Below, piece after piece: positions 1 through 64,000 of a stretch of DNA of 64,000 nucleotides (positions within the stretch are counted from its first letter, which is position 1; each line of letters starts with the position of its first letter). Below the pieces are notes generated by a model. That model was given only the letters and a program-made list of their open reading frames with translations. It did not search any database and was not told the origin of the DNA. Source of the DNA: a virus. The stretch is from positions 1 to 64,000 of IMG/VR virus record IMGVR_UViG_3300013126_000019, one strand, 5' to 3'. The position numbers and the translations under genes were made by a program.

Positions 1-49
1 AGCTTTGGTCACCATCAGCACTTAATATGGATAATATCCACTTTTTCAT
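1..49 (-). CDS. 5' end of a probable holin/small membrane protein (runs off the window start)
   Basis: ATG at 49-47 overlaps the endolysin stop (TAATG); reads MKKWILSILSADGDQS..., lying immediately downstream of a putative endolysin. Function inferred from position only. Confidence 0.4.
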   Translation of the reverse strand, partial: MKKWILSILSADGDQS

Positions 50-594
50 TAGAACTCTCTTAGTAGAGTATAGGTAAATTTCTTATATCCACTGCTCTTG
101 CATGCTACCATAAGTTTAGCAAAATCTAGTGGATTATTTAATACTTGGCATCCTGCAGACCATTTATCTATAAGTTTAGACATGAAAGAGGGGTTAGCTC
201 TATGAATATGAATACCAAACATTCCTGTATCTACAGTACCTTGTTCTTCAGCTACATCATCTTTATCAGCATCTCTGTATACCGGTAAAGGCTTAGTTTG
301 AACTAGAGCTTCATATTTACCCTGGTGTAATCCAAATCCAAATGAATCTTGATACTGCCCTGGTTTTAATACAGCCGTGCCTTTAGGGTTCATAAGGTTT
401 ACTAACCAGTATGTCCCCGGGTTAGTAGTACATGTGTATACTTCTAACTTTGTACCATTGATGACATATATATTATCATCAAACTTATTTTTTTCATTAG
501 CTTTAGATCTTACTCCAATGATGTGAAAGCTAGGCCAAATATATCCTTGTTTAGTAAACTCCGCTTTGAGTTCTTCATATGTGTAATTTTTCAT
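49..594 (-). CDS. putative endolysin, YkuD/L,D-transpeptidase-like cysteine peptidase fold
   Basis: 181 aa; GIHIHRA...WSAGCQV matches the H-x(n)-S-x-G-C catalytic pattern; follows the structural module and precedes a probable holin. Confidence 0.6.
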   Translation of the reverse strand: MKNYTYEELKAEFTKQGYIWPSFHIIGVRSKANEKNKFDDNIYVINGTKLEVYTCTTNPGTYWLVNLMNPKGTAVLKPGQYQDSFGFGLHQGKYEALVQTKPLPVYRDADKDDVAEEQGTVDTGMFGIHIHRANPSFMSKLIDKWSAGCQVLNNPLDFAKLMVACKSSGYKKFTYTLLREF

Positions 595-3500
595 TAGTTT
601 TTACTTTTACCTGTTTCTGATTTGTATGTGCTTGTTCCAAATGCATCTGTGCCGGGAATATTGCTTAATAAACTATTTAAAATAGATGAGCTACCGCCTT
701 TTTTCTTCTCTATTTGTACAAAGTTTCTGATACCTAAGTTAGGATCTACGTTATTACCTGTAACACCTATTGTTTTAAAGAAGTAGTTTGCAAGTTTAGC
801 GCCGCCTTCTTTTTGAAAGCTATATGGACCAATATCTCTTTTATAATAAGCAGACGGGTCACCTGACAGTGTAGGAATTATAGAAGTTAATATTTTAACA
901 TATGCTTCAAAGGTAGTTCCATAAACCGCTGAGGTGACTGCAAGCTTTTGAGAGTAGTCATCAAGACCCAATCCTGGTAACGGAATCCATGACTCAGCAT
1001 TAGATCTTGTCTTTAATAATAGTAACAGAGCATGGTTTTCTAAAAAGCCATCAAAATGGAATGGCGGGTTATCCTCATCTACCATAAGACCTGGAAGAGG
1101 ACCACTTCTATCTCTAAGCTTTTCATATTTATCATCATCATCCATGTCAAATCCAAATAGTAATCTGATAAGGATACTGTTTAATAATATATGCGCTGCT
1201 TCTATAAGCATTTTATAAGTAGCTTGTTTTTCTTCATCTGTTAAATACAGGGCGCCGTTTCTTAGATTAAGCATATTACGCTTGAGTGCATTAAGCGCTC
1301 TAACATAATATCCCATATCTGTATCTCCAATACCAACATCATATCTCTCAGAAGCATCCCAGAATCTACCGCGGTGAGCAAACCTGTTCATCATACCTCT
1401 AGTAAAGTATTTCTGCAAGAAGTTTATGTACCTATATATAACATATCTGTTTGCTTCAGGTTGATCTAATGTAGCAAAAGCACCATTGACATTTGTAATT
1501 ACAGCCTGAACTCTGTTTCTGAAATTCTTAAACTCAGTACCCTTAGATATGATAAAATTTTCTTTTATTTTTTTATCTAAGTCTTCTAAGTTATCATCTT
1601 TAAGCCTATTATACTCACGCAGTCTATCGACAGGTACCTTAAATTTAGATGCTATACTATCTAGTGTCTCGTTAGGGCCAATTGTATAATTGATTGGTGC
1701 GCCGTACTCAAGATCAATACCCTCTTTTAAGACTGGTGTGCCGTCTTTTATTTCCCAAGCATCAGCATAGTTTATCATAACTTGTTGACCGTCAACCATT
1801 TGAGGAATTCTCTTATGGCTTAACATGCCCCATAGTACAGACATCTGTGCTTGTATATCTAACCACTGACGGGTACTTGTTAACCAAGTCATTTCAGCAG
1901 CATCACGTGCTAAATTTCTAGTAAGATCTCTACCCAAGTGTTTTTTAAACATACCTTGACCTGGATCAAACATCATTGATACTTGTAGATCTAATGGTCT
2001 GTCACCTTCATCGTGATAAAGAGACCAACTAAGACTACCCATAACCATACCTGCTCTAGCAAGACCTTTTTGGTAGCTTAACATATTCATGTGCTTACCT
2101 GCAGCGGCTTCAATGTTATTTTGTATGATGGCATCAAAATAGTTAACTAAAGCACTACTTGTGTTTAAACCAAAGAAACCTAAAGACGCCCTCTTAAATA
2201 ATTTATTAGTCAGATTAACAATCCACTTTTGGCTACCAAATCCGGTGCTAGTTTTACCAAGATATACCCATTCATAGAAGTTATCTATATTTTTAGCTCT
2301 TAGGTTTGCACCTTTTCTTGATCTCTTAGATGATACCTTATCATCTAACCAGTCATTAGCACCAACAGCATAGCGCTTATTCATTTTCTGAATAGGCTCA
2401 ACAGTTTTATAGTTGCCGGTTCTAGGATCTCTTAGTGAATCTTTAAGTGCTTTTGCTATAGGATTAATCTCTAGTAACTTTTTCTGCATCTCTAAAGAGT
2501 ACCCATATCTTAACATAGTATTAGTTACCTCAAGACTTACATTTTCATGTTCAATTTGCGATATACCATGAACAGGGATACCATCATTATCATCATCAAA
2601 CATATCACCCATCATAATACCTTTTTGTACTATTGGATTTAATCCTTGATCAGCATCATCTTTTGCTGTTTTAAAGAAATCTCTAACATTTTGCCACCAG
2701 CGGGTAGGTGCATTTTTAAGATCTGCATATTGTTCTACAGAACCACCAATAAGCCCACCTTCAATACGGAATCTAGGAGCATCAAGATAGATACGAGAAC
2801 CTCTAGGTTTTTTATCTTGTATGTGTAAGTGCTGTTTCTTTAGAGCTTGCAACAAATCAAAAAGTGCAGGTTGGGTATCTTTTATAGTGTAGTATTCTTC
2901 ATTTATAAAAGGGCTATCCGCAGGAGCATTGTCTTCTTTTGCTCTTGGCAACCAAGCTCTAGATCCTCGACCCGAGTTATCTACAGTTCTACCAACCTCA
3001 TATGGAGTTTTATATTTTGGATCTACGATACTTGACCAGTATGCATTGCTAGGAGCTCTATTAGGAATAGTTTGTTCTACGCCATTAAGATCAACATATG
3101 TAGTTTGCATATATGCTGTTTCATCTGTTGGCACATTATTTCTCCAAATATCTAATGGTTCATTTATAACAGTTTTATTTCTGTTAGCATCATATCTCAC
3201 ATTTTGCACGTGATTATTTTGTATAAACGCTTTTAGTTTTTGTGATGACTCATATTGTATTATTTCTTCTGGAGTACCGTCTTTTTTACCCTGGTTTGAA
3301 AGGTCTTGTAATAGTTGTAAATTCTCTAAAACAAGTTCTATATTATCTCTAGTTACAATTCTTGAGTTAAGGTATGAGTACATTTCATCAGTATCCAAGT
3401 CTTGAAGTAATGTATTCCAGATTTCAAGATATTGATCGGTAACAACTTTACCTTTAAGATTTCTAAGTTTAGCATATAAAGCATTAATAGCAATTTTATC

Positions 3501-6500
3501 AGCCTTTGTCATTGTTACCGGCTGAAGTATAGCTTTGATTCTGTTATACTCTTCTATTTCAGCTTCAGTAAATTTCAACTTTTTAGTTGGATTGCTTTTA
3601 TTATATGCCGCTTTACTATTAAAACTATTATAAAAGTTTTGTTCCTCCTCAGTTAAAACTTTTAATGCTTTATTAAGTCGTGATTGGTTTATATTAAGTT
3701 GTGCTTGTCTAACTTTTTCCACAATATCTTGAGGAACATCTTTACCGTGTAATTCACCAGTTTCAGGATCTGTATATTGTTTCTGAATATCTCTTATATA
3801 CTGTTGATCTTCAGTAAATGTGTCTCTTGCCTCTTGAGGATATTTACTTTTTATTTTAGCAATATCATCTAGAATTTCTTTTACCTGTTTATCAAACTCT
3901 TCTGTAAATTTTACTTGAGTATTTTCTCCTATAAATTCTTTAACAGCAGACTCAAATTCAGGAGAGTTTTGATCAACTCCTGAGTTAACAAGGTTCTGCA
4001 TAAAGTCTGTAATTGCTGTTTGGAATGCCCCTGCTCTTAAAACTCTACTTCTAAACTTACGCTTAGAGTTTAGATAATTACGTAGCAATTCCGCTTTTTT
4101 AGCATCTCTTTCGGCCTTTGGTGTATTATCAGCATATTTTGTAGAAAGCATTAAAGACAATTCTCTTTGCAATTCTTTTTTTCTATTAATAGCTTGCTGA
4201 TACTCATTTGGATCGCTATAAAAGGTCTTATCAATAGCATTAACTTCTTGCCATTTATCATTATATTCTTCACGTGCTTCGCGGCCCTCCTCAGTTGATT
4301 CTATCTCAAACTCGGGTTCATATACAGCAGGATCATATTCTTGCCAGAAGTACTTCACCTTATATTTTCTATAGTCAGCTTTTGCTTTTCGCCATGCATG
4401 TATCTGATCTTTATTACCAGACTTGTATGCAGCAGTACGCATGTCTTCTAACTCTTCTTCTTTTTTAGCTATAAATAACCTGTAATCCTTAATAGGAGAT
4501 ATAAAGGTATGTACATTAAACTCTTCTACACGACCATCTTCATTAATAGTATAACTCTTATCTAAAAAAGTTGTTGCTCTACCTACAGCTGCAGGATCTA
4601 ATGGATTATCTAATCCGGCAGCACGCATCTTAGGCCCGATATCTTTATTAAAACTCTTTTGAATTTTAGCAAAGTTTAAGTCTACATCAGACAAAGCATT
4701 TTTAGTAAACATTGCAAAAGAAGCTGTAACAGGATCTTGGTTATGTAAATAACCCTCTAATAAACTATTAACTTGACCGGCGTCACCTAGTTCACCTGAA
4801 AGAATCATTTTAAACTTTTCAGGAGTAAGTCTTATTGCTTCATACTTTTTTTGAAGCTTGGCTAAATCTTTTTGTAGACCGTCTTTTTTAGTACCTTCTG
4901 CAGCTGCAATTTTATCTTCTAAATACTTTTTATTTCTCTCGTATTTCTCATCTATAGCTTGACCCATAGGCTGTAATTGCTCATAAAGAATAGGTCCGAT
5001 TGCAGCATTATTTACCTTGTTAATCTCGGCATTTAGTTTTTCAATCTCAGATCTAATACTAGTAACTAGAGAATATAAAGGTGAGTCTGTTCCGATGTAC
5101 TCATTATTCTCAGGATTATCTATCTGATTAATTACAAACTTGATATAGTTATTCCAATAAGATGCAAGCTCTTTATAATTAGTAAGGGCATACATTGCAT
5201 CTACGGAAGTTTTAGGATCTGTTATAAGCTTTGTCTTTTGTCTTGCATCTTTTGCAATACGCTCCATAACATTTTTAAGTCTTCTTAAATTGGATACATA
5301 GACCTGGGCTCTTATAGAGACTTTTTTCATCATCTCAGCATCGGTAAGTGCTGTATCTACAATTTCTGAAGTATACTCAGCTAGATTTTTTCTAATTGTC
5401 TCAAGCTCATTTTTACTATATCTGTCTTTAATAGCATTAAGTAACTCAGATGCATTATACGAGGCCGCTAATCTTTCTAGTGTCTGAGCTGCAGCTAAGT
5501 ATGTTGCAGATATTTGTTTATTTAGCGCATCGGGACCAAGTTTTATTATGTCATCAATTGCGGCATCACGCTCTGATGTATAGTCAAACACATCTTGCTC
5601 AGTTATTGCTTCTGTATTTAAATCTATTTTATCCTCAAGGATCATTTTTAGCACATCCTCAAGTGAAGTACTCTCTGATAGTTTGTCCAGCTTGATGTTT
5701 TTACCAAAGATTTTTCTAAGCATCTTGCGGAGCCTATAGAAAATGTTTTTGATAGCATTCATAAAGCCGTTTGTTACAGGCTCAGCTTTAATAGAACTCA
5801 TATACATTTCTGTTAAAGCTCTTACCATAACCTCATCTTGAATATATGGTGAGTCTTCTGACAAACTAGGATTATCCAAAAGAGTTTCTTGTAAAATAAG
5901 ACTACCCTCTTCTGTACCTATGATATCTGAAATAAGTTTATCATAGACCTTTTTGTTATCTGCTCTTAAACTTTTAACAAAGGGATGTGAAAACTCATGA
6001 AATACATCTTTACGAGTAATGTTATTTGATACAAAATATACAGCGCCGTTATTAAAAAATGCTTTTTGCCCGCCATAGTTTTTCTTTTGTGCGGTATGCA
6101 TTTCTTTAGCCTGGTCAACTGTAATAAAGTTTACACCTACTTGATTACCATAATTATCACTAAGGGTACCGATAAGCTCATTAATACCATCAGTAACAAA
6201 ACTAGACTCGGACTCTTTACCAAATGTATTAAGTGCTGAAGTAGCCAGTGACGAATCTAGATTTGCTTTTATATATAAATCAATCTCGCTTCCTAAAGGA
6301 CCGTCGGTCCCTACTGTAAATTCTGATTTGTATTCTAAAAATTCTTCTGCAATTTCAGGGAAGCGATCTTTAAACTCTAATATTCTAGAAGGATTCTCTT
6401 TTATGATAGAGCGTACTACATCCTCTACAGGACGGACCATACCATTTGATCTAAATACTGCATCTTTTACAGCTTCAAATAATCCAACACCTTCTGTGTT

Positions 6501-6557
6501 AGAACTTAATTTTGCCCACTCTGGGCTACTAGTATCTACTCCGCAATACATGTTCAT
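594..6557 (-). CDS. giant virion cargo/ejection protein with N-terminal zincin-like domain and internal LysM
   Basis: 1987 aa; HEFSH (5985-5999) with downstream DEVM; LysM-like YTIGPNETLDSIASKFKVPVDRLREYN (~1600-1695); hydrophobic C-terminal segment LIEAAHILLNSILIRLLFGF; directly follows the vRNAP gene. Confidence 0.7.
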   Translation of the reverse strand: MNMYCGVDTSSPEWAKLSSNTEGVGLFEAVKDAVFRSNGMVRPVEDVVRSIIKENPSRILEFKDRFPEIAEEFLEYKSEFTVGTDGPLGSEIDLYIKANLDSSLATSALNTFGKESESSFVTDGINELIGTLSDNYGNQVGVNFITVDQAKEMHTAQKKNYGGQKAFFNNGAVYFVSNNITRKDVFHEFSHPFVKSLRADNKKVYDKLISDIIGTEEGSLILQETLLDNPSLSEDSPYIQDEVMVRALTEMYMSSIKAEPVTNGFMNAIKNIFYRLRKMLRKIFGKNIKLDKLSESTSLEDVLKMILEDKIDLNTEAITEQDVFDYTSERDAAIDDIIKLGPDALNKQISATYLAAAQTLERLAASYNASELLNAIKDRYSKNELETIRKNLAEYTSEIVDTALTDAEMMKKVSIRAQVYVSNLRRLKNVMERIAKDARQKTKLITDPKTSVDAMYALTNYKELASYWNNYIKFVINQIDNPENNEYIGTDSPLYSLVTSIRSEIEKLNAEINKVNNAAIGPILYEQLQPMGQAIDEKYERNKKYLEDKIAAAEGTKKDGLQKDLAKLQKKYEAIRLTPEKFKMILSGELGDAGQVNSLLEGYLHNQDPVTASFAMFTKNALSDVDLNFAKIQKSFNKDIGPKMRAAGLDNPLDPAAVGRATTFLDKSYTINEDGRVEEFNVHTFISPIKDYRLFIAKKEEELEDMRTAAYKSGNKDQIHAWRKAKADYRKYKVKYFWQEYDPAVYEPEFEIESTEEGREAREEYNDKWQEVNAIDKTFYSDPNEYQQAINRKKELQRELSLMLSTKYADNTPKAERDAKKAELLRNYLNSKRKFRSRVLRAGAFQTAITDFMQNLVNSGVDQNSPEFESAVKEFIGENTQVKFTEEFDKQVKEILDDIAKIKSKYPQEARDTFTEDQQYIRDIQKQYTDPETGELHGKDVPQDIVEKVRQAQLNINQSRLNKALKVLTEEEQNFYNSFNSKAAYNKSNPTKKLKFTEAEIEEYNRIKAILQPVTMTKADKIAINALYAKLRNLKGKVVTDQYLEIWNTLLQDLDTDEMYSYLNSRIVTRDNIELVLENLQLLQDLSNQGKKDGTPEEIIQYESSQKLKAFIQNNHVQNVRYDANRNKTVINEPLDIWRNNVPTDETAYMQTTYVDLNGVEQTIPNRAPSNAYWSSIVDPKYKTPYEVGRTVDNSGRGSRAWLPRAKEDNAPADSPFINEEYYTIKDTQPALFDLLQALKKQHLHIQDKKPRGSRIYLDAPRFRIEGGLIGGSVEQYADLKNAPTRWWQNVRDFFKTAKDDADQGLNPIVQKGIMMGDMFDDDNDGIPVHGISQIEHENVSLEVTNTMLRYGYSLEMQKKLLEINPIAKALKDSLRDPRTGNYKTVEPIQKMNKRYAVGANDWLDDKVSSKRSRKGANLRAKNIDNFYEWVYLGKTSTGFGSQKWIVNLTNKLFKRASLGFFGLNTSSALVNYFDAIIQNNIEAAAGKHMNMLSYQKGLARAGMVMGSLSWSLYHDEGDRPLDLQVSMMFDPGQGMFKKHLGRDLTRNLARDAAEMTWLTSTRQWLDIQAQMSVLWGMLSHKRIPQMVDGQQVMINYADAWEIKDGTPVLKEGIDLEYGAPINYTIGPNETLDSIASKFKVPVDRLREYNRLKDDNLEDLDKKIKENFIISKGTEFKNFRNRVQAVITNVNGAFATLDQPEANRYVIYRYINFLQKYFTRGMMNRFAHRGRFWDASERYDVGIGDTDMGYYVRALNALKRNMLNLRNGALYLTDEEKQATYKMLIEAAHILLNSILIRLLFGFDMDDDDKYEKLRDRSGPLPGLMVDEDNPPFHFDGFLENHALLLLLKTRSNAESWIPLPGLGLDDYSQKLAVTSAVYGTTFEAYVKILTSIIPTLSGDPSAYYKRDIGPYSFQKEGGAKLANYFFKTIGVTGNNVDPNLGIRNFVQIEKKKGGSSSILNSLLSNIPGTDAFGTSTYKSETGKSKN

Positions 6558-9500
6558 TATTGTTTAAAGCATAATCTTTGATTGATAACCTCCAATACCA
6601 TTGCATCTGTAACAAATGTTGCATCTGCCGGCCCGGCTTCTTGCGTAACTACTTCAGAATCTGAATTAATATTATCTATTCCAAAATGACCAAGCAACTG
6701 TTGAGACAAATATAAGAAAGTTTTAGGAGCTTTTGCCATAAGTGCATTAGGTGGTATTTTTCTAAAGTCACTTGCACCTAGCATACCTTGACCAAGTCCT
6801 AGTTCTGGCATAATAACACTTGTATTACCTGGTATAGTACGCAAGTATTCTTCAATTCGGGCAATGTCCTCATTTATCATTTGAACATTAGCCTCATATG
6901 TAGCATCACTCAAAGAATCAGCGGCGCTATACATATTACCAAATGTTCTAATAGGTAGTACATTAGGGTACTTTACGGCTAAATGATTCATTACACCAAC
7001 AGTATTACCAATATTAGCAAGTTTATAATCTGGGTTTGTTGTACCGTTAAATAAAAAGACAGTTCCCGGTTGAATTTTTACAAGCTTTTCTATATCAGCA
7101 GGTTTAGTATTTTTAATTGTGTATACTCTATTACCAGATGAATTAGTTGAAAACGTTATAGCTCCTCCAGATGATACGGCTGACTCATCGTCTAAAAGTC
7201 CTGTAGGTTTTTCAAGTCCCATTTTAGTAAATACATCGGGAGCAATATAATTTTTATATCTATTTCTAAGAGTAAAGTTTGATATAGCATTTTGTGAAGC
7301 AAATCCTATAAGATATGCTGAGAGTACATTATTAGGTATCTTACCTTCTTTAGTTGCTGTTTTAACAGCTTCTTTTTTAAGAGCTAGTATACTATTATCA
7401 GGAACCACTTTCCATAATGCATGCTCACCTTTTGCAGATATACCCGTAGATAAACTAATTACCATAGGCAACATACTCATAAGTTTAGCAATTTCTTCTT
7501 TATCACTATAAGAAATGTTAAACATGTTTTTTGCAGGATTAGACAAAGCTTCATAGTCTTCACGCAATCTCTCTATGTAATTTGATGATGGTCTTTTAGT
7601 AGCAAGCTTTAAAGTTTTTATACCTGTCTTGTTACCTTTTTGATATGCAATACGCAATCCAGAAGTACCTAACAAAGGGTACGCTTCATCAATACCCGGG
7701 TATTTATTTTTTAGATCGTATACTCTTTCTGCATATGAAGGTCCATTTTCAGGGGACCCTCTAAATATTTTATAACTATTATAAACTGCATCTAAAGCTT
7801 TATCTCTAAGAACCATTTCATAGGCCTGTCTTAGTACTGTACCTCCCGCACTATCTTTAATAGGTTTTAACGCAATGCTTAAAATTTGCTTATAGATTTC
7901 TTTGTTCTTCTCACTTATAGTAGCAACATTGTTTGATATATTGAGATTTCTGATGTTGTTTTCCGATAAGAATTTTCTAAGTGCAAAAGCGCTCGGATTA
8001 ACTATAAAAGGAATGTTTCTACGTTTAGCAACATCCTCTAATATCTTAACACTAGTGCTATTAGCATTACCGATTACTACTGTACCATCTGAACTTTCTA
8101 AATTTAAAATTTCTGAGTACATTGCTTTTTCACTAGAGGCTTCTAATACACCATACTTATCTCTAATAATTTGTTGGTACTCCTTATTAATCGTATCTTG
8201 TGTTACAACTTTTTTAGTATAACCTTTAGTTTCTAAACCTAAATCTTGTGCAATATCTAAAACAAGTTGATCAAACTCAGTATCAATTCCTGAAGTTATA
8301 GTTTTTACAGCAATAGGTAATGATGCCAAGGTACCTTGCTTAGATCGCATATCAATAATAATCTTCTTAGAGTCAGCAAATTCAGGGCTAGCCATTACTG
8401 TCTCTATATCAAGAGTATCTCTCAATACCTCTCTAGTAAGAACAAAATTTGCATATTCTTTTAATGAGCTAAACATAAACGGGGTCACGGGAGCTGTACC
8501 CACTGTTTGATTACTTAAATCACCAGTTAAAAGATTTGTATAATTTTTCTTAATTGCATCTCTATTTACATATAGAATTCCATTTTGAACAAATGCTCCA
8601 AAAGATCTAAGTGCAGGTGCATCTTCAACTGGTATTTCATCTTTTACAATAAGACCGCTAAAAGACTTAAGCTTATCAATGTTAACTTCATTAATATAGT
8701 TTTGTAATAAGAATTGTACAAAACCATTCTTAAACTCTTTAATAGTACCTGATAAATCACCGGCAAAAGATTTATTACTAATTGCAGCAATATTCTGAAT
8801 ATTTTGTTTGATAAAGTCATTTACTTCTTCTTTTTCTCTTAAAGCAAATAGATTATCGCCAAGAAGATCCTTAGCAACATCAGCAACATTGAACATAGAT
8901 ATTACAGAGTCACTAAATAGTTTTTCAACTGATGGTCCATAAAATCTTGGATCGGATATTAAAAGCTTTGAAGCAGCATCTTTTTGAACCATATCAAATA
9001 TGGTAGTTTCTTTTTTAGTGTCAAAGTTTATATTTTGCTTAATATCCTTAGGTGCTTTTGATAAATCCTCAGCTTTAAAATACTCAAATAGTACAGCAAT
9101 ATCTAGATCTGAATAGTTACCTGCAGGCTTACCAACATTTGGATTAAGTATTCCCGCATTAAACAAATTAAATTGTGTTAGTTCATAACCATTTGCTTCT
9201 TCAAACTCATTGTAAAATTTCTGTATTGCGGCCTCAAGATTCTGGTTAAATTGGAACTTAGCAGTCCTAGTCTCATTTTCATCTAATAATTTTAGACCTA
9301 CAGATTTAGCTAAACCTTCTGAAAACCATTTACTTGTTTCATAATAATGGGTGCCATCTTCATCAGTTACATTACCTAAAGCTTTCACAATATCGGCTCG
9401 AGCTTTTCCTTGAGCGTAATTAGGATTTTCAGGTGCTATATTTAAGATTTTTGCAAAAGGACTAGCTAATAATGCTTGTCTTCTAACGTAATCTCTTACA

Positions 9501-12500
9501 ATTGGTTGGTTTACAAAAGCTGCAATATCTTCTTGTGATACACCGGCCTCTAATAATGTTGTCATTACAGGAGCTACTATCTTAACACCGTTAAGGTAGA
9601 ATATCCATGCATCTTTCTCCACGTCTACCCAACCATTAAGTAACTCTTCAAGCTGGTTAGCAATTTTCTTATAGCTGTTTGCTGAATAGTTTGATGCTAG
9701 TGATATGTAAGGCACCTCATTAATGAATATAGTATTATGAGCAAACTTAATACTAACATCTTTAGTATATTTATTTCTGCCGGTTTGGTATGTCATCTTT
9801 AATGCAAGGTTTGCTGCATTAAACAACGGGTTATACTTAATACCAACAGCACCAATACCTAGGGATTTAAAACCTACACTATTTTCACTAAGTTTCTTAA
9901 TGTTATATAAAGGCTCAAAAATAGCAGTAGGATTAATACTGCTACCCAAGCTACCGTCTTGATTTCTTTTAGGACTATACGGTGTTTCTGATTCTAATTG
10001 TTTTGCAGCTTTATCAGCCAGGGATTTAGCATTTACAATAGTTACAGGTCTTACAAAATCTGATAGAGTCATATTATACTTTATCATATTTTTCATACTA
10101 CTAAGCACCTTATTTTGAGACCCTCTGGTTCCTAAAGTTGATAACTTAACCTTATTATCTAATGCTTTGGAACCAATATCATAGATGTTTCTATCTTCTT
10201 CTGATAAAGAATCTACACCATCTTCTTCTGCTAAATCAAAAATTCTATTAAGATTTTTAACAGATAAGTTAAGTTCTGAATAAATATCAGCTATGGGTTT
10301 AAGAAATTCATTAGTAAAATTTCTTTTAAATGATAAATTTGGAAAGTAACTAACCTGTTTATCATTGTCAAAGTCAGTACCTGACTTACCAACAAGCTCC
10401 ATTGGTCCAACAAAAATTGGCCCTGCACTCTCTTCTAGAAATTCATATACCTGGCTATACTCAATAAAGTTTTCTTTAGCTGTAGGGATACGCACAGAAA
10501 CAAAGCTTATAAGATCTTTATTTTTAACTGTATCATCCATACGCTGATTAAGCCATTCTTCATTGCGGATTAATCTGTTTAATGCCTGAAGCGGTGTAAT
10601 ATTTTCTTGTAATGCAAGATCTTGAACTGCTGTAGTTTTTAATAAAGGTTTAAACTCTTTACGCATTGCAATCTTTACACCCTGAGGTACAATGTATCCA
10701 TCAGAGTCTGTGGTATATGATGGCAAATCCCCAGAGCCTAGTTCTTTCATTACACGGGCCATGTCTAACTTACCATCAGCATCTTTGTACTTATCAAGAA
10801 TTTCCTGATATTCTTTAGACATAAAACCAGAATTACTTACTTGAACAAGTTGGTCACCTGTAATCTTAGGTTTCACAATTGTCTTGTTTATAATACTAGT
10901 TAATAGTTTCTCAATTTCATCAGCACCAAAAGTTAAACTAAGATCCGTAGATATCTTTCCGGTAGCAGGATCAAATGATATATTATCAATTACGTGAGAC
11001 GGCATGTTGAGAACAGCAAGCTGCTCCTTAAGGTATCTAACAAGTTCTTCTATATTCTTAGCTCTATTACCTTTTTTATCAGATTGACCAAATTTCTTAT
11101 AGGTCTTTTCTGTATTAGCTAATGTAAGATCTAATAAAGCCTGTTTGTATTCTTGATATGCTTTATATTTAGGGTAGTATAGTTTGTCTGAATCAGACAA
11201 TTTTTCCCAAGCTTTAATACGCTCACCTGCTGGTAAGTCAGATTCATAGTCTGCGGGTACGCCGAACTCATTAAAGTTATTAGTAATAATAGATCTAAGC
11301 TGCGTAGCTAAGTTTGTAGATTCTTTATACTCATCTTTGTTTTCAGCTTGTTTTTTAAAGTACCCAAGATGAATAACATTCATATCAAACTTATATCCGG
11401 GGTCATTTAAAACTGTAGTTCTATCTTGCACACTTTTCCATAATGGGGAACTTACACCTGCTAATTTACTACCACTCTCATATGTAGCAAAGTCACCACC
11501 TTTCTCAACTAATTTGTTATGGATATCTTCTAAAAAGGTATTCTGAACAACATTAGGTATAAGTGGAAATAATGAGAACTTAATAAGTCCTACAACAGGT
11601 AAGCCCTCATTCATATAAGGGCCTGTATATTGCATTTTTAATACAGGAAATATCTTAGTAAGATTTGAGTTAGAAAGCGTTATGTTTTCCTTTTTTAAAA
11701 TCTTTTGGTATAGCTCTTCTTGCTGTGGGTTCCAAGCCCCCATCGCATCTGATAAAAATCTATAAAAGTCAAACGCTCCCCATCCTTGACCATCACCCTC
11801 TTTCATGGCTTCATATGCTTCATTCATCATCTCAGAAACATCATCAGCTACTTTCTTTTCTAGTGATGACTGCATTTCAGGAGACGCCTCTTTGTACATT
11901 TCTGTTCTTTTAAGTGCTTCTAAATCAGCATCTTGCACAGCCTTTGTCCAAGTATCTAAGTAAACAGATTTTCTAACAGCCTCCTTAAATATAACAACGT
12001 TTGCTGTTTCACCAAAAGCTTTTTTCATATCAGGTTTGACTCCTGTAAACCAAGGTGAGTCTACATAAGGACTACCTAATATCTCATTAGCATAATTTAA
12101 TCTAGGTTTTGACAATATAGGAAATACTCCTGGTGATTGAAATGGTGCAATACGTTTTGAAAAGTCTTCTTTTTTATGATCATACTGCGCAGGATCACCA
12201 AATAGTAATACTGTCAACTCTAAATTATGGATCCATGCATTAACTACGTAAGATTGTATAATTGCTGCTGTTGCAACATTATCGGGAATAGCAAGTGTAA
12301 TTCCTTTCTTACTTGCTCTAGACCTTACAGTGTTAAATACATTCGCGTCAATATAAACATTTGCTTCTGGATAAAGTTTTTGTACAGAAGTAAGTGCGCC
12401 AATTGTATCATTTGCAATTTTACCAAAATACTCTAGGATATCTTTTGCAATTGCAGATCTTAAGTTTTGAATATTCTCTTCAGGTGTAAGTAAAATATCT

Positions 12501-15500
12501 TTTAATTTCTCATCCTGTGATTTATCTATTATACTACGTATAGCATCTTTTGTAGCATTAGATAATATTTTTGAGAATACCGAAAAGTCTTGCCCTATCT
12601 CTCCATATTTAACTTTACCTACAGGAGCATTTGCTGCAAAACTATCAGGGTTAGCCTTTAGCCATTTCATGCGCTCTACCTCGGCACTCAAATACTTAAT
12701 CATTTGATTAACAATCATTTGAGGAGCTGTAGCTTGAATTGCCCCAGGCATACTGATAAAGTCTTCAGGAGCTACATAGAAGTCACGAGCATTACTGTTT
12801 ACTAATAATGTAAATGGCTTACCTGCAGCGCGTGGTCCTTCAGTAGAACCGTTAAGCATAACTACATGTATATCTTGTACTAACTTTGAGTAATCATCTA
12901 AGTCAATATTAGCAAGACCATCACCAAGATCATTTACTAAAAAGCTAGTACCTGATAAGTTACCTAAATCTATTTGTGCGTTTTTGTATCCAAATGCATC
13001 TTTTTTTCTAGAGCCGTCACCCTTAAGGTCATACATGTCATTCATCAAGTAGCTATCCTCAATCCAAGGATTAACTTTCATGTCATAATGTTTAAACCTT
13101 GCATCAGCAATCATTTCTGCATATGTAGCATATTGATTTAAACCTCTAAGCTGCACAGTTACAGTACTATTTCTTGTAAACTCATACTGAGCATTTCCAT
13201 CTGGACGTAAAGCCATGAAGTCAGATCTGTCATCCGCATACTTAAGATGTAAACTCTGTAATGTTTTATATATAGTAGCAAGGTTAGGAAACTTAAGTGT
13301 CTCTCCGTCCTTCTCAAGGTCTTTTCTATCAATGACAATATCTCTAATAGATCTTACTTCATATCCTGCAGCATCAATAGCTATTAGTTTTTTAATCCAG
13401 TCTTGTACACGGCCTGATCCTTTCTTGGTCGGCCCTGTTAAAATTGCTTTAAGTACCTCAGGTTTATTAACTAATTTAATACCTATAGCTTTAAAGAAGT
13501 CTAATTCTCTACCTGCATAGTTTACTCGGAATGCATCAAGAACTTTTTTTACATCCAGCTTGTTACCAGTCTCATCATAAATCATGTAAGGGTTTAGAGT
13601 ATTTAACTGGAAGTCTTCTTCCCACTCAACTGCTGCTGATTTTGAACTACTTGATGTAACACCAAATGTAGCAGATGCAGACTTGGTACCATCTGATGCT
13701 CTTGTCTCTTCAACAAGTAACTGCTTTAAACTAATTCTAGTAAAGTTAAAGTCTTTAACAAAGTTACCCCATACACCAGATGTCCACGCATCCATTGTAT
13801 TCTCATTACCAAGTTTCTCTAACAACTGATAAATCCAAGGATAATCCTTTGCCTCAGCTGCTAGCTTTGCTTTAAATACCTGCTCATCAGGATCCGTGTT
13901 ATCTAATAATTGTGATAGACGGTTCCATACTACATCAAAGTCTACAAGTTTCTTAAAACCAAATACATCTTTCTCAAAATCATATTTAAGCTCACCTGTT
14001 TTGGTATCAAGTATAGGTTCTGCATAACCGCCTTTTGGATTCAGCTTAGGTAAATGAAGACTCTCAACAAGAGCAAGTGTTTGCTTACTTGCCATTTCTG
14101 TCATAGCATTCTCATTACCGGTAAGATCATAACCTTTTGATTGCTCAGCTACATATACAGTCTCATCAAAGTCCTCATCAAGCTCAAGCTTCTTAAGGTG
14201 TAATATAGGATATCCATTATCCTCAAAGAATTTAACAAACCCAAATGTATTTTTAGGAGTACCAGGATCCCCAAAGTTATCAAGTGTTGTTTTTAAAACA
14301 CGAATTTGGTACTCAAGTGTTGCCTTATTGCTAATATACTCATTGTACTGAGGTGTGTCTTCAGCAGGTTGCGTTTGAACTAATGATTTATAATCCTGAA
14401 CAATAGCAGCTAATCTATTAGCAAAAGATCTTTGGATGTACTGATAAGCTAAAGTTCTATTACTAGGCTTTACTAATAACTGAGTTGTATATTCAGCAGT
14501 ACCTTGACTTGCGTTTAATCTATCAGCAAGCTCGGATATAATTGAACTAGCTGCAGAATTTATTTGCTCAGACTCAGTTTTGGATAATGCGTCCATACCA
14601 TCTTTTGAAACAATGGTTTTTTCCAAGTACTGGTCTATAATATTATCATCGCTTGGTATATACTCATCTATATTACCAAGTGCAAGTTTTTGGAAGATCT
14701 CATTAATAAGAGGTAATGACGTATTATATGTTGTTGCTGCACGTAATGTGCTGTCTTTACCTGCAGATTTTCCAAACAAATTTTTAAGGAAGTTATATAT
14801 CTTCTTAAAGATATTATCAGCTTTACGACGACCTACCTCAACTTTTGCATTTTTAATCATGTAGTCGCGGAATTCCTCAGCTAGATACTCATCTAATTCT
14901 CTATTTGTTGCATCTTTAAATGCTTTGGTTTGACCTTTAAATGTTGTAAAGGTTTTGTCTCCATTTATATTACGGAGCTCATCCCAAAGATCTTCTTTTT
15001 GTTTTTTAGTAAGGAACTTCTGGGTAAACCCGTGGTATGCCTCGTGGAATAAATCTGTGTAGTCAGATCCGGCGTATAAGTTTATAGCGTCCTTAACCCA
15101 TGTAGCAACAGCATTACTGTTAACCACATTAAATAATACATTAAGTGAGAATGACTGATCTAACTTAGTGGTTTTATACCACTCTTGTGTAAGATCGAGA
15201 ACTTCTCTAAGCTCTTCATCTGAAGCAAACTCATTTTTATTTAATGACTTCTGTGCTAGTGTTTTAGATAATCCTTTGTTATTCTTGATCTTATTAAAGA
15301 TGTCATCAAGATCGTTTATAGGAATATCTGCCGGACTAGAAAAATCAGGTAGTGTATTTAAATCAATTGTAGGAGTTACCGGCACCTCTTTAGGAGGAGA
15401 TATTTTATCCCTACTTTCTTGAATATTCTTAAGACTAAATGTTAGATAAGGGTTTTCACCTCTAAGTCTACCATTAGCATCTAAGTCTGCTTCAATTGTA

Positions 15501-17233
15501 AAGTTATCAAAGATAAAATCCATGTAAGTTTTACCAGTTGGTACCATCTTAAACATACCATTTTCTGCTGGCTCTAATGTAAAGTCATTAAATGCCTGAG
15601 AATCATTTAAGTACTTCTTACTAATATTAAGAATTTTATTACCTTGTTTTACTCCTGACTTAGTTTCACGGTCTTGTTTTTCCGTAAGATACTTTCTAAT
15701 CATATCTTTAGCCGTAGCTTTATCTACTTGCTGACCTGATATGTTTGTACCTAAACTTACAAGAAACTTGTCATCATCAACTTTAGATATTGCAAAATCT
15801 GATTTACTCTTATATAAATACTGATCAATAATGTTTGACTTATTGAAGTTACTCATAACCTTTTTACCAGGATCTTCAGAGTCATAGACATCCTCAGTAA
15901 GAAAATCTGTTATAAGATCTACGTATTTGTCAGGAACTCCGTAACTATATATGCCTACAGGTGGTTGACTACCTATCTTTAATACGGCATGTGATTTCTG
16001 ATACTGCCCTAAAGCTTCGGTTAACTCAACTCTTACATTTTGTCCTGAAGTATTTATTGCTCTTAACGGTGTAGCCTTAAAGAATTTTGAGTCAATAAAC
16101 CCATTTGAAAAACCATTAATCTCACTTACTACAAAACCTTCACTATTTTTCTTAAGGTATTCTACAGTTTTGTTTTTTACATCAAGTTGAGCAGCATATC
16201 TTTTTCTAAATAATGCCTCTTCAACAGCAAGGTCCTGATCTGTAACTTGTTGACCTTGAGACTCTTTGGTAAATATATAATTTTTAAGGTAGCTTTTTAC
16301 AGCATCATTAATTGTTTGAATACTAGCATCTTCTTTTCTAAATCTAAAGTATATCATCTTACCATCTTTTTCAGATGTGATATTATAGTTTTGATCAAAG
16401 TATATAGGGTTACCATTTCTGTCAGTAATTACCTGCACAAGATCATATATGTCCTTCATCATTTTAGTAGTGAAGCTCTCATATACTTGATTTTTAGGAA
16501 TAGAATCTAGTGTTTTTGCAGTTATATAAATAGGGATACCTGTTCCAGGTAATAACACACGTCCTCCGGTTGCAGATGCTGTATCAATAGCACCGCTAAT
16601 GTGTCTGATAAATTCAGCATAATATTGGGTCTCCGGCCTTAGTTCTTTCTTAGGTGTAATACCACGTTCTTTAGCTTGTTTTTGTGAAACTACATTACCA
16701 TCATTATCAACTAGCTGGTATGTAACCATTGTTGTAGAAGATATGCTATACGGTTTTGCCTCAAACTCTTCACTTTTAAGTTTTTGAACTCTTGGGTTTT
16801 CTAGCTGAGATCCCCCATAAAGAACTTTGTCTTTAAGGTCTTGAGCAATTTCTGCTTGTTTTTTTCCTAGGCCTAATAAGTCTGAGACGGCTTGCTCAAC
16901 AGCTTCCATATCTGTTTGACCATCAATAGGAGTAATGTTCTCAAATTGATTTGCCAATCTAACAAGATCTAATACATTAAGACCATTATTAGAAAGGTAC
17001 ATTAATAGCGGTACATCAGCACCTGTAGCAATGATTGTTCTAGGTAGATTTTTTATTACATCTACGGCAAGCCCTTGGCGGCTGGTGTCATCACCAACCT
17101 CTTCTTGGACTTTGTCATACATCATTTTAATAAAATCATTGAGGTTAAACTTTTGGCTGTTCCTCATAATCTTATGAAGTTCTGCTAATACTCCCTCAAA
17201 AAATTCTTGACCGCTATTTATAGGACAACTCAT
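6557..17233 (-). CDS. virion-packaged single-chain RNA polymerase (crAss-like, phi14:2 gp66-type) with zincin-like and accessory domains
   Basis: 3558 aa; catalytic GTDFDNDK (DFDND 10361-10375) preceded by SVRIPT (10481-10498); beta-like motifs EGDGQGW (~11780-11800), KFSLFPLIP and YESGSK; HEAYH zincin (15032-15046). Confidence 0.88.
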   Translation of the reverse strand: MSCPINSGQEFFEGVLAELHKIMRNSQKFNLNDFIKMMYDKVQEEVGDDTSRQGLAVDVIKNLPRTIIATGADVPLLMYLSNNGLNVLDLVRLANQFENITPIDGQTDMEAVEQAVSDLLGLGKKQAEIAQDLKDKVLYGGSQLENPRVQKLKSEEFEAKPYSISSTTMVTYQLVDNDGNVVSQKQAKERGITPKKELRPETQYYAEFIRHISGAIDTASATGGRVLLPGTGIPIYITAKTLDSIPKNQVYESFTTKMMKDIYDLVQVITDRNGNPIYFDQNYNITSEKDGKMIYFRFRKEDASIQTINDAVKSYLKNYIFTKESQGQQVTDQDLAVEEALFRKRYAAQLDVKNKTVEYLKKNSEGFVVSEINGFSNGFIDSKFFKATPLRAINTSGQNVRVELTEALGQYQKSHAVLKIGSQPPVGIYSYGVPDKYVDLITDFLTEDVYDSEDPGKKVMSNFNKSNIIDQYLYKSKSDFAISKVDDDKFLVSLGTNISGQQVDKATAKDMIRKYLTEKQDRETKSGVKQGNKILNISKKYLNDSQAFNDFTLEPAENGMFKMVPTGKTYMDFIFDNFTIEADLDANGRLRGENPYLTFSLKNIQESRDKISPPKEVPVTPTIDLNTLPDFSSPADIPINDLDDIFNKIKNNKGLSKTLAQKSLNKNEFASDEELREVLDLTQEWYKTTKLDQSFSLNVLFNVVNSNAVATWVKDAINLYAGSDYTDLFHEAYHGFTQKFLTKKQKEDLWDELRNINGDKTFTTFKGQTKAFKDATNRELDEYLAEEFRDYMIKNAKVEVGRRKADNIFKKIYNFLKNLFGKSAGKDSTLRAATTYNTSLPLINEIFQKLALGNIDEYIPSDDNIIDQYLEKTIVSKDGMDALSKTESEQINSAASSIISELADRLNASQGTAEYTTQLLVKPSNRTLAYQYIQRSFANRLAAIVQDYKSLVQTQPAEDTPQYNEYISNKATLEYQIRVLKTTLDNFGDPGTPKNTFGFVKFFEDNGYPILHLKKLELDEDFDETVYVAEQSKGYDLTGNENAMTEMASKQTLALVESLHLPKLNPKGGYAEPILDTKTGELKYDFEKDVFGFKKLVDFDVVWNRLSQLLDNTDPDEQVFKAKLAAEAKDYPWIYQLLEKLGNENTMDAWTSGVWGNFVKDFNFTRISLKQLLVEETRASDGTKSASATFGVTSSSSKSAAVEWEEDFQLNTLNPYMIYDETGNKLDVKKVLDAFRVNYAGRELDFFKAIGIKLVNKPEVLKAILTGPTKKGSGRVQDWIKKLIAIDAAGYEVRSIRDIVIDRKDLEKDGETLKFPNLATIYKTLQSLHLKYADDRSDFMALRPDGNAQYEFTRNSTVTVQLRGLNQYATYAEMIADARFKHYDMKVNPWIEDSYLMNDMYDLKGDGSRKKDAFGYKNAQIDLGNLSGTSFLVNDLGDGLANIDLDDYSKLVQDIHVVMLNGSTEGPRAAGKPFTLLVNSNARDFYVAPEDFISMPGAIQATAPQMIVNQMIKYLSAEVERMKWLKANPDSFAANAPVGKVKYGEIGQDFSVFSKILSNATKDAIRSIIDKSQDEKLKDILLTPEENIQNLRSAIAKDILEYFGKIANDTIGALTSVQKLYPEANVYIDANVFNTVRSRASKKGITLAIPDNVATAAIIQSYVVNAWIHNLELTVLLFGDPAQYDHKKEDFSKRIAPFQSPGVFPILSKPRLNYANEILGSPYVDSPWFTGVKPDMKKAFGETANVVIFKEAVRKSVYLDTWTKAVQDADLEALKRTEMYKEASPEMQSSLEKKVADDVSEMMNEAYEAMKEGDGQGWGAFDFYRFLSDAMGAWNPQQEELYQKILKKENITLSNSNLTKIFPVLKMQYTGPYMNEGLPVVGLIKFSLFPLIPNVVQNTFLEDIHNKLVEKGGDFATYESGSKLAGVSSPLWKSVQDRTTVLNDPGYKFDMNVIHLGYFKKQAENKDEYKESTNLATQLRSIITNNFNEFGVPADYESDLPAGERIKAWEKLSDSDKLYYPKYKAYQEYKQALLDLTLANTEKTYKKFGQSDKKGNRAKNIEELVRYLKEQLAVLNMPSHVIDNISFDPATGKISTDLSLTFGADEIEKLLTSIINKTIVKPKITGDQLVQVSNSGFMSKEYQEILDKYKDADGKLDMARVMKELGSGDLPSYTTDSDGYIVPQGVKIAMRKEFKPLLKTTAVQDLALQENITPLQALNRLIRNEEWLNQRMDDTVKNKDLISFVSVRIPTAKENFIEYSQVYEFLEESAGPIFVGPMELVGKSGTDFDNDKQVSYFPNLSFKRNFTNEFLKPIADIYSELNLSVKNLNRIFDLAEEDGVDSLSEEDRNIYDIGSKALDNKVKLSTLGTRGSQNKVLSSMKNMIKYNMTLSDFVRPVTIVNAKSLADKAAKQLESETPYSPKRNQDGSLGSSINPTAIFEPLYNIKKLSENSVGFKSLGIGAVGIKYNPLFNAANLALKMTYQTGRNKYTKDVSIKFAHNTIFINEVPYISLASNYSANSYKKIANQLEELLNGWVDVEKDAWIFYLNGVKIVAPVMTTLLEAGVSQEDIAAFVNQPIVRDYVRRQALLASPFAKILNIAPENPNYAQGKARADIVKALGNVTDEDGTHYYETSKWFSEGLAKSVGLKLLDENETRTAKFQFNQNLEAAIQKFYNEFEEANGYELTQFNLFNAGILNPNVGKPAGNYSDLDIAVLFEYFKAEDLSKAPKDIKQNINFDTKKETTIFDMVQKDAASKLLISDPRFYGPSVEKLFSDSVISMFNVADVAKDLLGDNLFALREKEEVNDFIKQNIQNIAAISNKSFAGDLSGTIKEFKNGFVQFLLQNYINEVNIDKLKSFSGLIVKDEIPVEDAPALRSFGAFVQNGILYVNRDAIKKNYTNLLTGDLSNQTVGTAPVTPFMFSSLKEYANFVLTREVLRDTLDIETVMASPEFADSKKIIIDMRSKQGTLASLPIAVKTITSGIDTEFDQLVLDIAQDLGLETKGYTKKVVTQDTINKEYQQIIRDKYGVLEASSEKAMYSEILNLESSDGTVVIGNANSTSVKILEDVAKRRNIPFIVNPSAFALRKFLSENNIRNLNISNNVATISEKNKEIYKQILSIALKPIKDSAGGTVLRQAYEMVLRDKALDAVYNSYKIFRGSPENGPSYAERVYDLKNKYPGIDEAYPLLGTSGLRIAYQKGNKTGIKTLKLATKRPSSNYIERLREDYEALSNPAKNMFNISYSDKEEIAKLMSMLPMVISLSTGISAKGEHALWKVVPDNSILALKKEAVKTATKEGKIPNNVLSAYLIGFASQNAISNFTLRNRYKNYIAPDVFTKMGLEKPTGLLDDESAVSSGGAITFSTNSSGNRVYTIKNTKPADIEKLVKIQPGTVFLFNGTTNPDYKLANIGNTVGVMNHLAVKYPNVLPIRTFGNMYSAADSLSDATYEANVQMINEDIARIEEYLRTIPGNTSVIMPELGLGQGMLGASDFRKIPPNALMAKAPKTFLYLSQQLLGHFGIDNINSDSEVVTQEAGPADATFVTDAMVLEVINQRLCFKQ

Positions 17234-18738
17234 TACTTACACTTTAAGGCGTTTAAAAAATTCTGATCAAATTTAACAAAATTACCGTCACTATCCCTAA
17301 CATTACTTATTGATTCTGCTACTTTTTGTGGATCTTCAATATAACGCTCAATAACACTTTTGCTTATGTTAAAGCTTTCTTTAAAGTCAGCATCTAGCTT
17401 AAGAGAAACAGGCACATCATCTATCATGAGACCTTTAACATCATCTTTACTAATTTCAATAAGTTCTCCTTCTTTATTTAAGATAGTGAATTTATCAGTA
17501 TCCACCTTTCTTAAGTAGCCAATTTGTCCATCATTTGTAACAATAATATCATTTTTCTTAAACTGGATACGGCTTGTCTTACCTTCTAAAAGTTTATCCT
17601 GGGCTTCACTATAAGCATTACTTATAGATTCAATTGTAACACCTTTTGCATTAAAACCTGAAATATCTCTAATATAAGAGTCTACTACGGATTCAAAAGC
17701 TTGATTTAACTCCTCTACTTGAGTATACTCTAAAAACTTATCTTTAATTTTTTGGTTAATACCTTCCTTAATTGCAGATAGATTAAGGGATTCTTCTGGA
17801 CTTAAAGTTAGCTTAAGTGGTGTTTTTGAAACAGCTAGTTTATAATCTCCTGAAGATAATTGTCTTATTTCAATTTTACCAAAGCCCAGACCAGCCGTTG
17901 TATTAAACTGTCTTACCTCATTAGCAAGAGCTGTGTATTTATCAGAACCAATAAATTCTTGATCCGGTGTGGTAGTCTTACCAAAACTTTTATTAATGGC
18001 TTTAATAGCAGACTGAGCAGTCATGCCTACATAAATATTTGGCCTGTTAACAAGAAATCTTGCTCTGGCTTCTGCAGAGTTACGAATTTCATCTGTAGTA
18101 AGTTTAGGCAATTGTAATGGATTGAATTTGAATCCGTTAGCAGTCCCAAATAATATAGGTTCCCCGTTAGCATCTAAGGAATTAGAAAATTTATTATATC
18201 CAGATATAGCCGTATTGTCTAATACTACCAATACATTAGAGTCTATAGTGGGACCTGCATAAAAACCGCGGACTTTAGCCACTGCTGCAAAATCAAAGAA
18301 CTTTTTTGCTGTTACAGCTAAATTTGGATCATTGTAATCCAGTTTAAAGTTTTCTCCTCTATTTGCATTATTATAAAGTTTGACTAAGTTGGCAACACGT
18401 GAATCTGCAAAATCTAAAAAACCAATTCTTGTATCTACAAATCTAATGTTATCTAGAGTCTCTAGTCTAACGTCACTAGTCGGTTGCTGACTATACACTA
18501 TAGCTGTATCAGAAGAACTAATTGAGGGGTTATCATAAACTCTTTTTATAGCTTCCCAATTACCAAATTCTTTTATAAAAGTTTTAGTATAAGTCGCCGC
18601 CCATTTGCCTAATGCTTGTTTAGAATCATTATCAGAAATCTGCAATAACTTTTCATATAATGAAGAGTTTAAGCCATTAGGTGCTAGAACTTCACTAACA
18701 TTGCCAGCATCGTCATATATAATTGAACATTGAATCAT
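17233..18738 (-). CDS. putative virion cargo protein between two giant ejection genes
   Basis: 501 aa; N-terminal APNGxxSxLY...FxxxFGxW motif resembling N-termini of crAss-like giant proteins; TAATG overlaps at both ends; Cys only at residue 4 and the penultimate residue. Confidence 0.6.
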   Translation of the reverse strand: MIQCSIIYDDAGNVSEVLAPNGLNSSLYEKLLQISDNDSKQALGKWAATYTKTFIKEFGNWEAIKRVYDNPSISSSDTAIVYSQQPTSDVRLETLDNIRFVDTRIGFLDFADSRVANLVKLYNNANRGENFKLDYNDPNLAVTAKKFFDFAAVAKVRGFYAGPTIDSNVLVVLDNTAISGYNKFSNSLDANGEPILFGTANGFKFNPLQLPKLTTDEIRNSAEARARFLVNRPNIYVGMTAQSAIKAINKSFGKTTTPDQEFIGSDKYTALANEVRQFNTTAGLGFGKIEIRQLSSGDYKLAVSKTPLKLTLSPEESLNLSAIKEGINQKIKDKFLEYTQVEELNQAFESVVDSYIRDISGFNAKGVTIESISNAYSEAQDKLLEGKTSRIQFKKNDIIVTNDGQIGYLRKVDTDKFTILNKEGELIEISKDDVKGLMIDDVPVSLKLDADFKESFNISKSVIERYIEDPQKVAESISNVRDSDGNFVKFDQNFLNALKCK

Positions 18739-21700
18739 TACTTACAGGCTTTAGTTTTTTGGTTAATAATAGTATTTATTTCTGATTGAGAAGGATTGAT
18801 ATCAGATAAGCTGATAGTTCTTTTTGTACTACTTACCGGTATTACCAGAGAGCTCCCAGCATTAGGATGTATCTTATTAAAGCCATCCCATTGATTAGTA
18901 TCGAGAGCGCCATTTTTAGCTTTTGGCTTAGCACTAAAAGATCCCGCATCAAAAGCTCCTAATGTAAGATCTTCTGGTTCAACACTGAAATCTTTCATAA
19001 TAGACTCAGCTTCTTTTTTTATACCATTAATACTACCAGTAAACTCTCTTACAATAGTATTACCTTTTTGGTCTTTGAATATAAAAACAATACTTGATCC
19101 AGAAAATCTACTATACTTGCTTTTGCCATCAGCACCTTTACTAAAAGTAAAACTTTGTGCTTTGACACCTGCTTTAGTTGTTAAGCAATAAGAAGCTTTG
19201 TACAAAGATTCTTGGGAATCCCAATTAATATCTGCAAATTTCCATTGTAAAAGTTTAGTGACAGCAATGTCATCATTACTAAGCTCTGATGCAATTTTGT
19301 ACTTAAGCTTTACAGTATTTTCACCTTGAGCATTTTGCGGCATGAATTGGAATACAGGTACATAATCTGTTGGTTTAATGTCATAGGTACCTATTCTCTT
19401 TTTAAATACTTCTCTTGCTTCATTTAACTTTTCAGTAGTAGTATATCTACTAAGGTCACCACCTACATCATCCATGATATAGAAATGTGCAACACCAACT
19501 GTATTATCAAAAGTCATTTGACCCACGCGATCTCTAGTTGAGTTACTTGGTCCGGCAAGGTATTCAAATCCTACATCATTAAACCATTGATTACGGTACA
19601 TTAATAAACTATCAGTACCAGAACCTTGACCATCTTTAACAGCACCTAAACTTTGAAAATAAGTATTTTCTTGTATATATGCTAGGCGGTCTTCATTATC
19701 CTTAATTGCTTGAGCGTTTGCAACATCTTCAACAGTCTCTTCTTTAACATTTGATATATCATAAAGACCGTATTTAATAAACCCTCGCATTATTGTTTGC
19801 TTATAAGCATCAGATACGGGTAACCAGTACATAGTATTATCAATAGCATTGCCAACACTCCATGTTGGTTTTGCCATATCTTCTTCCACTGTTGAATTAA
19901 CACCCATATCAAAACCTGCAACACCTGTATAAAGACCAGAGGCCATACTCATTGCAATAAGAACATTTCTAAGTCTTTTGATAATTCTTCTTATGATACC
20001 ATCTTTCTTAGTTTTGGGTGCTTGATCTAAATTTGTTTTAGCTCTTCCAAGAGTAGTACTACTAAAATATCTAGTGACTGCATTTTTAATATCTGTAATG
20101 ATTTCAGTCACAGATTTCTTTTCTTTATCAGCTATCTCTTGAAGTTCTTCAGCTGTAGCCTCTTCTTTTACAAGTTCCTCTATAGGTGCAGCTAATTGAT
20201 TTGCTAGATTACCCACAGCATCCTTACCATCAGTATTATTAATAGATTCAGATAATACAGTCATTGGGCTTTTAGAACTGTTAGCCTCAAATTTATTATA
20301 CTCATCATCAGCCATACCAAGACCTTCTTGCAGGTCAACAAGTTTTCTAACTTTAGCATCTGTAAAGCCAGTCATATCTTTAGCAAGAATCTCAAGATAT
20401 CTATATGAATCTTCAGATAGCTTGCTCATTAATACTCTAAACTCACGGTTAGTTAAGAAGTAAGCTGCAACTTGGTGTGCAGGATTCTTATCTAATATAT
20501 AGTTGAGTTTATCTAAAGTATCTTGGTATGGGTAGCCTTCTGCAATCTTTTGTCCTAGTATAGTTTTGATAGCCTCAATTCTAACTTTAGCTTTATTATC
20601 AAAACGCTCCATTGCAATACCCTTAACTTTGCTATCAATATATTGATGTATAAGTTTATGTAGGGTAATTTCCATAGGACTAGAGTAACCAAGTAATACA
20701 GAGTCACCAAACTTAGTACCAGCGGTATCTAGGTTTCTAATAGTTTCCGGGCTAATAGCAAAACCGTTAGCAGAGAAAAATTGGGAAAATCCATAAGTGT
20801 TTAAAAGATCTGTTATAAAATCTGATAACTGATTCAAGCTGTTATCTTCTCTTTCTAGACCTGTTACTGTTATGGATGGTAAAGTATCAATAGGAGTTAT
20901 AGCAGACTTTTCTCTTCTCTTTGCTACATTCTGATATGTATTTTTTACAATAGTCCCTAGCTTACGCATAAACTTAAGTACTCTATCTAATAAAGTCTTA
21001 AGCTTTTCACGTACTTTACCTGTTGTATTTTTATGTGCTCGGCGAAGTTTCTCATATGCATTATTCATAGCCGGTACCATTCTACCATAGCTTGTTTGCA
21101 TAGATTCTCTAAGCTTAGTAGAGGCTTCTCTAATATCATTAAGAGTTTGCTTAGCTCTTTCTGTTAGAGGTGCGACCTTACCTTCAGTAGCTTTACGCTC
21201 AATTTCATTAAGCTCATTCTCTACTTCTGTTGTAGCATTATCAACCCCAGACATACCCTCATTAACATCATCTCTAGTTTCAGGATTTTTATTGATGTCG
21301 TCATTTACTTCTTGCTCCTCAGTCTTTTCTGGTTCTGTTTGAGTAGTTGTAGTCGTTGTAGTTGTTGACCCCGCTTTTTTCTTAAGTACTGGAAGTTGTA
21401 TGTTAACTGTATTATTTGCCTGATTCCACATCACACGTGCAGTAGGCATAAGAGCTAATACCTTTTCTTTTATCTTATCAAATTCTTCTCTAGTTGCAAC
21501 ATTTATTTCAGTATACAAAGCTTCTTTCTCTTCTTGAGTCTTTGCATTTTGAAGACCTTCTTTTGAAGCCTGATTTAAAGTAATACTATTTGTAACAGGA
21601 TTGTCACTTGCATCTGTAAGAATTTCATAACCTCTATCAAGTTGTTGTGAGTAAACGCGAAGACCCTCTAAAGATATATTAGTTGTTTCAGTATACTCAT

Positions 21701-24700
21701 GATCAGCAGGAAGTCTAGACTGAACTTCAGACAGCATAGTTTTAAATGCCTCTTTATTAGCGGACTCATTAGACATTTTAGAAGTCCATCTGTTTGTTGG
21801 CTTTCCGTTTTCATATATCCGCACATACCCTACATAATCATTATTACTTGTTCCTGACATAAGTACATCAACAAGACCTGATGCATCACCAGTATACTCA
21901 GCTATACCTATACCATTTACTTCTGAGTAGTTAGAAATAGTAGAACCTGCAATACCACCTCCAATAGCTTGTGCAAACTCTGTTGTCTCAGGGAATAAAT
22001 CTGTGTTTCTAGTAGCTTGTGTGTCTATAGAAGTACTATCTTGAGTTTCTACAGGCTTGTTATACTTTGCTTCAATCTCATCAATCCTATCTTGTACAGG
22101 TTGTAAAGCATCTCTTAATGGTTGTAGGTTAGGTGTTGTATCATTTAAGATAGCTGTGATCCAAAAAGGTTTTGGTGATCCGCCTTTAGCAACGTCCTCT
22201 GCTGTAACATTTTGAAATAACACAGCTGTAAGTTTACCACTTGGATCCCTTGCCACATTAAGCTTACCACCATATGTTAAGTTAAAAGTTTTATTAGCAC
22301 CAAATGGATAATCTTCTTTAGGACCAAATATTTCTGGCATTGTTAGCTTTTCAGCCTCAGCAATGATTATTGCATCCTGCATTTCAGTTTGAACAATACT
22401 TTCTTTTTGAAGGGTTATAGCTGTATTGACAATATCACCATAAACTTGCATAATCTCATGCTGTCTAGGTGTAAGATCTTGACCGTTTTCCTTTCTAGTT
22501 TTAATATCTGTGAGGATATCATCTGAAACATTATTAGTTTCTCTAAATGTTCTTAGGTCATCATCTGAAATAACCTCTACACCAGCTTGTACATTTGTAC
22601 CATTTGCTGCAGTAGAACCAGGTTGTTGAGATTGAGCGTTAGGATTTACTCTTCCTGTTTGACTATTTATATTATTTATAAGGATATTAGCAACGGGATC
22701 TGTTGTAACAAACTTTTTAAAGTCATCTTCAGTTGGAGCAAATGATGGATCTTGCGCTGTCTTTTGTTTAACAATGTCATCATAATACATTTTTAAAGCT
22801 TGGGCATATTCGGGGATACCGACTATTTCCTCAAAAGGCATGTCTTGTGTAACCGGTACGCCTGTAGGAGTAGGGTTAGTTGAAGAACCTCCAGTAGCTG
22901 GAGTACTTCCAGCCATATTTGCATTAGGATCAATATTAAATGCTGTAAGGTCTACAGCTTCATCAAGTAATGTTTGTTTTGTGCTAGGAGCTAATTTAAA
23001 AATCTTGGTAAAAAAATCACTTAAAGCTTTTTTAAATTCTTGCCATAAAGACTTTGGTGCCGCTCTTTCACCAGTATACTCAATTGTTCTAAGAGTCATC
23101 TGAAAATTCAGATTAGTCAAAGCTTCACTAATGAAGTTTTCCACTGAGTCTAAACCCAAAGGCATTTGAGAAAAGTTATTATCTTTATCTAATATGTTTT
23201 GCTTAGCTATGTTTAATAGGTTTTGAGCTTTTGCTTTAAAAGTATCATTCTTTTCAAACTCTGTACTAACAATACCTTTTAAGATACCACTAAGTATAAT
23301 AGGCTCAGCTTTGAGAATACCACCAGAGTAGTCTATAGATACGTATCTTAAATCTATCAATACACCTGTTGCTTCAGAATAGCTAACAGGCTGTGAAAGG
23401 TTTCTAACAAAGGTTACTCTTGCAGCACTACTTACTAAACTTTTAAGTCTTTTAGCAAGCAGCTTTTCAGCAGGCGTAGCCTGTGGACTTCTTGACAAAG
23501 CTTCTAATACATCTTCTGTAGATGAATAAGATTCAGTAGTATCCTCAGAAGCACCGTATTGCTTAGATAATGTAGACATGTTTCTGATATCATCTTTTGA
23601 CCGTTTGACTCTTGTCATAGTATCAAAAGGTTGAAACTCTGGAATTAGTTTACCACTTAGAGTTTTACCAGTTGTCCTTTCAAATTTATCTATTTCAGCT
23701 AATAGATCTTTATACTTAGGGCTTGTGTGATCAAGCTCTTCCATAGTAGTAGAATCAATAAAAGCTTCTGGTAATACCGAATCATCTTCAAAAGCCTGAG
23801 CATACTTAGGGTCATAGAAAATCCCCTTATGCATTAAATTATTTAAAAATGCATTTAAATCTTTTTTATGCTGTAGTTCATCAAATATCTTGGTGTTATT
23901 TTCCTTGTGCATTTTATGCACATTCTCTAAGGCTTGTTTAATCCTACCATGATGTGCTTCAAATCCTGCAGGATCATAAAGCATATTTAATGAATCAATG
24001 CTATTAGAAAAATCTGCACCATGATCTATCATCTCTCTTAGTGAATCAAACACATCATCAATATTTTCTGATAATGGTGTTTCACTAACTTCAGAAGCCA
24101 TACTTTTTATAACATCAAAGAAAGCATCTCTTAGATCTGTAGCATGACTTTCAATTTTATCTGTAACAGGGTCTATAGTTTGATCTGTTTCCCCATCTTT
24201 TTTCTTTTGGTACCTATTTCTTACATAATCAGCAGGAGCGTTTTTCTTAGCATCCTCATACAATTCATAAGCTGATAAGTATTTATTTAACAGCTCTAGT
24301 CTATTATCAATCTGTGCAAGTCTAGCTGCAGCCTTATCCGAAGTAGTAGCAGTTTGTTCATAAGCAATACGCTCTTTATTAAGCATATCAATCTCAGTCT
24401 TGATTCCATTATTAGTTAAAATGCTAGTGAACTGGGTACCTGAAATATTAGAAATAGGTTTTATCTTACCAGCTTTATCAAGTAAATCTGCAATATACTG
24501 TTGAGCAAGTACTGTATTTGTTTTTAAGAAAGCTAAATCAAATTTAACTTCCTCTACTGCTAAATACTTATATGCTTCCTCATTATATTTTTCCGGCTCT
24601 TTGGTTCTATCAAAGTTAAATGGATTGTAACGGTTTTCTATTTTCTCAGCTTCTTTAAAGCTTTTCTCCATTACATCTACCTTACTAAGAATATTTTCAA

Positions 24701-26783
24701 CTCTATCTCTTAGTGGTTTGTTATTAGCGTCACCCTCAAGTTTGTATCCAGCAAACGCTGCTTGAAGATCTTCATCAGACATTTTGAGATACTCTTTAAA
24801 GGTATCTCTTAGTAAGTCTACCTGACCAGCTTTAAATAAGGTTTGTATACGTTTTAGTAATTGGGCGTCTTGACTAACCTTAGCTTGTTTATTGTCTCCA
24901 GCATTTTGAGAAGCAAACACATGCTCATAAAAATTAACTTGGTGAGCCAAGTCATTTTCCATAGCATTAAAGTATGACATTGGATCGGTGTCTAGATCAG
25001 TAACTATATCAGTCATCTGTTTTCTAAACTCTGCTCTTTTTTCTTTTGCAGTACTATAATCTTTACTAATACCGGTTTTATCTGCAATAATCATTGGAGC
25101 TTTATACATTGACCAGTTAAGTGCCTTACTGTATGTACCTAATCCTCCACCAATAGCAAATCCGCTTAAGAATGTTTGTAAACCTTGAGTTGTAAATTGT
25201 TCTTGAATACCCTTAGACATAGAAGCTCTTAGACCCTTGGCCTGAGCAATATCAGGTGTGTTATATAGTGTTGTGTAATAATCTGTGTAGGCAATATTTA
25301 GCATCTCCTGAGCATTTTCTTGGAGACCCTCCATACTACTACCTAAAGCAAAATTTGAAAATCTGCTAGGCGCTGTTTGTAGATAGTGTTTATAAAAAAG
25401 CTTACCCTCTTTAGAAAACGGTAATACAGCTCTTCTTAAATTTTTACCAACACCATTCTCAAGAAAAACTCTCTTACCATTATCCATAACATACTTACCA
25501 CCAAGAGATTCACTTAGCTGTAAAAGTCTTGATGACTTAGGCAGCATTCTTCCTAACAAACTGTCAAATACAAATTTGTTAGTCATATAGATTACCATTG
25601 AATTCCAAGCTGTAGTTTCACCACCACCCTTTAATGCTAATTCATAGGCACGTTGAGCATCTTCTTGAGAAAGATTTGGATTTGCTTTTAAAATACCATC
25701 ATATATGTCATTCTGTGCAGTACCTCCTTCAACCCGCGCTTCCGATAAAGCCATGTTTATTTCAGAAGCATCTCTGAAAAAATCACCAAAGTAAGCTTTA
25801 TTTTTAGACAACTCCTCCATAGTTCTACCAGCTCTGACACCTTTATAGGTATCATATACATTACTTGTTGTTCTATAGAAAGGATTTATTAATGCGTTGG
25901 CTGTTTTTCCTGCACCAACTCCTGCAAACTTTGCAGCTTGCCAAAAGTCTTTAGCTCTATCTACAGTTTTTATTGTATTTAATAGTTCAGCACCAACTCT
26001 GATACTTCTACCTAAAGCACCTACATTACGTACAGTTCTTAAAAAGCTAACACCACCCGCTGATCCTTCTGATAAAGCTGTAATACCTACAAGAGCTGCT
26101 TCTTCTAAAGCAAATTCAGTAACAGCTCCCATGGAATATTGTAAAGAAGACATGGTATTAGCAGCACCACCCCAAAAACCACCTCTGTTAGTTTGATACA
26201 ACTCCATTGTATCTGTCATTAATCTTGCCGCAGCGGGATCTGTGGGTTTATTCCATTCAAACCAGTTAGTTGCTTGATCAACCATACCTGCTTTAAATAG
26301 TCTATTGGGGGCAACGGCTGTTTTAAAGTCTTCCCAGCCACTTGCATATCCTAAGTATCTATCTGTATTGTCTAAGTATGGTGAAAATCCAAGTCTATCA
26401 AATGCGGAATGATTATAAGCTTTTGCAAAATTTAAACCATTATTAGCAGCTCCGTATATACTTATTGCACCTGCTGATTTAGGATCATAAGAAAAGTTTC
26501 CATTATTTAAATAATCAGCTATGGATGATCCTGTAACATTATTATTTGGTCCGGTTAAACCGTTACCTCCAATATTCCTATAAGCCTGTGAAAGAGGTGT
26601 TGGAGTAAATTTACTAGTGTATAAATCAGGTAAGTTATTTGAGCTAAATGCTGGCACGTTAGCATCCGGTAATTGTGTACCTGAATTACTTTGAAAAACT
26701 GGCGGTGTCGCAAGTGATTGTGATAAATCCTCAGAAGTAAACAAAGGATTAGTAGCTTGAGTAGTTTCAGTATTTTCTTCCAT
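18738..26783 (-). CDS. giant virion cargo/ejection protein, multidomain, with hydrophobic segments
   Basis: 2681 aa; Gly/Ala-rich hydrophobic stretches (EEAALVGITALSEGSAGGVSFL, FLSGFAIGGGLG); two degenerate zincin-like regions; Thr/Pro/Gln linkers; lies in the cargo block upstream of the vRNAP. Confidence 0.65.
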   Translation of the reverse strand: MEENTETTQATNPLFTSEDLSQSLATPPVFQSNSGTQLPDANVPAFSSNNLPDLYTSKFTPTPLSQAYRNIGGNGLTGPNNNVTGSSIADYLNNGNFSYDPKSAGAISIYGAANNGLNFAKAYNHSAFDRLGFSPYLDNTDRYLGYASGWEDFKTAVAPNRLFKAGMVDQATNWFEWNKPTDPAAARLMTDTMELYQTNRGGFWGGAANTMSSLQYSMGAVTEFALEEAALVGITALSEGSAGGVSFLRTVRNVGALGRSIRVGAELLNTIKTVDRAKDFWQAAKFAGVGAGKTANALINPFYRTTSNVYDTYKGVRAGRTMEELSKNKAYFGDFFRDASEINMALSEARVEGGTAQNDIYDGILKANPNLSQEDAQRAYELALKGGGETTAWNSMVIYMTNKFVFDSLLGRMLPKSSRLLQLSESLGGKYVMDNGKRVFLENGVGKNLRRAVLPFSKEGKLFYKHYLQTAPSRFSNFALGSSMEGLQENAQEMLNIAYTDYYTTLYNTPDIAQAKGLRASMSKGIQEQFTTQGLQTFLSGFAIGGGLGTYSKALNWSMYKAPMIIADKTGISKDYSTAKEKRAEFRKQMTDIVTDLDTDPMSYFNAMENDLAHQVNFYEHVFASQNAGDNKQAKVSQDAQLLKRIQTLFKAGQVDLLRDTFKEYLKMSDEDLQAAFAGYKLEGDANNKPLRDRVENILSKVDVMEKSFKEAEKIENRYNPFNFDRTKEPEKYNEEAYKYLAVEEVKFDLAFLKTNTVLAQQYIADLLDKAGKIKPISNISGTQFTSILTNNGIKTEIDMLNKERIAYEQTATTSDKAAARLAQIDNRLELLNKYLSAYELYEDAKKNAPADYVRNRYQKKKDGETDQTIDPVTDKIESHATDLRDAFFDVIKSMASEVSETPLSENIDDVFDSLREMIDHGADFSNSIDSLNMLYDPAGFEAHHGRIKQALENVHKMHKENNTKIFDELQHKKDLNAFLNNLMHKGIFYDPKYAQAFEDDSVLPEAFIDSTTMEELDHTSPKYKDLLAEIDKFERTTGKTLSGKLIPEFQPFDTMTRVKRSKDDIRNMSTLSKQYGASEDTTESYSSTEDVLEALSRSPQATPAEKLLAKRLKSLVSSAARVTFVRNLSQPVSYSEATGVLIDLRYVSIDYSGGILKAEPIILSGILKGIVSTEFEKNDTFKAKAQNLLNIAKQNILDKDNNFSQMPLGLDSVENFISEALTNLNFQMTLRTIEYTGERAAPKSLWQEFKKALSDFFTKIFKLAPSTKQTLLDEAVDLTAFNIDPNANMAGSTPATGGSSTNPTPTGVPVTQDMPFEEIVGIPEYAQALKMYYDDIVKQKTAQDPSFAPTEDDFKKFVTTDPVANILINNINSQTGRVNPNAQSQQPGSTAANGTNVQAGVEVISDDDLRTFRETNNVSDDILTDIKTRKENGQDLTPRQHEIMQVYGDIVNTAITLQKESIVQTEMQDAIIIAEAEKLTMPEIFGPKEDYPFGANKTFNLTYGGKLNVARDPSGKLTAVLFQNVTAEDVAKGGSPKPFWITAILNDTTPNLQPLRDALQPVQDRIDEIEAKYNKPVETQDSTSIDTQATRNTDLFPETTEFAQAIGGGIAGSTISNYSEVNGIGIAEYTGDASGLVDVLMSGTSNNDYVGYVRIYENGKPTNRWTSKMSNESANKEAFKTMLSEVQSRLPADHEYTETTNISLEGLRVYSQQLDRGYEILTDASDNPVTNSITLNQASKEGLQNAKTQEEKEALYTEINVATREEFDKIKEKVLALMPTARVMWNQANNTVNIQLPVLKKKAGSTTTTTTTTQTEPEKTEEQEVNDDINKNPETRDDVNEGMSGVDNATTEVENELNEIERKATEGKVAPLTERAKQTLNDIREASTKLRESMQTSYGRMVPAMNNAYEKLRRAHKNTTGKVREKLKTLLDRVLKFMRKLGTIVKNTYQNVAKRREKSAITPIDTLPSITVTGLEREDNSLNQLSDFITDLLNTYGFSQFFSANGFAISPETIRNLDTAGTKFGDSVLLGYSSPMEITLHKLIHQYIDSKVKGIAMERFDNKAKVRIEAIKTILGQKIAEGYPYQDTLDKLNYILDKNPAHQVAAYFLTNREFRVLMSKLSEDSYRYLEILAKDMTGFTDAKVRKLVDLQEGLGMADDEYNKFEANSSKSPMTVLSESINNTDGKDAVGNLANQLAAPIEELVKEEATAEELQEIADKEKKSVTEIITDIKNAVTRYFSSTTLGRAKTNLDQAPKTKKDGIIRRIIKRLRNVLIAMSMASGLYTGVAGFDMGVNSTVEEDMAKPTWSVGNAIDNTMYWLPVSDAYKQTIMRGFIKYGLYDISNVKEETVEDVANAQAIKDNEDRLAYIQENTYFQSLGAVKDGQGSGTDSLLMYRNQWFNDVGFEYLAGPSNSTRDRVGQMTFDNTVGVAHFYIMDDVGGDLSRYTTTEKLNEAREVFKKRIGTYDIKPTDYVPVFQFMPQNAQGENTVKLKYKIASELSNDDIAVTKLLQWKFADINWDSQESLYKASYCLTTKAGVKAQSFTFSKGADGKSKYSRFSGSSIVFIFKDQKGNTIVREFTGSINGIKKEAESIMKDFSVEPEDLTLGAFDAGSFSAKPKAKNGALDTNQWDGFNKIHPNAGSSLVIPVSSTKRTISLSDINPSQSEINTIINQKTKACK

Positions 26784-29700
26784 TATTTACTTTTCTTATA
26801 ATATTGATTCCATGTGCGGAAATCATTAATTAGTTGTTGGTTCCTAACTTCTAATAACTGTTCAGTTGTTTTTTTCCAAATTCCAAGATTGTCATTTTCT
26901 CCTAATACTGTATTTATAATTCCATTAGGATCTTGTATAACACTTCCTGTGTTAGGATCAATCATGTTTATCTGACCTGCTGCAATATACGATTGTGTAG
27001 GTTGATCAAATCTTATAGTTGCATTACCTGAAAATCTTTGACGACCAACATCATTATAGTTAATATTAATAGGTCCTACATTTCTAACGTAATCTTTATA
27101 AACGTCACCTTTTTTAAGCTGTGTCATAAACTCGTTATTAAAACTTCCAGAAGGTACCATTAAGGTATATTCTCTTGCATCAGATAAACTAGATGAAGAT
27201 ACTTCTGAAGCTTGTTCTTCTTGAGTTAATTCTTTAGACGCACTTTCTTTAAGACCTTTAATATATCCACCATCAACTCTAAAAGTAAGTGCATCAAAAC
27301 CTGAGCCTGCAACATTAAATCTTACATCCATTAAAGCACGAGGTCTTGTAGCTTGATTACTTTTCCAAGAACCGGCGTTACTCATATCTGTGCGTAATTG
27401 CTGTAATACTTGATAGGCTTCATCATTAAAGTCTTTTCCTAACACATCATTAATATCAAAATCATCACCACCACTAAGCTTACCAGAAAATAATGTAAAT
27501 GACCCATCATTTTTTTTATGAGTTTGCATATAGTTTTCTAAATCTGTAAAGACTTGTCTATAATCAGAGTTCCCTGGATTTTTAGCATAAGCACCATCAA
27601 TATCTGACCTATATACTTTTCCCACCAAGCCTCCTCCTGCATTACTGCCGTATAAAGTACTCGTAAGAGTTTTTAATTTTTCTATATTATTAGGATCTTC
27701 TCCTCTTGCCAATGCTGCAGCTTGATCAACAGCACCACCAATTGTGTTCCATGTTTTATTATATGTCTTTGATATTACGTCAAATCTATTATTAAGAGTT
27801 TCTTCAAGATTTTTTGTTTTATAACCTCTTTCCGCATCATTTGCACTAACACGCTCACCATTCCATTTATATAATATAGGTGCTCCACCACTAGTAGTCA
27901 TACTACCAAAAGGTCCATTATCTGACATAGATGAATAGCTTGCCATACCCGGTCCTTGAAAGTAAGCTTTCATTTTTTTAGTATAGTACTCTTTTCCATA
28001 CTCTTGAGCATCATCCCATAAATCACCACTTTCTTTTTTAGGATTCTCTTTTTTTAATGTGTTGTATCTTTCATTAATAGCTTGGTTAGTTTCAACTAAA
28101 ATATTTTTTTCTATTGTAGGATCAACATCAGAATACTTTACATGAAATTGGTCACCTCTTTTTTCAACATCAATTCTTGCAGGTAATACTGATGTAATAG
28201 GACCTACCGCTTGTAATGTTCTTTTTGATACAAGCTCATTGTTATACGCCTGGTTTTCACGGGCTACTCTTAATAAAGCTAAATTCAGTTCTGATTGATC
28301 TAAACTTGAATATATCTGATTCATATTAAGTTTAGACTTTAATATTGAAAGTACTGCAGAATCACCAAGTGCAGATTTTAAATTAGCCACATTCTTTTCC
28401 AAAAAAGATGGTTGATAATCACCTTTATCATTTTTAGATGGGTCAGAAAAAGATACTCCAGAAAGATCAACTTGATTTTTATATAAATTAAACCAATTAG
28501 CGTATTCTTGATTGCTTGCTTTAAGTGCGGCTTGTCCCTGTCCAGGTTTTAAATAAGCACTAAATGCTTTAAGAATTGCTTCTCTTGCAACAAGAGCTTC
28601 ATCTGGATTAGATCCTACAGCAGTTTCATAAAGTTTATCAAGTGTTGTAGCAAAACTTTGTAATATAGGTGCAGTAATATTTTCGTATGCAGCTACCTCA
28701 CCTTCTACAATACTTTTAATAGAATTTCCTGTTAACTGTTCACCATCTGTACCAGAACCTCCTGGTGTAACAGTAAGCTCATCACCTAATAACCAACCAT
28801 CTTGAGAATATGGATTCCTTTGATCAATACCGTTATTACCTTTTCCACTGCCACTGCCGCTACCTTTTCCCTGACTGTCACCATAGTAATCTTTAAGGTA
28901 CATCTCATATTCCATTTCAGAAACATTAAGCTGAGATTGTAATTGCATTTTAGCCTGATCAATTTGAGCTTGAAGCAACATGTTAGATCTGTCTAATGCA
29001 TTGTCAAATGCAGCCTTAGCATATGGATCAGCATCAATTTTTATTTCTTTATTTAACTCAGCATAGTTCATAGCTGTGTTATAAAGCTTTTCAGATAATA
29101 AATCACGTGCTACAGCTACATCTGCACGATTTCTTAATGAACCAAAATCACTAGCTTTTAAAACTTCAGGATTAGTTATTTGTAATGTTTCATTATGAAA
29201 CTGTGCTGCACCTTCTTCTACTTGTGCTTGCTCTTCATTATTTCCTAAAATATTATTAAGAGTTTTATCAGGATCATAAATGTCACCATTAGCAATTGCA
29301 TTACTAATAACTTTAGTTTTAGCTTTTGCTACTTTAGCATTTGTTGTGGCTTGCTCTTGAAATCTTTGAGCTTGAACATTAACCTGATTTAAAATGTTGT
29401 TAAGGTACTGGGTTTCAGCATTTTGCTCTCCACCCATTGCTTGAGCATTTTGAGAAACAAAATCCTTTCTTTTTAAATAAGCTTCTGTTTGAGCTACTTT
29501 AATAACTCTAGGATCATTACCATACATATTAAGAAGGTAATTATAAAGAGGAGCCATTGTCATAGGTCCTCCCTTACCTTGAATAATATACTTACCATCG
29601 GGCGTCCATGTAGGATTAATTCCCATTGGAAAGTCCATTTTATCCAACTGATCAGAAGCAAGCTTTGTAATATTTAGATAGGGTGTGTACTCAGGCTTAG

Positions 29701-30196
29701 GCATTTTGTACATGTCCTCAGCACTAGATTTTGCAAAGTCTTGGGCCCAATAGTTTAAAGCTCTATCACCACCTTCCCACCACATACCATTCTCAAGAAC
29801 TTTAGGGTCCATTGTATTCTTAAGTTTTTGACCTCTTTGCATTTCTCTTTGCCATATACGAGTCATACCCATATCAAAATTGATATCTTTATCCTCAATA
29901 AGCGGTTGAAAAATTTTAGCAGCAGCATTAACATTTTGCTCTAAAGACAAATCCATTGTAGAGATCTTTTGGATCTTTTGCTCAATGTCTCTAAAGAATT
30001 GGTCTCTACGCTCAGAGCTTTCTTGTCTAAGTACTGGTGAATTAAGTAAGCCCGAGTATATACTGTTAATACGGTTATATCCCTGGTCGTATTGGTATTG
30101 CTTGGTAGCAAGCATATTACCAAAGAAATTAAGGTCCGGCTGATATGGCTGGATCTCAGGAACAAATTGGGATATACCTTGTAAAAAAGCTGTCAT
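26783..30196 (-). CDS. putative virion cargo/ejection protein
   Basis: 1137 aa; Cys-free, helical Q/A-rich N-terminal half (YQPDLNFF...KQYQYDQG), Gly/Ser linker; located in the cargo block. Confidence 0.6.
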   Translation of the reverse strand: MTAFLQGISQFVPEIQPYQPDLNFFGNMLATKQYQYDQGYNRINSIYSGLLNSPVLRQESSERRDQFFRDIEQKIQKISTMDLSLEQNVNAAAKIFQPLIEDKDINFDMGMTRIWQREMQRGQKLKNTMDPKVLENGMWWEGGDRALNYWAQDFAKSSAEDMYKMPKPEYTPYLNITKLASDQLDKMDFPMGINPTWTPDGKYIIQGKGGPMTMAPLYNYLLNMYGNDPRVIKVAQTEAYLKRKDFVSQNAQAMGGEQNAETQYLNNILNQVNVQAQRFQEQATTNAKVAKAKTKVISNAIANGDIYDPDKTLNNILGNNEEQAQVEEGAAQFHNETLQITNPEVLKASDFGSLRNRADVAVARDLLSEKLYNTAMNYAELNKEIKIDADPYAKAAFDNALDRSNMLLQAQIDQAKMQLQSQLNVSEMEYEMYLKDYYGDSQGKGSGSGSGKGNNGIDQRNPYSQDGWLLGDELTVTPGGSGTDGEQLTGNSIKSIVEGEVAAYENITAPILQSFATTLDKLYETAVGSNPDEALVAREAILKAFSAYLKPGQGQAALKASNQEYANWFNLYKNQVDLSGVSFSDPSKNDKGDYQPSFLEKNVANLKSALGDSAVLSILKSKLNMNQIYSSLDQSELNLALLRVARENQAYNNELVSKRTLQAVGPITSVLPARIDVEKRGDQFHVKYSDVDPTIEKNILVETNQAINERYNTLKKENPKKESGDLWDDAQEYGKEYYTKKMKAYFQGPGMASYSSMSDNGPFGSMTTSGGAPILYKWNGERVSANDAERGYKTKNLEETLNNRFDVISKTYNKTWNTIGGAVDQAAALARGEDPNNIEKLKTLTSTLYGSNAGGGLVGKVYRSDIDGAYAKNPGNSDYRQVFTDLENYMQTHKKNDGSFTLFSGKLSGGDDFDINDVLGKDFNDEAYQVLQQLRTDMSNAGSWKSNQATRPRALMDVRFNVAGSGFDALTFRVDGGYIKGLKESASKELTQEEQASEVSSSSLSDAREYTLMVPSGSFNNEFMTQLKKGDVYKDYVRNVGPININYNDVGRQRFSGNATIRFDQPTQSYIAAGQINMIDPNTGSVIQDPNGIINTVLGENDNLGIWKKTTEQLLEVRNQQLINDFRTWNQYYKKSK

Positions 30197-30249
30197 AATT
30201 ATGCTATAAAATTATTACAAATCATTTAGATTTACTAAACTTCAAAAAT

Positions 30250-33108
30250 TTAAATACCGTATCCTGAGCCATTTTGCTCAGCACCCTGAGCATAAGGGTT
30301 CATACCGGCTGTATATGCTGACAAAGATCCCATCATTGGAGATGTATAAGCATTCATAATTGATCCTGCCATTGTTTTCTTTCTCCTTTCTCCTGCATCA
30401 CCATATTTACTCATATTATACTGAGCAATAACAAGATCTTTTAAATCTTCAGGATCCATATCTGCATATTCAGGATTATTCTTAGCAGCTTTATAAGCAT
30501 TAAGAATAGTGCTTGACTCATTAGAATCCAATTGACCATTTGGTGACTTACCACTAGTTTGAACAATGAGTCCTCCAGAACTAGGATCTATCATAAACTG
30601 ATCACCATAGATATAATTAACAGCGTCTGTCTTGGCCATATTATCTATAGTAGCAATTGTATTATGTAATATGTTCAGATTTTTAAGCTGCTTATTTTTA
30701 TCAGAAATAGCTTTAGATCCTACTACATTAGTATAGTATTCAGCATCTGCTGCAGATTGCGCTTGTGCACCCTGCATACGAGCTTGGGCATTAAACTGAT
30801 TAGATTTATCTTCTGACTGTGCATTATACTCTTCAACTTGTGCAGCAGCTTGTGCAGCTTTATCAGCAACATCACCAAATAATAATGACTGTCTTGAGCT
30901 TGCTTGTTGAGTTCCCATATAAGGACTCATACCTTCTGTCATACCGCGAGCTATAGATGCCGCTTGTTGTGATCTATAGATAGGTGAGATAAACTGAGGA
31001 TCAACTTGAGCAACATATGGTACTTGGGTTCTTACTGGCATGTAACGATTTACATCCTGTAACAACGCTGCACCGGTACCTAAAAGGTTTTGAAGCCAAG
31101 GTTGTGCTGGTGGTCTTTGACCAGGTGTACCAAAATCTCCTGCAGGAATTTTCTCAGCTTCTTTAATTTGCTTAGCCTCTTCATCAAATAATTCTGTATC
31201 AGGATTAATTTTTGCATATTGCCCAGCGGTGGTATTTGTATAAATCCAGTCTGCATTACTTACCTGACCTTGCGGCTCATCTGCTTTACCAAATTGACCT
31301 ATATCAAATGGATTAAGCTTTGTCTTTGTTTCGGTATCGGTAATACTACCTTTATTTTTAATAAGGTCTCTATAACCTAAGTAGGCAATCTGCTCTAGAG
31401 GTACTTGATCTTTATCAATAGATAAACCATACTGATCACTAAATTCTTTTAACTTTTGATTTGTGTAGCCTAATGAATTATCTGTATTGTCTGTAGCAGA
31501 TACATCAATTTTATGTGCAGCAAATGCAAGATTGCGCTTATTATGCTTTAAGAAGGCATTTACAATTTCATCATCTTTAATAGTACCGTTTGCAACTTTT
31601 TGTCTATAATCAGCGCTGACCTTTTTTCCCCAGTTTTTATCATTTTTAGCAGCTTCTCTTACAGCTTTAACATACTCAGCTTTAACTTTAGGATCTTTAA
31701 AGGACTCTTCAATTTTCTGGTACATAGCTGCAAGGTCTTTGTTACCATTAAAGATTGTTTTAAGATCCTGCTCACTACCTTTATATTCACCATAGCCTTT
31801 AGTTCGGCTACCGGTTTTATAATACTTGTCTTCAATTTTTACATAGACATTAGCTTTGTTACCAGCTTTATCATACTCTTCTTGTTTACGCTTAGCCCAA
31901 GCCTCATCTGACTCACCTTTTTTACGCTCAATAACTGTAGCATCTTTTGGTACATCGTATTTAGGTTGTGCAGTTTGTGTAGCGTCTGGCTGACTTTGTT
32001 GTACAGAGCCTGGAGCTGATGCAGGAAATTGCATATCACTAACTGCTAAATCCGGTTCAGTGCTTTCATACTGGTTACCATTTGCATCTACATAAATATA
32101 TACGCCTTTTCTTTTATTGTAGTTTCTTTGAATAATATTATCAAAGTCAAACTCAGATGGACCTTGTTGTGCCTTATACACAAAACGTCCTAGACCTGCT
32201 TCACCGCCATCTCTAAATACTTGATAGCCAATCATAGCTTCAGGCATTTCCTCTGGTACTCTACCAGGATAATACGGATTAGGGAAACTTGAACCTCCCA
32301 TTCTTTGCATATACTGACCCATGTCTTGTGCGTATTGCTGATCCATTTCATCTGCAGATTGCTGAGCACTTTCTTGTTCTTGAGCTGCTCTTGCTTGATC
32401 CATTTGTTGGGCAGAATTAAGAAAGTTTTGATAAAAAGGCATTTGGTCAATTGGTATCTTAGGGATATCAAAATCTTCAGCCTCCATATTCATTGCTATA
32501 ACAAAAGGCATTGCCATCTTAGGTGCAGACTCACCTTTCTTAGATTCCTGTGCAATAGCTAAAGCACCAAGTTTTTTAGTCTTGTTTTTAATATTAGCCA
32601 ATAAGGTATCAACAGTCATTTTATCATTAACTTCAGTAGGATCTAATAGTTTTGCTATATCCGTATTAAGATCATACTTTTTAGAAATGTCGGCAAATGT
32701 ATAACCACCTTTCTTTTCAGGAAGCCCGAAGTAATCTAAGATACCCTTATCTGTAATTTTAGTTTTTGAATTACCACCAAGTTTAAAATCTTTACCATGA
32801 AAGTCACTAAATATAAAAGCACCAACCGGTAAATTTAAAGGTGTACCCCCTTGTGGATGACGGTTACCACCAATACCATATTTGGTAAGCATCCCACCAG
32901 GACCAGGCATCATTACTTCTTCACCTTTCTCAGCTTCAACATTAGCTGAATCTCTATCTACAGGTCCTAAGTTTTTTACATAGTCTAGTTCAGGATCAGA
33001 AAGATCTTTACTTGTAAAAGACGGTGCCATTTGATAATAGTTCAAATAGTTACCACCATGTCTTGCCTGTGGAAGATTAGGCATTTTTTTAATCTTTACT
33101 TGATACAT
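30250..33108 (-). CDS. putative virion cargo protein (crAss-like internal protein)
   Basis: 952 aa; ANVEAEKGE...GGNRHPQGGTPL...FIFSD resembles a conserved motif of crAss-like internal proteins; Q/A-rich coiled C-terminus; several xxGG tags. Confidence 0.6.
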   Translation of the reverse strand: MYQVKIKKMPNLPQARHGGNYLNYYQMAPSFTSKDLSDPELDYVKNLGPVDRDSANVEAEKGEEVMMPGPGGMLTKYGIGGNRHPQGGTPLNLPVGAFIFSDFHGKDFKLGGNSKTKITDKGILDYFGLPEKKGGYTFADISKKYDLNTDIAKLLDPTEVNDKMTVDTLLANIKNKTKKLGALAIAQESKKGESAPKMAMPFVIAMNMEAEDFDIPKIPIDQMPFYQNFLNSAQQMDQARAAQEQESAQQSADEMDQQYAQDMGQYMQRMGGSSFPNPYYPGRVPEEMPEAMIGYQVFRDGGEAGLGRFVYKAQQGPSEFDFDNIIQRNYNKRKGVYIYVDANGNQYESTEPDLAVSDMQFPASAPGSVQQSQPDATQTAQPKYDVPKDATVIERKKGESDEAWAKRKQEEYDKAGNKANVYVKIEDKYYKTGSRTKGYGEYKGSEQDLKTIFNGNKDLAAMYQKIEESFKDPKVKAEYVKAVREAAKNDKNWGKKVSADYRQKVANGTIKDDEIVNAFLKHNKRNLAFAAHKIDVSATDNTDNSLGYTNQKLKEFSDQYGLSIDKDQVPLEQIAYLGYRDLIKNKGSITDTETKTKLNPFDIGQFGKADEPQGQVSNADWIYTNTTAGQYAKINPDTELFDEEAKQIKEAEKIPAGDFGTPGQRPPAQPWLQNLLGTGAALLQDVNRYMPVRTQVPYVAQVDPQFISPIYRSQQAASIARGMTEGMSPYMGTQQASSRQSLLFGDVADKAAQAAAQVEEYNAQSEDKSNQFNAQARMQGAQAQSAADAEYYTNVVGSKAISDKNKQLKNLNILHNTIATIDNMAKTDAVNYIYGDQFMIDPSSGGLIVQTSGKSPNGQLDSNESSTILNAYKAAKNNPEYADMDPEDLKDLVIAQYNMSKYGDAGERRKKTMAGSIMNAYTSPMMGSLSAYTAGMNPYAQGAEQNGSGYGI

Positions 33109-33111
33109 GTC

Positions 33112-36100
33112 TTATTGATTATAAGGATTGTCAAAGTTATAATTATTATCTACATATTCAACCTCTCCTCCATTTTCAATGATTTGTTTAATCATTTCTG
33201 GAGTTAAGGTATACACACCACCCTGCTGCATAGTCATAAATAATTCAGCACCTTTTTGTGCATACTGAGGAATTAAGGGTTGACCATACTGAACATTTGC
33301 ACCAGCAAAAGGAGCTCCTGCAAAGGCATCTGTTGTTCTATCAAAACCTCTTAGTCTTGGACTAAACTGTGTATCTGGTGATGTAAGTGCTAAGTTATTC
33401 TCTAAGAATCTGCTAGCTTTAAATTGTTTATATGCATTATTTCTTTCATCGCTAGAAAACACACCATCTGCTAAATATTTACCGGTTGCATTAGCAATGT
33501 TTAAATATCCTGCTGGAGAAATAGAACTTCTAATTTTACCTTTACCTGACGCTGTTGCTTCTTGCTGAGGTTCTTTACCGGTGTATTTTGGAACATACTG
33601 ATCCAGTTGTTTTCCAAATGCATCAGCTGTTAATGGAGCATTACCGTTATCAAAGAAAGTTTGCATCCTATTAGCATCAGGAAACACATTAACATCAGGT
33701 AATCCTAAGCCTTGCGTTTTCTTATTAGGATTCATATTAATAGGGTTTATTTTCCTATTAAGAGGATTTTGTGTATTCCAGTTAATGCCTGGATAAGTTT
33801 TATTAGGATCTGCACTTGGTAGTGCATATACGCCTACACCAAAATTAGGATCATAGATATCCTTTAATACACCATATCCAGGATACTCACCATCTACTTG
33901 AAACATTGGTAGCATTGTACCACCATCTTGTTTACGATACTGTTGTATACGCGGTTCCCAAGTATAGCCATAAGCATCTGCTTTTTCTAAACTATCTAGG
34001 TAAGCATCTTTTTCAGCTTGCGACATTGCATTAAACTTTGTTTGATCAAAACCTTTTTTATTAGTTCTACCATAAGCTTTAAGACGCTCATCTAAATACT
34101 TATTAATAAAAGCTTTATTATCTTTACCGTAAGCTTCTGAAAATGCTTTTTGTGTATTAGGATCATTAAACAATGCTGTTAACTGATCAGCATTATAATT
34201 ATACCTATCAGCATCGTTAATAATACCTTGAGATAGCATTAAGGTTAATCTTGGATCTATACTTTGATTAAATAGCTGGTCCATTACAGCAGGTCGAATA
34301 TCTGCAGGTAAAGCATTAACATCAAATCCTTTAATTTTTGCTCTATTCTGATCTCTACCGGAATAATCAATATTTTTCCAATTGTAAAATTGCTCTGGGT
34401 GTTGAGTTAAGGGTGTATACTCTAATAACCCTGAACCTAATGGACTACCCTTTGTAATTTCATATTGAGCTATCTGATTAATAAATGGTAAATTTTCTTT
34501 TTCTACAGTATTCCAGTCATAATTAGTATTATAAAAAGGCTGGCTTGCTGATGCCGTATTTACAGGAGGTGGTGCAGTGTTTGTACTTTGTGTTACTGTA
34601 GGATTTGCGCCTGTTGCTGGTGCTGTTACTGGAGTACTTGTTTGTACACCAGTACCCATTAAGTCATAAGGGTTTCTAGGTCTTGTACCTATCATACCTG
34701 CACTTGCAATTTTTTTAGTATTTGCTTCTTCTTCAGCAATTTGATTATCATATGATGCTCTTGCAGCTTCTGTTTCTTCTCTTACTCTTTGTTTATCTAA
34801 ATTCTCAAAATAATCTTTACCAAGACGTCTTAAGTTTTTACGGTTAGGATCTATACCTGCAGACTCAAGAACATCTCTTCTATCTCTCCTAGAGCGGTTC
34901 TCCCAGATATAAGGATTCATCTCATCAGTTTGGAATAAACCTCCGCCGGGCATATCTGCATTTTGAGCTCTGATTGCTCTATTTCTATTTGCTTCCATAC
35001 GGTCAGCATCAAAAATACTTTGACCTTCTGGTAATATAGTTTGATTTATATTATAGTTCCTCGTGTCAAACATTTTACCTATACCAATTTTGTCAAGGAA
35101 TCTACCGGCTGCTGTAGGGTCAGCTTCAAACTCAGTTAAGAATCTATCATATTGACCTTTACTTGTTGCATCCTTATACATCTCCTTATAGTTTTGAGAA
35201 TATTCCATATCAGGAATAGTCATATATCTATAAGGACTTAATCCCATATAAGCGCCAGGACTTGGTCTATCAATTCCAAGATTTGTATATGTTTGTGGGG
35301 CAGCGGTCCCAGTAAGTAATTCTGGAGCAAAACCTGGACCAGACACACTTACGTTAGGTAGATTTAAGCCATCTCGGCTTGGGTAATTATTTAGGTAAGA
35401 GAAATCGGCAGATGGACCAAAAGATGGTGTAGGATTATCGTTATATGCTTTAGCAACAGATTGATAATAAGTATTGTACGCATCTTCCGTAGCTTGTTGT
35501 AATTGCTCTTTAGTCAACAAATTTCCTTGTGCATCATAAACAGGTTGATCTGAATTATAATTACCCAAGGTATTTTGAAGATTAGTTTCTGCTTCCACAA
35601 CTTCTCTAGGTTTGTATGCTGATGATGAAGTAGTGTTTGCTGTAGTTCCAAAAGTACTACCTGTAGTACCCATCATCTGAGCTTTAGGTAAACTGTTAGC
35701 AGAACCACCTTTCTTTTGTGTTTGGGGTGTTTGTTGCGTTTGAGTATTATTACCCACACCATATCTGCTAGCATAAACTTGTTTGTTATATGCGCTAATA
35801 GCAGGATTTAATATTGTGTTAGCCGTTGTATTAAAAAGACCTTTAAGTGAATTTAAACCTACACCCTCGTATTTGTCTGACTCCTTTTTAAAAACTTCAC
35901 TATTAGCTGGTGTTAGATCCATTTGTGATGGATACATAAAAGGCCCGGGTAAACTTTCCATACGCGCACCTAACTCCATACCATAGGCGGCTTTAGGTAC
36001 ACCGCCCATTAGTTGTTGAGCATGCAGTTGTTGTAAATCTTCAAATGGTGGAAGTTGTAAAGCTCTACCCAACATATCCTGAGCAGCTAATATTGTATGT

Positions 36101-36234
36101 TCTTGTAAAGCTTCATCTAATGCTTTTCTCTGAACATCCTCCTTATTTGTTTTTACAGATCTAACAAAAGCATCTAAGCGCTGCTTGTGAAAACCCATAG
36201 GCTTTTTTATAAACTGTTGATCCATCATGGCCAT
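33112..36234 (-). CDS. putative virion cargo protein with GH108-like muramidase domain
   Basis: 1040 aa; low-complexity linkers plus a folded block AQYE...LPADIRPAVMDQLFN...FINKYLDERLKAY...TWEPRI (~33945-34490) resembling GH108 plus PG_binding_3. Confidence 0.55.
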   Translation of the reverse strand: MAMMDQQFIKKPMGFHKQRLDAFVRSVKTNKEDVQRKALDEALQEHTILAAQDMLGRALQLPPFEDLQQLHAQQLMGGVPKAAYGMELGARMESLPGPFMYPSQMDLTPANSEVFKKESDKYEGVGLNSLKGLFNTTANTILNPAISAYNKQVYASRYGVGNNTQTQQTPQTQKKGGSANSLPKAQMMGTTGSTFGTTANTTSSSAYKPREVVEAETNLQNTLGNYNSDQPVYDAQGNLLTKEQLQQATEDAYNTYYQSVAKAYNDNPTPSFGPSADFSYLNNYPSRDGLNLPNVSVSGPGFAPELLTGTAAPQTYTNLGIDRPSPGAYMGLSPYRYMTIPDMEYSQNYKEMYKDATSKGQYDRFLTEFEADPTAAGRFLDKIGIGKMFDTRNYNINQTILPEGQSIFDADRMEANRNRAIRAQNADMPGGGLFQTDEMNPYIWENRSRRDRRDVLESAGIDPNRKNLRRLGKDYFENLDKQRVREETEAARASYDNQIAEEEANTKKIASAGMIGTRPRNPYDLMGTGVQTSTPVTAPATGANPTVTQSTNTAPPPVNTASASQPFYNTNYDWNTVEKENLPFINQIAQYEITKGSPLGSGLLEYTPLTQHPEQFYNWKNIDYSGRDQNRAKIKGFDVNALPADIRPAVMDQLFNQSIDPRLTLMLSQGIINDADRYNYNADQLTALFNDPNTQKAFSEAYGKDNKAFINKYLDERLKAYGRTNKKGFDQTKFNAMSQAEKDAYLDSLEKADAYGYTWEPRIQQYRKQDGGTMLPMFQVDGEYPGYGVLKDIYDPNFGVGVYALPSADPNKTYPGINWNTQNPLNRKINPINMNPNKKTQGLGLPDVNVFPDANRMQTFFDNGNAPLTADAFGKQLDQYVPKYTGKEPQQEATASGKGKIRSSISPAGYLNIANATGKYLADGVFSSDERNNAYKQFKASRFLENNLALTSPDTQFSPRLRGFDRTTDAFAGAPFAGANVQYGQPLIPQYAQKGAELFMTMQQGGVYTLTPEMIKQIIENGGEVEYVDNNYNFDNPYNQ

Positions 36235-36258
36235 TATATATTCTTAAGATACTCAAAA

Positions 36259-39207
36259 TTACGAACTTTTCCTAGAAGTTGCCCAGGCATCAGTAAAATA
36301 ATCATCAAGAGATTTACTGTTATATTTAGTTACTTTACCACCCTTTTTCTGTTGGGCTACAGCACCTGCTCCTAATAGAAGTGCTGGCGGTAACAAGCCT
36401 TTATATATATTAGGATTGCTCATATCAAAAAACCCTACATTACCTACTGCTGATTTAAGTTGTTTGTTTGTAGGAAAAACTACTTCCCATGCATCATCTA
36501 AATTTCTTACTCTTTCTATTCCTCTATGTTGATTATGAATAGCTACATCATAATCTAACAACTGTTCATTTAATGGTGCAGTTTTTCTGTGAAAATTAAA
36601 TAAATCCATTTCTTTTCCAGCTGGAGAATTTGTACCCATTTTTATTAACTCTTCAGAGGTTATAGGATTTTTTCCTAAACCGTATAATTTATATAAAGTG
36701 GGTTCAATATCTCCTGTATGCATCCATGCACCAGAAGTTGTATAGCTACTTGCTGAACCTTTAGGGGGAACTGTATAAACACCACTGCCTGAATATCCAG
36801 AATCTCCTAATTGAAACTTAGATTCATCAAAAACATCAAATTTTTTAGGGGAACCATGTTCTAATATCCAAGGACTACCATCAGGATTTACTAATTTAGA
36901 ATCTCCAAAAGCTTTTTTAAACCAACTACTTTGTTGTTGTACAAATTGCTCAGGAGTTCCTTTAAATGTAGAACCATCTGGATTCTTCATCCATGTTCCA
37001 TTAGCTTTAGTAGATTCTTCTATTGTATTGTATTCATTAATAAGCTCTGGATATTTAGGTGTATCAGGATTCCATTTAGCCCAATCTATTTCTGATTTGA
37101 ATTTACCAGTATTACTAGAACTAGGTAGTGGCTTAACAATATAGTCAAACCCACCAATATCATTTTTAACTTTACCTACTTGTTTAAAATTTAAACCTGT
37201 ACCAATCAATTCTCTTTCTTCACTTAACGGAATATTTTGACCAATACCGCGCGCAAAGTCTCTAGTGTTTTCTTTATTTATCAATTGCAATTCATCTTCT
37301 GCCAGTGGTGTATATTCATTAGCAATGAAGTTGTTTTTCATTTTTGATAAATGTCTGCTTGGTATAACAATCCTATCTGGAGCACCACTGTATCCTACTC
37401 TGCCTACGCCTACACTAAATGATGTAGGCCTGTCACCAAAATTTATTGATCCATTTTCTTCAGTAGCACCTAAAGTGCTTTGTCCTGCTTTGTTACTGTT
37501 AAAACGTCTTGTGGCAATTACATTTGAGTTTTCAGGAATTTCAAGCTGATATTTATTAATGATATTGTTTAGCTGTTGTCTTTTAGCGGCATCGACTGGT
37601 CCAAATCTACCTGTAAAAGGAGAACTGTCATGCTGGTATTCAATTATAAGACGTCTTTCTGCTGGAGTCAATTTACCACTATTTATTAGTGAATTAAACA
37701 TGTCTGCACTGGCTTCCTGAGAAAGACCTATTGCCGGACTTTTCCATGCGTAAGGTATCATTGAGTTACCAGTTGCAACATTCTTGTATGCATTAACAAA
37801 TGCTTTAATATCTTGAGGTAAAGATCCTGCTCCTAAAAAGTTTAAAGCATTTAAACTACCTTCAAAAGCTACATCAGTTAAATTACCAGTGCCTTTGTTA
37901 TACTCAGTCAATGCTTGTCTAAAATCAGAATCGGGATTAAGAAAGTTATATGCACCGTGTGCTGCAAATCCTGTATTAGCTATATTACCCAATGTTAAGC
38001 CTGTACCTAGTAGCTCCGTGCCTAATAAACCACTAGCTGCTGTTAGTGTTGCTGGTGCCATAAGAGCAGCTTCAAAAATGGGCACACTTGGTAGTCCAGC
38101 TGGATCTGTGTTATAAGGATTTTTTTTCCACTCGTATTCTGCTTGCCGTCTAGCCTTTTCTTGAGAATCTAAAATTTTATTTTCAGCATCTAACTCAGCA
38201 TTAAATTTAGTTGGTCCGGGATGTTGGGCTGCATAAATATTCTTTAGTGCATTTTGTAAAGCCGGTGCCTCTAAATTTGTACCGGCAAATCTTTGTCCCC
38301 ATCCAGAAGCTTCATAGTCTTTTACTGAATTCCAACCCATTGCCTGAGCTCTTCTGTTAAGCTCCATGTTTTCATTATAGGATTTACTATAATCATAACT
38401 AGGAGAAAAAGTTCCCATAGTTTGCGCTTTAGGCAAATGTCCCCCCTCTTGAAATGAAGCTGCTCTATTTTGTATTTCTTCATTTATCTTACGCTGTCTT
38501 AACCTTAAATTTGGCGTTTCTTCTACAGGTGTATTTGTTTTATACCCAGGATTTCTTAAACCAGGGGATAAATTTGAAAATGGAATTTCATTTGGAGCTA
38601 ATGAAAAGTAATTACGCAAAATCATATAATATGCATCAACGGGTCTTGTGCGCCCATTTCTCAAAGATTGTTGATAGTCTATATTAGATTTTGGTTGAGC
38701 TACTAAAGGTACCACATCTTCTTTCCAACACTCGTCACCGGGGTGACATTGTCTTTTCATGCTGATCATTTTTGCAGCTATCTCTGGACCATACTTATTA
38801 AGACTTTGTTGGTAGTACTCAAATAAAGAACTATTTGAAGTTGGTGGTATAGCTAAATTATCTACACAGTTTCCATTTCCATCTGGCACTTTTCCCTCAG
38901 GGCAATTTGTTAAACCCATCATCATATATGAATCTCCAGTAAAACCACCGGCAGCAAATTTTAACAAGTTCTCATTTTGCCGTAATGGTACCTTTTGTTC
39001 TATTACACCCATAGCTCCTGGAAAGTTATATGATGGTACTCCAGGTTTCATCATAACACTACCACCAAAATTTCCATCTGGATATACAGGTGTAGCCTGT
39101 ACATAATCCTCTACACCTAACATAGTTAATGCATCACCCGGTATAAATAACTCTTTATGTTTTTTGTCTTTACTGTTTTTCTTGTAACCTGTAGTACTAA
39201 CTTTCAT
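36259..39207 (-). CDS. putative virion cargo protein with two ADP-ribosyltransferase-like domains
   Basis: 982 aa; R-S-E ART signature (ATRR, TSFS, EERE) then ART-PolyVal-like block (FGDSKLVNPDGSPWILEHGS...GSGVY...WEVVF...QLKSAVGNVGFF); immediately after the muzzle gene with TAATG overlap. Confidence 0.65.
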   Translation of the reverse strand: MKVSTTGYKKNSKDKKHKELFIPGDALTMLGVEDYVQATPVYPDGNFGGSVMMKPGVPSYNFPGAMGVIEQKVPLRQNENLLKFAAGGFTGDSYMMMGLTNCPEGKVPDGNGNCVDNLAIPPTSNSSLFEYYQQSLNKYGPEIAAKMISMKRQCHPGDECWKEDVVPLVAQPKSNIDYQQSLRNGRTRPVDAYYMILRNYFSLAPNEIPFSNLSPGLRNPGYKTNTPVEETPNLRLRQRKINEEIQNRAASFQEGGHLPKAQTMGTFSPSYDYSKSYNENMELNRRAQAMGWNSVKDYEASGWGQRFAGTNLEAPALQNALKNIYAAQHPGPTKFNAELDAENKILDSQEKARRQAEYEWKKNPYNTDPAGLPSVPIFEAALMAPATLTAASGLLGTELLGTGLTLGNIANTGFAAHGAYNFLNPDSDFRQALTEYNKGTGNLTDVAFEGSLNALNFLGAGSLPQDIKAFVNAYKNVATGNSMIPYAWKSPAIGLSQEASADMFNSLINSGKLTPAERRLIIEYQHDSSPFTGRFGPVDAAKRQQLNNIINKYQLEIPENSNVIATRRFNSNKAGQSTLGATEENGSINFGDRPTSFSVGVGRVGYSGAPDRIVIPSRHLSKMKNNFIANEYTPLAEDELQLINKENTRDFARGIGQNIPLSEERELIGTGLNFKQVGKVKNDIGGFDYIVKPLPSSSNTGKFKSEIDWAKWNPDTPKYPELINEYNTIEESTKANGTWMKNPDGSTFKGTPEQFVQQQSSWFKKAFGDSKLVNPDGSPWILEHGSPKKFDVFDESKFQLGDSGYSGSGVYTVPPKGSASSYTTSGAWMHTGDIEPTLYKLYGLGKNPITSEELIKMGTNSPAGKEMDLFNFHRKTAPLNEQLLDYDVAIHNQHRGIERVRNLDDAWEVVFPTNKQLKSAVGNVGFFDMSNPNIYKGLLPPALLLGAGAVAQQKKGGKVTKYNSKSLDDYFTDAWATSRKSS

Positions 39208-42200
39208 TATCTAGGAGAATTAAGAAGTTTATTATTTGCAATTTTTAATGACATAAGTTTATCACGACTCTCTGTCTTAATGAGAACAACGTGGTTATAG
39301 TAATGTCTGAATTTTTTTCTTTGGGTAGCTACTTTTGCATAATCCAAGTTATTTGGATTAAGGTTTCTAATGTAACCATTTTCTTCAGTTTCCCAAATAG
39401 GTTGCTGAACTATAACCCCACCATTAACATATTCTCCACGATCTCTAGTAATATCCCAAAACTGATTAAATCTATACTTCTGCTCTTCCTTAGAAAACAG
39501 TATATCAATACTTGCTTGATTAATAATAGGATAGTTAAGCATTGCAAATGGGTCTTCTTTAGGCTTAAGGTTTAAATTAAGCATACCAGAAACCTGCTCT
39601 GAGTTATATATGATGGCATGATCAAAATTCTCATCTAGTACATGGAAAGAGTCAATTCCGTTTGGTGCAAACTTATAGGCTTCCATTATATACTCGATGT
39701 TTCTTGTAGTGTTTACAAGCTGACCGGTTTGAGCTATATAGTCAATCTCAAATGGATAATAGGTTCCATAGTAGTTACAGTAGTCATCAGATCTTAAATT
39801 GTGTCTCCAAATACCGTTGTCTTTAGTTGTGTAAAAATCTATAGGTGCAGAGATAACTAAATCAGGATGCCAGTCATGAAAGGATATCCAATATTTTTGT
39901 TTAGGGTCATAACTTACTGTCCACGATGTATCATTAAAGTATCGGGGATCACCCAAATAAATAATAACTGAACTGGGTTTACCATCTATAACAGGATGAA
40001 ATATATTGCCTGAATCATATACAAGTTGCGTAGGTGCATCAGGTCTTAGCATATAGTCCTTTTTACAGAAGTATACTATTTGATCATCATTATCATAAAT
40101 ACTTTGACAACCAATACCTATTACAGGATTATCAGTAAGTTGAAAATCTGGAAAATCCCATAATAACCTAAATGGTAAATACCAACTAAACCACCACTTC
40201 ATACCATTATTAGAAATCTCATCAAGACCTTGACCAATTGTAAAGACTTTACCTTGACTCTGACTCATCCAGAATAATCCAAATGGTGTATTAGTAGCTG
40301 CAAATTTATTTTGACAGGCCCCATACTGATTTGCAATTTCTGTATTAGTAACACTTTGCGGAGGTGTTGCAAACAAACCACCATCACCTAAAATAACTTT
40401 TGTGTTTAACTCAGTCTGAAGTGTATCTTGACCGGCATATAATAGCGGACTACCATCTTTAAACAATATTGCAAAACCTGTTTTATTAATTGATTTTATA
40501 GTTATAGGTTTTGTATTATAGTCTTGATAGTCGTTAGTTAGGAATACATCCCAGGTATCTTTTGGAGAATCTGAAGATGGTAAAGAGTAAATAATTCTAT
40601 AGGGTAGAGATACGTAACATGTTGCAGAAACGTAAGGGTCATAATATGTCTCTTGCATTTTACCCCATGAAATAAAGTTGCTAAACAAAGACGTATTACT
40701 TAAAGAGTAATCATACTTGTAGTAATTACCAACTTTAATTATCTGGGTATCAAACATCTCAGGAAGATCTGTATACGAATATGCATCATAATGTCTTCTT
40801 GATGGTTCATTATCCCAATCTCTATATGCAAGGTTAATTTCAGACTCAACATAGAAATCTCTAATACTTGAATTAAACAAGTAGAAGTATGCATTTTTAA
40901 GTGCAAATCTAAATTTAGAAGCACTTATATTAGCACTAGAGCTATCATTATCTCCTAAATTTCCATAATCACTATAATCAGAATTATAAGCAGTAGAAGA
41001 AACCGTCATTACTGGACAGTTAGATCCGCCTATAGGTAATTGATAAGTTGGGGAATTGGGGTCTGTATCAGTAATACAGTCATTAGGTATAGTATAATCC
41101 CAGTTTGGATTAGATACAACTGAATAAGTTGTCTGTTGGGTTACTCCCCCACTTACTCCAGGATTAACACCATTACCACCCTGTACATCTGTAATACCTT
41201 CAAATTCCTCTGGCGCAGCTCCTCTATCAAGGTGAGCAAGATTGCTTGGTATATTCCAATAATTAGTGTCAGTAAGATTCTGCAATACACTGGCTATAAA
41301 GCCTTGAGGTTCAAACTCTGTAAAGTCTGCCCAATATCTTGGATAACCAACCATATAATAATCCCGATAGTTAAATTCAGTGCCATCAGGAACATTATAC
41401 AACCAGTCATAAAAATAAAAGAAGGTATTTTTTTCAGTATATCTCCCTACATAGGTATCTCCACCAAATAATAAAGAAGAACTGTAAATACGTTTTTGTG
41501 TAATAGGTTTATTGTTATTTACAATTTCTCTACACGGTATAGGTATCTGTCTTACACTTTGTACTTGACCATATTGATTATCCATACGGACTTTTAACCC
41601 ACTATAATAACAAGAAGGTACAGTGCGTATTTCAGCTCTAGGATCTTTGTCGTGATCCCAAGGTTTATTTGGACCATGATAGTCTGGATTTGTTAAAGCA
41701 TCTCCATAATAGCTACCAATAGTCTGAGCAGTATTATCTGCTACAAATGGATTTTGTAATGTAGTAGGTGTACCATTACCATTACCAATATGTAAAGCCA
41801 CAGTTCTATGACGATACATATTATTAATTTTAAATTGCACTGTACTATTAGGTACAAAAAAGTTTTGAAAAGTTGGGTCTAAATATAAAGACTTATCAAT
41901 TCTTCTTCTTGTATTTCCCCAAACTGCATTACCTTTCCAATAAGTGTGAAGATTTGCATGGGCTAAATATCTCCATGCATAGTGTCTATATTTAACTAAA
42001 GATTTTATAATATCCATAGCCACACCCATACCTTGTGAAAAGTATTGACCTGTTAAAATAATACCCGATGCAACTCTTAATACTTTAGGTAAAGCTTGTA
42101 TATCAGGCTGCTCAATTTGTTTTTTGTAACGACCACCACTATAACCTGCTAGTAATGCTGATTCAGCAGCGTAACTCGCTTGTGTAGAAAGAGCAGCTGA

Positions 42201-44588
42201 ATCCAATCCCCCAAAGCCTGCAGCAATTCCTAACATATTAGCAAAGGATGAACCTGCAATATTTAAAGGTATATACCCGGTATTTGCAAGAGCTATGTTA
42301 GCAGCACTTGCTGTAGTATTTAATCCAGCAAGTGACTCAAAACCTTCTGTCTTTTTACCAGCTAATTTGAATATTAAAGCTTCAGCAATACCTGTTAAAG
42401 CACCTACAATAAAAGCTAGATCTGTTAGTAGTTTTTCTTTAGGATGTCCTGGTACAGGCTCCCAAGAACCTTTTGCTATATTTTTATTACCGAATATATG
42501 GGATGTTTCAGCATAGACTTTTAACTCTATTGGTGCAAGATATGGGTTTCTAAAGTTAGTTTCTGGTGAGTGAAACGTAAACATATCCTGTCTGTAGAAT
42601 CCGATATTGTCAGGATTTACAGAAGGGCCTTGTGCAGGATTATTTACAGTTCCTGAATAAGCCTCATACTCTGGGGGCGAATCACCAGGACCACCTTCAA
42701 GTTCTCTAGCTGATAATGCAGGATCTGCATATAAAGGATTATAGGGATAGTTTTGAAATAAACCAATTTCGGTACCATCCGTTTCACCACCAGTTACACT
42801 TTGTAATCTGTAGGTGCGCATATTGTTTAATAATCCTTTTGCAATAACTGTCTTATTACCAACACGGGTACCTCTTAATATTTCATAACCTACAACACCA
42901 GGGATGATATTACCATCATTATCTAGGGGTGTTTTTATATTTGAAAATTCTACACCTAGTAATCTTATAGCAATAGCATCACCTTGAGCATTAGTTCTAG
43001 TATGTGTTAAAGCATCATATATTGTTGATGTCTGACTACCATTAAATAAATAAATTAAATCAGCCGGCATCTTATGGTGCCTAATAGGCTTACCACATAA
43101 ATCATAGTCAATGTTAGATGTACCTGACCATAAACTGTTATAGGTAGCATTCCAAACTTGGGGCATATCATCAACGTATTTTTCAGATGATTCCCAGTAG
43201 CCCATTTTACCACGAGCAACTACAACACCTCCATCAGCTAATGTTTGTTGTGTTATACTTGTATGATATGCAGTATTATATACCTGCCATCTTTTTGGTA
43301 CATATGGGTCAACATCCTCTAGTTGTTCATATGCGTCAGAATTTGTTGTAACGTAATCATTTACACCATCCCATTCTCTATTTAACTCTTTTGCTCTACC
43401 CGGTATATGGTATGATGAACTTGTAGAGCCATCTTTATATACCCATCTAATCCAAAAAGCATACTGCTCATCACGCATATATCCTACATTAGTACCACCT
43501 TTTTCATAGTAGTCATTAGGATATTCTACCATAACCCAGTTAGTACTAATCTGATTAGCAAAAGGTTGGTAGTTAAAATCAAATTTAGCAGTAGGGCCTA
43601 TTCTAAATAAGTTGTCACCAATAGAAACCATTGATTCAGACTTATCATAGTTAATTCCTTTAAACGGAATAATCTTAATAGGAATATTTGGTAAAGACTC
43701 TTCTAAATTATCAATACCAATATGTTTTGTTCTAGTGCTGTATACACCAACTCTTTGAGCTGCTGTATTACTACCTACCATTTTTACTATAACTAATTCA
43801 AATTCATCATAGTTATCTACATCAAGATTGCTAAATTCAATATCTAGTGAGCCTTGAAGATTTGCATGATTAAATACACCGGCAATATTACTAGGAGGGA
43901 AATAATCTGTAGCTTTAACACTATTAACTGCATACGCTATAACTGCAAAATAAGAACCATTTGCAAGTGTACCGCCTGTTGTTCCTGTAGTAATATTAAT
44001 ACACGGACTATTAGAATTTCTATTAAGTAGGATAGCATCACAATCAAGGTGCGGAGTATCAACACATATTACGCATCCTGCTGCATCTGTAATACAGTTT
44101 TGCTGATAAGGAACTTTATCAACATTGATAGATCTATCAGGGTTATTATTATCAGCAAAGTATACTTGATAAGTGCAATCAAAATTCATTTTTGCTGCAC
44201 CGGTAACCAAAAAATCAGTACTAAAATTTAAACACTTGTCATTAACTACTTTTTTATATGCATCTGCATCACCACATTTAGCGGTGTCAAATAAACCAAT
44301 TTCCGAATCTGTATTATTAGTTGAAAAAATAGCCCATGTTGTTTCATACATATAGACAGCTCCTATAATGGTATATGGGGCTGATCCGCAGCTAAGATTA
44401 GAGCGCTCATTACTTAATGATCCAAGTTCACCTTCATTAGTATTATTAACCGCATTACGTGCATGAAACCACGCACCTTCTGGAAAATAAACTTCATCAT
44501 AATCTTTATAAAGCCCTTTATTAAAGGTCATTGTTCTAACTTCTGAACCAGAAGCCATAGAACCAGCAGATCTTTCTTTTTTAGCCAT
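39207..44588 (-). CDS. tail stabilisation / muzzle protein (P22 gp10-like, crAss muzzle family)
   Basis: 1793 aa; N-terminal FNKGLYKD...ARNAVN...GSLSNE, YFADNNNPDRSIN, GYMRDEQYAFWIRW, LFGGDTYV, WISFHDW; follows the ring-protein genes as in crAss-like phages. Confidence 0.8.
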   Translation of the reverse strand: MAKKERSAGSMASGSEVRTMTFNKGLYKDYDEVYFPEGAWFHARNAVNNTNEGELGSLSNERSNLSCGSAPYTIIGAVYMYETTWAIFSTNNTDSEIGLFDTAKCGDADAYKKVVNDKCLNFSTDFLVTGAAKMNFDCTYQVYFADNNNPDRSINVDKVPYQQNCITDAAGCVICVDTPHLDCDAILLNRNSNSPCINITTGTTGGTLANGSYFAVIAYAVNSVKATDYFPPSNIAGVFNHANLQGSLDIEFSNLDVDNYDEFELVIVKMVGSNTAAQRVGVYSTRTKHIGIDNLEESLPNIPIKIIPFKGINYDKSESMVSIGDNLFRIGPTAKFDFNYQPFANQISTNWVMVEYPNDYYEKGGTNVGYMRDEQYAFWIRWVYKDGSTSSSYHIPGRAKELNREWDGVNDYVTTNSDAYEQLEDVDPYVPKRWQVYNTAYHTSITQQTLADGGVVVARGKMGYWESSEKYVDDMPQVWNATYNSLWSGTSNIDYDLCGKPIRHHKMPADLIYLFNGSQTSTIYDALTHTRTNAQGDAIAIRLLGVEFSNIKTPLDNDGNIIPGVVGYEILRGTRVGNKTVIAKGLLNNMRTYRLQSVTGGETDGTEIGLFQNYPYNPLYADPALSARELEGGPGDSPPEYEAYSGTVNNPAQGPSVNPDNIGFYRQDMFTFHSPETNFRNPYLAPIELKVYAETSHIFGNKNIAKGSWEPVPGHPKEKLLTDLAFIVGALTGIAEALIFKLAGKKTEGFESLAGLNTTASAANIALANTGYIPLNIAGSSFANMLGIAAGFGGLDSAALSTQASYAAESALLAGYSGGRYKKQIEQPDIQALPKVLRVASGIILTGQYFSQGMGVAMDIIKSLVKYRHYAWRYLAHANLHTYWKGNAVWGNTRRRIDKSLYLDPTFQNFFVPNSTVQFKINNMYRHRTVALHIGNGNGTPTTLQNPFVADNTAQTIGSYYGDALTNPDYHGPNKPWDHDKDPRAEIRTVPSCYYSGLKVRMDNQYGQVQSVRQIPIPCREIVNNNKPITQKRIYSSSLLFGGDTYVGRYTEKNTFFYFYDWLYNVPDGTEFNYRDYYMVGYPRYWADFTEFEPQGFIASVLQNLTDTNYWNIPSNLAHLDRGAAPEEFEGITDVQGGNGVNPGVSGGVTQQTTYSVVSNPNWDYTIPNDCITDTDPNSPTYQLPIGGSNCPVMTVSSTAYNSDYSDYGNLGDNDSSSANISASKFRFALKNAYFYLFNSSIRDFYVESEINLAYRDWDNEPSRRHYDAYSYTDLPEMFDTQIIKVGNYYKYDYSLSNTSLFSNFISWGKMQETYYDPYVSATCYVSLPYRIIYSLPSSDSPKDTWDVFLTNDYQDYNTKPITIKSINKTGFAILFKDGSPLLYAGQDTLQTELNTKVILGDGGLFATPPQSVTNTEIANQYGACQNKFAATNTPFGLFWMSQSQGKVFTIGQGLDEISNNGMKWWFSWYLPFRLLWDFPDFQLTDNPVIGIGCQSIYDNDDQIVYFCKKDYMLRPDAPTQLVYDSGNIFHPVIDGKPSSVIIYLGDPRYFNDTSWTVSYDPKQKYWISFHDWHPDLVISAPIDFYTTKDNGIWRHNLRSDDYCNYYGTYYPFEIDYIAQTGQLVNTTRNIEYIMEAYKFAPNGIDSFHVLDENFDHAIIYNSEQVSGMLNLNLKPKEDPFAMLNYPIINQASIDILFSKEEQKYRFNQFWDITRDRGEYVNGGVIVQQPIWETEENGYIRNLNPNNLDYAKVATQRKKFRHYYNHVVLIKTESRDKLMSLKIANNKLLNSPR

Positions 44589-44590
44589 TA

Positions 44591-45493
44591 TTAAACTGCA
44601 TTATTGATGTTATAATCTATAGGTCTATAGTAAGACTTGAACATATCATAGTACTTAGAGTACATTGCTTTACGATTCATAGCCCATACTTTTTGCATTT
44701 CAGAGAAGTTAGGAGTATTTACAATACTTAAAGCGTTATTTCTGGCAGCTCTAAATTCTGCAGCAACAAGTTGATATTGACCTGATACATTTTCACCAGA
44801 CATAACAAGAGTTTCTAAAATTTTTTTCTTAAGCGCATACTCATAGTATTCATTAAGCATAGGATGATCTGGGACCATTAATTCACCATCTTCATTTTCT
44901 AGTGTACCTTGATAATTTATATAGATCTTACCGTCTTGAAAAGTGGTCCAAATAAAATTATCTTTGATGTATGCTTCATCTAATCCCTTATAAGATAAGT
45001 TAGGACACTCGCAATCAATGAATTGTGAATTCTTAAATCTAATAGGAAACATGCGGTTATAGGTTCTTGTTTCAGTGTTTACTACTTGGATTAGCTGATA
45101 GGCATCTCCACATTGAGTTAAACATACTGGAGTATTAGGCGTATTAACATTAGAACAATTGTTACCATCTACCCAACCTCTATAACTAGGTACAACTTGT
45201 TGAATATTAGTACCTTGAGGTGGAACAAATGATACTGTATAATCACCGCACAGTAATGCAAAATTCATCACATAAAAGTCATCCGGTAATCTTACACGCC
45301 CTTTCTCTACTTCAAGAACACGCTCTTTGGTCATATAGATTCTAAGACCTAAATCGTAGTTTGTCTTAATTGCAATTTTAATTAACGTTGCAGGATCAAC
45401 CTTACCTTCCAAAGACAAGCCTGGAAGATCTACTTTAACATCTTCTAAAAGTTGTTCAAAGGTTCTGTATTTAAGAGTGTAGTTGTAATTCAT
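44591..45493 (-). CDS. tail tubular / neck ring protein
   Basis: 300 aa; LPDDF and GKIYINYQG...GELMVPD motifs; position directly upstream of the muzzle gene. Confidence 0.65.
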   Translation of the reverse strand: MNYNYTLKYRTFEQLLEDVKVDLPGLSLEGKVDPATLIKIAIKTNYDLGLRIYMTKERVLEVEKGRVRLPDDFYVMNFALLCGDYTVSFVPPQGTNIQQVVPSYRGWVDGNNCSNVNTPNTPVCLTQCGDAYQLIQVVNTETRTYNRMFPIRFKNSQFIDCECPNLSYKGLDEAYIKDNFIWTTFQDGKIYINYQGTLENEDGELMVPDHPMLNEYYEYALKKKILETLVMSGENVSGQYQLVAAEFRAARNNALSIVNTPNFSEMQKVWAMNRKAMYSKYYDMFKSYYRPIDYNINNAV

Positions 45494-46164
45494 TATCTAG
45501 CAATGTTTTGTTTATCTGATATGGCCATATCTGATGGCACCTGCATACTAACCAGTATTGACTGAATTACTTGTTGCTCTATTTCTGAAAATAAATACTC
45601 AGGAATAGATAGTTGCTGTTCTTGTCTTAGTGTACAATCTGTTTTAGAGTCACAGGTAAAATTAGAAACATCATCTTCAAAAATACCTTCAACTTTTATA
45701 GAATCCCAGTCAATGTTTGGAAAATATAAATAACCATTAAGGTACCAATAATACTTTTGCTTATTATACTTAAACTTTGTAGTTTTAGTCATTGATACAT
45801 ATTGTGCAGGATCTGTTTTATAGACAGTGTAATAGCCGTCAATTGAGGTAACAGTTCTAAACAGGGGACCGTATGTACCTTCCATGATATTGGGAAGTTT
45901 ATCCTTAGTTCTTTTAATAGTTACCCCAGATTTGATATCACAACACGCCTCTACCTTATCTACCTCAATAAGATCAACGCAAGGTAAAGTTCTAAATAAG
46001 CTATTGTACTTAATAAGTTGATTAAGAGAGTCTTGTCTGCGTAAAAAGAATTTAGCAGACTTAATGATAAAGCTAAATATCAAACGGTCAGTAATAAAAG
46101 CATCTTGTGTCAAACCTTTTATTATAGAACGGACTCTTGAAACACTTTCACCAATTGTAGTCAT
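45493..46164 (-). CDS. neck ring protein (tail tubular-like)
   Basis: 223 aa; TLPCVDLIEVD...RTKDKLP...YYWYLNGYLY...GIFED pattern typical of crAss-like ring proteins; synteny. Confidence 0.6.
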   Translation of the reverse strand: MTTIGESVSRVRSIIKGLTQDAFITDRLIFSFIIKSAKFFLRRQDSLNQLIKYNSLFRTLPCVDLIEVDKVEACCDIKSGVTIKRTKDKLPNIMEGTYGPLFRTVTSIDGYYTVYKTDPAQYVSMTKTTKFKYNKQKYYWYLNGYLYFPNIDWDSIKVEGIFEDDVSNFTCDSKTDCTLRQEQQLSIPEYLFSEIEQQVIQSILVSMQVPSDMAISDKQNIAR

Positions 46165-46166
46165 AA

Positions 46167-46751
46167 TTAAAATTCAAATTCATTATATGTATCATAATCA
46201 AAGACTTCTTCAACAATAGGCATTTTGTCATACTCATATCTAAATACCTTTGCAAAAAGCTTTGATATATTATCTGCTGGGGTTAGCATTAAGTACTTTG
46301 CCCAGTTATTTTTATAATTAGCAGAGAATGATCTTTTAAACTGTCTTATAGGGACAAACCCCCATAAAGTTCTATCTTTTAAAATACCCTTCTCTGTATA
46401 GTTAGTATAAAATATTTTACCTAGATACCCATCAGTATTTAGGTTTACTTCTTTCTTTTCTCCACCTGCAGTACTATAACTTTTATAGATACCGGCATTT
46501 CTTTTTTTACAGGAGGCCCCTACTAAAATACCTAAATTTTCAGGTAACTTAACACCATCCCTTGTATTTATAACAGTTTGCCATATTTGTTCAGAATGAT
46601 GATTAATCACACTTTTAAAATCAGCATAGTCTAAATCTTTATACTTAGGATACTTTTCTTTAAACTCTTTAAACATCTCACCGTTAATTGTTGTAAGAAC
46701 TGTTTTCCTACAACGCGGTCCTTTTACATCTGGTTTTTTATTAGTACTCAT
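46167..46751 (-). CDS. IHF/HU-like DNA-binding protein of the crAss structural module
   Basis: 194 aa, basic; helix followed by DGVKLPENLGIL resembling the HU/IHF G-x-V-x-L-x-x-x-G strand; crAss-like synteny next to ring proteins. Confidence 0.5.
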   Translation of the reverse strand: MSTNKKPDVKGPRCRKTVLTTINGEMFKEFKEKYPKYKDLDYADFKSVINHHSEQIWQTVINTRDGVKLPENLGILVGASCKKRNAGIYKSYSTAGGEKKEVNLNTDGYLGKIFYTNYTEKGILKDRTLWGFVPIRQFKRSFSANYKNNWAKYLMLTPADNISKLFAKVFRYEYDKMPIVEEVFDYDTYNEFEF

Positions 46752-46825
46752 ACCCTTATAACAATTTACAAAATTTCTTTCAGCTTTAAAAGTAATACTT
46801 AATTACTTCGTATACAAATATTAGT

Positions 46826-46858
46826 GAAAAACCCCCAAGCCTTTGCCTGAGGGTCTTT
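46826..46858 (-). terminator. intrinsic terminator
   Basis: minus strand ACCCTCAGGC-AAAG-GCTTGGGGGT followed by TTTT, downstream of the 46894 stop. Confidence 0.75.
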
Positions 46859-46863
46859 CTGTT

Positions 46864-46893
46864 TAGTCACGCTAAACCAACAAACGTGGACTA
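46864..46893 (-). ncRNA. candidate 3'-UTR regulatory hairpin / sRNA seed
   Basis: minus strand TAGT-C-CACG [TTTGTTGGTTTAG] CGTG-ACTA between a stop codon and a terminator; the loop is complementary to AAACCAACAA(A) found upstream of three start codons. Confidence 0.45.
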
Positions 46894-47427
46894 TTATAAT
46901 GTCCGTATAATAATTATTGCACTTTCTGAGGTAGCTGTACCGCAGTCAGTTGTAACTTTAAAAAAGTATTGAGTACTAGAATTTAGGTTGGTTAACGTAT
47001 AACTAGTTACATTTAATCCTGAAATAGCGGTAGTTGTAGAAGGAGTTGTTCCATAAGATAGTGTATATGACTCAGCTCCGGTATCTTCCCAATTAATGAC
47101 AATTGCTGTAGTTCCTACATATGATGGATGTAAGTTTACCACAGCTGTACAATCGGGATCATAGCTATTAAAAGATAATGCCTGAAATGCATTTTCTAGT
47201 GTAGCTCCTGCAGGCAAACTATAGCCTGTAGTACCGGCAAAAGAACCAAAATTATAAATTTGGTAATCTAGATTATGTTTTACACAAGTATCCTGGATAG
47301 TTTCATAACACGGTGTTGGATCCGGGCAAACTGTATCAGGAGGGCAGGTGTATGTAGGCATGGTTGTAAGAGGTAAATCCTTACAACCACACTTATTATT
47401 TGTACAATTACATGTTTTACAAGCCAT
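46894..47427 (-). CDS. Cys-rich structural protein with C-terminal fibronectin type III-like domain
   Basis: 177 aa; N-terminal MACKTCNCTNNKCGC; FN3 pattern IVINW...YTLSY...YTLTNLNSSTQYFFKVTT. Confidence 0.6.
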   Translation of the reverse strand: MACKTCNCTNNKCGCKDLPLTTMPTYTCPPDTVCPDPTPCYETIQDTCVKHNLDYQIYNFGSFAGTTGYSLPAGATLENAFQALSFNSYDPDCTAVVNLHPSYVGTTAIVINWEDTGAESYTLSYGTTPSTTTAISGLNVTSYTLTNLNSSTQYFFKVTTDCGTATSESAIIIIRTL

Positions 47428-47432
47428 TTTTA

Positions 47433-48899
47433 TTAAGGTTTAGTAGTTACTGATGAATAAGGGCAATCTTTAATTACAGAGCCAATAATAACTCTCACTC
47501 TAACCTGATATGTAACAGCTGCTGTAAGTCCTGTTAGGGTTCCAATTACGGCTCCTGCTGCAGGATTTATAATTGTTTGACCGGTAACTATTGTTGTTAA
47601 AGCATTATTCCAACACTCAATAACATATGTTACAGGACTACTTATAAGATTAGTAAGTGAAAAATCAATTTCAGTTACATCGGCAGCATATACAATTGCT
47701 GGACAATATGCAGAATTTGTAACACTTGTTGTAAGTACTTGATTACATTTTAATTTGTTAGTAGGATCATCAGTACAAACATTAAGTGATACAGTGTAGT
47801 CCGTGTAAGGGTTTAAGGATGTAGCACCAATATTTATTGATACAGCTGCTCCGCCAACATTTGATACTACAGGAACTGAAGTTACATATGTATTACCGTA
47901 TGTATCTGTAATTGTAACAGCAGATCCACCTGAATAGCAATCTGTAAAAGTTCCACCAATTGTTCCTCCAATTGTAAGTAAAATATTTGGTGATGAATAT
48001 GTTGCCGTAATAAATAAGTTTACATCATCGCATGATGGAGCGCAGCAGGTAGTTACTACATTATAAAGCGCCGAGCGCATGTCACAAATTGTAATCCACA
48101 TATTATTAAGTGAATCTGCAACAGTATTGTAATTACCTGCAGTAATCCATCCGGGTAAACTACCCATATTAACTGAAGTATTAGTTAAGGATGGAGATGT
48201 ATCTAAATTTACACACTCTTGCGCAATAGCTGAATATAATTCTGTGGTAGTTCCTGTTGCTGTTTGTAATTCACAAAAAGCTGTTTCAAGATCTTCTACA
48301 AATGTTGCAATAGGAATATCTGTACTAGCCGATAAGCAACTAGTAGGAACTGTAATTGGTGGGATAACTGGATTACAGGCATCACAGTCTTCAAATACTT
48401 GAATACGTGCATCTAAGTCATCTAACCTTGCATTAACTACAACCAATTCTGCAACAATCTCACAAACTTTAGTAGCAATTGCCGTTGCATAATCTTCAAT
48501 AGATAATTGGGTTATAAGGTCACCGTATTGATTAGTTTTTTGAAAACAAGGCACAATAGATACCATGCAGTTTAAACTGTCTGTACAGTTAAATGTAGAA
48601 CTTTTTCCGCCTGTACCCTGAGACTGTTGACACAGCTGATCTATAATAAACTGAATAAGATCGTGAATGTTTTCAGGCTTAGGACAAATAGGAGGAAAGC
48701 ATGATACATCAAATCCAGTAATATCTAACTGATCTACTAATGTACAAAGCTCTGTTGCTACTTTATAAGTAACATCAGAAATGCTGTCCCCTTTGCATAA
48801 TGTAATGCATGGAATATCTGGCCCCTGCCAGATTACGCAGTTACTTGAAACAGGATTACATCCTGCTTGTGTATCTGAGGGTTGAATAGGAAGTGCCAT
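47433..48899 (-). CDS. Cys-rich tail fibre/spike-associated structural protein
   Basis: 488 aa; N-terminal CNPVSSNCVIWQGPDIPCI, a coiled segment, and C-terminal Ig/FN3-like strands (LTGLTAAVTYQVRV). Confidence 0.55.
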   Translation of the reverse strand: MALPIQPSDTQAGCNPVSSNCVIWQGPDIPCITLCKGDSISDVTYKVATELCTLVDQLDITGFDVSCFPPICPKPENIHDLIQFIIDQLCQQSQGTGGKSSTFNCTDSLNCMVSIVPCFQKTNQYGDLITQLSIEDYATAIATKVCEIVAELVVVNARLDDLDARIQVFEDCDACNPVIPPITVPTSCLSASTDIPIATFVEDLETAFCELQTATGTTTELYSAIAQECVNLDTSPSLTNTSVNMGSLPGWITAGNYNTVADSLNNMWITICDMRSALYNVVTTCCAPSCDDVNLFITATYSSPNILLTIGGTIGGTFTDCYSGGSAVTITDTYGNTYVTSVPVVSNVGGAAVSINIGATSLNPYTDYTVSLNVCTDDPTNKLKCNQVLTTSVTNSAYCPAIVYAADVTEIDFSLTNLISSPVTYVIECWNNALTTIVTGQTIINPAAGAVIGTLTGLTAAVTYQVRVRVIIGSVIKDCPYSSVTTKP

Positions 48900-48927
48900 A
48901 TCTTTAATTTACAAAAATTTATTCTAT

Positions 48928-50436
48928 TTAACTAGGTTCTGGACAAATAACTGGTGGTGTCGGTGTAACAATTGTGCATGCCGTAGGATCATTTATAACA
49001 GCTAAATCAGATAGTTGTTTCTTAATCCAAATACTATCTAAGTTTACAGTATTACACTCTGAGTTAATACCATATTTAAGATTCTTAAACAGTCTATAAT
49101 AAGCTTCAGCAAACTTTATGTTTGATGAAATATCACACTGACTTTGTGTAACTTGATAAAAGTGTCTATCCGGTTTAGGTATTACTCTAGTATATTTAGC
49201 TGGTGCAGGAGGTGCAGGAGGTAAGCAGCATGTACAGTCATCAAAAATTAATGGGTAACCTCCTGTGTTATTTGCAATTTCAACGTCTACAAGAGTTTGG
49301 TCATCAAAGGCAATAATGTTAACACTCCAACATAAAGGTGATCCTACAATATTTATAACTCTACTTACACCTGAACTTAAGATTGGACTAGTAGAATATA
49401 TTGGATTTGCTTGACCTGTGCAGTCATATAATGCATATATATCAGAATCTTTAACCAAAGTCCATACTGCCGTAGCAATATTTCCTGATGCATAGTAGTC
49501 ATTACTTACAGTTGCTGTAATTGTTGTACTAGCATTTTCTGCTTTAAATACAGCACCTATTGCATTACCTCCATCATCAATAGCAAAAAAGCCATCTGTT
49601 GGTGTATAAAAGTGGGCTGCCCAAATACTTCTAATATCTGATCCCGGATCTAGCGGTGGGTATACTTCTGACCAAGTTGCACCTGCATCAGAAGAGTATA
49701 GTATTGGTCCATTAGATCCAGACACCCACATTGTATTATCGTCATACCATGTTAGGTGCGTGTACTTTAGTGGTGTACCAGCATAGTCACCGTCTGCAGC
49801 AATAATATCATAAACACTTGTAAATGTTGTGCCACTATCAGTACTTCTAAATATATCATTACTAGTTACAGCAACAATTACGGATTCATCAGCTGAGATG
49901 TGTACACCTGATACATAGTCAGCGCTAATCTCTAATCCTCCGTTCAGGTATGTCCAGTTTGCTCCACCATCAATAGTTTTTGCAATAGCTTTGCTGTGAC
50001 CAATAACACCTATAAGATTATCTTTAAAATGAACTGAGAAAGCAGTATTCCCATATTGTACTCCATCTAGACCATTGATGCACAATGTATATGTAATTCC
50101 GCCATCAGTAGATTTAAGCACAGCCACTTGTTTACCAGAACCTGTCCCGCATATGTATATAGTTTGGGATACAGTTGTTGGTATAGATATCTGAAGGGCT
50201 CTTGTAACCTGAGTAGGGTTTACAGCAATTGATTGTACTGTTGCGCCAGCATCCGTTGTATAACCAATGTAATTGCTGCCACATACAATAGCATAATTAG
50301 GATTACTATGATCTGTTTTTACATCATATAAATCCTGGGTAGTAAAACCAGTATAGTCAGTCCAAACAGTTGTTGTATGATCATAGACCTTAAAAAGACC
50401 GTTCTTACCTGATAAGTATGTTTTACCGATTGCCAT
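48928..50436 (-). CDS. BNR/Asp-box beta-propeller tail protein with Cys-rich C-terminal (hub-like) domain
   Basis: 502 aa; Asp-box repeats YTTDAGAT, KSTDGGITY, KTIDGGANW, RSTDSGTTF, YSSDAGATW. Confidence 0.65.
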   Translation of the reverse strand: MAIGKTYLSGKNGLFKVYDHTTTVWTDYTGFTTQDLYDVKTDHSNPNYAIVCGSNYIGYTTDAGATVQSIAVNPTQVTRALQISIPTTVSQTIYICGTGSGKQVAVLKSTDGGITYTLCINGLDGVQYGNTAFSVHFKDNLIGVIGHSKAIAKTIDGGANWTYLNGGLEISADYVSGVHISADESVIVAVTSNDIFRSTDSGTTFTSVYDIIAADGDYAGTPLKYTHLTWYDDNTMWVSGSNGPILYSSDAGATWSEVYPPLDPGSDIRSIWAAHFYTPTDGFFAIDDGGNAIGAVFKAENASTTITATVSNDYYASGNIATAVWTLVKDSDIYALYDCTGQANPIYSTSPILSSGVSRVINIVGSPLCWSVNIIAFDDQTLVDVEIANNTGGYPLIFDDCTCCLPPAPPAPAKYTRVIPKPDRHFYQVTQSQCDISSNIKFAEAYYRLFKNLKYGINSECNTVNLDSIWIKKQLSDLAVINDPTACTIVTPTPPVICPEPS

Positions 50437-50445
50437 TACTAATTT

Positions 50446-50580
50446 TTATTTTTTAGGTTCAGCTTGTTGCTGTTGTTTTAATGTATTAATGCATTTACTA
50501 CATGCTTGTTTACCATTTGGTGTTACTCTTTTTTGGCAACCACATGTTAGTGTTGCTCCACAGTTTGCACATTTACTCAT
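50446..50580 (-). CDS. small Cys-rich (zinc-finger-like) protein, not in the ORF track
   Basis: my translation: MSKCANCGATLTCGCQKRVTPNGKQACSKCINTLKQQQQAEPKK (44 aa); fills the intergenic gap; preceded by AAACCAACAATT. Confidence 0.75.
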   Translation of the reverse strand: MSKCANCGATLTCGCQKRVTPNGKQACSKCINTLKQQQQAEPKK

Positions 50581-50582
50581 AA

Positions 50583-50592
50583 TTGTTGGTTT
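50583..50592 (-). promoter_or_regulatory. AAACCAACAA translation-initiation-region motif
   Basis: ends 2 nt before the ATG at 50580; same motif upstream of 55534 and 58502. Confidence 0.55.
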
Positions 50593-50602
50593 TTATTACT
50601 AT

Positions 50603-51157
50603 TTAACATGATTCACATCCACAGCCACATGCTAATTTTGTAAGCTTAGCTGTAACGTAGTTATATATATCCATGCCGTGTTGTGGTGTGTGACAATATT
50701 CTACTTTAGCTTTAGCAGCTTGAAGCATTGTTGATAATAGTTGTAACTCTTTAAGCTTATCTTTCATAGGAGGAAGAGGCTCACAGTTAGGCACATCTAA
50801 ACAACAAAGGATATTATTAATTTTATTTAGCGCTTGAGTAATACGTAAATGGTTATATTCTACGTATACAGTATCATTAGGGGCAACACTATACCTAACT
50901 ACATATATTCCATCAGGTAATGCATTTCGAGTAGTACTACAGTTAGTTAACTGTAAATCTAAATCGCATGCAGTATAATTAGCAGAAAAATCTGTACCTG
51001 GTTGTAACTCTACAGAAGTAGTAAAACCGGGAGCCGTTATCTGTAATTTTGGACAGTCCAAAGGTACTGCATCATTGTAAGTACTAGTATCAATAATTCT
51101 AAAGATACATGTTGTAAGTACATCTGGAATTTCTATTGAAAGTGCGTGTTGTGCCAT
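50603..51157 (-). CDS. tail hub-like structural protein
   Basis: 184 aa; IDTSTY...LQITAPGF...LPDGIYVVRYSVAPN and C-terminal helices ending CGCGCESC; follows the auxiliary capsid gene as in crAss-like phages. Confidence 0.55.
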   Translation of the reverse strand: MAQHALSIEIPDVLTTCIFRIIDTSTYNDAVPLDCPKLQITAPGFTTSVELQPGTDFSANYTACDLDLQLTNCSTTRNALPDGIYVVRYSVAPNDTVYVEYNHLRITQALNKINNILCCLDVPNCEPLPPMKDKLKELQLLSTMLQAAKAKVEYCHTPQHGMDIYNYVTAKLTKLACGCGCESC

Positions 51158-51173
51158 ATATAATACTAAGTTA

Positions 51174-51181
51174 CAAAGATA
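51174..51181 (-). promoter_or_regulatory. Bacteroidota-type -7 promoter box TAnnTTTG (TATCTTTG)
   Basis: exact TAnnTTTG between a terminator and the ATG at 51157. Confidence 0.5.
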
Positions 51182-51193
51182 TAGTGTAAAAAT

Positions 51194-51230
51194 AAAAAAG
51201 GGAAGGAGTTTTTTTGCTCCCTCCCTTTTT
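51194..51230 (-). terminator. intrinsic terminator (possibly bidirectional)
   Basis: plus strand AAAAAAGGGAAGGAG-TTTTTTTG-CTCCCTCCCTTTTT directly after the auxiliary capsid gene. Confidence 0.8.
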
Positions 51231-51247
51231 ATAAGTTTTAGTTAAGG

Positions 51248-52726
51248 TTAACCTACTGAAACAATAGGATCCACTTGAACACATACTCTTGGACAAGTGT
51301 AAGCTTTGAAGATATCACAACTTTGGCAGTCATTAACCCAGGTTGTAACTGTAGTTTCAAAATTAGCAAGTGACTCCTCAATGAAGAATAAAGATTGACC
51401 ATCTGTTACAGATACGGTACCGGTCATTGTTACTTCTTTGTCTATTGCATTTACGCTTAACACAGTTGCTGTGCTATATGCACCACCTGCAACAGATACA
51501 ACCATACCTGCAACAATTCCACTAACATCAGCTACAGTGATAACAGCAGCAACATTAGCTCCTACAGCTACAGTGTTAACAGTAGCAAGACCTACAATCT
51601 CTAACAAGTACTGATCATTATCAAATGTTCCAGTTGGGTTATTAAAGCGTGGCACACTGTGTTGCAAGTAATAACGTGTATAGCTAGAAAAACGGTCAAT
51701 TGCATCATATACATCTGTACCGTTAGTAATCTCACGGATACGTAGGTCTTGACCAGTATAGAATGGTTGTTGCATGTAACCTTCAGTTAAAATAAGATCA
51801 CGGATAACATTCTCACCAGTACCTTTTAATTGTACAGGTTCACAAACATCATTACTACAAAGACCTTGGAAAGCACATGGATCACCATTAAGATCTACTT
51901 CAGAAGCATAAAGCTTCACAGGCTCTAAGAAAGCAATAACAGAATCATTTGGATAGAATGTACAGTTTTGGAAACGAGTGTCTGCATAAGCACCTGTAAT
52001 GATCAAACCAGCAAGAGTATTTTCATCTCCAGGGAATGTAGCACCTTCCAAAGTATAAGGTAAAAGATTGGCTACACTAGTTGTAGGATCAGAAATACTA
52101 TTTGGAGCAAAAGCTAACCAGTTAGCACCGCCATCAGTTGAGTAGGTAATAGCAATTTGGATAAATGGGTTAATCAAAGGACTGTTTAAGAAGTCATAAG
52201 CCCATTTAGAATAAACAATTAAAGGGTTAACTGCTACTGGAGCAATAGCATCTTCTGCACAACATCCAGTATACGCACCAGAAGTGTAGTAAGAGTTACG
52301 AGTTAAGTAACGCAATGCTGGTGATCCTTTAATGTCTAAACGCAAAGAATAAGTTTCTCCGCACAAAAATTGCTTTACACAAGCACCGGCATGGTTATCT
52401 ACTGTTGCACCCACTACAATTTGAGCTTGTTGTGCTGGGCATGGATCTACGCGATAAAATGCAGATACATACTTAGGATTAATAGTTTTAGATTTTACAG
52501 ATTCACTGTATCCACCGTGATAAGGACCAATTTTGTCATTAGAGTGAATAGAACCTGATACTAACACTACAGGGCAGCAGTTGGCAGGTTCACCAACTTG
52601 AGTCCAAGTTTTTGGATCATAAAATGAGAATTGACCAAGAGCAAGTCCTGTAGTCGCTGCGCCATTAGTTACAAAACCTTGAGTTCCCACAAAGGTTTTT
52701 TGAAAGGCATGATTGAAATAAGCCAT
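51248..52726 (-). CDS. auxiliary/minor capsid protein (crAss-like)
   Basis: 492 aa; MAYFNHAF start, beta-rich with Cys pairs, C-terminal YYLQHSVPRFNNPTGTFDNDQYLLEI; followed by a terminator and sharing an upstream motif with the MCP gene; synteny. Confidence 0.55.
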   Translation of the reverse strand: MAYFNHAFQKTFVGTQGFVTNGAATTGLALGQFSFYDPKTWTQVGEPANCCPVVLVSGSIHSNDKIGPYHGGYSESVKSKTINPKYVSAFYRVDPCPAQQAQIVVGATVDNHAGACVKQFLCGETYSLRLDIKGSPALRYLTRNSYYTSGAYTGCCAEDAIAPVAVNPLIVYSKWAYDFLNSPLINPFIQIAITYSTDGGANWLAFAPNSISDPTTSVANLLPYTLEGATFPGDENTLAGLIITGAYADTRFQNCTFYPNDSVIAFLEPVKLYASEVDLNGDPCAFQGLCSNDVCEPVQLKGTGENVIRDLILTEGYMQQPFYTGQDLRIREITNGTDVYDAIDRFSSYTRYYLQHSVPRFNNPTGTFDNDQYLLEIVGLATVNTVAVGANVAAVITVADVSGIVAGMVVSVAGGAYSTATVLSVNAIDKEVTMTGTVSVTDGQSLFFIEESLANFETTVTTWVNDCQSCDIFKAYTCPRVCVQVDPIVSVG

Positions 52727-52790
52727 TGTTTTTGTTTTTAAGGGTTATAAATATATATTTAATATAAGAAAAGTATTTCTACTTTCCAAA

Positions 52791-53252
52791 TTATTTTAAG
52801 AAAAGTAACTTATACTTAGCTGAATTAAGAGTAGACTTAACAGTATCTAACTCATTTACAATCTCAGAGTAAGGCATTTTATCCTGTAAACTTGATACCA
52901 TTTCTACCAACATTTTTAAATACTTAATACCTTCATCTACAGTATTTAAGGTTTTAGGTGCCTCGTCATTATACTTTAATAATGTTTCAGCAGCTCCTTG
53001 AAAACCTTCTGCAAGGTCATCTGCGTGTCCAGGTAGGGCATCATAAAGATCATTTAAAGCTTTATGCGCAGCATATGAACCCACACCTGTTACCTTAAGG
53101 TGTAATTTATGAAAAGTTGTTGCAGCATTCATTAATTCTGATACACATGCTGCAGTAATTTCTTCAATAGATCCACCAACATAACCTTTTGCAGATGATG
53201 ATGTGGTATTTGTTTTCAGTGTTCTTTTTAGAACATTATTTATTTCAGCCAT
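52791..53252 (-). CDS. Dps/ferritin-like four-helix protein
   Basis: 153 aa; HKLHL...SYAAHKALNDLYD...DDLAEGFQG...YKLLFL resembles the ferroxidase-type H/D/E pattern of phage Dps-like proteins. Confidence 0.75.
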   Translation of the reverse strand: MAEINNVLKRTLKTNTTSSSAKGYVGGSIEEITAACVSELMNAATTFHKLHLKVTGVGSYAAHKALNDLYDALPGHADDLAEGFQGAAETLLKYNDEAPKTLNTVDEGIKYLKMLVEMVSSLQDKMPYSEIVNELDTVKSTLNSAKYKLLFLK

Positions 53253-53264
53253 TATTTTTAGTTA

Positions 53265-53969
53265 TTACGAGTTTTGTTCACTGGACGCTTGTGAAATTTG
53301 GTATTCAGTAATAGATTCAATATCACCTGCAAGTATTTGTACGGCATTATCAATGATTGTTTCTGTTACATCTTCTTTAAATTCACACTCTACATTTGTT
53401 GTAGATACAGCACCTGTATAAGGGTTTACACAACCTTGTATTTCAATTTTAATAGGCTCTCTATAGTACATAAGCTTAGCACTAGTAACTGTAAAGTCAT
53501 CATTTGTGTAGATCTTTACTTTATTACTTGCCAATGTACAAAAGGTTTCTGCCCAATCAAAACTAGGCTTTTTGTTTTCATCACGCAGCAAAATTGCTGC
53601 ATTAGCTTCTTCAGCTAAATAAACAACAAATCTTCTAGGATCTGGACAACAGTCACTAGATCCATAAGCATCAACTCGCTTAAACTCCATATAGTCCTCA
53701 GGTAATGTTTCTGAAATAACATAACCTGGCATATTAGAGTAAGCCATATCCGCTACATTAAGTAAGGGTTGTAAATCATCAATTTTACGCTTAGACTGCT
53801 CATCACCTTGGTTAAGTATATTTATACCTGCAAGCTGACGCCTAACCCATTGAACCTGAGCCTTATTAAAAGCTTCAACAATTTGCCAGCATTCTATGTT
53901 GTCATAGTCATTACTTGCAAGCTTGTTAAGCCTTTGCATTATTTTTAATCTAAGTGTAGAATTATTCAT
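53265..53969 (-). CDS. neck ring / head-tail connector protein
   Basis: 234 aa; RLNKLASNDY...AFNKAQ...LPEDY...YYREP pattern of the crAss-like ring protein encoded downstream of the MCP. Confidence 0.6.
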   Translation of the reverse strand: MNNSTLRLKIMQRLNKLASNDYDNIECWQIVEAFNKAQVQWVRRQLAGINILNQGDEQSKRKIDDLQPLLNVADMAYSNMPGYVISETLPEDYMEFKRVDAYGSSDCCPDPRRFVVYLAEEANAAILLRDENKKPSFDWAETFCTLASNKVKIYTNDDFTVTSAKLMYYREPIKIEIQGCVNPYTGAVSTTNVECEFKEDVTETIIDNAVQILAGDIESITEYQISQASSEQNS

Positions 53970-54163
53970 TATCCTTTAACTTTCTTTAGTTTTGGATTAG
54001 CAGCTTTAGCTTTAGCAGAAGCCTTACGTGTACTAGCAGCTAAGATAGCACCGGCAGCTTGTTTAGACACACCCTGCTTGGAAGCAATTTTTGCTTGTAC
54101 AGCTTTAAATCCAGGATGTGAACCACCCTTTTTCATTTGACCACATGTTTTACAGTTTTTCAT
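53969..54163 (-). CDS. small basic (K/A-rich) protein, possible DNA-binding core protein
   Basis: 64 aa MKNCKTCGQMKKGGSHPGFKAVQAKIA...; TAATG overlap with the next gene. Confidence 0.7.
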   Translation of the reverse strand: MKNCKTCGQMKKGGSHPGFKAVQAKIASKQGVSKQAAGAILAASTRKASAKAKAANPKLKKVKG

Positions 54164-54167
54164 AAAT

Positions 54168-54302
54168 TTACTTTTTGCAGCTAGGGTCTGATTTTTTAGT
54201 TGGATACGCAGAACCCAAAGCTCCTCCTTTTTTAAAGGAAGGCTTTGAGTTAGGATATCCTATTAGGTTTTTCTTTTCAGAATTGCTTATGATTTTACTC
54301 AT
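54168..54302 (-). CDS. small basic protein, not in the ORF track
   Basis: my translation: MSKIISNSEKKNLIGYPNSKPSFKKGGALGSAYPTKKSDPSCKK (44 aa); ATGA overlap with the upstream gene; fills the gap exactly. Confidence 0.7.
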   Translation of the reverse strand: MSKIISNSEKKNLIGYPNSKPSFKKGGALGSAYPTKKSDPSCKK

Positions 54303-54487
54303 TTTGAGCTTTTCTTAGGTGTAGGCACTGGCTTATTAACTCCACCAGAAGACTTACCTTTAGATACTTTTTGAGCTGCAGCATTTGCTTTAGAGTTTAC
54401 TCCTCCTGAAGATTTACCAGAAGATACTTTTGTAGCTACAGCTTTTGCATTGGGGTTAATCATGCCACCGGTTTTCATTTTTTTCAT
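54299..54487 (-). CDS. small basic protein with internal repeat
   Basis: 62 aa; MKKMKTGG..., KVSxGKSSGGVN present twice. Confidence 0.7.
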   Translation of the reverse strand: MKKMKTGGMINPNAKAVATKVSSGKSSGGVNSKANAAAQKVSKGKSSGGVNKPVPTPKKSSK

Positions 54488-54511
54488 AGTTGTGTGTTTA
54501 TATAAAGATAG

Positions 54512-55534
54512 TTATTGATTCCAATACTTTTCTACTCTTGCTTGTAAATCTATTAAAATTTCCTCATTTAGTGGATTTTTTAAATACTCTACAATCTCAG
54601 CTTGGTTTCTACCTAAAAGAGCACCTTTGTCTTTATGATATATAAAGCCATCGGCTCTATTAATCACAATTTTAAAGTATGAAGCATCTTTAACAATAGC
54701 TCTAAGCTTTAACATTTCCATATCTTGGTCACAAGCATCTAAAAACATTTGAGCAGCACGTGCAGCATTTTTCTCAGAACCCTCACCCATAATGAATCTA
54801 TCCATGTTATCATAGATTAAATCATTAGGTGTTGATTTTCTATATTGAGAACCTGACACCTCTACTAACTTAGCCACATAGAATAACTTGTTAGTGTTTT
54901 TATCAAATAATTTTTGTAACTCAGAAAGTGCTTTGTTACGAATTTTCTTGGTTTCAGTTTTAGTAGAAACAGTTTCTTCCATTTTGTCTAAGTAAAACTT
55001 AGGTATTTTATTAAAAGGTCGACTTCTCGCATCTTCTAAACTTTTTGCTACAATACTAAATCCACCAGCATTAATTGCATATAACTTAATTAAGTCATAT
55101 GGATCACGAGTAGGATCTAAATACAAAGGCTCATTTCCGCACTTTAATTCAATCTTACTCCAAAACTCATCATTATCAGGACGTAGTAATTTTACTTTAA
55201 CCCAAAAATCTTTATCTTCTGGATCAATAACATTTGCAGCTAATTCCTTCTCTAACTCACAAATCACATTTCTAATTTCTTTAATCTTAGCTTCTCGATC
55301 TTCAAGATTAGGAATATTTTTAACATCCGGTGCAAACTCATTTAATCCAGTAATATATCTTTTAACACCGTTGTGCTCAAGACATGCTAACTGTTCTTGG
55401 TGATATACTCTATCGTATAATACCATTCCGTATTTTTCTAGACCTAAGTTATTAACTTGTCTGTCAAAATAAGGTTTAATCATAATAGGACTACGCTTAG
55501 TTGTGTAGCCTTGTTCAATAAGTGTAAAGCTCAT
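54512..55534 (-). CDS. conserved crAss-like protein encoded after the MCP
   Basis: 340 aa; position right after the MCP terminator; C-terminal LLGRN...VEYLKNPLNEEIL. Confidence 0.55.
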   Translation of the reverse strand: MSFTLIEQGYTTKRSPIMIKPYFDRQVNNLGLEKYGMVLYDRVYHQEQLACLEHNGVKRYITGLNEFAPDVKNIPNLEDREAKIKEIRNVICELEKELAANVIDPEDKDFWVKVKLLRPDNDEFWSKIELKCGNEPLYLDPTRDPYDLIKLYAINAGGFSIVAKSLEDARSRPFNKIPKFYLDKMEETVSTKTETKKIRNKALSELQKLFDKNTNKLFYVAKLVEVSGSQYRKSTPNDLIYDNMDRFIMGEGSEKNAARAAQMFLDACDQDMEMLKLRAIVKDASYFKIVINRADGFIYHKDKGALLGRNQAEIVEYLKNPLNEEILIDLQARVEKYWNQ

Positions 55535-55536
55535 AA

Positions 55537-55547
55537 TTTGTTGGTTT
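55537..55547 (-). promoter_or_regulatory. AAACCAACAAA translation-initiation-region motif
   Basis: ends 2 nt before the ATG at 55534; an imperfect second copy (AAACCAATAAA) lies just upstream. Confidence 0.55.
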
Positions 55548-55573
55548 TGTTTATTGGTTTTTGTAAAGGTAGT

Positions 55574-55602
55574 AAAAAGGGGGAGGCTTTCAACTCTCCC
55601 CC
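55574..55602 (-). terminator. intrinsic terminator after the major capsid gene
   Basis: minus strand GGGGGAG...CTCCCCC followed by TTTTT, ~20 nt after the MCP stop. Confidence 0.8.
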
Positions 55603-55621
55603 AATTTACAGGTTATTAAAA

Positions 55622-57256
55622 TTAGAATGATCCGCCAGTGATTGGGTTACGCATAACAATCTTCAACACTTTGGTTGGGTCTTTAACCCAGATTGCCGGC
55701 ATGTTTTGAGTCATGTATACGCGATATCCATTAAATTGTCCAGAGCTTTGGAATCCTTGGGTACGACCCATATAGTCCATAGTTCCGTTTTGGTACCACC
55801 ATTTCAATTGATTATCCCAAGATAACTTCAACAAGAAGATGTTGTCATTAGTGTTATCTGTAATATCAAAGATGATGAAGCTATAAGAAGACAATGGGAA
55901 ACCATCAATGATTGGGTTTTCAATGTCATTGGTGTGTAGGTTATCAAACGCTGGGTTTAATACAAATTTCACGTTAGCCAAGAATGGGATAACATAAGAA
56001 GTGTAAGCAAATCCAAAGTTTAAGTCCATACCTTTACCAGTGATTGCTCCAATGTCAGCAGCTTGGATTAACAATCCAGAAGACATTGCTTCACGCTTGA
56101 TTGCTTCATTAACCATGCGCATACCACCCATACCAGTTTGTACAATCAACTGACGCTTAGGATCTGGACCTTGGAAGTCAACCTTACCAGCATAAAAGTT
56201 ATATAACTCAGAGCGGAATAAGTCAAGGCTGAAGCCTGATTTGTTATATACACGCTTAAATGAGTTATCCAACTGCTTCCAAAGACCGACAGACAAGCGG
56301 ATATCATCTGGACCATCTTGACGCACGCGTCCACCTTGTCCCCACATTAAGTAGGTTTCAATGTCATTAGCTACTTTACTCAAGTGAGCTGCTTCCATTG
56401 TAGTCAAGAAAGTACGTGATAATGAACCATTAGACATAGCACGCTTAACATAGTCCTTACCCATACGAGATACCATTGTATCAAGATTAGCAACTGAAGG
56501 ATCTAAGTTTTTGTCAAAGTTACGCCAGATTTCAGTTACTGGAACAGTACCGTCTGCATTCATACCACCCTTAGACATAAGGTCAGCGCGGCTTGATACA
56601 GAATAGTGTACGTGTGCTTCAGCTCCTCCTACAAAGTTGTAGAATTCACGGAAACCTGTAGAAGTAACGATATCAGAAAAACGTTCTCCATACTCACCAC
56701 GTGCAGAACCTTTACGGAAGACTTTAGTTCCTGGTGCTACATAGTCAGCAGTTAAACCATATGATGAATCATTGTTTACTAACTGCACAGTGTAGATAAA
56801 ACCATCTCCTACTGGTACAATGTCTTCTGTTGGGACAATGTACATTTCAGCTCCATTGTATTTGTCATAAGTGATGATATCACCATGTCCAAATTCACGA
56901 CGAGAAATTTTAAGTTTGAAGGTAGTACCGTCAACACCTAGATTTTCTACAGCGCCGGTTTCTACTAAATCAACAATGTAAGGAAGATCTTGAACAACTG
57001 GGGTTTCCCATTTGTACTCTCCGCGAGCATTGTTAACATTAATTACATTTTTTCCACCAAAACTTGACATTTGGTAAAGTGGCATTTCGACCTTTTGTGC
57101 CATAGCCCAAAGATCTACTGGTCCTAAATCCATAGGTTCAGCATTCTTAAGCATGTTCACTAAATGGTACGAATCCACGTGTGAGCTCGCAGCATACTGC
57201 GTGTCACGTAGAAATATCCCATTATTTAAAACAGGAGTCGTGTTGTTTAAAGCCAT
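55622..57256 (-). CDS. major capsid protein (HK97-fold, crAss-like)
   Basis: 544 aa; order terminase-portal-scaffold-MCP; GEYKWE, ETYLMWGQGG, GLWKQL, IWVKDPTK motifs; followed by a terminator; visibly more C/G-ending codons suggest high expression. Confidence 0.85.
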   Translation of the reverse strand: MALNNTTPVLNNGIFLRDTQYAASSHVDSYHLVNMLKNAEPMDLGPVDLWAMAQKVEMPLYQMSSFGGKNVINVNNARGEYKWETPVVQDLPYIVDLVETGAVENLGVDGTTFKLKISRREFGHGDIITYDKYNGAEMYIVPTEDIVPVGDGFIYTVQLVNNDSSYGLTADYVAPGTKVFRKGSARGEYGERFSDIVTSTGFREFYNFVGGAEAHVHYSVSSRADLMSKGGMNADGTVPVTEIWRNFDKNLDPSVANLDTMVSRMGKDYVKRAMSNGSLSRTFLTTMEAAHLSKVANDIETYLMWGQGGRVRQDGPDDIRLSVGLWKQLDNSFKRVYNKSGFSLDLFRSELYNFYAGKVDFQGPDPKRQLIVQTGMGGMRMVNEAIKREAMSSGLLIQAADIGAITGKGMDLNFGFAYTSYVIPFLANVKFVLNPAFDNLHTNDIENPIIDGFPLSSYSFIIFDITDNTNDNIFLLKLSWDNQLKWWYQNGTMDYMGRTQGFQSSGQFNGYRVYMTQNMPAIWVKDPTKVLKIVMRNPITGGSF

Positions 57257-57287
57257 TTTTGTTTATTTATTAAGGGTTAAAAGTTAA

Positions 57288-58502
57288 TTATCCGCGTTTA
57301 AAAAAGTTATCATTTCTGGCAATCTTACGCTGTACTTTTTCTTCTTTCTCCACCACTGGTGTGCTAGAAGTTCTGCGTGCCTCTTCAGTTTTTAATTGGC
57401 GTACAGTTTTTTCTACAGCTTCGGTCTTGCCGGTATCTTTAATTTTGTTTCTATATCCTTCAGGATCTTGCAGTAACCATAAAGCTTCTGCAATCAAGTC
57501 ATGTCTGGGTTCAACATATTGGTACTTCTCAAGCAGATGCCCTAATAAATTAGTTGGGCGACCTGACATTGATGGGTAGTTAGGTTGAACAAGACCAGAG
57601 TATAACATAGCCTGAGTCTTTTTATCTAACTTAACACCATTCAACTCTCCTGGCTGCAATACAGTATATACATTATGCATATACATTTTAGCAGCCTCTT
57701 GTTGCTGGTTCTTAAGTTTTTCTTGTTCCGCAAGTCTTTGAGCTACAACTTGTTCTTGCATTTTGTCCAACTTTGGTTTGAACTTTAATGCTTTAGCTTC
57801 AAGATCTCCGCGATCTCTCCAGTCCTCAATTTCTTCTTCAATCTCTTCAGATGTTCCAAAATTAGTTGCTCTTAGATACTCACGTACAATTTGTTCCTGA
57901 TCATTAGAACTTTTAGGGTTTAATTCACGTACTTCCTCAACTTGAGAAAGAATTCTAAATAATCCTTTTAAGTCATCACCACCATCTGCAACATACTTAG
58001 CAGCTGCTTGTAATTCCTGAGGTAAAGCTTGAAAAAATTCAATAGGTGTTTGCTCACGAATTTCCTTTTCTCTCTCCATGAAGTTTGCTTCTAGAAGTTC
58101 TTCATAGTCTTTCATAGAATACTCCTCAAGAGGTTTGTCATCATCAAAAGGTACAATTTGCCCTTTTTCAATAAGCTTATTTACAAGCTCAGCCATACCA
58201 CTTTTATCAATCTTTTGACGACCAGCAACTTTTGGTTTATCATCATCAGCAGAAGTATCAATAGGATCTACCTCACTAATTACATCATCAATAGATGGTG
58301 TATTTTCAGGTTTATCATTTTCTGACCCTTCATCATCAGAATTGTCAAGGAAGGAGAAGTCATTAGTTTCCTTAGTAAACATACTAGGTTTTTTTTCTGC
58401 TTCTGGGAGCACAACGTTTTCTGCTCCTGGGGTTCCTAGAATTTCATCTAGGTTTAATTCTACCTGACTAACTTGCGTTACGTCATTTGTATCAGTACTC
58501 AT
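57288..58502 (-). CDS. putative capsid scaffolding protein
   Basis: 404 aa; acidic disordered N-terminus, coiled coil, basic C-terminal tip; lies between portal and MCP. Confidence 0.55.
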   Translation of the reverse strand: MSTDTNDVTQVSQVELNLDEILGTPGAENVVLPEAEKKPSMFTKETNDFSFLDNSDDEGSENDKPENTPSIDDVISEVDPIDTSADDDKPKVAGRQKIDKSGMAELVNKLIEKGQIVPFDDDKPLEEYSMKDYEELLEANFMEREKEIREQTPIEFFQALPQELQAAAKYVADGGDDLKGLFRILSQVEEVRELNPKSSNDQEQIVREYLRATNFGTSEEIEEEIEDWRDRGDLEAKALKFKPKLDKMQEQVVAQRLAEQEKLKNQQQEAAKMYMHNVYTVLQPGELNGVKLDKKTQAMLYSGLVQPNYPSMSGRPTNLLGHLLEKYQYVEPRHDLIAEALWLLQDPEGYRNKIKDTGKTEAVEKTVRQLKTEEARRTSSTPVVEKEEKVQRKIARNDNFFKRG

Positions 58503-58503
58503 A

Positions 58504-58515
58504 GTTTGTTGGTTT
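58504..58515 (-). promoter_or_regulatory. AAACCAACAAAC translation-initiation-region motif
   Basis: ends 1 nt before the ATG at 58502; 12/12 complementary to the 46874-46885 hairpin sequence. Confidence 0.55.
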
Positions 58516-58532
58516 TACAATATCAATATAGG

Positions 58533-58540
58533 CAAATATA
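58533..58540 (-). promoter_or_regulatory. Bacteroidota-type -7 promoter box TAnnTTTG (TATATTTG)
   Basis: exact TAnnTTTG ~30 nt upstream of the scaffold/MCP genes in a 99-nt intergenic gap. Confidence 0.5.
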
Positions 58541-58601
58541 TTTAAATAAACTTACAAGATTTTAAAATCTTAAAAATTAAAGCTGATTATATAGCTAACC
58601 G

Positions 58602-61337
58602 TTACTCCTCAGCTTCTAGGTCATAGCGATTTTTATTCTCCCTAGCTATTTGAAGTTTTGTCATTGCAATATCTTTTTGTGTTTGCAGCTTTTCTTTTTC
58701 TAAAGATAACTTGTTATTTGCGTTTGCTTGTTGGTTATTGTCCCGAGCCTCCTGCAAATCTGTGTTTCTTTTATATAGCTCAGTGTTTTCTATTTTATCC
58801 ATAGCATCCACATAATCACTTTGCATATTCTGATTAATATCTTGAGTAGATGCGTAACCGGCAGATTTAATCTGAGCTTGAAGAATAGCAGCTTGTCTAT
58901 CTTTATCATTTTCACTTGCTTCAAACTCCATTTTCATCTTAGCTTCTTGTTGTTTAGCCTGAATCTGCTGGTCTTGCATTTGCTGCATTTGCTGCATTTC
59001 TGCTTGTTTTTGAGCTTGTTGTTTAGCTTCAGCCTTTTTAAGAATACTTGTTACTTCAACAATAGACTCAGATTTAATAATATTACCCAGGTCAAAAATT
59101 GTAGCATTTGTTGTATTATTTTGAACAGCTAAAGCTTTTATTTGCTCAAGAATTGCTCTATGATTTGCTTTAGTAGTACAATATACATTAAGATCTCTCA
59201 GTAATAAATCGGTGCCACTAACTTCAAATGTAGCTTTTTCTTCATTTGATGTAATGTATTGCAATCTAACCGACGGTTTAGTAGAGTGATAATACTGAGA
59301 AAGGTCTGTGCGCATTCTATGCACTCTAGGCATTAAGTAGTCACAGTGCTGTATAAAGTACATTTCTGTTTGAGCATAGCTAGCATTTACAGATTGTTCT
59401 ACTCCAGTTGCTGTTTCTTGACTTATTTGTTGACCTAAGCGTTGTGGTGTAATACCAACAACCTCAAATGCTTGCATTTTAAAGTAATTAGCCAGTTGAA
59501 TCCGTGACATCAAACGGTTAGTTTGTTCAAGATCTAATTTCTGGTAATGTTGGAAAGCCAGAGCATTCTCTGTATTGGTAATAGAAGTATCCAATGGTAA
59601 CATCTGGAAGTTCTTCATTGCCACATAAGCTTTGGCAAGATTATTTTTTCCCCAGTCTTCCCCTAGTGAGTGCTTAGGTAAAGCATTCTGATCCAATAAG
59701 ATAACAGTACCAAGCTCATCCACAAGGATATCAGCAATCTGGTTATTTACAATATTATAACCAATCTGGAACGGTTTCATTAAATCTACAAGAGATGTGG
59801 ATCTTGTGTTACGATCAGAAAATACTGAGCCTTCTACTGGTAACTTACATCCATATATAGAGTTGTCCCCTTTAAACTGAAACTTAACAGGCTTAATATT
59901 ATTTTGATTTATCCCAAGATAAATAGGGTTAATGCCACCTGGAGATTTAGTTCCCCAAAAAGAAGGTTGATGAGGGCCAATTTTAACGCCACCCCATACT
60001 TCATTAATCCAAATCCAATCAATATGCTCACCAAAAAGAAGATTATCCTTAGACTTATTTTTAATAAGGTTTGTATCATAAACAGGTTTATCTACTACAT
60101 CATAATCTTCTGTAACAACATCAATACTAGTATTACCTAAATCATCTATTTTAGTAAGATGTCCTACGCGTCTTTGAGATTTCCAATAGCAAGTTGTTAC
60201 ACGAAGTAAGTTTGTCATTCCCATATCAAAGTAATCCTCTGACTCACTCATAATCCATTTAACAATATCTCCACCACTACTGGTGTTTTCCCACATAGAT
60301 GTAAACTGACGATAGCCTAAAGATGGTAATTCTGTATTCCACTCATAGGATTTTGTACCGTCATAATATGTACCATCATTTTGATACCCTTGGATTGGAT
60401 AACCCGCTGATCTTACAGGGTAAATAAGTTCTAAAGACTTTAACTGCTCCTCATTCATTAACCAGCCATAGCGGTCAATAACATCGGCAACAGTCATCAT
60501 ATCAAATTTACCAACCCAGCTTGCATCTGATATATAACGGATATCCGGGGATTTATGATAAAAAGTAAGAACCGGGTTCCATAACTCTACATCATAATCA
60601 TCGTCCATCATGCGAAAATGCCAAAACTCACGGTCTGTAATCAGCATATCTCTGAAAGCTCTCTCTTCAAGTTCTTCCATTTTAAATCTCTCAACATCAT
60701 TTAAATGCTGATGAGTAGCCCATTGTTCTACCATTGACTTATAGTCTTTAGTAAAGAAATTCTCAATTTCAGGCAAACTCTTTAAGTTTTCAGGACTTAA
60801 AAGTTGATCATACTCGGGATTATCAAACTCAAATCCCATATTTTCAAGATTAGTCCTAACTTTAAGCTCTGCATTTCTAAGAAGTAGTTGTTCTACTTCA
60901 GTACGCTTTGCTGCCATTTGTTCATTATAGGACTCATCATCAACACCTTTATAAACAACTTTAGTTGATCTTTTAGCAAATTCCGCTACAAGTGTGTTAA
61001 CTACATTAGGGATAACTGGATAAAATTTTAATTCTAGAGCAGTACTATCTTCTTTAGTAAGTGTCTCAATTAAATCAGCATACTCATTATCTGTCTCAAC
61101 AATATAGTCCGTTTTATCTATAATACCTTTTGCCAACTTATAGTTCTTCATAAGTCTGCGGGCATTGCGTCTTACTTGTTTAAGACCTTCCCATTCTAAC
61201 CAATCTAAATTCCATGCAGTCCAGTCTTCATCTTTCTTTTTTCTTGGTAAAAATTGGATAGGCTGGTTAAGAGTACCCATTTTGTTGTACTCAACTTTGG
61301 CACCAGCCTTTACTTGCATCGCATTATATATTTGCAT
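58602..61337 (-). CDS. portal protein (crAss-like podoviral)
   Basis: 911 aa immediately after the terminase; FYPVIPNVVNTLVAEFAKR, WIWINEVWGG, SLVDLMKPFQIGYN, GITPQRLGQ; long Q-rich C-terminal barrel helix. Confidence 0.85.
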   Translation of the reverse strand: MQIYNAMQVKAGAKVEYNKMGTLNQPIQFLPRKKKDEDWTAWNLDWLEWEGLKQVRRNARRLMKNYKLAKGIIDKTDYIVETDNEYADLIETLTKEDSTALELKFYPVIPNVVNTLVAEFAKRSTKVVYKGVDDESYNEQMAAKRTEVEQLLLRNAELKVRTNLENMGFEFDNPEYDQLLSPENLKSLPEIENFFTKDYKSMVEQWATHQHLNDVERFKMEELEERAFRDMLITDREFWHFRMMDDDYDVELWNPVLTFYHKSPDIRYISDASWVGKFDMMTVADVIDRYGWLMNEEQLKSLELIYPVRSAGYPIQGYQNDGTYYDGTKSYEWNTELPSLGYRQFTSMWENTSSGGDIVKWIMSESEDYFDMGMTNLLRVTTCYWKSQRRVGHLTKIDDLGNTSIDVVTEDYDVVDKPVYDTNLIKNKSKDNLLFGEHIDWIWINEVWGGVKIGPHQPSFWGTKSPGGINPIYLGINQNNIKPVKFQFKGDNSIYGCKLPVEGSVFSDRNTRSTSLVDLMKPFQIGYNIVNNQIADILVDELGTVILLDQNALPKHSLGEDWGKNNLAKAYVAMKNFQMLPLDTSITNTENALAFQHYQKLDLEQTNRLMSRIQLANYFKMQAFEVVGITPQRLGQQISQETATGVEQSVNASYAQTEMYFIQHCDYLMPRVHRMRTDLSQYYHSTKPSVRLQYITSNEEKATFEVSGTDLLLRDLNVYCTTKANHRAILEQIKALAVQNNTTNATIFDLGNIIKSESIVEVTSILKKAEAKQQAQKQAEMQQMQQMQDQQIQAKQQEAKMKMEFEASENDKDRQAAILQAQIKSAGYASTQDINQNMQSDYVDAMDKIENTELYKRNTDLQEARDNNQQANANNKLSLEKEKLQTQKDIAMTKLQIARENKNRYDLEAEE

Positions 61338-61340
61338 AGC

Positions 61341-63548
61341 TTATCTAAAGTTTTTAAAAGGTGATCTTGGTAACTTCATATTACCAAAAGTATGACCTCC
61401 TCCGCCTATGTGGCGAAAAGGGCTCATATTTAATTTACTGAATTTATCAGAGTTATCCAAGATTTTTGCTCTTCCTGTTTCCTCAAAACGTTTTTTATAA
61501 CCTCTATTTGCTTGTTGGACTTTAGCAAATGCTACTAAAGCAGCAAATGCTACAAGCCTATCCACGTTAACTCCCTCACGATAAGACATCATTTCTTTAA
61601 GCAACATTGGGTCTGGTATACGCTCTACACCATATATAGTTTTAACTACCTTACCATCTTCAAGAACTTCTTGATCAAGTTCTTCTTTTAGGAACTCAAT
61701 AGCATAACTTACCATGTGACTCTTAAATAAAGTGCCTGTATTACGCCAGCCATATTCTTGGAAGACATTGGCATTTGCACCAATGTCTTTTAACCAAAGT
61801 ATTTGATTTCTAGGCACAAGATATCTTTGTCTTTTTCTATTAATCATGTGAGTAATAAATTGAGGAATATTGTTTTCTACAATAGTCCAGGCATTATACC
61901 ACTCAATTATTAGCTCTAATCGCTCATGAGTTTTATTGATATCATCAAATCTACCACACCAGGCAGCTACTATACCATCTCTTTCTATATATGTTTGAGT
62001 CTCATCTAAGTCGCGCTTAGTTACCTCAACAGCTGTTTTATATATATAAATTGAGCATAGAGACTCTGACGTCGTAGTTTTTCCTTCTCCGACAGGGTCA
62101 ATACTTGCGTAGTACATCCCAAACTCAGGATCTTTACAGGGTCTTTCCCACACTACTAAACAACCTGTTTTATCTTCAGTATTTTTAGTAATAGGAAATT
62201 CAGATATAGGTTGTTTATTGGATGCTGTTGTAGCAGGCTTACCGTCAGCATCCCTATATATGTCTAAAAATTCATATGGATAAATTTTGTCGTCAATTCT
62301 TCTTGCTTGCGCATTTATAAGATGACTAGGAAATACTGATACAGATCTAAAGTCAAAAGCCTCTTTAATGTTTCTAGGATGCTGAGAAATACGAAGTTGA
62401 TACTCTTGAGGATCTAAATCTTTTTTCCATTCAGCAAACTGCTCATCTAGTGCTGTTAATGCTTCTTCTACTTTGGAGTTACCATATTGATCAATAAATG
62501 GTGGCATTGACCATTGCTCGGGAATAAATAATCCTGTTTTTCCAACTACACCGGTTTCATCTATAAGATTAGAAGTTACACTATAAATATCATTACCATC
62601 AGGTCTAGTAATCATTTTCTTAAGTGGCTCACACTGAGATAAATCCCCTACTGATCCAGCAGCAATAAACATCCCTGTAGTCATGAAACCTGATTTCATA
62701 GCAGGGCGAATATACTCAAAGGTTGTATCCATCTTAGGGGCAATACCAGCTTCCTCATGAAAAAAGTATTTACATGGTCCCCCTACACCATTAGTAGGAT
62801 CTTTTTCAAAAGACATTCCCTGCATAACACCTTTAAGACCTACTTCCGATTTACGCTTACTTAAGGGCTCTACAGTTTCAATCTTCTGTTGCCACATCAT
62901 TACCTTATTAGGATTCATTGGGCGGTACCAGGCAGTGTGTTTATTTAAGAATGCCTCATACTCATTTAAGAATTTCCAAGTACCTTTCTCATTAATATAG
63001 TCTTTAAGGCTAGCGCCCATTTTGAGCGTTATACCCTCTTCAAACCAGATTTGATTAATAAGTTTACCAGCATGAAAATAACTAGATGCAATCTGACGTT
63101 TCTTTAAGATAGCTGCATGCTTATAGTTTAATTCTGCTAGTGCTTCATAAAGAGCCATGTGATACTGAGCATCACGGATATCAGCAAAACCAAACTTCTG
63201 AGTTTCTTTATTAAATATAGGTAGGAAGTTTAACCACATGTAGTAATCACGTGGAATATACCAGGTGTTACCATTGCTTTTATAGATTGCACCAGACCTG
63301 CATTTAGTCTTTTGATCATTCCAATAAGTAATAAAGTCTTTAGTACCTTGAGGAGCTTTACAGTAAAAACCTTGTTGATTAAATATTCTAGCTTGTTCAT
63401 TAAAGATTAAACTAGTTTCATCAAACTGATATTGACCGGGCTCTTTAAAAATGTTAAATACAAAATCCTTAAACTCATCGCGTGAGTTAAAAGATGTTGT
63501 ACTCCACTCTCCATTTTCCCAAGTAGGTATTTCTATATTAGTACTCAT
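61341..63548 (-). CDS. terL: terminase large subunit
   Basis: 735 aa; Walker A-like LKKRQIASS, Walker B FFHEEAG, RNase H-like nuclease ASIDPVGEG...IVENN...NVDRLVA. Confidence 0.9.
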   Translation of the reverse strand: MSTNIEIPTWENGEWSTTSFNSRDEFKDFVFNIFKEPGQYQFDETSLIFNEQARIFNQQGFYCKAPQGTKDFITYWNDQKTKCRSGAIYKSNGNTWYIPRDYYMWLNFLPIFNKETQKFGFADIRDAQYHMALYEALAELNYKHAAILKKRQIASSYFHAGKLINQIWFEEGITLKMGASLKDYINEKGTWKFLNEYEAFLNKHTAWYRPMNPNKVMMWQQKIETVEPLSKRKSEVGLKGVMQGMSFEKDPTNGVGGPCKYFFHEEAGIAPKMDTTFEYIRPAMKSGFMTTGMFIAAGSVGDLSQCEPLKKMITRPDGNDIYSVTSNLIDETGVVGKTGLFIPEQWSMPPFIDQYGNSKVEEALTALDEQFAEWKKDLDPQEYQLRISQHPRNIKEAFDFRSVSVFPSHLINAQARRIDDKIYPYEFLDIYRDADGKPATTASNKQPISEFPITKNTEDKTGCLVVWERPCKDPEFGMYYASIDPVGEGKTTTSESLCSIYIYKTAVEVTKRDLDETQTYIERDGIVAAWCGRFDDINKTHERLELIIEWYNAWTIVENNIPQFITHMINRKRQRYLVPRNQILWLKDIGANANVFQEYGWRNTGTLFKSHMVSYAIEFLKEELDQEVLEDGKVVKTIYGVERIPDPMLLKEMMSYREGVNVDRLVAFAALVAFAKVQQANRGYKKRFEETGRAKILDNSDKFSKLNMSPFRHIGGGGHTFGNMKLPRSPFKNFR

Positions 63549-64000
63549 TAAGAAGTCTTAAAATTTCTGTAAGTGCCTCGTGACGATGATTATCAAGTAA
63601 AATAATTTTATTAACCCACTCTGACTTTTCTAACTTTGGTACCTCATGAATAGCTGAATCATTCTTAAACTTTAAGTCAATCTGGTGAGGATCACCGGTA
63701 AAGATCATAGTTGAGTTCTTACCAAGACGTCCCACACACATTTGCAACTGAGCTTTAGTTAAGTTTTGAAACTCATCAATAATACAAATACAATCATCAA
63801 AGGTTCTGCCTCTAAAGTGGGTAAGAGATACTAGTTCAATATTTTCTTCCTCTTCAAGCTTTGCTAGAATCTCAGGCTTATCATAGACCTTTCTCATGTT
63901 AGATTTGATAGGTACTAGCCAAGGTTCCATTTTTTCTTTTTCAGATCCTGGTAAAAACCCATTATCTTCTGTAGACACTGTAGGTCTTGTGATAACAATT
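63538..64000 (-). CDS. phoH: PhoH-like ATPase (5' end outside the window)
   Basis: frame stays open to the window edge: IVITRPTV-STEDNGFLPG...RGRTFDDCICIIDEFQN...GDPHQIDL...HRH, the canonical PhoH motifs. Confidence 0.9.
   Translation of the reverse strand, partial: IVITRPTVSTEDNGFLPGSEKEKMEPWLVPIKSNMRKVYDKPEILAKLEEEENIELVSLTHFRGRTFDDCICIIDEFQNLTKAQLQMCVGRLGKNSTMIFTGDPHQIDLKFKNDSAIHEVPKLEKSEWVNKIILLDNHRHEALTEILRLLNEY

Follow-up and report, generated by a model that had tools for sequence, protein, structure and literature searches.

Why would a set of giant phage proteins that contain almost no cysteine keep a few of these residues, and keep them where one protein ends and the next begins? 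This question is raised by a 64,000-nucleotide stretch of viral DNA (hereafter the window; positions 1 to 64,000 of IMG/VR record IMGVR_UViG_3300013126_000019), whose minus strand carries the following features.

26783..36234, minus strand: three giant upstream proteins of 1137, 952 and 1040 aa, cargo-like, with zero cysteines
18738..26783, minus strand: first link (A-type), 2681 aa, without N-terminal cysteine; contains Cys2680 and Cys2533
19185-19187, minus strand: internal Cys2533 of the 2681-aa protein (KASYCLT)
18744-18746, minus strand: Cys2680 of the 2681-aa protein, position -2 from the C-terminus (...KACK)
17233..18738, minus strand: extra adaptor link, 501 aa; Cys4 and Cys500 are all its cysteines
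18727-18729, minus strand: Cys4 of the 501-aa protein (MIQC)
17239-17241, minus strand: Cys500 of the 501-aa protein (...LKCK)
6557..17233, minus strand: putative virion RNA polymerase (B-type), 3558 aa; Cys3 and Cys3555 are all its cysteines
17225-17227, minus strand: Cys3 of the 3558-aa protein (MSC)
15032..15046, minus strand: HEAYH (HExxH, zincin-like), polymerase aa 730-734, in the N-terminal third
10361..10375, minus strand: DFDND catalytic motif, polymerase aa 2287-2291, of the form DFDxD
6569-6571, minus strand: Cys3555 of the 3558-aa protein (...LCFKQ)
594..6557, minus strand: last link (C-type), 1987 aa; its sole cysteine is Cys5, with none C-terminal
6543-6545, minus strand: Cys5 of the 1987-aa protein (MNMYC)
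5985-5999, minus strand: HEFSH motif of the 1987-aa protein
1587-1688, minus strand: LysM domain of the 1987-aa protein

A cysteine-poor, probable cargo block with cysteines at its junctions

The original prediction counted seven cysteines in four TAATG-coupled genes, six of them at gene junctions, and read them as a chain of disulfides. When we rechecked the sequence, all the coordinates and residues it gave were correct and the count was exact. The 2681-, 501-, 3558- and 1987-aa proteins contain seven cysteines per 8727 aa, and six out of seven lie five or fewer residues from the three facing junctions; as only 30 of the 8727 positions are junction-terminal, at least six out of seven would fall in them by chance with a probability of 1.2e-14. 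As had been noted, the first protein has no N-terminal cysteine and the last no C-terminal one, leaving the outer ends of the four-protein chain without cysteine, and the single further cysteine is internal to the 2681-aa protein. All three cysteine-flanked junctions are TAATG overlaps; the junctions at 26783 and 594 are also TAATG and carry no cysteine.

Cysteine makes up 7/11856 residues (0.059%) in the seven cargo-like proteins, versus 142/8967 (1.58%) in the window's remaining minus-strand ORFs. The 1137-, 952- and 1040-aa proteins are cysteine-suppressed and cargo-like and are not part of the chain; proteins upstream of the chain that are cysteine-free at both ends are also present in most related loci. 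Such near-absence, set against the remaining proteome, is the Schitoviridae pattern: ejection proteins of that family (N4 gp50, DEV gp71-gp73) are cysteine-suppressed, with passage through the envelope as the rationale (PMC11445570). There too, a giant virion RNA polymerase and its co-ejected proteins are almost cysteine-free. Schitoviridae ejection proteins, however, have no cysteine at all, termini included, and hence no chaining signature, whereas the window proteins retain terminal cysteines that are invariant or nearly so, and a description of ejected proteins as having no conserved cysteine anywhere fails for them. The Schitoviridae virion polymerase is of an unrelated single-subunit type.

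The evidence supports a virion RNA polymerase identity for the 3558-aa protein, namely that of a crAss-type, phi14:2 gp66-like two-barrel enzyme. D2287, D2289 and D2291 of its DFDND motif are invariant in alignment A1 (29 aligned homologues). It resembles phi14:2 gp66 (blastp, 22% identity over 985 aa, E 1e-16; tblastn against phi14:2 g066, E 6e-6), the solved structure of which is PDB 6VR4; direct phmmer of the PDB with the whole 3558-aa protein gave no match. H730, E731 and H734 are likewise invariant in the alignment, and polymerase aa 677-820 are similar to aa 2100-2218 of crAss001 gp47, via cr108_1. Relative to phi14:2 and crAss001, domains are shuffled, in that the window polymerase protein contains HExxH and SLOG-like regions, the latter a match to cpYpsA SLOG that stayed below threshold. 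Beyond this match and the LysM domain, sequence searches with the four proteins against PHROG, Pfam and PDB returned nearly nothing. On the basis of homology and gene order, the four giant proteins, RNA polymerase included, are most likely packed and injected by a crAss-like phage. Virion packaging and injection of the polymerase are known for phi14:2 and crAss001, whose polymerases are homologous to that of the window and whose cargo-set proteins have been detected in virions.

Terminal cysteines in relatives, fusions and splits

We collected 131 full-length polymerase homologues with 30-63% identity. A cysteine was present in the first 8 aa in 126 out of 131 and in the last 10 aa in 130 out of 131, and 93 out of 131 had just two cysteines, both terminal. 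Terminal cysteines accounted for 257 of the 311 cysteines across 467,201 aa (0.067% cysteine), and C3 and C3555 are invariant columns, against a mean column identity of 23%. Placement in orthologues, which the original prediction had proposed as a check, is thus terminal and conserved, not random, in these 131 homologues and in the 77 loci described below.

The neighbouring proteins follow the same rule, with the A-type family keeping solely its C-terminal cysteine and the C-type family solely its N-terminal one. All 20 close relatives of the 2681-aa protein end in ...K(A/S)C(K/Q/KL), and none (0/20) has an N-terminal cysteine. For the 1987-aa protein, which is weakly similar to crAss001 gp49, a cysteine is found at position 2-6 in 34 out of 36 relatives, and C5 is an invariant column. 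Orthologues of the 501-aa link (48-75% identity) retain M(I/V/L)QCS... and ...KCK, with C4 and C500 invariant; a 515-aa counterpart in locus L010 reads MSVNC...TLRC. The N-terminal 64 aa of this link resemble the N-termini of C-type proteins from three loci (L022, L029 and L034). Derivation of the link from the N-terminus of other polymerases by gene splitting found no support, as phmmer and blastp against 150 representatives revealed no similarity. Its predicted structure, from an alignment of six sequences only, had a mean pLDDT of 47.6, too low for the termini to be placed.

Two features count against reading these cysteines as a chain. The distance from cysteine to terminus ranges from 1 to 10 residues, and the total of seven is odd, with Cys2533 semi-conserved (retained down to 45% identity; Ala in P0160) and without an assigned partner.

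We surveyed junctions in 77 non-redundant IMG/VR loci. The raw count was 127 junctions with cysteine on both sides, 50 with cysteine on neither side and two discordant. Both discordant junctions were artefacts, one a start over-call and the other a poly-A frameshift, and the corrected table was 129 both, 50 neither and zero one-sided (Fisher p 1.4e-45).

This rule, kept by hundreds of relatives, responds to gene fusion and splitting. In the A-B fusions of cr108_1 and FpV4, the A/B pair is absent and the B/C pair is kept; the FpV4 fusion has one cysteine in 4287 aa. In the B-C fusion of CrAssphage LMMB only the A/B pair is present, and in that of crAss002 the remaining cysteines are the C-terminal one of A and the N-terminal one of B. 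Conversely, loci L033 and L069 have split links, of 574 and 583 aa, whose counterpart by homology is the N-terminal ~570 aa of unsplit C proteins. The unsplit 2340-2742-aa proteins have no cysteine at the break position; once split, they carry a pair at the break. The 501-aa link of the window is counted among the split genes that gained a cysteine pair.

The three-link chains of cultured relatives conform as well. In phi14:2, the sole cysteine of gp67 is its last residue, gp66 has Cys3 and Cys2179, and gp65 has Cys3; in crAss001, gp47 has Cys2339 of 2341 residues as its sole cysteine, gp50 has Cys5 and Cys2404, and gp49 has Cys5 alone. The window has four links, the additional one being the 501-aa adaptor, which follows the first protein and precedes the polymerase. 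In crAss001, gp47 is encoded on the strand opposite gp50 and gp49, and partner genes likewise lie on opposite strands in IAS virus, cr116_1 and Kolpuevirus; the signal is therefore a property of the proteins, not of DNA junctions.

A candidate disulfide thread and its competitors

A structural precedent comes from cyanopodophage A4 (Anabaena phage A-4L, Saffermanviridae), in which cryo-EM revealed a disulfide between gp27 Cys1715 and gp26 Cys5 in the pre-ejectosome, and the C-terminal helix of one ejection protein sits in a cleft of the next (PNAS 2025, PMC12002296). In KF356198, Cys1715 is the sole cysteine of gp27 (1717 aa) and Cys5 that of gp26. Much as in the window, the upstream giant protein of A4 has its only cysteine three residues from the C-terminus, and the product of the next gene has its only cysteine at position 5. 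This signature, a near-C-terminal cysteine followed by one in the first ~5 residues, recurs at three consecutive window junctions, whereas A4 has a single pair in a single phage, from which the paper does not generalise (PMC12002296). The window also differs from A4 in its dedicated two-ended adaptor, in conservation over an order-level group and in a chain that includes an RNA polymerase. We found no significant match between A-4L gp26-gp29 and the window proteins (profiles A1 and A2 and blastp); the precedent is thus an analogy of mechanism, not family membership.

Given the junction concordance, the behaviour at fusions and splits, the opposite-strand cases and the A4 precedent, pairing of the C-terminal cysteine of one protein with the N-terminal cysteine of the next, as originally proposed, is strongly supported by the comparative sequence data. 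These data prove co-dependence of the two facing cysteines, not bond type.

Reasoning from A4, we consider it reasonably probable that the RNA-polymerase cargo block is chained head-to-tail by terminal disulfides into one linear thread. The four proteins would constitute the cargo block of a crAss-like phage, cysteine-suppressed like other podophage ejection proteins, and the only cysteines under selection would be those at the extreme ends, marking specific head-to-tail contacts. Each C-terminal tail would dock on its successor's N-terminal module, in the order 2681, 501, 3558 (the polymerase) and 1987 aa, and in the oxidised virion one inter-protein disulfide would lock each contact, so that the thread, some 8,700 residues long, would have no branches. 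Partly unfolded proteins would pass through the narrow portal and tail channel, and internal cysteines would have been lost and terminal ones retained because only terminal crosslinks permit threading. In line with this reading, inter-subunit disulfides do occur in the tail and capsid of crAss001 virions, and the cargo has to unfold in part on its way out (PMC10172136). Such a thread would probably serve to co-package the polymerase and its partners in fixed stoichiometry and to deliver them together, its links opening in the reducing cytoplasm. The timing of disulfide formation, the direction of ejection and reductive release are parts of this proposal that we infer.

The wider proposal, that in crassviruses generally the injected proteins form one covalent, strictly linear thread of plugs, sockets and single disulfides, in this phage with four links, which fixes stoichiometry and the order of tail passage until cytoplasmic reduction frees and activates the polymerase, is more tentative, and we regard it as somewhat doubtful. 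If true, adaptors like the 501-aa link would be evidence that evolution can insert, split and fuse links provided that each break carries a cysteine pair. Some similarity among C-terminal plug tails is visible by eye, and we asked whether plug types follow the downstream socket rather than the carrier protein; Cys-anchored scoring and a plug HMM failed to separate A-to-B from B-to-C tails, and we therefore do not claim this similarity. Co-folding of the C-terminal 400 aa of the polymerase with the N-terminal 450 aa of the 1987-aa protein, using the window's own sequences only, returned a score of 0.00 and "no answer", which counts neither for nor against the pairing.

Against a disulfide chain stand the assembly of these phages in a reducing cytoplasm and the anoxic habitat of gut crassviruses; the crAss001 maps did not resolve the cargo (PMC10172136). 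In the 80.7-kb record, about 67% complete, we found neither a thioredoxin nor a glutaredoxin gene. The same head-to-tail pairing could use other chemistry, such as a shared metal ion, another adduct or non-covalent plug-and-socket contacts, a reading to which both the cytoplasmic setting and the silence of the comparative data on bond type lend some weight. We consider it unlikely: one cysteine per side is too few for a normal Zn site, the surroundings lack a conserved His or Cys (His makes up 0-1% of these proteins), an invariant cysteine within cysteine-purged proteins suggests thiol chemistry, and cryo-EM of A4 showed that this signature is a disulfide there.

Somewhat less probable still is that the terminal cysteines tether each protein elsewhere, to a cysteine-rich capsid, portal or tail protein, or make N-N or C-C homo-oligomers. 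Tail and capsid proteins of crAss001 virions do have many inter-subunit disulfides (PMC10172136). Several cargo copies are present per virion, and lone terminal cysteines of other cargo-like proteins have no obvious neighbouring partner (LMMB 861-aa protein, ...QSCR; crAss002 gp30, ...FRCGG...; FpV4 gp30, MKKKC). Independent tethers, however, would not yield a junction table devoid of one-sided cases, and they leave unexplained the joint loss of two facing cysteines at fusions and their joint gain at splits.

Self-closure of the two-ended proteins (the polymerase and the 501-aa link) from N- to C-terminus, with the first and last proteins paired together, would suit the even cysteine count of each two-ended protein, and for the three- and four-link forms sequence alone is compatible with it. 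We judge it very improbable, since the cysteines that remain in the A-B fusions (C-terminal of B, N-terminal of C) and in the B-C fusions are partners under head-to-tail chaining only, and a protein closed into a loop could not pass down the tail as one strand. That the cysteine codons are a by-product of a TAATG translational-coupling signal, as the overlaps at all three window pairs might suggest, or arose by chance, is refuted by the opposite-strand partners and a chance probability of about 1e-14, and fits neither the cysteine-free TAATG junctions at 26783 and 594 nor the variation in cysteine position and codon.

Novelty and uses of the cysteine rule

Crassviruses are the most abundant human gut phages, and head-to-tail chaining by disulfides would bear on how they pack and deliver megadaltons of cargo. 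The conserved, sequence-readable rule tells which protein end contacts which, and so provides a concrete, cheaply testable model. For crAss001, the order of exit has been proposed to depend on packing and mutual interactions (PMC10172136). If the disulfides are confirmed, the single bond of A4 would generalise to a principle in which terminal crosslinks are the only kind compatible with tail threading of proteins.

The belief that nothing of this kind had been described needs qualifying, as the A4 gp27-gp26 bond (PMC12002296) and cysteine suppression in Schitoviridae (PMC11445570) are both published. For crassviruses, a literature search for a cargo disulfide found no description of one, the hits being limited to the crAss001 atlas and the DEV paper. 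The terminal cysteines are not mentioned in the papers that we consulted on the crAss001 and phi14:2 cargo and polymerase; phi14:2 gp66 was studied on its own, in DTT.

The rule is also of use in annotation. It identifies the giant ORFs of the polymerase chain, exposes frameshifts (L071) and introns (cr116_1 and cr108_1), and indicates which start codons are genuine, for example in crAss002 gp33, in L055 and in the 1987-aa protein of the window, whose second ATG may be the real start because orthologues begin MYC.

Cysteines and protein identities in the cargo block

The giant-gene block of the window lies on the minus strand, downstream of genes for terminase, portal and major capsid protein (PHROG matches upstream of the giant genes: terminase large subunit, E 9e-61; portal, E 1.5e-86; major head protein, E 2e-31). 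ORF calling confirmed the original prediction of four TAATG-coupled genes encoding 2681, 501, 3558 and 1987 aa, each joined to its successor by a TAATG overlap. We located the cysteines of the four ORFs by script.

Genes of the proposed chain from ORF calling, with all cysteines
18738-26783, minus strand: 2681-aa protein (first link); Cys2533, Cys2680
17233-18738, minus strand: 501-aa protein (putative adaptor); Cys4, Cys500
6557-17233, minus strand: 3558-aa protein (polymerase); Cys3, Cys3555
594-6557, minus strand: 1987-aa protein (last link); Cys5

These were exactly the cysteines that the prediction had listed, and its distribution held as well: six of the seven lie no more than five residues from the three facing junctions, and none lies at the outer ends of the series. 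The three giant proteins upstream of the chain (1137, 952 and 1040 aa; 26783-36234) contain no Cys. The seven giant proteins together have 7 Cys in 11,856 aa (0.059%), and the remaining minus-strand ORFs of the window have 142 in 8,967 aa (1.58%). The chance of at least six of seven Cys falling within the 30 junction-terminal positions of 8,727 is 1.2e-14; cysteine placement in the window is confirmed to be far beyond chance. At the start of the 1987-aa protein (6543-6557), orthologues begin MYC, and translation from the TAATG-coupled ATG gives MNMYC, two residues longer. The true start could lie at either ATG, which would make the Cys residue 5 or 3. The remaining cysteine, Cys2533, is retained by relatives down to 45% identity, but one relative at 69% identity has Ala there; the residue probably lies buried in the conserved C-terminal domain, outside the chain.

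In sharp contrast to the cargo block, several virion-module proteins at 46894-51157 are very Cys-rich (5.5-6.5%; 5-6.5% for some virion proteins at 47-51 kb), one beginning MACKTCNC and one ending CGCGCESC, and may be disulfide-stabilised external parts. The gene that follows the chain (49-594) encodes an endolysin-like protein of 181 aa (phrog_3000 / phrog_33083); in several related loci (L010-L013 and L018), the same place holds an equally long protein that ends in ...TYTLL(R/K)EF.

The proposed identity of the 3558-aa protein as a virion RNA polymerase is supported: it has DFDND at aa 2287-2291, and its blastp alignment with phi14:2 gp66 (PDB 6VR4) spans 985 aa (E 1e-16). The similarity to phi14:2 g066, which is annotated 'Catalytic RNA polymerase subunit', lies in the central part of the protein, as does that to polymerases from IAS virus and other Crassvirales; an exhaustive HMMER search with aa 1701-2900 returned 1,016 relatives. 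In an alignment of 29 of these polymerase relatives, the three Asp of DFDND were invariant, as was HEAYH (HExxH, zincin-like; 15032-15046, aa 730-734). About 140 aa around HEAYH resemble the C-terminal part of crAss001 gp47; thus, in this clade, the polymerase member of the chain carries a metalloprotease-like module. C-terminal to the polymerase core, a SLOG-like (cpYpsA) stretch (7928-8299, aa 2979-3102; Pfam match below cut-off) resembles (E 5e-12) a stand-alone 837-aa 'molybdenum carrier' protein found ahead of the polymerase in IAS virus, a case of domains being shuffled within the chain. HEFSH (aa 187-191) and a LysM domain occur in the 1987-aa protein, which is weakly similar to crAss001 gp49 and fits gp65, the zincin-bearing partner described in the phi14:2 polymerase paper. 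Taken together, the polymerase, HExxH, SLOG-like and LysM matches indicate that the block is the RNA-polymerase cargo of a divergent crAss-like phage, with its domains shuffled. The homologues in phi14:2 and crAss001 are known to be packaged in the virion and injected, and by homology and gene order the cargo proteins of the window would be too.

Terminal cysteines in related phages

Orthologues of the 501-aa protein (48-75% identity) have just two Cys, one in an initial M(I/V/L)QCS and one in a final KCK; C4 and C500 are invariant even in the 23%-identical, 515-aa counterpart at locus L010, which has the four-link form seen in the window. For the polymerase, we used 131 full-length representatives, each standing for a 50%-identity cluster (30-63% identity to the query over the matched stretch). 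A Cys was present within the first eight residues in 126 of the 131 (at position 3 in 91 of those) and within the last ten residues in 130, with exactly these two Cys in 93. Terminal positions accounted for 257 of the 311 Cys in 467,201 aa, and C3 and C3555 are invariant columns (mean column identity, 23%). Members of the 2681-aa family have a conserved Cys 2-3 residues before the C-terminus and none at the N-terminus. In the 1987-aa family, 34 of 36 members have a Cys at position 2-6, usually their sole Cys; a C-terminal Cys is conserved in none.

We took 80 IMG/VR loci around polymerase homologues, 77 of them non-redundant, and scored every junction of two neighbouring Cys-poor ORFs that were each 400 aa or longer. 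Cysteines were found on both sides of 127 junctions, on neither side of 50 and on one side of two. Both one-sided cases were artefacts: at L055 the TAATG-coupled start gives MRRDC, and at L071 the gene begins MVNC and is broken by a poly-A frameshift. The corrected table is effectively 129/50/0 (Fisher p 1.4e-45), so that the cysteine count across orthologous blocks suggested in the original prediction bore out its pairing of facing cysteines. Every chain in the 77 loci has a first protein with a C-terminal Cys only and a last protein with an N-terminal Cys only. The break in the L071 polymerase frame is a run of ten A (about 7640-7800), about 60 codons past the MVNC start, likely a sequencing error or a programmed slip.

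Gene splits, fusions and gene order

In three loci (L033, L037 and L069), a two-ended link of 574-754 aa follows the polymerase and precedes the last protein. Two of these links, in L033 and L069, share 40-52% identity with the first ~570 aa of last proteins that are unsplit (2,340-2,742 aa) in seven other loci and that lack a Cys where the break falls; the split forms have ...NNCFR / MYTC... and ...NSCKL / MSKC... there. In cr108_1, the gp47-like and polymerase parts form one protein, encoded by a gene that an apparent intron interrupts inside the DFDxD motif; there is no Cys at the N-terminus or fusion point, and ...NLCK followed by MANVC... is kept. FpV4 gp32 has one Cys in 4,287 aa, at -2, and gp33 then begins MAC.... 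CrAssphage LMMB and crAss002 have the opposite fusion, of polymerase and last protein, and keep only the first pair (...FSCM / MSC... in LMMB; ...FVCS / MSC... in crAss002, after correction of an over-long annotated start). For crAss002 gp33 (L092 13088-13190), the annotation appears to begin 32 codons early; from an in-frame ATG the protein starts MSCTPS..., in agreement with the N-terminal Cys rule and the LMMB homologue.

Alternatively, two-ended proteins could close on themselves, but fusions would then leave non-partner Cys behind. Each fusion loses, and each split gains, precisely the pair of Cys taken as partners in the chain model.

Gene order also bears on the source of the signal. 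The sole Cys of crAss001 gp47 is at 2339 of 2341, and its gene lies on the strand opposite to gp50 (Cys5, Cys1334 and Cys2404 of 2412) and gp49 (sole Cys5); IAS virus, cr116_1 and Kolpuevirus are arranged in the same way. Because partner genes lie on opposite strands in these phages, the signal is in the proteins, not in the TAATG junction DNA, which we rejected as the source of the cysteines also because the window's TAATG junctions at 26783 and 594 have none. The phi14:2 pattern is exact: gp67 ends in its sole Cys, the two Cys of gp66 are Cys3 and Cys2179, and Cys3 is the only one in gp65.

The polymerase genes of the human-gut crassviruses cr116_1 (L006 21101-21942) and cr108_1 (L008 19563-19854) are interrupted exactly inside GSDFDxD by what look like introns, so the ORF ends given in the annotation are false. 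A 215-aa ORF in the cr116_1 insert may encode a homing endonuclease.

A proposed disulfide-linked chain and known systems

The best reading is a linear chain, 2681-501-3558-1987. Each C-terminal tail would dock on the N-terminal module of the next protein, and one disulfide per junction would lock the docking in the oxidised virion. Terminal links would keep the topology linear, so that proteins in a partly unfolded state could still get through the portal and tail channel, and internal Cys would risk branches or loops; Cys suppression and terminal retention would thus be explained together. In its first 64 aa the 501-aa protein, apparently an adaptor, is similar to the N-terminus of last-link proteins at three loci (L022, L029 and L034; 44-45% identity, E about 1e-8), a likeness that hints at modular N-terminal sockets. 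A test for C-terminal plug types did not separate the tails that join the first link to the polymerase from those that join the polymerase to the last link, and the predicted fold of the 501-aa link was of poor quality.

Our literature searches agreed with the original prediction, which knew of no such description, in finding none of such a cargo link in crassviruses, but a comparable disulfide has been published for cyanopodophage A4. There, cryo-EM shows gp27 Cys1715 bonded to gp26 Cys5, with the gp27 C-terminal helix inserted in a gp26 cleft (PMC12002296). In the A-4L genome, these are the only Cys of gp27 (1,717 aa) and gp26 (1,114 aa), the same terminal-Cys signature as in the window chain without detectable homology. 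For Schitoviridae, published work describes Cys suppression in ejected proteins and explains it by passage through the envelope (PMC11445570). The crAss001 atlas describes disulfides that link subunits in the tail and the capsid and reasons that the cargo must unfold in part; the cargo is not resolved in its maps and its cysteines go unmentioned (PMC10172136). The phi14:2 polymerase paper treats gp66 alone, in DTT, does not mention cysteine, and points out that in some phages all three proteins are fused. The comparative evidence and the experimental analogue lend strong support to head-to-tail pairing; the covalent chemistry and the delivery model, in which reduction may release or activate the polymerase, are hypotheses, directly testable in cultured relatives.

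Other cargo-like proteins, in LMMB (...QSCR, L091 1576-4161), crAss002 (gp30, ...FRCGG..., L092 2393-4066) and FpV4 (gp30, MKKKC, L093 4054-5850), each have a single terminal Cys that no Cys of the adjacent protein matches, and may link to something else. The window equivalents (26783-36234) have no Cys.

Follow-up and report, generated by a model that had tools for sequence, protein, structure and literature searches.

A stem-loop at the 3' end of a crAss-like phage message carries the complement of a start-site tag of four phage genes: a candidate antisense riboregulator

Introduction

Why should a short hairpin behind the stop codon of a phage gene display, in its loop, the complement of sequences that lie at the start codons of other genes of the same phage? 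The question was raised by a stretch of viral DNA of 64,000 nucleotides (positions 1 to 64,000 of the 80,688-bp IMG/VR virus contig IMGVR_UViG_3300013126_000019), which in this work is called the window, and whose long ORFs all lie on the minus strand. An initial annotation, made from the letters alone, had described the loop as antisense to the start regions of three phage genes, and had proposed that the end of a late transcript, or an RNA processed from it, blocks the translation of these genes.

The major capsid protein (MCP) encoded in the window matches the Pfam family Crass_capsid (PF23898, E = 6e-33), thus it is a Crass-type major capsid protein. As it is only 28% identical to its best match among cultured phages, the phage must belong to an uncultured, distant crAss-like lineage. 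The lineage has more than 580 capsid-gene relatives in IMG/VR, and no near-identical DNA was found among cultured phages. Gene starts lack Shine-Dalgarno (SD) sequences and are preceded by A-rich leaders, and TAnnTTTG boxes are found repeatedly upstream of genes. These features are compatible with a Bacteroidota host, and the host is probably a member of this phylum. The best matches among MAG bins were to Chitinophagaceae and Bacteroidetes and the remaining bins were taxonomically scattered; as a host assignment the bins are unreliable, and they lend weak support to Bacteroidota. The GTDB MAG contigs among the relatives were found in bins labelled Chitinophagaceae, Bacteroidetes, Bacteroidales, Micavibrio, Campylobacteraceae, Clostridium, Rickettsiales and Pseudomonadales, a scatter which is evidently binning noise, and some of the MAG "genomes", made of contigs of about 115-120 kb, are the phage itself.

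Few viruses of Bacteroidota are as abundant as the crAss-like phages, and almost nothing is known about the control of translation by these phages in hosts that ignore SD sequences. In Bacteroides, which uses neither SD sequences nor Hfq, mRNAs are repressed by the sRNA GibS, which anneals to their translation initiation regions; sRNAs derived from 3' UTRs exist in the same genus (PMC7366714).

Results

On the minus strand, the TAA stop codon of a 177-aa gene (46894-47427) is directly followed by the sequence TAGT-C-CACG-TTTGTTGGTTTAG-CGTG-ACTA (46893-46864), that is TAGTCCACG-TTTGTTGGTTTAG-CGTGACTA, and then by a terminator, exactly as it had been read in the initial annotation. The RNA of this segment folds into a stem-loop (46864-46893, minus strand) with an outer stem UAGU/ACUA, a bulged C, an inner stem CACG/CGUG and a loop of 13 nt. 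The loop together with its closing G, GUUUGUUGGUUUAG (46872-46885, minus strand), is the complement of AAACCAACAAAC and contains the core UGUUGGU; written without flanks the loop sequence GUUUGUUGGUUU is the exact complement of AAACCAACAA(AC). The intrinsic terminator, GAAAGACCCTCAGGC-AAAG-GCTTGGGGGTTTTTC (46859-46826, minus strand), consists of a 15-bp stem with seven G-C pairs, a 4-nt loop and a U-run (TTTTT), and was also called as a Rho-independent terminator by a terminator scan. The folding energy of the two hairpins together is -32.8 kcal/mol (RNAfold, z = -6.2). None of 200 shuffled sequences was as stable, thus the pair folds far better than expected from its composition. No Rfam family reached its gathering score in the window and the best matches in this region (E about 2) were to unrelated families; Rfam gave no match to the c4 RNA family of phages, and no similarity, in sequence or structure, to a GibS family.

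The gene in front of the hairpin codes for a protein with a C-terminal fn3 domain (Pfam) and a weak PHROG match to tail proteins. Its N-terminus is rich in cysteines and conserved (MACxTCxC...CPDPTPC in relatives). The C-terminal part, fn3 in the window, is variable among relatives, where the protein can be 112 to 440 aa long. With its fixed N-terminus and variable C-terminus, the gene makes the hairpin the marker of the fixed boundary of a swappable module, which is probably receptor-binding.

Relatives in IMG/VR yielded 48 distinct hairpin versions. The distance between the upstream stop codon and the loop core was 9-29 nt in all 48, and a Bacteroidota-type promoter box (TAnnTTTG) was present within 90 nt upstream of the hairpin in only two of them. 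This identifies the hairpin as an element of the 3' UTR rather than as a gene of its own, in agreement with the architecture assigned to it in the initial annotation. It lies downstream of a stop codon and is directly followed by the intrinsic terminator of the parent mRNA, as is the case for 3'-UTR-derived sRNAs; a promoter or transcription start of its own, which a GibS-type sRNA would have, was not found, the hairpin abutting the stop codon.

A conserved promoter-like spacer (46752-46825, minus strand), which is outside the RNA, separates the terminator from the next gene (46167-46751, minus strand). This gene codes for a 194-aa protein of a KPDxxxPRxR family, for which we found no match in the databases or, specifically, among cultured phages. 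The block GTATTACTTTTAAAG...AAATTTTGTAAATT is conserved ahead of it, and just before its ATG there is a purine-rich, SD-like stretch (AAGGG or AGGAG), which is rare among the genes here. The UAAGGGU leader of this gene is complementary to the capsid-gene leader AACCCUUAA; the match is unconserved in relatives, and we regard it as a coincidence. In genomes G014, G015, G016 and G017 and at six listed loci an extra gene of about 400-440 aa is situated between the hairpin-terminator and the KPDxxxPRxR gene. In this arrangement the hairpin remains by the upstream gene, not by the downstream promoter.

The initial annotation had also offered an alternative, in which the motif on the plus strand serves as the initiation tag of a small ORF of 28 codons starting with GTG (46886-46972). 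In the window and in its nearest clade the motif is indeed followed by GTG and 27-28 open codons, but this GTG is simply the stem arm CGTG. A start codon no more than 10 nt away, with 20 codons or more behind it, is present in only seven of the 48 variants, and most variants have none; the long ORFs of the window are all on the other strand. We reject this alternative, whose probability we regard as negligible.

The 30-nt hairpin is 100% identical in ten IMG/VR contigs, in which the proteins encoded upstream and downstream are 57-63% and 34-42% identical, respectively. More distant relatives were recruited by searches with protein alignments of both neighbouring genes. The 48 hairpin versions display 32 combinations of arms, and all of them, in constrained folds, hold the core in the loop. 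Although the arms of distant relatives can be wholly different (CACG/CGUG, UCAC/GUGA, GUUGCAG/CUGUAAC, GUCGCGG/CUGUGAC, UCAGAA/UUCUGA and GAG/CUU are examples), the loop retains (U)UUGUUGGUU(U), and the core UGUUGGU is invariant across the alignment (A5) and the 14 genomes that were tabulated. In an alignment fitted to a covariance model, which had been built from 12 in-register sequences, 99% of the stem cells are paired and six of the seven pairs are changed on both sides. None of 500 shuffles was as good, and the signal was abolished when the partner columns were slid. The stem covariation around a conserved loop that the initial annotation had named as a check is thus present. The model recovered 40 copies, six of which are separated by about 1.4 kb, with an extra gene inserted, from the neighbouring gene downstream; it must be noted that the bulged stem type of the window itself scored below the threshold of the model. 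RNAalifold, when applied to a plain MAFFT alignment, detected only the terminator, because the arms are out of register in such an alignment. The stem of the terminator also shows compensatory changes among relatives. Scanning IMG/VR for the loop alone (14 nt) lacked specificity: more than 120 contigs were hit, of which most were unrelated and none matched in a 4-bp stem. In each of the 14 genomes where both regions were readable there was exactly one best hairpin. The hairpin is a new RNA family, absent from Rfam, strongly constrained and undescribed.

The first of the sequences complementary to the loop, AAACCAACAAAC (12 nt, 58504-58515, minus strand), is 1 nt before the ATG of a 404-aa gene (57288-58502, minus strand), whose product is acidic, helical and scaffold-like. 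The second, AAACCAACAAA (11 nt, 55537-55547, minus strand), is separated by 2 nt from the ATG of the 340-aa gene that comes after the MCP gene (54512-55534, minus strand). Both matches, which had been listed in the initial annotation, are exact. The third, AAACCAACAA (10 nt, 50583-50592, minus strand), is 2 nt before the ATG of a 44-aa gene (50446-50580, minus strand) coding for a Cys4 zinc-ribbon, whose orthologues carry the tag in G004, G005, G007, G011, G019 and G020. A fourth tag lies outside the window (66932-66941 of the 80,688-bp record, minus strand), in an 85-aa coiled-coil gene that starts with ATG GAA AAC CAA CAA; in this case the tag is just after the start codon and occupies codons 3-5. 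The three target genes proposed originally are all tagged, but the set was too small: it comprises at least four genes, and the same four orthologues are tagged in 14 genomes. Sequence searches against PHROGs, Pfam and the PDB gave no function for the 404-, 340-, 85- and 44-aa proteins.

The leader of the post-MCP gene (55536-55560, minus strand) contains tandem tags, a degenerate AAACCAATAAAC (55549-55560) plus AAACCAACAAAT, and in two relatives (G019 and G020) the same leader has three tandem copies. A different leader motif, AACCCTTAA, was found on the minus strand at 57270-57278 and 52738-52746. In each case an ATG follows about 15-20 nt further on, that of the major capsid gene and that of a 492-aa gene, respectively; neither gene has a AAACCAAC tag. 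Variants of AACCCTTAA precede the same two genes in G004, G005, G014 and G016, and it is possible that the motif marks where transcripts of the most strongly expressed late genes begin.

Behind both the 492-aa gene and the capsid gene the minus strand has a strong intrinsic terminator (at 51195-51230 and about 55560-55600, respectively), thus the head/tail region is split into several short transcription units, and each of these restarts at a TAnnTTTG-like box. For the stretch from the zinc-ribbon tag to the hairpin, the only minus-strand terminators predicted are those at 51195-51230 and 46826-46859. Judged from predicted terminators alone, the zinc-ribbon tag appears to share the transcription unit of the hairpin and the other three tags appear to be in other units, therefore an action of the loop on its targets would be mostly in trans.

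The initial annotation had asked whether the motif is enriched just upstream of ATGs when both strands of the genome are searched. In the window AAACCAACAA occurs four times against an expectation of 0.23, and none of 100 shuffles reached four. The plus-strand copy (46874-46883) is the loop read as its complement, and the three minus-strand copies (at 50583, 55538 and 58506) are each 2-3 nt before an ATG. In the whole 80.7-kb record all four coding-strand copies of this 10-mer adjoin start codons. When AAACCAAC was counted on the same strand in four genomes, about half of the approximately 39 copies were within 20 nt of a start codon, start-codon windows making up about 3% of the sequence in these genomes. 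Of 65 loci anchored on the MCP gene, about 60 carry AAACCAAC at both neighbours of that gene, no more than 15 nt from the ATG and sometimes in two or three tandem copies. In the 14 genomes a perfect complement of the loop of at least 8 nt was present in 58 of 733 start windows, compared with 1.4% of random windows, and the top matches were always at the same orthologues.

The complementarity between loop and tag, on which the initial annotation was built, is real. We compared the coding strands of six related head modules of about 25 kb and found 89 10-mers common to all six, most of them inside the conserved capsid gene. The only reverse-complement pair among them was AAACCAACAA/TTGTTGGTTT, that is, tag and loop. 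The expected number of such pairs is about 0.004 (89 squared, halved and divided by 4 to the power 10), a rough and unsimulated estimate in which many of the 10-mers overlap. Moreover, hairpin and tag were retained together in all 14 genomes.

The 10-nt tag is at a constant distance of 2-3 nt from the ATG and at a variable distance (16-29 nt) from the promoter box, which suggests a role on the mRNA. Over all the gene starts compared, the motif is 0-15 nt, mostly 2-6 nt, from the ATG. These distances are relevant for an explanation at the level of DNA, in which AAACCAACAA would be an asymmetric site bound in either orientation by a phage DNA-binding protein, with four sites near gene starts and one, inverted, before the next promoter. 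The inverted copy is in fact about 70-110 nt upstream of the conserved promoter-like block and the next gene. This explanation does not account for a spacing that is kept relative to the ATG and not relative to the promoter box, nor for the copy that lies inside a coding sequence, at codons 3-5. Furthermore, the arms around the inverted copy covary to keep pairing, which indicates selection on a single-stranded fold, and in several lineages there is a whole gene between the hairpin and the next promoter. We consider a DNA-level site very unlikely.

The four leaders are predicted to be essentially unstructured, with the tag single-stranded, thus the start regions of the targets are accessible. 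The duplex between the loop and the scaffold leader has a calculated energy of -16.2 kcal/mol, which is rank 2 among 26,886 windows of the record. As the U/G-rich loop can form G.U-tolerant duplexes with a few coding sites that are as stable as those with the start regions, thermodynamics alone fails to single out the latter.

Loop and targets do not co-vary in the way the initial annotation had hoped to see. Two natural loop variants were found, UUAGUUGGUUU and GGUAUUUU, and neither is mirrored by compensatory changes in the targets: the tags are unchanged, and the genomes with UUAGUUGGUUU still carry AAACCAACAA. In two genomes (G014, G015) the loop is kept and only AAACCAA(A/T) is left of the tags. 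Across relatives only the 8-nt core GUUGGUUU:AAACCAAC is general.

A third, invariant partner would explain why loop and tag are both fixed and do not co-vary. In this view the tag would enhance initiation through pairing with a segment of a host RNA, such as rRNA, that resembles the loop, and the hairpin would imitate that segment and compete for the tagged leaders. When we compared the loop with the 16S rRNA of one Chitinophagaceae MAG (its bin holds a relative of the phage and is no more than a candidate for the host family), they shared at most 6 nt, a result that applies to this 16S rRNA. We think that such mimicry is very unlikely.

The lack of co-variation, and the decay of tags in some lineages where the loop stays, speak for hairpin and tag being independent elements. 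The hairpin would then be a protein-binding, processing or stability element, its loop being read by an RNA-binding protein of phage or host, the AAACCAAC tag would be a separate translational enhancer or, in the manner of RegA, an operator for a protein that regulates translation, and their complementarity would have no function. Invariance of the loop combined with freedom in the stems is likewise what characterises a hairpin recognised by a protein. Hosts that do not use SD sequences would favour A/C-rich unstructured leaders anyway, and an A/C-rich tag, taken alone, could be an enhancer of translation that works by being unstructured. For Bacteroidota, A-rich leaders of a Kozak-like kind have been mentioned in the literature (PMC7366714). 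Independence does not easily explain, however, why the sole reverse-complement pair among the 10-mers shared by the six head modules should be loop and tag, or why both partners have been kept in every one of the 14 readable genomes. Weighing these points, we regard the independence of the two elements as possible rather than probable.

Discussion

The complementarity between the hairpin and the leader tags was confirmed in this work and extended from the window to a set of relatives, and the earlier interpretation, as a whole, is partly supported. The reading that we prefer is that the hairpin, carried in a 3' UTR, acts as an antisense riboregulator on a small regulon of late genes, in a host without SD sequences which is probably a member of Bacteroidota. 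This reading was derived from sequence comparisons and we put its chances at about even.

The module on which the riboregulator reading is built consists of two parts, a stem-loop displaying a loop with the UGUUGGU core (usually GUUUGUUGGUUU) and, directly after it, the intrinsic terminator of the operon, and it sits within the 3' UTR of a late message from a structural gene. The loop is antisense to a private leader tag rich in A and C, (A)AAACCAAC(AA), which precedes the start codon by 0-15 nt or, in one gene, directly follows it. The late genes tagged in this way are the scaffold-like gene, the post-major-capsid gene, the tiny zinc-ribbon gene and the 85-aa coiled-coil gene. Since the host probably makes no use of SD sequences, initiation would depend on an open A-rich leader. 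The acting species would be the 3' end of the message, either as part of the full-length mRNA or as a decay fragment protected by the terminator. Its loop would pair with the open leaders over 8-12 bp and mask the start region, and translation of the tagged genes would fall relative to that of untagged ones, for example the capsid gene. Thus the hairpin probably tunes the translation of four assembly genes. As the hairpin and its targets all belong to late genes, a simple temporal switch is not obvious.

It is also conceivable that tag and loop constitute a private translational code, in which the AAACCAAC tag would mark a small set of assembly genes for efficient initiation in a host that does not recognise SD sequences, and the single anti-tag loop, produced at the tail of the structural operon's message, would titrate exactly these leaders, coupling the output of the tail/fibre operon to the supply of scaffold and accessory head proteins. 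We put this idea forward tentatively, as something possible rather than probable.

It is instructive to compare the hairpin with known systems. The enterobacterial sRNAs of the CpxQ, SroC and DapZ type are base-pairing RNAs derived from 3' UTRs. The phage hairpin resembles them in its location between a stop codon and the mRNA's own terminator, and in having a short conserved seed that matches the start regions of several mRNAs. It differs from them in that the seed is in the loop of a hairpin and not at a single-stranded 5' end, that the small RNA species is putative, that the host phylum probably lacks Hfq, and that it is a phage-encoded element directed at structural genes of the phage itself; the sequences are unrelated.

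The c4 antisense RNA of phages P1 and P7 has exposed loops that pair with ribosome-binding regions, partly on the same transcript. Here, too, we see a structured RNA made by a phage, with an exposed loop complementary to start regions of phage genes, although in the present case the pairing is putative. Whereas c4 is located upstream of its targets and controls an antirepressor operon involved in immunity, the hairpin described here is at the end of an operon and faces four assembly genes through one tag, and the two are not homologous.

The operators of RegA, a protein repressor of phage T4, are found where the translation of certain phage genes starts. The tags are similar to these operators inasmuch as a short sequence shared by start regions marks a subset of genes as a translational regulon, but the only conserved candidate partner found for the tags is an RNA loop, not a protein.

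A parallel with respect to the host is provided by GibS and other sRNAs of Bacteroides thetaiotaomicron, which act in a phylum without SD sequences and Hfq, by annealing to initiation regions (PMC7366714). GibS is transcribed from its own promoter, and its seed is a long, unstructured 5' segment of 30-50 nt; it is chromosomal and regulates metabolic genes (PMC7366714), whereas the hairpin has a seed of 8-12 nt in a loop and no promoter of its own, and shares no similarity with GibS in Rfam or in sequence.

Should the pairing prove not to be real, an invariant loop and a start-site tag, both of them strongly constrained, would still need explaining. If it is real, the phage would encode, in the hairpin, a riboregulator of genes for its own virion assembly, with a defined set of targets, and tag and loop would provide a compact tag/anti-tag pair for translation engineering in Bacteroidota.
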